This document shows, in pieces, positions 1 to 15,483 of a DNA stretch of 15,483 nt. The position numbers were made by a program, and so were the translations under genes. Under the pieces are notes generated by a model. That model saw only the letters and a program-made list of their open reading frames with translations. It did no database searches and had not been told where the DNA came from. Position 1 is the stretch's first letter. The number at the start of each line of letters is the position of its first letter. The stretch comes from Acidobacteriota bacterium (GTDB lineage Bacteria; Acidobacteriota; UBA6911; JACQSX01), in NCBI GenBank assembly GCA_036507075.1, contig DASXQR010000006.1, positions 1 to 15,483 of the forward strand, given 5' to 3'.

Positions 1-196
1 GCAGGGGCGTAATGGCGAGCGTGGTCACTAAAAACCGGATTGTCCAGTCACCGGTCGCGTGCGTGATGAATTCAATCGGATTGGCGCCAAGATCATCATG
101 CAGACCGCGCCAGGTGAGAATTGCGACCGGAGACAGACAAGTCAAAAAGATTGCGACCTTAAGCCATTTCGAGGAGAGGAAATTGGAGAATTTCAA
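1..196 (-). CDS. msrQ: MsrQ (YedZ) heme-binding membrane subunit of methionine-sulfoxide reductase, 5' part only (runs off window edge)
   Basis: Not in the ORF track. Manual minus-strand translation from TTG at 196 gives LKFSNFLSSKWLKVAIFLTCLSPVAILTWRGLHDDLGANPIEFITHATGDWTIRFLVTTLAITPL, the typical MsrQ N-terminus (LGANP..H.TG.W...L..TLA.TPL). It lies downstream of msrP. An alternative TTG start is at 211. Confidence 0.92.
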   Translation of the reverse strand, partial: MKFSNFLSSKWLKVAIFLTCLSPVAILTWRGLHDDLGANPIEFITHATGDWTIRFLVTTLAITPL

Positions 197-218
197 GCTC
201 GAATTATTCAAAAATCTT

Positions 219-377
219 CACCGCAAAGAGCGCTAAGAATAGCGCAAAGGACGGGGGCTGCAACTTGAAGTATGAAGGCACCACGCCAACGTCTGACGCA
301 ACTCTATGACCTTCATACTTCAAGTTGCAGCCCCCGTCCTTTGCGCTATCTTGGCGTTCTTGGCGTTCTTTGCGGTT
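219..377. repeat. Palindromic intergenic element A (REP/MITE-like)
   Basis: Perfect 40-bp inverted repeat 239-278 / 310-349 with a 31-nt loop. Outer arms are 9-nt units (ACCGCAAAGAGCGCTAAG ... CTTGGCGTTCTTGGCGTTCTTTGCGGT). Confidence 0.93.
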
Positions 378-399
378 AAATTGTTTTGGATGATCCGAG

Positions 400-1362
400 T
401 TAGTAGTACTTCCGCAAATCCATTCCTTTGTAAAGCCCAGCCACCTGGTCGCCATAGCCGTTGAACATCAGGGTCTTGCGTTTGAAGAATTCTCCCAGGC
501 GGCGTTCCGATGCCTGGCTCCAGCGCGGATGATCGACTTCAGGATTCACGTTGGAATAAAAACCGTATTCCCGGGGAGTTGCAAGATTCCAAGTGGTGGG
601 CGGCTCCTTTTCCACAAATCGAATTTTCACCAGTGATTTGATGCTCTTGAAACCGTACTTCCAGGGGACGACTATTCTGACGGGAGCTCCGTTCTGATTG
701 GGCAAAGTCTCTCCGTACATGCCGACACAAAGAAGGGCCAGCGGATGCATGGCCTCGTCCAGACGCAACCCTTCCACGTAAGGAAAAGGAATACCTGCAT
801 AGCGCGCCTGCGGCATCTGTTTTGAGTCGAAATAGGTCTGAAAGGCGACGTATCTGGCCTTGGAATTCGGTTCGACCTGTTTGATCAAATGGCTCAGTGA
901 GTACCCGATCCACGGCACAACAATCGACCAAGCCTCGACGCAGCGGTGGCGATAAACGCGCTCCTCCAGAGGCGCGAGCTTCAAGATGGAATCCATGTCG
1001 TAGGTTTTCGGCTTATTAACAAGGCCTTCGACGGAAACGCTCCACGGAGAGGTCTTGAAGTTCTTAGCCTTCTCAGACGGATCTTCTTTGCCCGTGCCGA
1101 ATTCGTAGTAGTTGTTGTAAGTGGAAACTTTGTCGAATGGCGTCTGCTTTTCGTCGGTGCTGAACTGACCACGGGAGGAGACGTTGAGCTTGGTTCCGGC
1201 CAGGACCGAAATCTCCGGGGAAATGATCTTTACCATTTCACGAGCCGCCACCAACCCGGCGCCCGCACAACCTGCATCCTTAAGGAATTCTCGCCTGTTT
1301 ACGTAGACACTCTTAGGAGTAACTTCCGAATAAGCGACATTGTCTGGTTTTCTAATCAGCAT
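400..1362 (-). CDS. msrP: MsrP (YedY) periplasmic molybdopterin protein-methionine-sulfoxide reductase catalytic subunit
   Basis: Tat motif NRREFLK; motifs YNNYYEFG, HRCVEAWS (Mo-ligating Cys), NGAPVRIVVPWKYGFKSIK, NPEVDHPRWSQA; GAGAGG SD before the ATG. Confidence 0.97.
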   Translation of the reverse strand: MLIRKPDNVAYSEVTPKSVYVNRREFLKDAGCAGAGLVAAREMVKIISPEISVLAGTKLNVSSRGQFSTDEKQTPFDKVSTYNNYYEFGTGKEDPSEKAKNFKTSPWSVSVEGLVNKPKTYDMDSILKLAPLEERVYRHRCVEAWSIVVPWIGYSLSHLIKQVEPNSKARYVAFQTYFDSKQMPQARYAGIPFPYVEGLRLDEAMHPLALLCVGMYGETLPNQNGAPVRIVVPWKYGFKSIKSLVKIRFVEKEPPTTWNLATPREYGFYSNVNPEVDHPRWSQASERRLGEFFKRKTLMFNGYGDQVAGLYKGMDLRKYY

Positions 1363-1399
1363 ACATACCTCTCATTACTTGAGCGCCGCCATACCGTGG

Positions 1400-1572
1400 G
1401 TAAGAATTATTTCACCACAAAGACACAAAGTACACAAAGTCAGACGAGGAGCGGGCAGAGTCCGGTCACTTCTCAAAGTGAACTGTGGCGTCGTCTTCTT
1501 TGGTGACCGGGCTCTGCCTGCTCCTCGTCCCGCTTTGTGTCCTTTGTGTCTTTGTGGTGAAATAATTCTTAC
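1400..1572. repeat. Palindromic intergenic element B
   Basis: About 70-bp imperfect inverted repeat 1400-1469 / 1503-1572 (outer 31 bp perfect) with a 33-nt loop. Contains CACCACAAAGACACAAAG units. Confidence 0.95.
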
Positions 1573-1577
1573 TCCCG

Positions 1578-2609
1578 ATGAAAAAAGCTGAGCTGAAGAT
1601 TGGACTGCTGGGACTGGGCCGGCTGGGAAGAATCTACGCGGGCCAACTGGCGCGGCAGATCGCGGGGGCGCGCCTGGTCGCCGTTGCCGATCCGCTGCCG
1701 GATCGGGCAAAACAGATCGCGGAAGAATGGGGAGTGGAAAAATCCGGCAGCGATCCCCTGGGCCTGATCGACGATCCGCAGGTGGATGCGGTAGTGATCG
1801 CATCGCCCACTCACACGCATAAAGAGCTGGTGATCGCGGCAGCACGGCGAAACAAAAAGATTTTCTGCGAGAAGCCGCTCTCTCTTTCGCTGCGCGAAGC
1901 GATTGAGATAAAGGAGGCAGTGGATCACAGCGGGGCGTTTTTTCAGATGGGCCTGATGCGCCGCTTCGATCGGGGCTACGCAGCGGCAAAAAAGAGAATC
2001 GAGCAGGGCGTGATCGGAAGACCCCTGGTATTCAAGGCCAGCTCGCGCGATCCCTTCCTGCCCGCCCTCGAGTATTTGGATCCAAAGACCAGCGGCGGCA
2101 TTTTCATCGATATGGGCATTCACGATTTTGACCTGGCGCTCTGGCTCATCGGCAGGGTCCGGACGGTCACCTCCATTGGCGGCGTGCTGGCGTTTCCGCA
2201 GGTGGAGGAAATGGGTGATATCGACAATGCCATCGTAACGCTGATTTTTGAAGAGGGCCAGCTGGGCGTGGTCGATTTGAGCCGCAGCGGTCTTTACGGC
2301 TACGACATCTCAGCCGACATTCTGGGAAGCGCCGGCACGCTGCGCGTAGGTTATCTGCGTGAAACACCGGTTCTGGTGATGACTAAAGACGGGGTCGCCC
2401 ATGATGTCGTGCCTTATTTTCCGGAGCGTTTTGGCCAGGCTTACCGTGATCAATTGCAGAATTTCGTCGATAACGTCCGCGCCGGCCGCCCCGCCCCCGT
2501 AACGCTTGCAGACGGCATCGAAGCTCTGCGCGTGAGCGTGGCCGCCACAGAATCCTTTCGGACCGGCCGGCCCGTGGAGATCGCGGCAATATCCGAGCCG
2601 CGCGCGTAA
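1578..2609 (+). CDS. Gfo/Idh/MocA family NAD(P)-dependent oxidoreductase (inositol 2-dehydrogenase-like)
   Basis: Rossmann GLGRLG, CEKPL, MRRFD and GGIFIDMGIHDFD motifs; 343 aa. Confidence 0.92.
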   Translation: MKKAELKIGLLGLGRLGRIYAGQLARQIAGARLVAVADPLPDRAKQIAEEWGVEKSGSDPLGLIDDPQVDAVVIASPTHTHKELVIAAARRNKKIFCEKPLSLSLREAIEIKEAVDHSGAFFQMGLMRRFDRGYAAAKKRIEQGVIGRPLVFKASSRDPFLPALEYLDPKTSGGIFIDMGIHDFDLALWLIGRVRTVTSIGGVLAFPQVEEMGDIDNAIVTLIFEEGQLGVVDLSRSGLYGYDISADILGSAGTLRVGYLRETPVLVMTKDGVAHDVVPYFPERFGQAYRDQLQNFVDNVRAGRPAPVTLADGIEALRVSVAATESFRTGRPVEIAAISEPRA

Positions 2610-2818
2610 GCAAGCGGATTCTCCGGAGGGATAGAGGGATGGAGAGATGGAGAGATGGAGGGATGGAGGGAATGAGGGATGGAGGGAGTGAGGGAAAGAC
2701 AGTGAGTTCTGTACGGGCTTTGGCCAGCGCTCCAAAAACCCTCCCTCTTTCCGTCCCTCATTCCCTCCATCCCTCTGTCCCTCCGGAGGGTCCGCTTGCT
2801 TACGCGTGCGGTTCGGAT
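2591..2818. repeat. Composite palindromic element C (REP-like outer arms plus octamer tandem-repeat inner arms)
   Basis: Outer arms ATCCGAGCCGCGCGCGTAAGCAAGCGG (2591-2617) and the near-complement at 2792-2818. Inner 9 x GAGGGATG-like units (2626-2697) face about 5.5 complementary units (2739-2783). Overlaps the stop codon at 2607-2609. Confidence 0.93.
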
Positions 2819-2844
2819 TTCGGCGGGGATATCCGAGAGGTGTA

Positions 2845-5031
2845 ATGCTTAGATCGATAAGGACGGCCATTATTGTCTGCATTGCCCTTCTGCTTGCATC
2901 ACCCGCCGCCAGCGCAGCTCTGCCCGCAGATGGTGAAAGGCCGGTGATGCGTGCGCTGCGCGCCAGCGGTCCGATCGTCATCGATGGTGATTTGAATGAA
3001 CCGGACTGGCAGCGGGTCGAACCAGCTTCCGGCTTCATCCAGAAGATTCCGCGCACCGGGGATCCGGCCACCGAACAAACCGAAGTCAGGATCCTTTACG
3101 ACGACAACAATCTCTATCTGGGAGTCTACTGCCTGGATTCGGCCGGCTCGCGCGGGATCGTCGTCAACGACATTTCGAAAGATTTCTTCACTCTGGACAG
3201 CGACGGATTCCAGGTGGTGCTGGATACTTTCCACGACAAACGGAATTGTTTTCTCTTCGGAACCAATCCGAAGGGAGGAAAGTTTGACATGCAGATCGGG
3301 GCCGACGGCGCCGCCGGTAATACAGACTGGGACGGCATCTGGTACGTAAAGACCCGTGTTGACGAGCGCGGCTGGCAGATCGAAATGGCCATCCCGTTCA
3401 AGACACTCCGCTTTCATGAGGCCGAAGAGCAGATCTGGGGCATCAATTTTGAAAGGCGGGTGCGGCGTAAGTTCGAGGATTCATACTGGGCGGCGCTTCA
3501 GCCCCCGTATCGCGTGAGCCGCGTATCGCTTGCCGGCACGCTGCAGGGCCTCCGTGGCATAAAGCAGCCCCGCAACCTCTATGTGAAACCTTATCTGTCG
3601 GCGCCGCTGGGCCGCAAGGAAAATGACGATGTGGATTTCAATCCTGACGCCGGGTTGGACCTGAAATACGGCGTCAGTTCGCAGATGACATTCGATGCCA
3701 CTCTGAACACCGATTTTTCTCAGGTCGAGGCCGATGACGCGCAGATAAACCTGACGCGCTTCAGCCTGTTCTTTCCTGAAAAACGCGACTTCTTCCTGGA
3801 AAACGCCGGAACATTCATCTGGGGAAGGCCGAAGCGACGCCCCATGTTTGGACCGGATCGCAGCCGGCGGCTCGACCTGATTCCATTTTTCAGCCGCCGC
3901 ATCGGGCTGACCGACGATGGAGAGCTGGTCCCCATCCGCGGCGGGGCGCGGCTGACCGGGCGCGCCGGTCCGTACAACCTTGGACTGCTTTCCATGCAGA
4001 CCGGCAGGTTCGAATCGCTGCCGGAAACGAATTTCTCCGTCGTGCGGCTGCGCCGGGATCTCTCCCGGTATTCGGACGCAGGCGGAATCTTCATCAATAA
4101 ATATGAAGACGGCGGCCGATTCAATCGCACCTATGGGGCGGACACGAATCTTCGCTTCTTCCAGTATCTCGACGTCACTTCTTATCTGCTGAAGACGGAT
4201 TCGCCCGGCAAGCACGGGCGCGATCAGGCCGGGGACCTTGAAGTTTCATGGCGTGACAGCCTTTTTGATGTGCGGGCGGGACATCTCTGGATCGGGGAAA
4301 ACTTCAATCCGGAAGTGGGATTTGCTCCACGGCGCGGCATTCGCAAGACTTCCGGAGAATTCAACCTCACGCCGCGCCCCGGAGAGCGAATGGCGGCGGT
4401 GCGGGAATTTCAACCGACTGTGGAATTTGACTACATCACCGATCCGGAGGGGCGCCTGGAGACCCGGCGCCTGGAAACGCGTTTTGGCGTGCTGTTCTCC
4501 AACAGCAGCTTTGTGCTGTTCGGGCGCGAGGCAAACTTCGAGCGGCTGGATGAGCCTTTTGCAATCCGCAAGAACCAGAAAATACCGGTGGGCGATTACC
4601 GGTTTGATCAGTACTCGGCCTATTACCAGAGCGACAGAAGCCGCATTCTAAGCGCCATATTGACCGTTTCCACTGGAGGATTTTATGACGGTGACCGCGA
4701 TTCTTTGGGCGGCACTCTGGTGGTGCAGCCGGACTATCATTTTCTGGCCCGCTTTTCGTGGAATCACGACGACGTGCGGCTGCCGACTGGAAATTTCAAA
4801 ACGAATCTCCTATCGAGCCGGCTGAATTACTCGTTTACAACGAACCTGTTTCTCAGCGCCCTGATCCAGTACAACAGCGACGATCACGCCGTCACCAGCA
4901 ACATTCGCCTCAATTTTATTTACAGGCCGCTGAGTAATTTCTTTCTCGTTTATAACGAACGCCGCAGCAGCACCGGCATAGTCACCGAACGCGCGCTGAT
5001 TGCAAAGCTGACGCGGATTTTTGCATTTTGA
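2845..5031 (+). CDS. DUF5916-type protein with N-terminal CBM9-like domain; probable outer-membrane beta-barrel
   Basis: ATG 2845 with GAGAGG SD; signal peptide; IDGDLNEPDW and EMAIPFKTLRF (CBM9-like); NTDFSQVEAD and LFFPEKRDFFLE (DUF5916-like); alternating beta-strand pattern and C-terminal Phe. Confidence 0.85.
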   Translation: MLRSIRTAIIVCIALLLASPAASAALPADGERPVMRALRASGPIVIDGDLNEPDWQRVEPASGFIQKIPRTGDPATEQTEVRILYDDNNLYLGVYCLDSAGSRGIVVNDISKDFFTLDSDGFQVVLDTFHDKRNCFLFGTNPKGGKFDMQIGADGAAGNTDWDGIWYVKTRVDERGWQIEMAIPFKTLRFHEAEEQIWGINFERRVRRKFEDSYWAALQPPYRVSRVSLAGTLQGLRGIKQPRNLYVKPYLSAPLGRKENDDVDFNPDAGLDLKYGVSSQMTFDATLNTDFSQVEADDAQINLTRFSLFFPEKRDFFLENAGTFIWGRPKRRPMFGPDRSRRLDLIPFFSRRIGLTDDGELVPIRGGARLTGRAGPYNLGLLSMQTGRFESLPETNFSVVRLRRDLSRYSDAGGIFINKYEDGGRFNRTYGADTNLRFFQYLDVTSYLLKTDSPGKHGRDQAGDLEVSWRDSLFDVRAGHLWIGENFNPEVGFAPRRGIRKTSGEFNLTPRPGERMAAVREFQPTVEFDYITDPEGRLETRRLETRFGVLFSNSSFVLFGREANFERLDEPFAIRKNQKIPVGDYRFDQYSAYYQSDRSRILSAILTVSTGGFYDGDRDSLGGTLVVQPDYHFLARFSWNHDDVRLPTGNFKTNLLSSRLNYSFTTNLFLSALIQYNSDDHAVTSNIRLNFIYRPLSNFFLVYNERRSSTGIVTERALIAKLTRIFAF

Positions 5032-5096
5032 ATCTCACCACAAAGACACAAAGTGCACAAAGTTCTTCGTGGTCTTTGTGTCTTTGTGGTGAGATT
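5031..5096. repeat. Minimal palindromic element D
   Basis: Perfect 23-bp inverted repeat AATCTCACCACAAAGACACAAAG (5031-5053) / 5074-5096. Same unit sequence as elements B and F. Confidence 0.93.
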
Positions 5097-5107
5097 GACA
5101 AATTTTA

Positions 5108-5860
5108 ATGACCGAATTCCTGCTGATCTCCGCTGCCGGATTTGCCGCCGGGTTTGTCAATGCCGTCGCGGGCGGCGGGACGCTGATCACATTCCCTGCC
5201 CTGCTCTTTGGGGGCAGGAGCGCGGTGCTCGCCAACGCCACCAGCACGGTAGCCATCTGGCCCGGATCCTTGTCGAGCGTGTGGGCCTACCGCCGGCAGA
5301 TCCGAGATCGTCGCCGCGAGGCGTTCGTGCTGGCTGTTCCCTCCGTAATCGGAGGCCTGATCGGCTCGGTGCTGCTGATCTACACGCCCGAGAAAGCCTT
5401 CCGCGTCATTGTTCCTTACCTTATTCTGCTTGCCTGCGGGCTTCTTATTTTCCAGGGACGCATCGGCCGCTGGGTGGCCAGGCATATGGGACATGGCGCG
5501 GCACACGTCTCTGCTGTTCACTGGTTAGTGCAATTTTTGATTTCCATTTACGGCGGGTATTTTGGCGCGGGAATCGGAATCTTAATGCTTGCGGCCATGG
5601 CTATTTTTCTTCCCGAAGATTTGCAGTCGGCCAACGCGCTCAAGGTGTTCTTTGGAATGCTGATCAACGGCATGGCGATGCTTTACTTTGTTGTCATCGG
5701 AGCGGCCGATCTTCGCGCTGCCGGCGTGATGGCGCTGGCTTCCCTGCTTGGCGGTTACCTGGGCGCGCACACCGCGCAGCGGCTTTCACCGGCGCTGCTG
5801 CGCGCCGTCGTGGTCGCGTTCGGTCTGATCGTCGCCGTGCATCTGTTCCGCACGAACTAA
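5108..5860 (+). CDS. TauE/SafE (TSUP) family membrane transporter
   Basis: GFVNAVAGGGTLITFPAL, ANAT, YGGYFGAGIGIL and ANALK motifs; 250 aa, multi-TM. Confidence 0.93.
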   Translation: MTEFLLISAAGFAAGFVNAVAGGGTLITFPALLFGGRSAVLANATSTVAIWPGSLSSVWAYRRQIRDRRREAFVLAVPSVIGGLIGSVLLIYTPEKAFRVIVPYLILLACGLLIFQGRIGRWVARHMGHGAAHVSAVHWLVQFLISIYGGYFGAGIGILMLAAMAIFLPEDLQSANALKVFFGMLINGMAMLYFVVIGAADLRAAGVMALASLLGGYLGAHTAQRLSPALLRAVVVAFGLIVAVHLFRTN

Positions 5861-5862
5861 AT

Positions 5863-5944
5863 TCGAAAGTCGAGGGTCGAACGTTGAAAGTCGAAGGTCG
5901 AAAGTCGAAGGAGGTCCTGACTTTGGACTTTCTGACTTTCCGAC
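5863..5944. repeat. Heptamer tandem repeat with degenerate inverted arm (element E)
   Basis: 7 x TCGAAAG-like units at 5863-5911, then GACTTT-containing complementary units at 5919-5944. Confidence 0.85.
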
Positions 5945-6069
5945 AAGATGCCACAAAGACCGTTGACCAGTGACTCATGACGGAAGACAAAACTTTCTTC
6001 CCCCTCACCGAAAAAAATGAGATATTACGCAAACCCTTTCAAACACATCGGTCTGCAAAAGGAGATCGT

Positions 6070-6597
6070 ATGAAAAAGTGCGCGTTTTTAATCATCCTGT
6101 CCGCCCTGACTGTCTGTTTTGTATACGCTCCTCCACCTGCTGCCACACACGTGGTGGTCAGGGCTGATCAGATAAAGTGGGGGTCCGCACCCCCGACTCT
6201 GCCGGCCGGGGCTCAAATGACGGTGCTATCCGGTGACCCGTCAAAACCGGGACTTTTCACCATCAGATTGAAAGCACCTGACGGATTCAAAGTCGCTCCC
6301 CATTGGCATCCGACGGCCGAAAACCTGACGGTTCTTCAGGGGAGATTTGGCATTGGAACCGGCGATAAGTTCGATCCCAGGCCGGAAAACGAACTGACCA
6401 CCGGCAGTTTCACCATGATGCCGGCCAAAATGCATCACTTTGCCTGGACAAGAGGGGAGACCGTGGTGCAGGTCAGCGCCATGGGCCCGTTCAAACTCAT
6501 CTATGTAAATCCGGCCGACAATCCCAATAAGCCACCCGTCAAGCCGGCAAAGGCGGCAACCGAGAAACCGAAACCCAAGGCAAAAACGGGCTACTGA
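6070..6597 (+). CDS. Secreted cupin-domain protein (DUF4437-like) with Lys/Pro/Ala-rich tail
   Basis: ATG 6070 with AAGGAG SD; signal peptide MKKCAFLIILSAL; cupin motifs PHWHPTAE and MPAKMHHFA; GDPSKPG. Confidence 0.85.
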   Translation: MKKCAFLIILSALTVCFVYAPPPAATHVVVRADQIKWGSAPPTLPAGAQMTVLSGDPSKPGLFTIRLKAPDGFKVAPHWHPTAENLTVLQGRFGIGTGDKFDPRPENELTTGSFTMMPAKMHHFAWTRGETVVQVSAMGPFKLIYVNPADNPNKPPVKPAKAATEKPKPKAKTGY

Positions 6598-6607
6598 TTT
6601 GAATGAA

Positions 6608-6659
6608 AAGCTTGGTGCCTTGGTGGTTCAATGCATTCAACCGCCAGGACACCGGGCTT
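6608..6659. repeat. Short imperfect hairpin of the same repeat family with arms in reversed order
   Basis: AAGCTTGGTGCCTTGGTGGTT (6608-6628) pairs with AACCGCCAGGACACCGGGCTT (6639-6659), using 4 G-T pairs and 1 C-A mismatch. Confidence 0.75.
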
Positions 6660-6679
6660 GCAACAGGTAGGAGGCGTAA

Positions 6680-7576
6680 ATGAAAACTCGAGTACCGCAT
6701 CTACTCTGGGTCCTACCGATCCTTCTCTTGGTTTTCCATCTTCCCGCACCTTCCGCTGCAGCGGCGGAAAAGATCAACATCATTGCCATCGGCGCGCATC
6801 CGGACGACTGTGACAACCGTGCCGGAGGCGTGGCCGCCAAGTGGGCGGCGCTCGGGCATCGCGTTCGATTCGTCGCGGTTACAAACGGAGACGCGGGACA
6901 TCAGAAGGAGGGCGGGTCTGCTCTGGCGCGCCGCCGCGAAGCGGAGGCCAAGGAAGCAGCACGCCGAATCGGGATCGAATACGTGGTCCTGAACAACCAC
7001 GATGGAAAACTTCTGCCCACGTTGGAAGTGCGCGAGCAGGTGATTCGCCAGATCCGCCAGGCCAACGCAGACCTGGTGCTGGCGCCGCGGCCAAATGATT
7101 ACCATCCCGATCACCGCTACACCGGAGTGCTGGTTCAGGATGCAGCCTACATGGTGACGGTGCCCAATATTTGTCCCGATACTCCGGCGCTGCGAAAGAA
7201 TCCGGTCTTCATGTACTTTCAGGACGGCTTCCAGAGGCCCAATCCCTTTTCTCCCGATGTGGCCGTTTCGCTGGACGATGTGATCGAAAAGAAATACGAC
7301 ATGCTCGACGCGCATGTCTCGCAGATGTACGAGTGGCTCGCCTGGCACGCAGGACTTCTCGACCAGGTCCCCAAAGACGCCAAGGCGCGCAGGGAGTGGC
7401 TCAAAACGCAGCGCCGCTACGAACCAACTCCGGCCGTGCGCCAGTCGTTGATCAAGTGGTACGGCCCGGACCGGGGCGGCAATATCAAATATGCCGAAGC
7501 CTTTGAGGTCTGTGAATACGGCACCCGGCCCACGACGGAAGACATTCGCCGCCTGTTTCCGTTCTTCCCGCGCTGA
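6680..7576 (+). CDS. PIG-L/LmbE family deacetylase with signal peptide
   Basis: GAHPDD, TNGDAG, RRxxEA, DYHPDH and YAEAF motifs; AGGAGG SD; hydrophobic N-terminus ending in AAAA. Confidence 0.92.
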   Translation: MKTRVPHLLWVLPILLLVFHLPAPSAAAAEKINIIAIGAHPDDCDNRAGGVAAKWAALGHRVRFVAVTNGDAGHQKEGGSALARRREAEAKEAARRIGIEYVVLNNHDGKLLPTLEVREQVIRQIRQANADLVLAPRPNDYHPDHRYTGVLVQDAAYMVTVPNICPDTPALRKNPVFMYFQDGFQRPNPFSPDVAVSLDDVIEKKYDMLDAHVSQMYEWLAWHAGLLDQVPKDAKARREWLKTQRRYEPTPAVRQSLIKWYGPDRGGNIKYAEAFEVCEYGTRPTTEDIRRLFPFFPR

Positions 7577-7579
7577 TCC

Positions 7580-7641
7580 GCGTCCATCTGCGGCCCAAAT
7601 TCGCGCCACCGGCGTTCATCTGCGGCCGCGGCTGCGGCCGC
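7580..7641. repeat. Direct repeat plus GC-rich hairpin between convergent genes
   Basis: GCGT(C/T)CATCTGCGGCC at 7580-7595 and 7612-7627. GCGGCCGC at 7622-7629 and 7634-7641 can pair. Confidence 0.6.
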
Positions 7642-7652
7642 GACCCCAATAC

Positions 7653-9965
7653 TTATTTCAGGACCTTCCCGTCCACGGCGATCCGCAGCTCGAACTTGTC
7701 CTCCACACTGGGCACGAAAAATCCGTGCACGACGGCAAGCCAGTTCCCGGCTCTGGGATCCTTGATCGACGTCGCTTCGGGATTGTTCAAAGTAGCGCCA
7801 TCGACATCGAGGTGGCCGTTCGGATCGATCAGGATCAGATCAATATCATTTGACGGATAGGATCCCCAGTCTTGGCGCCAACCGAGCCGAGCGTCAAGCT
7901 TCAACGCGCCCGCGCTGACCTGAAAGGGCACGACCCTGATCTCGCCATCCAGCAGCCTTCCCTGCGAAGTAAATTGAGGGGCCGGATCCGTCACCGAAAA
8001 GATATTGACCGTTGCGCCTACCGAACTGGCATTGGTCCAGTCTCCGTTGACGCTGACACGCATCAGCCCTGTTTCCGGATTGGGCACCACAAAGGTTCCG
8101 CCTTTGGTAAACTCAAATACCCGGTAATCTCCTTCATCGATCGCGGAGGTCTTGGCGCTGTGAACGGTCAGCAGAATGTCATCCCCGAAAAGAGTGTTCT
8201 GGTTTGCGCCCGTGATCAGGTTTGACAGGCTCACAATCACAGCCGTCGTGTTAGGGTGCACGTGATAATAAATCTCCACCCTTTGCCCCGGCAGCAATCC
8301 CTGTATTACTTGAGTGACGTTTCCGTTCAGCGTCGGCACGCCGGCGGCCTGCAGGATGTTGACGTTGACGTTGGTATTGCCGACGCCGGCTGCTCCAAAA
8401 GTGTCCGGCACTCCGCCGGCCTGAAGCAGGGAGAGAGCACCGGCTGCGTTGACGTAGCCGCTGCCTCGATCAAGCGGCCCGGATCCATCTGTAATCAGAC
8501 CGGGTTTGGCGCTGGCGATCAACGCATTCCTAACCTGCCGGGCGGTCGCTCCCGGCGCTGCCTGGCGAAGAACAGCGGCCACTCCGGCGACAGTCGGGCC
8601 ACTGAAGCTGGTGCCGCTGGCCATGTTGACGACGTTTGTGGAAGAGGAGAAGCCCTGACCAAAGCTGCCAAAACCATTTGCCATCACGTCTGGATCTATA
8701 CGGCCGTCGGCGGTCGGACCGCGCGAGCTGAAATACGCCGTTTGTGTTCGATCGGACGGCCTGAACAATTCCCCAATACCAAGGACACCAAAGTTCAGGT
8801 CCCAGAAGACTCTCTCGTGTACGGGTGAAGAGCTCGCGCCGACTGTGAGCGCGTCGAATCCTGTCGCCGGGCTGGCCCCCGTCGTTCCGCTCGGGCCGGC
8901 GTTTCCGGCGCTCACTACCAGGACGATGTCATGCTCGAGGAACGCTCGAGTCAATTTATCTTCCAGGTCATGACCGGCAAAGATCGTGGAGCCGCCAAGA
9001 CTCATGTTGCAGACCTTAATATTGAGCGCGGTGTATTTTCCACTCGCATCCTTGGTTTCAGGCAATCCGCTGTCAAAGTTCTCGCGCAACTGCAAGACCC
9101 GTTCCATGGCCGCGATGACCCGGGAGGTCGGGGCGCCGCCGGCCGGCGGGAAAACCCGCAGAGCGTAAATGCTCGAAAGAGGAGCCGAACCGATCATGGG
9201 CACACGTGTAGACGTAGAATTTGGGACGGTCTCAACGCACGCGTCGCAGTACTTCTTTAGCGATTTAACCAGGAGCCTCGAGTTTGGAAATGTAAATACC
9301 ACATTGGCGGAAATCATTCCTGCGACGAAGGTCCCATGTCCGTCGTTGGCGATGTTACTGAATCCGAGGCCATCGCCCACCAGGTCTTCTCCACCGATCA
9401 CCGAGCCGTCGAGACTGAGATGAGGGCGCCCGGGGCGTATCCCCGAATCGATGACCGCCACCTTCACTCCCTGGCCTGTGAAACCGGCGGCATGGACCGA
9501 ACCGAGATTCAGAGAAGTGTTGTTGATGAGATAAGCGTCCGGGCTGGAATCAGTAATGGCGGCCAGTTCGCCGGCTGACAGGCTTTCAACCTCGGCGCTT
9601 TCCTCGCTGGCCAGAAGCCGGGTTCCGCTCCGCCGGTCGAGGGCCGCTTGCGGCAGGTTAACCATCAAGTCCTTCGAAACGCATCCGGCGGGCAGCAGTG
9701 CGCGAATGGCGCTCATCGCGTCATCGGGAATTTCCGCTGCAATCGCCTCAATGTAGCGAAATTGATGCGTCACCTTGCCACCGCGCTGCTCAATGGCGGT
9801 GACAACTTTGGAATAAGGCTTGGCTGTTCGAATAAGAACCGCGGCGCCCTGAGTGTAGGGGCTCAAAGCGATGACAGACAAGGCATTCAAAAGCGCTTGT
9901 CGCAGCCGCCATTTCCGACGACTGCCACTTGTCGCAGAAACATCAGTACCTCTGGTTTTACCCAT
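7653..9965 (-). CDS. S8 family (subtilisin-like) serine peptidase with prodomain and C-terminal PPC-like beta domains
   Basis: Triad motifs VAVIDSG, HGTFVAG and SGTSFSGPTVAG; oxyanion SAGN; SSRGPTADGRIDPD. Start taken at ATG 9965 (GGGG SD); the ORF track extends to 10034. Confidence 0.93.
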   Translation of the reverse strand: MGKTRGTDVSATSGSRRKWRLRQALLNALSVIALSPYTQGAAVLIRTAKPYSKVVTAIEQRGGKVTHQFRYIEAIAAEIPDDAMSAIRALLPAGCVSKDLMVNLPQAALDRRSGTRLLASEESAEVESLSAGELAAITDSSPDAYLINNTSLNLGSVHAAGFTGQGVKVAVIDSGIRPGRPHLSLDGSVIGGEDLVGDGLGFSNIANDGHGTFVAGMISANVVFTFPNSRLLVKSLKKYCDACVETVPNSTSTRVPMIGSAPLSSIYALRVFPPAGGAPTSRVIAAMERVLQLRENFDSGLPETKDASGKYTALNIKVCNMSLGGSTIFAGHDLEDKLTRAFLEHDIVLVVSAGNAGPSGTTGASPATGFDALTVGASSSPVHERVFWDLNFGVLGIGELFRPSDRTQTAYFSSRGPTADGRIDPDVMANGFGSFGQGFSSSTNVVNMASGTSFSGPTVAGVAAVLRQAAPGATARQVRNALIASAKPGLITDGSGPLDRGSGYVNAAGALSLLQAGGVPDTFGAAGVGNTNVNVNILQAAGVPTLNGNVTQVIQGLLPGQRVEIYYHVHPNTTAVIVSLSNLITGANQNTLFGDDILLTVHSAKTSAIDEGDYRVFEFTKGGTFVVPNPETGLMRVSVNGDWTNASSVGATVNIFSVTDPAPQFTSQGRLLDGEIRVVPFQVSAGALKLDARLGWRQDWGSYPSNDIDLILIDPNGHLDVDGATLNNPEATSIKDPRAGNWLAVVHGFFVPSVEDKFELRIAVDGKVLK

Positions 9966-10152
9966 AAATCCCCCTGAAAATTCAACTGTTTGCGAGACAC
10001 TTCTGTCGACAGCACCAATTGACTGCTGACGCAATCAGTTGTTGGCGATCATTACCGTTTCGGGTGCACGCCCACCGCCAGGCTTGAAGGTGACGACAGT
10101 TGCGAATGCGAATAATTCAAACCTGACCGGAAGATAAAGATCAGTGCAAAAG

Positions 10153-10353
10153 TCAACGGCTGACCGCGAACTCCTCTCTAGGAATAGCAAGCCAGAGAAT
10201 AAGGTAAGGGATTACACCGGGTAGTCCGCCGGGGAGAATGAGGAAGAAAAAACCGAGCCGGACCCAGAAACTTCGGATCTCGTAATACTCTGCGATGCCG
10301 CCGCAGACACCTGCCAGGTAGCGGTTTCGGGCGCTTCTTCTTAGTTTTTTCAT
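10153..10353 (-). CDS. PspC-domain membrane protein
   Basis: MKKLRRSARNRYLAGVCGGIAEYY...VRL...YLILWLAIP is the PspC signature; ATG 10353 with AGGGGTG SD; 66 aa. Confidence 0.92.
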   Translation of the reverse strand: MKKLRRSARNRYLAGVCGGIAEYYEIRSFWVRLGFFFLILPGGLPGVIPYLILWLAIPREEFAVSR

Positions 10354-10374
10354 ATCACCCCTGTCTTCTGTAAC

Positions 10375-10400
10375 TACGCGTCCGGACTCTCTAAAGTTCC
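10375..10400 (-). promoter_or_regulatory. Putative ECF sigma-factor promoter for the PspC-domain gene
   Basis: Minus strand reads GGAAC (10400-10396)-N17-CGTA (10378-10375), ending 21 nt before the ATG. This fits the AAC...CGT ECF consensus. Confidence 0.55.
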
Positions 10401-10493
10401 GGAACCTCACCCGAAAAATTCCACCCTTGTTTAATTATAGCGAAGCCGCAAAGAAGGGGGGCCGACTCAGGTCGAGTTTGTGCTGCCTGTCGA

Positions 10494-10623
10494 GGAAAAC
10501 TTCACCCACAAAGACACAAGTGGGGCAGGCAGAGGCCGGTCATCTGTCCAAAGGCGAACGCGGCGGTTTTGAAGCTGACCGGCCTCTGCCTGCCCCATTT
10601 GTGTCTTTGTGGTGAAGTTTTCC
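10494..10623. repeat. Palindromic intergenic element F (same family as B)
   Basis: About 48-bp inverted repeat 10494-10542 / 10576-10623 (one bulge, one G-T) with a 33-nt loop. Has CACAAAGACACAA units and the inner GCAGGCAGAGGCCGGTCA module. Confidence 0.95.
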
Positions 10624-10638
10624 GTGGCTTCTGATTTT

Positions 10639-11706
10639 TCACACCTTCTCTCTTTCCGGAAACTCCCCCGGCATCACAGACAACTCAATTTTTTCCGGCC
10701 CTCGAATCACAACCAGCGGGGTTCTTGCGCCCACACGCTCATCGCTGAGCAGCTTGTGCAAGTCGTCAATACCTGCCACCGGCTGCCCGGCGAAATTCAC
10801 GATGATATCGCCTGCGGTAATGCCCGTCTTTTGAGCGGGGCTGTCCGGTTCAGTTGAGACCACCATGATGCCGCTTTCGCGCGTCAAACCATGAAAGCGC
10901 ACGATCCGGCGGTGAAGGGGCACGTTTTGTCCCGCCATTCCAATGTAGCTGCGGCGGATCTTGCCGTCCTTGATCAGGCGGCCGGCGACGAACTTGGCCG
11001 TGTTGATCGCGATGGCAAAACAGATGCCCTGCGCGGGAAAAATCACAGCCGTGTTGACTCCAATCACCTCGCCCCGGGAATTAACCAGAGGACCGCCCGA
11101 ATTTCCGGGATTCAGCGCCGCATCGGTCTGGATTACGTCGTCAATTAATCGGCCCGAACCGGTCCTGAGCGAGCGGCCCAGCGCGCTGGTCACTCCGGCT
11201 GTCACGCTGCACTGAAAGCTGTACGGGTTGCCGATCGCTATTACAAGCTGGCCCACCCGGATCTTCTGCGAATCTCCCATCAGCGCGGGAGTCAGCGCCG
11301 GTGCGCTTATTCTCACCACCGCCAGATCGGTGTGTGGATCGTCTCCCACCAGGTCTGCCTGCCAGGATCGCCCGTCCGTCAGAGTCACACGGATCCAGGT
11401 TGCGTTATGGACCACATGACTGTTGGTTAGAATAAATCCGTCCGGGGTGAACACGAACCCCGATCCGCTCCCGCCCCGCTCGCGTTGAGACGGTCGCCGG
11501 CTCGTTTCTCCATCCCGGCCTGCCTGCCGGACCTCGATATTGACGACCGAAGGGCTCACCTTTTCAGCGGCCGAAATAACCGCCTGCGAATACGCGTCCA
11601 GAAGATCGTCATCAAATCCCGCCGGTTGCGTCCCCGCATGCTCCGGCCCCGCGTGCAAAGGCTCATTCGCCGCCAACCTCATTTCGGCACTGCTCCTGCG
11701 CTTCAT
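10639..11706 (-). CDS. HtrA/DegP-like S1C serine protease with single PDZ domain
   Basis: GSGSGF, TNSHVV, DLAVVRI and IQTDAALNPGNSGGPL; C-terminal PDZ (SPAQKTGITAGDII). ATG 11706 has an AAAGGTGG SD; the ORF track starts at 11715. Confidence 0.95.
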   Translation of the reverse strand: MKRRSSAEMRLAANEPLHAGPEHAGTQPAGFDDDLLDAYSQAVISAAEKVSPSVVNIEVRQAGRDGETSRRPSQRERGGSGSGFVFTPDGFILTNSHVVHNATWIRVTLTDGRSWQADLVGDDPHTDLAVVRISAPALTPALMGDSQKIRVGQLVIAIGNPYSFQCSVTAGVTSALGRSLRTGSGRLIDDVIQTDAALNPGNSGGPLVNSRGEVIGVNTAVIFPAQGICFAIAINTAKFVAGRLIKDGKIRRSYIGMAGQNVPLHRRIVRFHGLTRESGIMVVSTEPDSPAQKTGITAGDIIVNFAGQPVAGIDDLHKLLSDERVGARTPLVVIRGPEKIELSVMPGEFPEREKV

Positions 11707-11749
11707 TGAATCCACCTTTCAATTCATTGGTTTGCGGAGTTGCAAAGAG

Positions 11750-11983
11750 TCCACCACAGAGACACGGAGGACACAGAAAGACAGCGAGAGATGGCCAAAA
11801 GTTCCCTGTGCCCCCCTGTACTACTAACCATGAGAATTTTCGCGGCCCGCGCAAATTATTCGGGAGCGGAGAGACGGCCTGCGGGCCGTCTCAGCTTGGC
11901 AGAACACCGCAGAGAGACGGCCCTCAGGCCGTCTCTCCTTGACTTTTGGTTGCGGCTTCGCCGCGCTAAGCCTCTGTGGTGGA
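11750..11983. repeat. Palindromic element G, right arm interrupted by an insert
   Basis: TCCACCACAGAG (11750-11761) pairs with CTCTGTGGTGGA (11972-11983). The rest of the right arm (CTGTGCCCCCCTGT, 11806-11819) lies 150 bp further left. Confidence 0.8.
11820..11969. mobile_element. Putative 150-bp non-autonomous insertion with sub-terminal hairpins, carrying a REP-like doublet
   Basis: Removing it restores the right arm of element G. Hairpins at 11835-11857 and 11952-11964; no terminal IR or target duplication visible; internal inverted 25-mers at 11868-11892 / 11914-11938. Confidence 0.6.
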
Positions 11984-12084
11984 TCTTTTACACGTTCGAC
12001 GGCTCTGCCCACCATGTCCTAATCTGGATTCATAACATCCCGGAACTCATCATGCAAAGCAGGGGGAAATCTGGTGGCGGCCCA

Positions 12085-13818
12085 CTACGGCGGAAAGTTC
12101 ATCTGGCGCAGCAGATCGAGAAAGCGCGGGTGTGAGCGCAGGACGTCAAGCCTTGGGTCTACTCTGGCAAAGGTGAGTCCGGAGGAGCGTTCTTCGTACG
12201 CCTTTGCCAACCACTCGTACGCCTGATCCTTCTCTCCCAGGCCCAGGAAAAGCAGAGCGAAGTCGTACGGCGAGACGTATTTGCTGTTCGACCGGTCCTT
12301 GAGCTGTTTCAATAGCTTCAATACATCGCTCCGCTGCCCCGCCATTCCACAGGCATGTGCAAGTGCCGCCATCGCTCCCACGCCGCGTCCCGCCGGTGAG
12401 ATCCCCTTCTTGAAGGCGGCGATCGCTTTCCCGTAAGCGGCTTTCTGTTCGTATCCCAGTCCCATGAAGTAGTACGCGTGAGCGTAATGCGGGTCGAGCT
12501 CGAGCGTTTTCGCCGCATACTCGATTACCTGTTCGTACTGGCGGGCCAGAAACAAAATCCCGGCCGCGTTCAAGATCACCGAAGGCGCCACGGGGTCAAG
12601 CTCCAGCGCCCGCATCGCCTCAGCGACAGCCTCCTTCGACCGCCCCAGCGCGGCCAGGCAGTTGGCATAATAGTAATGAGCGGTTCCATAACTCGGGTTC
12701 AAGTCAATGGCTCGCTTGAACCCCTTCTCTGCCGCCTCCCAGTTGAATTGATGAAGATTGAGATGTCCCAGCGACGTATGGGCCTCCGCCAGCGTTTCGT
12801 TCAACTGCAACGCTTTGATGGCTGCCGCATTGGCCTGTGCTGCCGCTTCGAGAGGAGGAAGGTAGTTGTAGTCGAGCAGTCGAAGATAACAATCAGCCAG
12901 TCCGGCGTAACTCGCGGCGTACGCCGGGTCGGTTTCTATTGCGTTCTCGAACTGCCCGACGGCCTTTTGGAGCCCTTCCTTTGCTCGCTTGTTCCAGAAG
13001 TAGCGACCTTTGAGATAAGCCTCGTAGGCCTGGGGGTTGACGGGGCGCACATCCGTTATGCACCCACGCTCCGGCGACGTCAGCTTTACCCTGATCTCAC
13101 CGGCTATTGCCTGGGCCACGTCATTCTGTACGGCAAGAATGTCGTCCAGGTTGCGGTCGTAACTCTCGGTCCAGAGGTGAGTCTGATCGCTTACCTGGAT
13201 GAGCTGCGCAGTGATGCGTACCCGCGGGCCGGCGCGCCGCACGCTGCCCTCCAGCACGTAATTGACGCCCAGTTCCCGGCCGATCTGGTCAATGCCCTTG
13301 GCCGTGTGTTTGTATTTCATCGCTGAAGTTCGAGCAATGATCCCCAGCCGCTCGCGATGCAAACGCCCCAGGTGCGTAATCATTTCCTCGGTCAGACCGT
13401 CGCTGAAGTATTCCTGGTCGGGATCGCTGCTCAAGTTCTCAAAAGGGAGCACGGCCAGCATCATCCTGCCCGCGGCGGAAGGCGGCTGTATTGTCGGGGT
13501 TTCTTTGACCGGAGCGACAAACCGATAGCCGCGCTTTGGAATTGTCAGGATGTATTCCTGCCCCTCGACGCCGTCACCCAGAGCCTTCCTCAGGATGGAA
13601 ATCGTGCGGGCAAGACTTCCTTCTTCGACGAATGCATCGGGCCAGACCTTCTTCAGGAGTTCGTTCTTTTCGACCAACCGGCCGGCGTTCTGCACCAGCA
13701 CCAGCAGGGTATCGACAACCTTCGGAGGGAGCATCACGATCTCGCCCTCGCGCAACAGCAAACGCCCGGCGATGTCCAGGCGAAATCGACCAAACTGATA
13801 GAACTGTCCGCTGGCCAT
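12085..13818 (-). CDS. Winged helix-turn-helix (OmpR/CadC-type) transcriptional regulator with TolB-like domain and TPR repeats
   Basis: N-terminal FGRFRLD, VWPDAFVEEGSL..ISILRKALGD, TIPKRGYRF; AVLPFENLSSDPDQEYFSDGLTEE; LEGSVRR; multiple TPRs; C-terminal DPRLDVLRSHPRF. Confidence 0.92.
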   Translation of the reverse strand: MASGQFYQFGRFRLDIAGRLLLREGEIVMLPPKVVDTLLVLVQNAGRLVEKNELLKKVWPDAFVEEGSLARTISILRKALGDGVEGQEYILTIPKRGYRFVAPVKETPTIQPPSAAGRMMLAVLPFENLSSDPDQEYFSDGLTEEMITHLGRLHRERLGIIARTSAMKYKHTAKGIDQIGRELGVNYVLEGSVRRAGPRVRITAQLIQVSDQTHLWTESYDRNLDDILAVQNDVAQAIAGEIRVKLTSPERGCITDVRPVNPQAYEAYLKGRYFWNKRAKEGLQKAVGQFENAIETDPAYAASYAGLADCYLRLLDYNYLPPLEAAAQANAAAIKALQLNETLAEAHTSLGHLNLHQFNWEAAEKGFKRAIDLNPSYGTAHYYYANCLAALGRSKEAVAEAMRALELDPVAPSVILNAAGILFLARQYEQVIEYAAKTLELDPHYAHAYYFMGLGYEQKAAYGKAIAAFKKGISPAGRGVGAMAALAHACGMAGQRSDVLKLLKQLKDRSNSKYVSPYDFALLFLGLGEKDQAYEWLAKAYEERSSGLTFARVDPRLDVLRSHPRFLDLLRQMNFPP

Positions 13819-13919
13819 CAAAGTAGTTTGGGAAGGAATTCGTCAGAAGAATATCAACTTTCGCGAAGGACTTCTACGAGCTGTGGTCCCTAATATTTGC
13901 CGGAAGGAGGAAATCCAAC

Positions 13920-15224
13920 ATGAGATCCACGCATAGCAGCGATCGAATCTTGAAAGTCGCAACTTTAATATTATTGTCGGCGCTTATGGTTGCGGGGCTG
14001 GCACGTTTGTTCCGAAGTGCGGTAACGGCCTCGCCCGTAAGCTTTCATTCCAAAGTGGGGGTTTTCGATCCGCAGGATGCCGAGAAATATTTATTCGTCT
14101 GGGCGGGCGATCAGGCCCGCACCGCGGCTGATTTCCTGGCCGTGGTCAATTTCGATGAAGGTTCGCCGCAGTACGGTAAGGTGTTAGGCGTCAGTCCGGT
14201 TCCAGGTTCCGGCAACAGCGGCAATGAGCCTCACCATGTGGGCCTCTCCAGTGATGGGCGCGTGCTGGCCTGCGGCGGACTGCTGAGCGTGCTGAAGGGG
14301 CAGAAGGAGATATTTTTCTACGACGTCTCCAATCCCTCCTTCCCGCAATTCATTTCTTCTGCGGACCCTCCGCAGTCGGCAATTACGGATGAATTCTACC
14401 CGCTGGCCGATGGGGGATTCCTGGTGACCATGATGGGAGGGCCGCAGGGACATCATCCTGGAAGAATCGCCGAGTTTGATAAGAATCTGCAACTGGTTGC
14501 AGAGTATCCAGAGGTTCCCCCGCAGGATGGGTTCAATCCTCACGGGATCTCAGTCAGACCGGAGATCAATCTGATGGTCACCAGCGATTTCGTTTGTCCT
14601 TCGACCACGCTGCACGCCGTGCCCGGCAGCTTGGATCTTCGCGGGAGTATTCGCGTGTGGAATTTCAAAAAGAGAAAGATTGTTCAGACCATCAAGCTTC
14701 CCACGCCGGCCGGCACCATCGACGTGAAGCTGATCCCGGGAGACAAAAAAGGCCGCGCTTACACGGCGGGAATGGCGGATGATCGGCTTTACTTGATCGA
14801 CCCGGAAGCAGGCACCGCCAAAGCCGTGTTCGATTTTTCTCTGATTGCAAAAGGAGGATTCCCTCAGTTGATGCGCACTACCCGGGATGGTCAGAGGCTG
14901 TTTGTTTCGATGAATGCCGCCGGCAGAGTAGCCATGTTTGACACGTCAAGACCCGCAAGGCCGCGACTGCTGAGTGTTCTCGATCTGGGGCCGAATTCCG
15001 GACCGCACTACATCGCACTGACCGAGGACGAAAAGCGCCTGGTGATTACGGACTACTTCCTGAATGAGGACGACTTTGGAAAAGTTCACGCCGAGGGAGA
15101 CCATCGTGTCCACGTCGCCAGGGTCTCAGCCGAAAAACTGGAGCTGGATCCGAAATTCCAGCTCGACTTCAACACCGCATTCAACGGCAGACCGACGCGC
15201 CCTCACGGGGTAGCTTTCAAGTGA
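13920..15224 (+). CDS. Selenium-binding protein (SBP56)-like exported beta-propeller protein
   Basis: AGGAGG SD; N-terminal hydrophobic segment; DFLAVV, YGKV, NEPHH, NPHG, GPHY and RPHG motifs; repeating beta-blade pattern. Confidence 0.75.
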   Translation: MRSTHSSDRILKVATLILLSALMVAGLARLFRSAVTASPVSFHSKVGVFDPQDAEKYLFVWAGDQARTAADFLAVVNFDEGSPQYGKVLGVSPVPGSGNSGNEPHHVGLSSDGRVLACGGLLSVLKGQKEIFFYDVSNPSFPQFISSADPPQSAITDEFYPLADGGFLVTMMGGPQGHHPGRIAEFDKNLQLVAEYPEVPPQDGFNPHGISVRPEINLMVTSDFVCPSTTLHAVPGSLDLRGSIRVWNFKKRKIVQTIKLPTPAGTIDVKLIPGDKKGRAYTAGMADDRLYLIDPEAGTAKAVFDFSLIAKGGFPQLMRTTRDGQRLFVSMNAAGRVAMFDTSRPARPRLLSVLDLGPNSGPHYIALTEDEKRLVITDYFLNEDDFGKVHAEGDHRVHVARVSAEKLELDPKFQLDFNTAFNGRPTRPHGVAFK

Positions 15225-15283
15225 ACAGTGATAAGGGGCATGAGTTACCAGTTGTTTAGCCGCATCGATTCAGCGGAGACACG

Positions 15284-15305
15284 GCGCGGCTGGGCCGTAA
15301 CCAAA
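15284..15305 (+). mobile_element. Second copy of the hairpin terminus GCGCGGC-NNN-GCCGYAACCAAA
   Basis: 18/22 identical to the reverse complement of 11945-11966. Differences are the 3-nt loop and one stem C>T. Confidence 0.6.
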
Positions 15306-15315
15306 GAGCCGAATC

Positions 15316-15439
15316 GCCACGAAGGCACGAAGATCTAAACTGATCTTACAGTGCTACTTTTAGGAACGTGATAGTGGATTTCGTAATGTGTCACTTCAGG
15401 ATAACCACGGAAACCTTCGTGTCTTCGTGCCTTCGTGGC
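15316..15439. repeat. Palindromic element H
   Basis: Perfect 18-bp IR GCCACGAAGGCACGAAGA (15316-15333) / 15422-15439 made of octamer units, enclosing an 88-nt AT-richer interior. Confidence 0.88.
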
Positions 15440-15483
15440 AGCTCGTGGACATGGATGGCTTTGAAAAACTTTGGCAAAAAAAA

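Follow-up and report, generated by a model that had tools for sequence, protein, structure and literature searches.

RAYTs are thought to be domesticated, and competence regulons are controlled by a dedicated regulator such as ComX/SigH or Sxy-CRP-S. The benefit that maintains REPINs and RAYTs was described as unclear in the RAREFAN paper, and the Escherichia coli RAYT gene yafM is reported to rise on competence induction (Sinha 2009, as cited in PMC5581495). The 23S rRNA intervening sequence (IVS) of Coxiella is cut by RNase III (PMC4990558). The heptamer repeats of Xanthomonas and Nostoc are presented as G-quadruplex or SSR features and, in the accessible portion of PMC4692102, are not tied to mobile elements. 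The literature consulted, mostly other than subscription journals, contained just such neighbouring systems and no account of GxxExxY repeat cassettes or of a competence link for them.

Here we analysed a 15,483-nt stretch of DNA from an Acidobacteriota bacterium (GenBank assembly GCA_036507075.1, contig DASXQR010000006.1; the whole stretch is hereafter called the window) together with the rest of its genome and other genomes. What is new is that one promoter-like motif is common to DNA-uptake genes and repeat cassettes. We hold with moderate confidence that the hairpins of the window are gene-less, REPIN-like derivatives of cassettes carrying GxxExxY or four-helix-bundle ('S23p') genes, and that the cassette proteins, which belong to widespread families with no assigned function, would be made in competence and copy or cut ssDNA hairpins.

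Hairpins of the window and their copies in the genome

The nine palindromic elements proposed by the first-pass annotation are real, with complementary arms, at the following positions.

E1, 219..377: tandem CGCAAAG/CGCCAAG arms (GxxExxY-type words) flanking a 40-bp perfect inner stem
E2, 1400..1572: CACAAAG arms and a GGCAGAG-CCGGTCA inner stem
E3, 2591..2818: composite, with a REP-like outer palindrome closing GAGGGAT 8-mer arms
E4, 5031..5096: minimal CACAAAG hairpin beginning at the DUF5916 stop
E5, 5863..5944: arms of GTCGAAA heptamers
E6, 6608..6659: degenerate TTGGTG/CACCAAG hairpin of reversed polarity (TTGGTG arm left)
E7, 10494..10623: CACAAAG arms and a GGGGCAGGCAGAGGCCGGTCA inner stem
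E8, 11750..11983: CACAGAG hairpin, its right arm split by an insert
E8 insert, 11819..11970, + strand: 152-nt second element that interrupts the pyrimidine arm; its insertion site is fixed
GAGACGG REP doublet, 11868-11938: inside the E8 insert, of the type flanking RAYT remnants
E9, 15316..15439: CACGAAG arms enclosing an interior that is conserved but not palindromic; 7 loci in the family

The hairpins occupy 9 of the 12 intergenic gaps of the window and all sit between protein genes; no element was found in the gaps at 7577-7652, about 9960-10152 and 13822-13919, and no ORF inside the nine elements. Two of them, E3 and E8, are composites. Arm polarity is reversed in E6, so that a universal polarity was overstated; genome-wide, 112 of 496 elements with CRC-type words are reversed. 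The outer palindrome of E3 differs from the tandem arms and recurs at ~87 loci, the GAGGGAT arms fall outside the GxxExxY word class, and the gene 5' of the element ends at a stop codon that E3 supplies. E2 takes up nearly the whole divergent gap between a molybdopterin-oxidoreductase gene and a Gfo/Idh/MocA gene. The E8 insert has 23 copies counted by the left end, 21 of which are preceded by YYYYG, and no target duplication is visible at the insert. Folded as ssDNA and compared with shuffled sequences, five elements gave z-scores of -8.5 (E4, 5025-5103), -2.9 (E5, 5855-5950), -2.2 (E6, 6600-6665, the weakest of the five, with 9 of 200 shuffles equally good), -13.7 (E7, 10490-10628) and -5.3 (E9, 15308-15445). 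A contig of one sequencing run spans 2830-10596 unbroken with 5 differences to the assembly, which is not independent support because the run may be the assembly's own source.

Such elements are not unique to the window: genome-wide, 1,250 tandem-seeded inverted repeats were found in intergenic sequence, compared with 58 mirror repeats detected by the same algorithm, and a tandem-type stem was present in 1,310 of the 3,094 gaps of 40-1,500 nt delimited by our own crude gene caller, both being upper counts because some RAYT REPs pass the tandem filter. About four in every ten of a genome's long gaps can be filled by repeats of this kind. A full-length partner elsewhere in the genome was found for 541 of 843 elements. 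Family comparison (23-32 loci for the whole E1 element, 14-15 for E2 and 20-25 for E7, whose window copy is ~18 nt short on both arms) indicated that copying involves the doublet as a whole, whose ends are conserved and whose spacer varies; the interiors, described earlier as varying from element to element, are shared within families. The arms of E4 are common to ~160 loci, the GTCGAAA word of E5 also flanks a four-helix-bundle gene in another genome (L282 in G001), and E6 is of the same type as the hairpin 3' of the C37 GxxExxY gene.

Unit numbers differ between arms, and symmetric arm changes occur in E1 and E7, as would be expected if the hairpins arose locally by slippage and template switching, without a dedicated system. 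Symmetric derived changes numbered 36 in the E1 family (shuffled mean 14.4, maximum 26 in 300 shuffles), were marginal in the E2 family (25 versus 13.3, maximum 31) and the E7 family (19 versus 12.1, maximum 21), and indicated no co-variation in the E9 family (2 versus 4.0); co-evolution of the arms at each locus is thus clear in the first family but was overstated as a general rule. A local origin is extremely unlikely, being largely refuted by non-palindromic interiors shared at unlinked loci, and identical words surround cargo genes across phyla. Slippage may account for the upkeep of the arms, not for their dispersal.

The stems could alternatively act in RNA, as IVS-like RNase III substrates or terminators processing polycistronic mRNA. 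Long stems adjoin stop codons (E4 and E5), convergent gaps are the most occupied (291 of 558), and the four-helix-bundle family is the protein family of the 23S IVS, which in Coxiella is the RNase III substrate mentioned above. Against this, 213 of 625 divergent gaps carry elements, and family copies occur in either orientation relative to neighbouring genes. In strict stems of co-directional gaps, isolated transition mismatches were G·U on the transcribed strand in 191 cases and A·C in 183, with 68 mixed and 46 concordant stems (a first test with loose gapped stems was null too), and this absence of a G·U excess on the transcribed strand argues against RNA selection. Terminator-like sites were not in excess (19 versus 18.5), and no Rfam match was found. 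We judge a system at the RNA level, including the programmed mRNA structures that the first-pass annotation had offered as one option, very improbable; incidental RNA effects of the stems are likely.

As to mobility, the E3 site is empty in a metagenome contig of a relative (L035, the only one of 18 that allowed an empty-site comparison), which at 82-83% nucleotide identity has a gap of about 20 nt at a junction too divergent to show a target-site duplication; a single empty site cannot separate gain from loss. At the E4 position, 3' of the DUF5916 gene, this contig has a different repeat array. No element-skipping joint was found among 15 of 81 joints in the contigs of four sequencing runs over 2830-15483, a comparison that covers E4-E9, has low cover in three of the four runs and can show presence only. 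The top near-identical pairs, considered as fresh insertions, turned out to be contig-end duplicates or RAYT-type REPs.

Cassettes with genes between the same arms

The first-pass annotation had stated that similar repeats flank GxxExxY and four-helix-bundle genes, and tandem arms indeed surround both gene types in this genome and in others. Six GxxExxY matches and eight TIGR02436 matches at seven loci were found in this genome, most with arms, which here as elsewhere are 8-9-nt words for GxxExxY and 7-mers for four-helix-bundle genes. Terminal inverted repeats enclose PF05635 ORFs in cassettes elsewhere in the genome. Among loci with flanks of at least 120 nt, arm pairs scoring at least 12 were present at 82 of 105 GxxExxY loci (mirror control 3; one of the 82, L143, is an N-run artefact) and at 24 of 32 four-helix-bundle loci (mirror control 1). 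CRC-type words, matched by a regular expression composed after the words had been seen, occurred at 81 of the 82 arm-bearing GxxExxY loci and 0 of the 24 four-helix-bundle loci. One cassette, C225, has a TTGGTCA arm that presumably matches cyanobacterial STRR2.

Intermediates comprise a truncated GxxExxY gene between CACAAAG arms (C152), a four-helix-bundle stub between arms (C82) and a hairpin with the promoter only (C192). Together with the ORF-bearing versions, the dispersed families and the one empty junction, these support the proposal that the hairpins are non-autonomous derivatives, which a trans-acting enzyme would have spread; the earlier interpretation as a whole is partly supported. 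Only 8 of the 3,094 gaps, with a tandem stem or otherwise, contain GxxExxY or four-helix-bundle sequence and only 17 of the 1,310 tandem-stem gaps retain the promoter-like motif, so that the descent of most copies rests on their arm words.

The arm word tracks protein clade across phyla, with 4 changes against 10.7 after shuffling in 55 rows, once loci that contained stops, encoded fewer than 100 aa or had an ambiguous word, and two of every three GTDB loci, had been set aside; such co-inheritance of arm and gene needs cis linkage alone, not recognition. Three reference sequences with stops were also left out of the analysis. The GxxExxY proteins of this genome scatter over different clades together with those of other phyla, and cassettes are patchy, occurring in 29 of 61 genomes of the class, with many broken or truncated. 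GxxExxY proteins have invariant E41, E91, K93 and Q105, a near-invariant D81 and a PDDEXK_3 domain match. The E...D...ExK motif, QxxxY and predicted alpha/beta core are those of the PD-(D/E)XK fold, and weak fold matches were to SSO0001 and lambda exonuclease; no Foldseek match reached E<=0.001, and no sequence relative was found in the PDB. We infer that GxxExxY is probably an active PD-(D/E)XK nuclease with specificity for its own arm word. We know of no catalytic role for the four-helix-bundle protein.

RAYT transposases might instead move everything, with the tandem-arm hairpins and their cargo genes riding alongside or within REPINs and the GxxExxY and four-helix-bundle proteins as passengers. 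This genome has at least 12 Y1 loci, the motif described below precedes such loci as well, and E3, E8 and the surroundings of the RAYTs at C85 and C122 have REP-type repeats nested with tandem arms. The repeats directly next to RAYTs, however, are the RAYTs' own non-tandem REPs, the arm word class tracks cargo family and clade, and no separate REP was found in E1, E2, E4, E7 and E9. The arms are tandem words rather than nested REP palindromes, REP-like sequence being limited to outer E3 and inner E8, and only the GAGACGG doublet within E8 is a repeat of the kind that flanks RAYTs. Movement of all these elements by RAYTs is decidedly unlikely.

A promoter-like motif shared with DNA-uptake genes

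The motif is of the type TTTCGCAGATTT-N-GTTATGT. A distance of 17 nt separates its two boxes, and it is often found within a few bases of the start codon. It has 60 sites of at least 22 bits in the genome and 0 in the reversed genome, and stands 5' of ssb, comEA, recA, comM, a pilin gene, radC, ERCC4, recQ, comEC, comF, recG, pcrA and dprA. It was absent 5' of two uvrA genes, uvrB, recN and radA; lexA and ruvB, not located by the motif search, were left out of the scoring. A matrix built solely from the 13 host sites scored at least 22 in front of 5 of 6 GxxExxY loci, 6 of 7 four-helix-bundle loci and 10 of 12 Y1 (RAYT-type) loci, the background being 47 of 4,680 genes at 15 or more. Repeat-flanked cassettes and what remains of them account for ~27 of the 60 sites. 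Judged by its sequence and position, the motif may be a promoter read by a competence regulator. There are 44 sigma-70 matches in the genome, and sigma-70 scans remained at background level. An ECF sigma/anti-sigma/CHAT operon at C17 was considered as the regulator, but a motif copy at the 3' end of the sigma gene is insufficient for such an assignment. Within the window no competence motif was found (best score -5.1); a degenerate copy suspected by eye in the E8 insert was dropped, its spacing being off by two.

Across genomes, the motif variant follows host family and the arm word follows protein clade. At GxxExxY loci of the class, 14 of 32 scored at least 14 bits (reversed control maximum 12.9) and 18 fell below; 12 of the 14 best fit the comM/dprA variant of their own family and one that of another. 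Just 2 of 13 RAYT loci in five relatives had the motif. The matrix of this genome matched 0 of 80 loci in other phyla, and the cross-phylum test, which compared 14 of 15 genomes, detected no motif in these 14, including at the host com genes that served as positive control.

Among 85 upstream flanks with a match, 6 have comM or comEA directly 5' of the cassette and in the same orientation, compared with 1 of 74 on the downstream side; this adjacency is suggestive, with other neighbours equally common (top counts 5, 4 and 4) and conserved genes matched more easily. Cassettes also lie 3' of dprA in G001 and G003, and RAYT-like genes 3' of comM in G021, G044 and G059. These neighbourhoods, a motif re-tuned to each host family and the defence role proposed for RAYT by Bertels 2017 would suit a competence accessory that serves the host, in which domesticated cassette proteins read hairpins on incoming ssDNA or cut foreign DNA, the hairpins are self marks or obstacles to clear, and the repeats build up as a side effect, much as uptake sequences do. 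Many broken cassettes, their patchy distribution and cross-phylum clades fit selfish horizontal spread instead, comM and comEA are no more frequent than other neighbours, and capture of a competence promoter profits a selfish element too. We consider a host-serving accessory unlikely, but it is compatible with the derivation of the hairpins from cassettes and does not exclude it.

Proposed spread during DNA uptake and comparison with known systems

Because cassettes share their motif with DNA-uptake genes, the repeats likely spread or act during DNA uptake. For the same reason we predict that the cassette proteins are produced in the course of natural competence, when incoming or RecA/ComM-handled ssDNA would fold into hairpins. 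The GxxExxY nuclease would cut a hairpin bearing its own arm word, and cutting with host recombination would put copies at further gene junctions or overwrite empty alleles with them. The four-helix-bundle protein would require a host or RAYT partner. Insertion of REPs and of a hairpin-targeting mini-element into hairpins already present would give rise to stacked junctions. More tentatively, the unrelated GxxExxY, S23p-type four-helix-bundle and RAYT families may have converged on arm-flanked capture of competence promoters and on hairpin spread via transforming ssDNA.

If true, GxxExxY and four-helix-bundle cassettes would form a class of transposase-free, transformation-driven mobile elements, and the convergent strategy would explain tandem-heptamer repeats across phyla and show when RAYTs act. 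The lineage-matched motif gives the three families a time of action (DNA uptake) and direct assays, their likely substrate being ssDNA hairpins with a defined word, and offers a first competence-regulon motif for this uncultured soil lineage.

Like REPIN-RAYT systems (PMC3116915; bioRxiv 10.1101/2022.05.22.493013; PMC5581495), the DNA hairpins described here are intergenic and non-autonomous, number in the hundreds and have conserved ends, a variable spacer and a wide spectrum of divergence; the same repeats flank a small protein gene, and there is a link to competence, through the reported induction of yafM in E. coli and through the shared motif here. Unlike in REPIN-RAYT systems, the arms are tandem 7-9-nt words rather than nested REP palindromes, the flanked genes encode a PD-(D/E)XK protein or a four-helix bundle rather than an HUH Y1 transposase, different phyla intermingle in the cargo tree, and no excision was seen among the 15 joints from the run contigs over 2830-15483. 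The 23S rRNA IVS with its S23p ORF in Coxiella (PMC4990558) similarly has a terminal inverted-repeat stem around a four-helix-bundle (PF05635) ORF, but the present elements are intergenic, outside rRNA genes, mostly gene-less and tandem-armed; they have another cargo family besides and a competence-type motif, and they lack an RNA-strand signature. The GGGAATC and GGGGA(C/T)T repeats of Xanthomonas and Nostoc are also intergenic tandem heptamers, often in inverted pairs; compared with what the accessible portion of PMC4692102 describes, the repeats here have a cargo gene, a promoter link and many more word families. Finally, as in competence regulons, one motif stands 5' of comEA, comEC, comF, comM, dprA, radC, recA, ssb and a pilin gene, but it differs from the motifs of the ComX/SigH and Sxy-CRP-S regulons, and ~27 of its 60 sites lie in repeat-flanked cassettes or remnants.

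Tandem-arm hairpins in the window and the genome

The assembly comprises 6.1 Mb in 233 contigs at 96% completeness, the window being the whole of contig C6, and the genome is present in soil metagenome runs. Gene content in the window is ordinary: enzymes, transporters and proteases. The first-pass annotation had placed palindromic elements built of tandem units in nearly every intergenic gap, and all nine were confirmed, occupying 9 of the 12 gaps (E1–E9, at 219-377, 1400-1572, 2591-2818, 5031-5096, 5863-5944, 6608-6659, 10494-10623, 11750-11983 and 15316-15439). A genome-wide search recovered 1,250 intergenic tandem-seeded inverted repeats versus 58 mirror repeats with the identical algorithm, the left arm being purine-rich in 633 and pyrimidine-rich in 136. 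The arm polarity that had been taken as common to all elements held only in part, since E6 is reversed, as are 112 of the 496 hairpins with GxxExxY-type (CRC) arm words. The outer closure of E3 is a REP-like palindrome. The convergent gap 7577-7652 has as its sole feature a small GCGGCCGC-based palindrome outside the tandem-arm class.

Tandem stems were present in 1,310 of 3,094 long gaps (co-directional, 806 of 1,911; convergent, 291 of 558; divergent, 213 of 625), which are upper counts based on our own gene caller. When isolated transition mismatches of the co-directional gaps were scored on the transcript, 191 were G·U and 183 A·C; within a stem, the two types were mixed as often as expected by chance. 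The lack of G·U bias, the occupied divergent gaps and the occurrence of family copies in either orientation therefore favour a strand-neutral DNA hairpin; they spoke against the suggestion of programmed mRNA structures at gene junctions, and a role in RNA processing is distinctly improbable. E2 fills nearly all of the divergent gap 1363-1577 with no obvious room for a promoter on either side, and no sigma-70 match for either gene's promoter was found in that gap.

E8 is itself interrupted:

11819-11970: mini-element insert of 152 nt splitting the E8 pyrimidine arm; 23 copies, pyrimidine-arm insertion site fixed

Such mini-elements are non-coding, range from 109 to 205 nt according to REP content and enter the pyrimidine arm of GxxExxY-type hairpins at one set position. 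They are young, their copies being 90-99% identical.

Gene-bearing cassettes and copying of the hairpins

As anticipated, copies enclosing a GxxExxY or four-helix-bundle ORF were found in this genome, in class relatives and in other phyla. The six GxxExxY and seven four-helix-bundle cargo loci of the genome lie mostly within arms of the hairpin kinds. In the survey of class relatives and other phyla, 82 of 105 GxxExxY loci were flanked by arm pairs (mirror control, 3), one being an N-run artefact, as were 24 of 32 four-helix-bundle loci (mirror, 1). Of these arm-flanked loci, 81 of the 82 with GxxExxY and none of the 24 with a four-helix bundle had words of the CACAAAG, CGCCAAG, CACAGAG or CACGGAT type, as scored by a pattern composed after the words were known on loci that include some duplicates or kin. 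E1, E2, E4 and E6–E9 are assigned to the GxxExxY type because their words belong to this class. The E5 word also flanks a four-helix-bundle gene (L282), and the inner word of E3, outside the GxxExxY class, was seen at none of the cargo genes. Across phyla, the arm word tracks the protein clade with 4 changes versus 10.7 when shuffled, on a 55-row tree with unsettled bootstrap; cis linkage alone can explain this match.

GxxExxY proteins conserve E41, D81, E91-x-K93 and Q105, and their confidently predicted fold (pLDDT 93) has weak matches to SSO0001 and lambda exonuclease (E 0.03-0.06). SSO0001 is a Cas4 ssDNA nuclease, and QxxxY is a motif label of the PD-(D/E)XK nucleases. Forms between cassette and hairpin include CACAAAG arms around a truncated GxxExxY gene (contig C152), the stub of a four-helix-bundle gene (C82) and a nested hairpin retaining the promoter only (C192). 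They are rare, with cargo sequence in 8 of 3,094 gaps and the promoter-like motif kept in 17 of 1,310 tandem-stem gaps.

The hairpins are copied as units: the aligned family loci (23 for E1, 14 for E2, 20 for E7 and 7 for E9) have non-palindromic interiors in common. An origin by local slippage we consider highly improbable. Full-length partners elsewhere in the genome were found for 541 of 843 elements, mostly at 60-90% identity, and the pairs of highest identity are contig-end duplicates or REP arrays; the population is therefore old and dispersed, and no recent insertion came to light. Co-evolution of the two arms at each locus stood for the E1 family, where symmetric changes clearly exceeded shuffled pairing, and was clear in no other family.

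Comparison with relatives yielded one empty site, on a relative's metagenome contig (L035, 82-83% nucleotide identity), where ~20 nt separate Gfo/Idh/MocA and DUF5916 at the E3 position, a single case that does not distinguish gain from loss. This contig has a different repeat array after DUF5916. No element-skipping joint was found in contigs of four runs among 15 of 81 rows. At 2578-2609, E3 supplies the final codons and stop of the Gfo/Idh/MocA gene, the L035 homologue stopping sooner (RPVEV*). DUF5916 homologues of other genera (L016 in G005, L017 in G015) have other hairpin words, CACGAAT and CACGGAT, at gene boundaries.

A motif common to cassettes and DNA-uptake genes

A two-box motif is common to the upstream regions of both cassette kinds and of RAYT genes, and is absent from the window. 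Its matrix gave 60 sites of at least 22 bits in the genome and 0 in the reversed genome. Thirteen sites lie upstream of ssb, comEA, recA, comM, a GspH/ComGD-like pilin, radC, an ERCC4 nuclease, recQ, comEC, comF, recG, pcrA and dprA, as assigned from a scan of 33 downstream ORFs, including:

C110:8679: motif site before dprA
C23:18268: motif site before comM
C100:20615: motif site before comEC
C111:1528: motif site before recA

By our tally, genes or gene remnants of the RAYT, GxxExxY or four-helix-bundle kind follow ~27 of the 60; the remaining sites precede unassigned ORFs or gene-less repeats. Because uvrA, uvrB, recN and radA are without it, the motif is of uptake type and not SOS type. 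Rebuilt on just the 13 host sites, the matrix scored at least 22 before 5 of 6 GxxExxY, 6 of 7 four-helix-bundle and 10 of 12 RAYT loci (two long RAYTs with a 900-nt upstream window), with a background of 47 of 4,680 genes at 15 or more.

In relatives, the motif variant differs by family and the cassette copy changes along with it. Among 32 GxxExxY loci, 5 of them from this genome, 14 pass 14 bits; 12 of these best fit their own family's comM/dprA matrix (built from 2-5 sites), one is without an own matrix and one is mismatched. Among same-family relatives, 4 of 6 four-helix-bundle loci have the motif upstream as well. This competence link applies to the present class, the promoter test in other phyla being uninformative; adjacency of cassettes to comM/comEA is only suggestive of it. 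Among the RAYT loci of five relatives, only 2 of 13 are preceded by the motif, several instead sitting directly after comM.

RAYT-like genes lie immediately 3' of comM at L364, L367, L371 and L373 (G059), L369 (G021) and L365 (G044). G059 has four RAYT-like copies, three adjoining extra comM 3' fragments, a pattern suggesting comM-targeted integration or duplication. Several motif genes have a start codon within ~5 nt of the second box, which suggests leaderless transcripts. Motif-preceded ORFs of 113-472 aa at L178, L179, L180, L189, L190, L200 and L207 (contigs C48, C97, C28, C192 and C83) had no Pfam or NCBIfam match and may represent new competence genes or cargo. L206 (DUF7674) is positioned behind the motif and a four-helix-bundle-type arm. 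An operon at L254:347-4082 (contig C17) encodes an ECF sigma factor, a zf-HC2/TPR anti-sigma factor and a long TPR protein with, by eye, a CHAT-like tail; one motif copy lies where the sigma and anti-sigma genes meet, and a second precedes a divergent ORF of 79 aa that is itself upstream of a coaD-like gene.

Proposed mechanism and known systems

The earlier proposal of non-autonomous derivatives spread by a trans-acting enzyme gained ORF-bearing parents, intermediates and unit copying; movement by the enzyme, like cargo expression, catalysis and recognition, is what we infer. We lean towards REPIN-like hairpins, in which gene-less elements would derive from cassettes and cargo proteins would be expressed during competence and act on ssDNA hairpins, assisted by host recombination. 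That the cassette proteins are a domesticated competence accessory is compatible with this reading, but unlikely. RAYT as sole mover of the hairpins is improbable.

STRR2 repeats and the ComX/SigH competence regulators serve as comparison systems. REPIN-RAYT (PMC3116915, PMC5581495 and bioRxiv 10.1101/2022.05.22.493013) works similarly, whereas the tandem-arm hairpins do not flank a cognate RAYT and differ in arm structure. PMC4692102 and PMC3686654 offer further comparison. The 23S IVS (PMC4990558) is alike in cargo and outline but differs in location.

Follow-up and report, generated by a model that had tools for sequence, protein, structure and literature searches.

Two hairpins in the 15,483-nucleotide stretch of Acidobacteriota DNA that was analysed (the window), elements B and F, are probably ancient, degraded copies of a non-autonomous transposon (MITE) of composite make-up, the parts of which apparently come from three mobile elements unrelated to each other. 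The element itself is ordinary selfish repeat DNA and not a functional RNA. It consists of three nested layers: IS630-type terminal repeats on the outside, inverted 9-mer arrays of the type found in GxxExxY cassettes, and a core hairpin. A search of the genome for further copies identified the core module at 73 loci, including B and F. At 72 of these an array is present on at least one side, and at the remaining locus other insertions interrupt both arrays. The core (about 95 nt) is composed of a 26-bp stem together with a loop of 32-39 nt (55 out of 56), and whole elements, which are non-coding, dispersed and intergenic, have a size of about 150-225 bp.

The positions of the elements and of their neighbouring genes are given in Table 1. 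Folding confirmed the hairpin geometry that had been proposed in an earlier note on this DNA, with energies far beyond those of shuffled sequences (z of -17.9 for B and -12.9 for F, 0 of 200 shuffles reaching either). The outer flanks are indeed self-complementary within each element, as the note had stated. In the case of B, 14 of the 15 array-adjacent bases on the right side match the family flank and are mirrored on the left side, indicating that the flank of B is not unique DNA. The mirrored 17-nt deletion leaves 38/38 nt in F, compared to a modal 55/55. One public DNA run, possibly the source, is identical over positions 1401-1552, and the module-skipping joints derive from other array hairpins; among the four public runs compared over 420-2580, no piece spans the stretch.

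Table 1. Positions of elements B, D and F and of neighbouring genes in the window.
Feature	Position	Strand	Remarks
msrP	400..1362	-	neighbour of B, outside the element; NF003767 above cut-off
B left flank	1398..1412	.	mirror of the right flank, arm-to-arm copying past the arrays
B left 9-mer array, three units	1413..1439	+	arms of this type are also found around GxxExxY genes
B left inner arm	1443..1468	+	T-A-marker subfamily; has the private A1450, which is paired to T1522
B loop, 35 nt	1469..1503	+	unpaired, free divergence
B right inner arm	1504..1529	-	G at 1511 gives a single T-G mismatch
B right 9-mer array	1533..1559	-	
B right flank	1560..1574	-	inner remnant of family flank A; outer IS630-like terminal repeat gone
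IolG-like inositol dehydrogenase	1578..2609	+	neighbour of B; TIGR04380 352.8 bits, slightly below cut-off of 355
Element D, array-only hairpin	5032..5095	.	without module and without recognisable family flank
PspC-domain protein	10153..10353	-	neighbour of F; match below cut-off
Shortened left array of F with remnant of the flank	10494..10520	+	left half of mirrored 17-nt deletion
F left inner arm	10521..10542	+	G-C-marker subfamily, nearest to the IS91 hairpin
F loop, 33 nt	10543..10575	+	
F right inner arm	10576..10597	-	
Shortened right array of F with remnant of the flank	10598..10623	-	
HtrA-like protease	10639..11715	-	neighbour of F; stop codon 16 nt from F

The outer layer resembles the ends of IS630 elements. 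Family flank A is identical at 24 of 28 positions to the terminal bases of an IS630 element (NF033545) in a relative of the same class, and the end of a second IS630 element agrees with a flank at 18 of 22. An end of this terminal-repeat type was found for 20 of 57 filled hairpins, 8 of 86 empty ones and 1 of 41 hairpins with other modules (background: 0.2%). Intact ends start with YTAG, a feature that was required by the search pattern. In addition, MITEs of 50-60 bp made of IS630-like ends alone are present in the genome and in one relative. Based on these similarities, it is rather probable that the unit was spread in trans by an IS630 transposase. No such transposase scored above the cut-off in the 233-contig, 96% complete assembly, while class relatives have them, and a first scan of the genome for transposases with matching TAGTAC ends also found none. 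Both terminal repeats are kept in only 2 of 57 copies, B and F retain neither, and no more than 31 out of 110 filled ends can still be recognised as similar to family flanks (at least 17 of 29 positions). Thus, IS630 ends may have been lacking in many copies when these spread. Filled ends in general lie closer to the family flank than random sequence does (mode of 13-14 of 29 positions versus 11), which suggests gradual decay instead of a sharp array-bounded insertion.

The 9-mer arrays of the middle layer also enclose a truncated PD-(D/E)XK gene of the GxxExxY type (TIGR04256/PF13366), so that cassette gene and module are bounded by the same repeats. Read by eye in the frame of the arrays, the short module sequence has no resemblance to a GxxExxY gene remnant. 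Among the papers listed in a literature search on GxxExxY, none deals with repeats according to title or abstract. Inverted tandem arrays of short repeats in intergenic gaps are known from Xanthomonas and Geobacter, but the accessible text of these descriptions contains no inner module, IS ends or nuclease link as in the family described here (PMC4692102, PMC2700814). Element D had been regarded as the empty version of B and F. This holds in part: D does consist of arrays without a module, and no trace of the family flanks remains there. Of 97 short array hairpins, six retain remnants of the module, and most, including D, lack family flanks.

For the core, a covariance-model search of 40 relatives, an approach suggested by the earlier note, detected homologues in two of them, both downstream of an IS91 transposase, but none in four genomes of the same family (102 candidates scored per genome). 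Core-like hairpins are located between the transposase stop codon and the conserved end in 12 of 30 IS91 loci. With a sequence-only profile from seven IS91 hairpins, module copies made up 18 of the top 19 matches in the genome; the statistics are modest (best E 0.006), the training hairpins had been preselected as matches of the first model and a palindrome match is counted twice. Exact single-arm matches between IS91 hairpin and module extend over 20 and 18 nt, compared to no more than 10 nt when a control family of repeats was used. Taken together, these sequence similarities make it likely that the core originated by capture of the hairpin between transposase stop and conserved end of an IS91-family clade. 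IS91-family rolling-circle elements (NF033538) have a hairpin of similar geometry and partly identical sequence, and in IS91 the oriIS is described downstream of the gene (PMC5737581). In contrast to these elements, the module is a hairpin alone, without end motif and transposase, and is therefore not a non-autonomous IS91 derivative in the usual sense. The IS91 end motif had 12 loose matches in the genome, and wherever such a match shares a contig with a module, the two are more than 18 kb apart. A cognate IS91 transposase was not found in the 96% complete assembly.

The exact module was not detected in any of the 40 relatives using a two-arm pattern, and metagenomes gave 0 matches. Matches to a single-arm pattern (4 genome, 22 metagenome and 1 viral) were judged to be chance, as none was accompanied by arrays or a second arm. 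Among the one-armed copies, no autonomous version carrying a gene inside its loop was found: none of 14 one-armed or interrupted copies inspected by eye runs into a transposase-like gene.

The stem covaries strongly: it is 97.8% paired, 16 of 27 pairs show double changes and 0 of 500 shuffles reach the score. The pair highlighted in the earlier note, T-G in B and G-C in F, does differ on both sides, but this position marks subfamilies: among 59 two-armed copies, 25 have T-A and 24 have G-C. The T-G of B is unique among these copies, which indicates one-sided decay of T-A. A truly private compensatory pair of B is the A-T at 1450/1522, a position occupied by G-C in 54 of the 59 copies. The additional proposal that one arm serves as the template for the other is supported. 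We counted 56 mirrored substitutions, while 2000 permutations gave 6.6 on average and never more than 16, and 15 of the 28 distinct mirrored variants were seen only once. F carries the mirrored 17-nt deletion. Orientation is firm and both polarity markers are typed in 31 copies, which comprise 21 ancestral, 4 loop-inverted and 6 homogenised ones. It is very likely that the matching of the arms results from polymerase template switching or from recombination between inverted arms in host replication and not from selection on an RNA fold. The match would persist since one arm is overwritten by its partner as the DNA is copied, and the loop would be a passive spacer. Template switching is described to homogenise arms (PMC5941160), to invert spacers (PMC8604942) and to mimic compensatory change (PMC8794818). 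Quasipalindrome mutagenesis of this kind, as presented in these sources, shares arm homogenisation, arm extension and spacer inversion with our copies (PMC5941160, PMC8604942, PMC13100816, PMC8794818), but it is a host mutational process and not an element, and is seen here in a single genome with dozens of paralogous copies. Divergence between copies is lower in the arms than in the loops (7% versus 19%; identity to consensus 93% and 81%). Neutral arm copying alone does not predict this difference, so that selective constraint on the stem, copy-to-copy conversion or the arm-based search must contribute.

This difference in conservation would be explained if the array-bounded hairpin replicated itself as a REPIN-like population, after or without an IS630 phase, with recognition by a nuclease of the GxxExxY type or by a RAYT-like Y1 transposase, since only copies with an intact stem would replicate and the loops would drift. 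We regard this as unlikely, although several observations fit. Conserved arms, unique spacers and compensatory changes are the pattern described for REPINs, which are associated with RAYT transposases (Bertels and Rainey 2011; as far as covered in PMC3116915, PMC3337134), the IS630 flank is missing from most ends, and the genome contains six GxxExxY and twelve Y1 matches; one truncated GxxExxY gene is situated within the arrays. In contrast to REPINs, however, the arms are not REP palindromes (the folds of B and F reveal no internal palindrome in the inner arm) and the outer ends match a DDE element. No Y1 gene is bounded by these arrays or flanked by the module within 330 nt (0 of 12); every Y1 has its own repeats. 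Furthermore, the filled ends are shifted towards the family flank as outlined above, and mobilisation of DNA by GxxExxY proteins is putative.

It is still less probable that the host has co-opted the stems as bidirectional stabilisers of mRNA ends, terminators, RNase III sites or DNA cruciform sites. Using gene positions from our own ORF caller, copies lie close after stop codons, at a median distance of 25 nt for the 36 co-directional ones, and convergent genes enclose 13 of 57, compared to 582 of 3240 background gaps. B itself takes up most of a divergent promoter region, with the start codon of the IolG-like gene immediately 3' of it, and stem-loops of Neisseria MITEs have been proposed as RNase III targets, according to the part of PMC2229807 that is available. 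On the other hand, the transcribed strand has no G·U bias (72 G·T versus 73 A·C), neither an intrinsic terminator nor a sigma-70 promoter was recognised at B, and the element was not seen upstream of msrP in any of three full-length orthologues of the same family, where the upstream DNA is unalignable.

The earlier note had interpreted the hairpins as a structured DNA or RNA cargo with a protein-recognised loop. The shared loop motif CAAAG..GAAC(T)GYGGCG is present in 2 of 59 copies only, namely B and F (AAAG: 40/59; CAAAG: 24/59), and the two loops are 43% identical compared to 40% for shuffled loops. The loop is the least conserved part of the module, no two of the 59 loops are identical and they have no common internal fold. 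Loop direction relative to transcription is not fixed (17:19), and the equal G·T and A·C counts given above likewise speak against a functional RNA. When loops were considered as CRISPR-like spacers or guides, no matches above shuffles were obtained in the masked genome, and an Rfam search of the window returned 46 weak hairpin matches, 0 of them at gathering score. DGR-like hypermutation of the loop was rejected, as there is no A bias. A conserved protein-binding or guide motif in the loop is therefore very improbable and largely refuted, even though the narrow loop length, the frequent AAAG, the strong stem covariation and a resemblance to sister-family loops from another genus (at least 10 matches for the best 12-mer of the B-type loop stretch in 9 of 39 loops, versus about 3% of shuffles) speak in its favour. 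The stem covariation is also produced by DNA-level copying. The term cargo is correct only in the sense of passenger DNA within a MITE.

As a MITE, the family is comparable to the IS630-type MITEs, including RUP of Streptococcus pneumoniae with IS630-Spn1, Correia/NEMIS and ERIC. According to the accessible text of PMC2229807, these are likewise non-coding, dispersed and intergenic, with IS630-matching terminal repeats, TA at the termini and a long stem-loop. The family differs from them by its three nested layers from apparently unrelated elements and its GC-rich core, by the loss of most terminal repeats and in that no cognate transposase was found in the genome. A sister family of the same layout has IS1380 ends, and the 4 bases outside these ends are directly repeated in 11 of 16 elements.

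Regarding the genes associated with such repeats, an upstream motif is common to host DNA-uptake genes and to 21 of 25 GxxExxY, Y1-transposase and four-helix-bundle genes, with 43 of 4720 genes carrying it overall. The uptake-type genes are homologues of comEA, comEC, comF, comM, dprA, recA and ssb, and the promoter-like motif is also present in two further genomes of the same taxonomic family. Neither module nor flank is a copy of this motif (best score 14.2 bits, median -13.9). A title and abstract search of the mainly open-access literature gave no report of a shared uptake-promoter link, and the accessible text of PMC3686654 and PMC7494812 contains no competence link. As a tentative and rather doubtful extension, the array-bounded hairpin could still be replicating, moved by GxxExxY nucleases, with these genes forming a guild of repeat-flanked cassettes that have adopted the DNA-uptake promoter of the host and the IS ends and IS91 hairpin being swapped passengers. 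GxxExxY, RAYT-like Y1 and four-helix-bundle cassettes would then be active in natural transformation, at the entry of single-stranded DNA, when their hairpins can fold. The shared promoter motif is well supported; its function and the mobilisation step are putative.

Our findings call for caution in the discovery of RNA motifs: 16 of 27 pairs covary and no shuffle equals the score, yet the strand tests indicate copying at the DNA level. They also describe a MITE that apparently combines the end of an IS630 element with arms of GxxExxY cassettes and a hairpin from IS91, and the equal layout of the sister family with IS1380 ends suggests that shells and cores are interchangeable. Finally, the shared motif offers a testable handle on the role and timing of the GxxExxY, four-helix-bundle and RAYT-like genes.

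The two hairpins B and F are genuine long hairpins (see the table), as the earlier note had described. The window is the entire contig C6 of a 6.1-Mb genome in 233 contigs, and a search with a profile based on 59 two-armed copies of their inner module (inner arms and loop) located 73 module loci in this genome. At 72 of the 73 loci a 9-mer array borders the module on one or both sides. A full copy consists of three layers: outer IS630-like ends, middle inverted 9-mer arrays and an inner core hairpin. The 56 gapless copies form two subfamilies, B-type (n = 35) and F-type (n = 21), three gapped copies being left out. Rfam, searched with the window, gave no family at the gathering score. The stem pair read earlier as compensatory is T-A in 25 and G-C in 24 of 59 copies, the T-G form being confined to B; the proposed loop motif occurs in 2 of 59 copies, B and F alone. 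B occupies about 183 of the 215 bp between the divergent msrP and an IolG-like gene and ends immediately before the IolG-like start codon, where no ribosome-binding site is evident. Any promoters in this gap must overlap B.

Positions and locus identifiers of the features (window coordinates unless a contig or locus is named)
Feature	Position or locus	Description
Element A	about 196-411	member of a parallel family
msrP/IolG-like gap	1363-1577	divergent intergenic region
B	1395-1577	array hairpin with module
Short-unit arrays	2584-2825 and 5866-5945	inverted arrays of 8-mers and of 7-mers
D	5032-5095	array-only hairpin
F	about 10494-10623	array hairpin with module
Split array hairpin	11748-11985	split by another non-coding insert bearing REP-like palindromes
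Methanethiol-oxidase-like gene	13920-15224	selenium-binding family, far under NCBIfam cut-off
Third core type	15316-15440	array hairpin; a pair of short palindromic boxes with about 20 nt between them
Truncated GxxExxY gene	L006, G000:C152:81056-81340	within one array pair
13 uptake/recombination genes with motif	L070-L082; C45, C111, C208, C23, C17, C100, C124, C187, C110, C73, C28	
IS91-family clade	L173, L174, L176, L178-L181, L183-L185, L192, L199	long hairpin located after the transposase stop and before the element end
B/F-type IS630 ends	L251, L255, L257 (G279)	enclose REP-like hairpins
B/F-type IS630 ends	L252 (G327)	49-bp minimal MITE

Across 1344 arm positions (56 copies, minus two marker columns), 56 changes were mirrored on both arms, 3 differed between the arms and 85 were one-sided, while 2000 permutations of partners within subfamilies gave 6.6 mirrored changes on average and never more than 16. 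Double changes were found in 16 of 27 pairs among 22 aligned copies. In F, 17 nt are absent at the same place on both arms (38/38 versus the modal 55/55), a loss not easily obtained by stepwise compensation. Polarity can be read from a small asymmetric bulge that lies beyond the inner arms. Loop orientation was firm and both bulges could be typed in 31 copies (28 others were weak or untyped): 21 of the 31 retain the ancestral state, 4 have an inverted loop and in 6 one bulge has overwritten the other. Mirroring reaches weakly into the flanks (p 0.017); the left flank of B mirrors its right flank, which is of the family type. The mirrored changes, the paired deletion and the inverted loops support the earlier proposal that one arm is copied onto the other. 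Polymerase template switching reportedly homogenises or extends arms and inverts spacers (excerpts of PMC5941160, PMC8604942, PMC13100816 and PMC8794818); recombination between the arms would leave the same traces, and the two are not separable here.

Outside the 9-mer arrays lie two recurrent flanks. A pattern derived from them retrieved IS630 elements, intact or frameshifted, in class relatives, with ends identical to the flanks at 24/28 and 18/22 bases; in this assembly no IS630 was found above the cut-off. An IS630-like end is kept in 20 of 57 filled hairpins (with module), 8 of 86 empty ones (without it) and 1 of 41 with another core, against a background of 0.2%, and both ends are kept in only 2 of the 57. 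Scores of at least 17/29 against the flanks were reached by 31/110 filled ends, 13/172 empty ends and 3/1000 random stretches. Minimal MITEs consisting of just the two ends were also found.

By our own pairing rule, which includes some chance neighbours, the genome holds at least 264 inverted 9-mer array pairs within 3 kb. One pair encloses the truncated GxxExxY gene, whose reading frame begins within the left array and is cut off by the right one. In a phylum sample of 401 genomes, 16, including the present one, have inserts of 95-125 nt between arrays. Module remnants in 6 of 97 short hairpins (control 0) indicate that some empty elements are deletion products. The earlier view of D as an empty version is supported in part; D itself has neither remnant nor flank. 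The third core type counts 41 copies with strongly mirrored flanks. The insert of the split hairpin also interrupts arrays of B/F-type copies on contigs C159, C187 and C216, and various 7-mer arrays lie on either side of four-helix-bundle genes at other genome sites. Inverted short-repeat arrays are described without a mechanism in excerpts of PMC4692102 and PMC2700814.

The core probably has a different source. A covariance model of the module matched in 2 of 40 relatives, where the hairpins, without arrays, lie between an IS91-family transposase and its conserved end; the same model gave a same-position match in 12 of 30 class IS91 loci, plus one short hairpin. With a sequence-only profile from seven IS91 hairpins, module copies made up 18 of the top 19 genome matches (best E 0.006), the seven having been picked by the first model and a palindrome counting twice. 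Single arms share exact matches of 20 and 18 nt with IS91 hairpins, polarity bulge included; those of a control family did not exceed 10 nt. In this genome modules have no IS91 end in their vicinity, and no matching IS91 transposase was found, only two fragments of another Y2 type. Alternatively, the core could be a small repeat in its own right that has nested in IS91 and module sites alike. Within the IS91-family clade, pairing of the long hairpin is kept while arm sequence varies between subclades, and the loop of L173 is inverted relative to the other six members of its subclade; this hairpin may be a feature of the ori side not described before.

We consider it fairly probable that an IS91 hairpin was captured into an array hairpin, that the filled hairpin was carried inside an IS630 MITE, spread by IS630 transposase in trans and then decayed, and that host template switching keeps each stem matched. 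The closest known systems include IS630-type MITEs such as RUP (PMC2229807, in part) and REPINs (PMC3116915 and PMC3337134, in part). REPIN-like replication bounded by the arrays appears unlikely. Our literature searches brought up no account of the three-layer composite or the shared promoter; repeat alignments for Geobacter, published as supplementary material, may be relevant to the arrays.

The rate of divergence is about 2.7 times lower in arms than in loops, which counts against a purely neutral reading and is not predicted by arm-to-arm copying alone; stem selection, conversion between copies or an arm-based search bias could each be responsible. Co-option of the stems by the host is, in our judgement, improbable. 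Mismatches are balanced on the loop-defined strand (26 G·T versus 28 A·C) and on the transcribed strand (72 versus 73; 36 co-directional cases), and 17 loops run with transcription and 19 against it, as oriented by gene calls from our own ORF caller. Every loop sequence differs from every other (identity to consensus 81%, versus 93% for arms; 39 copies). Loops fold no better than shuffled ones, share no helix except possibly one of 5 bp (one strand, one subfamily) and match elsewhere in the genome no more than shuffles do. We therefore reject the functional RNA or protein-recognised loop suggested earlier, a functional loop cargo being highly improbable.

Element A is one of 29 copies of a family with the B/F-like shell-array-core layout, a different core and IS1380 terminal repeats as ends; a 4-bp direct repeat is present in 11 of 16 elements and non-palindromic in 5 of the 11. 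In a young version from a sister-genus genome, G003, the 12 loops are nearly identical, so that new copies do not start out with diverse loops; the difference from the B/F family, which is older, is simply one of age.

All 19 seed cassette genes (GxxExxY, Y1-transposase and four-helix-bundle genes) carry the upstream motif TTTCGCAGATTT-N10-CAGTTATGT, which has 62 matches in the genome. Among 20 downstream proteins, hand-selected from these matches, 13 are of DNA-uptake or recombination types, 6 matched no family and the remaining one is a GGDEF regulator. The 13 are ComEA-like HhH, RecA, SSB, pseudopilin, ComM-like, RecG, ComEC, RadC, RecQ, ComF-like, DprA, UvrD and ERCC4, the Com names being our interpretation of Pfam domains. 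A matrix from these 13, not fully independent as they were first found with the cassette-seeded matrix, exceeded 20 bits upstream of 5/6 GxxExxY, 10/12 Y1 and 6/7 four-helix-bundle genes (21/25), compared with 43/4720 of all genes. The motif also occurs in 2 of 5 close relatives, both of the same family, upstream of five Y1 proteins (one just under the cut-off), one four-helix bundle, one HhH, one pseudopilin and two unassigned proteins (n = 10). The B/F elements, in which matrix scoring found no such motif, are a real selfish repeat of a known kind. For the cassettes, the common promoter-like motif suggests that they may be expressed together with competence.

Follow-up and report, generated by a model that had tools for sequence, protein, structure and literature searches.

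The transposases of elements that move as single strands or rolling circles are HUH enzymes only, in the accessible portions of two reviews (PMC5714925, PMC10288648). IS91, as described in an excerpt of PMC13181058, carries a terminator hairpin end upstream of its gene and an origin end beside a target tetranucleotide, makes no target duplication and has a functional bottom-strand circle. Short gene-less derivatives of IS200/IS605 elements, called PATEs, have near-terminal palindromes and lack terminal repeats and duplications (PMC3119063, in extract). Fixed-place insertion at short palindromic repeats is known from ISGme8 and ISGme9, which lie at a fixed distance in or next to the paired octamer repeats of Geobacter metallireducens, and from the IS110-family element ISPpu9 in REPs (PMC2700814, in extract; PMC12288879). 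Here we describe an insert whose family acts like IS91 and looks like a PATE, but whose enzyme is not of the kind that defines IS91, IS200/IS605 or IS110. What may be novel is the class of enzyme, not the nested repeat itself. A literature search of mainly open-access papers found no description of the family; an unclassified ISfinder entry may exist.

The window (the whole 15,483-nt stretch analysed) is contig C6 of a 6.1-Mb assembly of 233 contigs that is 95.7% complete and whose three best-matching sequencing runs are soil metagenomes. The insert region sits between two minus-strand genes, encoding an HtrA-like protease (10639-11715) and a winged-helix/TPR protein (12085-13821). An initial annotation had read this region as a three-level nest of palindrome, 150-bp insert and REP doublet, and placed all three correctly (Table 1), although the doublet did not arise independently at this site. 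With the insert taken out, 23 of 27 positions of the right arm match the complement of the left arm, an additional base being present (by-eye count), as had been claimed. The proposed boundaries also hold, but the uncertainty of ±2 nt attached to them does not: both ends recur genome-wide at identical bases. The hairpins noted near both ends are present.

Table 1. Parts of the nested repeat, in window coordinates
Feature	Position	Strand	Remark
Left arm, host tandem-unit palindrome	11750..11776	+	Family also elsewhere in window
Host right arm, first part, ending in target tetranucleotide CTGT (11816-11819)	11806..11819	+	
150-bp non-autonomous element	11820..11969	+	
Left terminal motif ACTACTAAC	11820..11828	+	45/55 protein-selected loci; shuffled control 0
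Imperfect inverted repeat, candidate enzyme-binding site or hairpin	11835..11857	+	Register shared with full-length elements
REP doublet (REPIN-like), arms 11868-11892 and 11914-11938	11862..11938		Fixed cargo from free REP family
Right end: TGGTT, GC-rich hairpin 11952-11964, terminal CTAA 11966-11969	11947..11969	+	50/56 protein-selected loci; control 0
Host right arm, remainder; first base is the G of target CTGT^G	11970..11983	+	G after 39/42 right ends

A 246-nt region around the insert folds with z = -7.05 on the + strand and -8.56 on the - strand, and none of 200 shuffles folds as well. The only structured RNA families matched in the insert region are miRNA-type hairpins, at scores far under the gathering thresholds. 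A 131-aa ORF spanning the insert has no Pfam match, no sigma-70-like promoter was found in the region, and its one terminator-like site is within chance expectation. Among 32 ends, the left inverted repeat has C-G at pair 24:30 in 16 and T-A in 14; at pair 19:35 the insert has T-A, where 25 of the 32 ends have C-G. The sequences are related to one another, which limits the weight of these exchanges.

Copies of the insert and their target sites

BLAST with the two insert ends gave 42 left-end and 56 right-end matches genome-wide. A stricter count retains 35 left ends and 42 right ends, which come together in 27 complete copies of 107 to 203 nt. Seventeen are 150 nt long. These seventeen share 92-99.3% identity, no two are the same, and past 14 nt their flanks are unrelated (median identity ~25%). 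With no identical pair among them, the subfamily may now be inactive.

The junctions of these copies follow a rule. CTGT stands before 25 of the 35 left ends and TTGT before four; CTAA provides the final four bases of 36 of the 42 right ends, and G is the base that follows 39 of them. Target duplication of 3 nt or more is absent from all 27 complete copies, and the tetranucleotide in the left flank differs from the terminal tetranucleotide in every one, so the latter is element-encoded. We therefore rejected both target duplication and a shared core at insertion. The absence of duplications, and of terminal inverted repeats in ends that are dissimilar, agrees with the initial annotation.

The target lies in a host repeat. 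A repeat-arm-like right flank accompanies 26 of the 27 copies. The background rate, taken over YTGTG sites that do not fall in long ORFs, is 476 of 5,235 (binomial p = 2e-26); loss of copies from harmful sites through selection could contribute to the enrichment. All 26 are at one point of the repeat arm, which bears out the view of the insert as a non-autonomous mini-element that targets tandem-unit repeats. Could the right flank instead be carried by the element? This was rejected: the variable position +5 tracks the partner arm in 15 of 16 copies (the partner arm being recognisable by eye in 16 of the 27), as it does in 115 of 118 intact palindromes, and the right flank is therefore host DNA. 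A mismatch at +2 is unremarkable because 68 of the 118 intact arms have one, and C is preferred at +2 after CTAA ends (20 of 26 vs 158 of 347, p = 0.002).

Other end types occur in the same genome. A loose right-end hairpin pattern has 165 matches, some of them chance matches, with endings that are mostly TGT (68), TAA (38) or TGC (18). A second left-end type, also borne by the full-length element L294, has 78 pattern matches genome-wide at the same target. Eight left ends directly abut the right end of another element, an expected arrangement because a CTGT terminus followed by G would recreate the target. The right hairpin is absent within 700 nt at four of 36 scorable ACTAC-type left ends, which decay could explain. 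The contigs of four assembled runs showed no circle joints, empty alleles or autonomous continuations, no RNA dataset was among the matching runs listed, and end-to-end pairing across a circle junction is present in some members and not conserved.

Three further sites deserve mention. One, on the minus strand at G000:C3:34576, is related to the insert but lacks the REP doublet; its CTAA right end is shortened and leads straight into a second-type element. On the minus strand of the window, 15277-15303 is a hairpin module of the family's right end that terminates in CCGT, with a degenerate repeat arm after it. The left-end motif occurs without a preceding CTGT at 399-407, also on the minus strand, adjoining the palindrome at 210-386.

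Full-length relatives and their ~520-aa protein

The two ends of the insert also bound ~1.7-kb elements in other bacteria, each with one gene for a protein of ~520 aa. The longer copies, with a putative transposase, that the initial annotation suggested looking for thus exist, but elsewhere: neither the enzyme gene nor a fragment of it was found in the insert's own assembly by protein search, local tblastn, HMM or alignment. Scanning species genomes with the target plus the left end gave 50 loci, five of which have a ~520-aa ORF on the opposite strand that ends near the left end (two are interrupted). When 80 metagenome loci were picked by protein alone, 45 of the 55 that could be scored had the left-end motif past the stop codon, and 50 of 56 had the right hairpin ahead of the start; shuffled controls gave zero for both. 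Scored on profiles of the protein-selected loci, the insert's ends reach 24.8 and 29.6, whereas 6 Mb of random sequence yields no more than 7.8 and 16.4. The insert almost certainly belongs to this family of full-length elements.

In full-length elements the left-end motif sits ~40 nt beyond the stop codon of the enzyme and the right end ~100 nt upstream of its start, pointing to an ori-like left end and a ter-like right end. The transferred strand of the 150-bp element would then be the + strand, opposite to the enzyme gene in its full-length relatives.

We collected 47 complete full-length elements at 42 distinct sites, most of them 1,709-1,721 nt long. The next base is G at all 42 sites, and the left tetranucleotide equals the terminal one at 33 and differs at nine. 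The terminus is CTGT in most relatives, CTAA in the insert and CCAA in one full-length element; the exact CTAA-type right end matched this genome alone among 301. Among elements that share 68% identity or more with L173, itself chosen by a repeat-containing pattern, seven of 16 have repeat-like flanks; none of 22 more distant ones does, which makes repeat targeting lineage-specific. The enzyme gene is present in 22 of the 301 genomes of the phylum and the enzyme in two of six genomes of the order, one of them full-length; the right end was found in none of the 80 viral-contig loci listed.

One full-length relative spread recently. In genome G094, five full-length copies align with no mismatches (gaps, 0-15 nt) and lie at five separate sites; they end in CCGT and occupy CCGT^G targets within a tandem repeat of another kind. 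On its contigs C3 and C2 (L324-L328, L351-L353) these mismatch-free autonomous copies occur together with short derivatives. Genome G272 (L302, L318, L356, L357) has a distant family member, 24% identical to L173, in four copies that share the upstream end and differ in their flanks; they lack a GCGGC hairpin and, in the alignment, have F where the motif tyrosine would stand. On a Paraburkholderia plasmid, L293 (NZ_CP014580.1, 252808-254322) is a member annotated as an ArsR-family regulator, with a similar hairpin upstream. In two full-length elements, L141 and L158, a further transposase-like ORF has inserted on the upstream side of the enzyme gene.

The protein family is large. Clustering at 90% gives at least 7,400 relatives and clustering at 50% identity 6,786 clusters, and no Pfam or NCBIfam family scored above cut-off in the 3 + 32 proteins scanned. 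Databases annotate it as hypothetical or as a transcription regulator, and a cluster atlas entered through the homologue P0037 returned hypothetical-protein clusters alone; these elements have probably been missed in annotation because their enzyme bears such labels. A PDB sequence search gave just weak winged-helix matches.

Structure prediction gave confident models (pLDDT 92.5 and 95.1). The best match of the predicted N-terminal 399 residues in structure comparison is TBP (Z 8.2), followed by the Rep_trans proteins RepSTK1 (4cij; Z 7.3, rmsd 4.8, 194 aligned) and RepDE (4cwc; Z 7.0, rmsd 4.8, 181 aligned) and then an unrelated structure at Z 6.8 over 94 residues; according to the tool, a Z below 8 can reflect a common arrangement, and TBP outscores the Rep_trans chains. 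Foldseek on the PDB produced no clear match and ranked Rep_trans chains low (E 0.015-0.04), and a viral structure library yielded weak TBP and inovirus Rep matches. The C-terminal tail is predicted to be a MarR-type winged helix.

We consider the residue pattern, as read from the alignment, a stronger argument for Rep_trans likeness than the fold scores. E247, Y327, R339 and E341 are conserved in 103 of 103 sequences, D251 in 102, D20 in 100 (three gaps) and K329 in 95. D20, E247-x-A-x-D251, Y327-x-K329 and R339-x-E341 match Rep_trans motifs N', I, III and IV in order and, in the predicted model, in strand placement, as these motifs are given in the consulted parts of PMC5714925, PMC4797284 and PMC6499999. 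Y327 falls on the fourth strand of the second modelled lobe; the catalytic tyrosine of RelSt3 is placed on strand 9 of 10 in an excerpt of PMC6499999. F replaces the motif tyrosine in two distant members of the alignment.

The likeness has limits. The protein shares with Rep_trans (PF02486) and MOBT enzymes (RepSTK1 4CIJ, RepDE 4CWC, RelSt3) a predicted TBP-like sheet, at moderate scores, and the ordered Asp, acidic-x-Ala-x-Asp, Tyr-x-Lys and Arg-x-Glu, whereas it differs in having Glu for the motif I Asp, other spacing and no Pfam or profile match. The PF02486 profile matched none of 35 family proteins and was not found in the insert's own genome, and hhalign against a 99-sequence Rep_trans alignment gave a probability of 0.7% (0.3% against RepC alone), which is not significant. 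Archaeal Rep-Arvir (RepSNJ2), in which a TBP-like domain is joined to a MarR-like winged helix, is unrecognisable by sequence, in the part of PMC13107129 consulted; it is a precedent for a link that sequence does not reveal. The HUH motif is absent, conserved His being found solely at 270, 317 and 484. Nickase chemistry is likely, and the models predict a Rep_trans-like tyrosine nickase with a winged-helix tail. The known Rep_trans and MOBT enzymes replicate plasmids or viruses or start conjugation, whereas here the protein is the sole ORF of a 1.7-kb multicopy chromosomal element.

Proposed transposition mechanism and its alternatives

We propose that the insert, itself without a gene, belongs to an unnamed IS family and probably moves single-stranded, in the style of IS91, by means of a Rep_trans-like ~520-aa nickase acting in trans. 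The enzyme would nick the donor after CTGT, Tyr327 binding the 5' A of the left end and Asp20, Glu247 and Glu341 holding the metal. The strand would be displaced as far as the right hairpin and cut after the terminal tetranucleotide, CTAA here and CTGT in most relatives. The displaced strand, possibly circular, would be joined into a new CTGT^G, preferably in a repeat arm, and replication would fix the new copy. The REP doublet is a passenger, and the host palindrome serves as the landing site and lies outside the element.

We favour rolling-circle-type transposition because the layout of the ends mirrors that of IS91, the + strand of the window corresponding to its bottom strand. As in the IS91/ISCR group (IS91, IS801, IS1294), there are no terminal inverted repeats and no duplications (0/27), and the target tetranucleotide is by the gene-downstream end, the hairpin and cleavage tetranucleotide at the gene-upstream end. 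Target and terminal tetranucleotides are related and not always equal, as in the excerpted account of PMC13181058. By contrast, the IS91/ISCR transposases are HUH enzymes, whereas here there is no HUH motif, a predicted TBP-like fold and a candidate tyrosine on a strand; and the target is CTGT^G or CCGT^G, inside tandem-unit repeats in some lineages.

We are less sure of rolling circle over peel-and-paste. The same family and enzyme could excise from single-stranded DNA in the manner of IS200/IS605, a reading that we consider unlikely. The structured motifs at both ends and the lack of duplication would suit it, and one-ended events are not clearly seen, the four left ends of 36 without a hairpin being perhaps decayed. 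On the other hand, the predicted fold and motif order suggest a replication initiator. IS200/IS605 elements use a guide tetranucleotide at the foot of a hairpin that pairs with the cleavage site. Read by eye, the ends showed no such guide covarying with the target tetranucleotide between CTGT- and CCGT-targeting members, and no consistent covariation of end sequence with either the CTGT/CCGT target or the CTGT/CTAA terminus. The five identical copies in G094 fit copying, yet are compatible with peel-and-paste.

A different doubt concerns the enzyme. It could be a site-specific recombinase or another nuclease of TBP-like fold unrelated to Rep_trans, with another chemistry such as crossover at a short core, which we hold to be improbable. 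TBP tops Rep_trans in the fold search and no profile matches; the flank and terminal tetranucleotides are equal at 33 of the 42 full-length sites; and a second invariant tyrosine, Y143, is left unexplained. However, a shared core is not needed, given that all 27 CTAA-ended copies in CTGT or TTGT sites are unmatched, and four catalytic-type residues stand in Rep_trans order.

The Y1/HUH or IS110 origin raised by the initial annotation, taken here as a PATE-like derivative that IS200/IS605 TnpA, a RAYT or an IS110 recombinase would move, is very improbable and largely refuted: the genome has 12 Y1_Tnp matches, the insert contains a REP doublet and PATEs share its form (PMC3119063, in extract), but its ends belong to single-ORF elements whose gene is neither Y1 TnpA nor TnpB, with no HUH motif and no second gene, the 12 Y1 loci are flanked by other repeats and lack these ends (flanks read), and the DEDD recombinase domain Transposase_20 was matched neither in the genome nor in the ~520-aa protein, and none was linked to these ends.

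Returning to the nickase, we lean modestly towards a broader reading: a large unannotated IS family with a TBP-fold, non-HUH tyrosine nickase and rolling-circle-type transposition may represent a new class of transposase, some of its lineages specialised on tandem-unit palindromes, with more than 100 hairpin-ended mini-elements per genome building mosaic intergenic repeats. If true, a Rep_trans-like transposase would mean a separate origin of transposition, from another class of rolling-circle initiators. The insert family accounts for one layer of this genome's mosaic intergenic repeats. The family lends itself to direct tests, since it has a single gene, a pair of short ends and a target of 5 bases, and G094 provides an example that was active recently. 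Its seamless, oriented and duplication-free insertion may serve as a tool.

Inner REP doublet and neighbouring repeats

The REP unit inside the insert is common in this genome, with 153 clusters, 91 of them without element ends nearby. Each unit is a short GC-rich hairpin whose 5' tag resembles GTAG or GGAG; units occur as singlets and inverted doublets, and the 5' context of free copies agrees with 11862-11867 of the window. All 17 full-length (150-nt) copies hold the doublet at the identical position, so the third level of nesting did not arise independently here. Most likely the doublet was captured once from the free REP family and then travelled as passenger cargo; shorter and longer copies of the insert look like the loss or gain of a REP unit. 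In its tagged, abundant short palindromes and doublet form it resembles REP/REPIN-RAYT systems. No cognate RAYT flanked by this REP on both sides was found among the 42 Y1 loci covered (12 own and 30 of 52 listed in five relatives); four had one unit nearby. The motif TTCGCAGATTT is common to most RAYT-like genes in G000, ~30-90 nt ahead of the start.

The window contains more palindromes of the host repeat family, at 1395-1577, 5026-5101 and 10506-10612; the arms of the one at 5026-5101 are uninterrupted, representing the empty state. A perfect 40-bp inverted repeat with a 31-nt spacer (239-349) lies within the tandem-unit arms 210-239 and 357-386, and a palindrome at 2584-2825, with arms of tandem 8-mers, belongs to a different repeat family. 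In G000, six PF13366 (GxxExxY-type) and nine PF05635 (four-helix bundle) matches are candidates for a link to the tandem-unit repeats.
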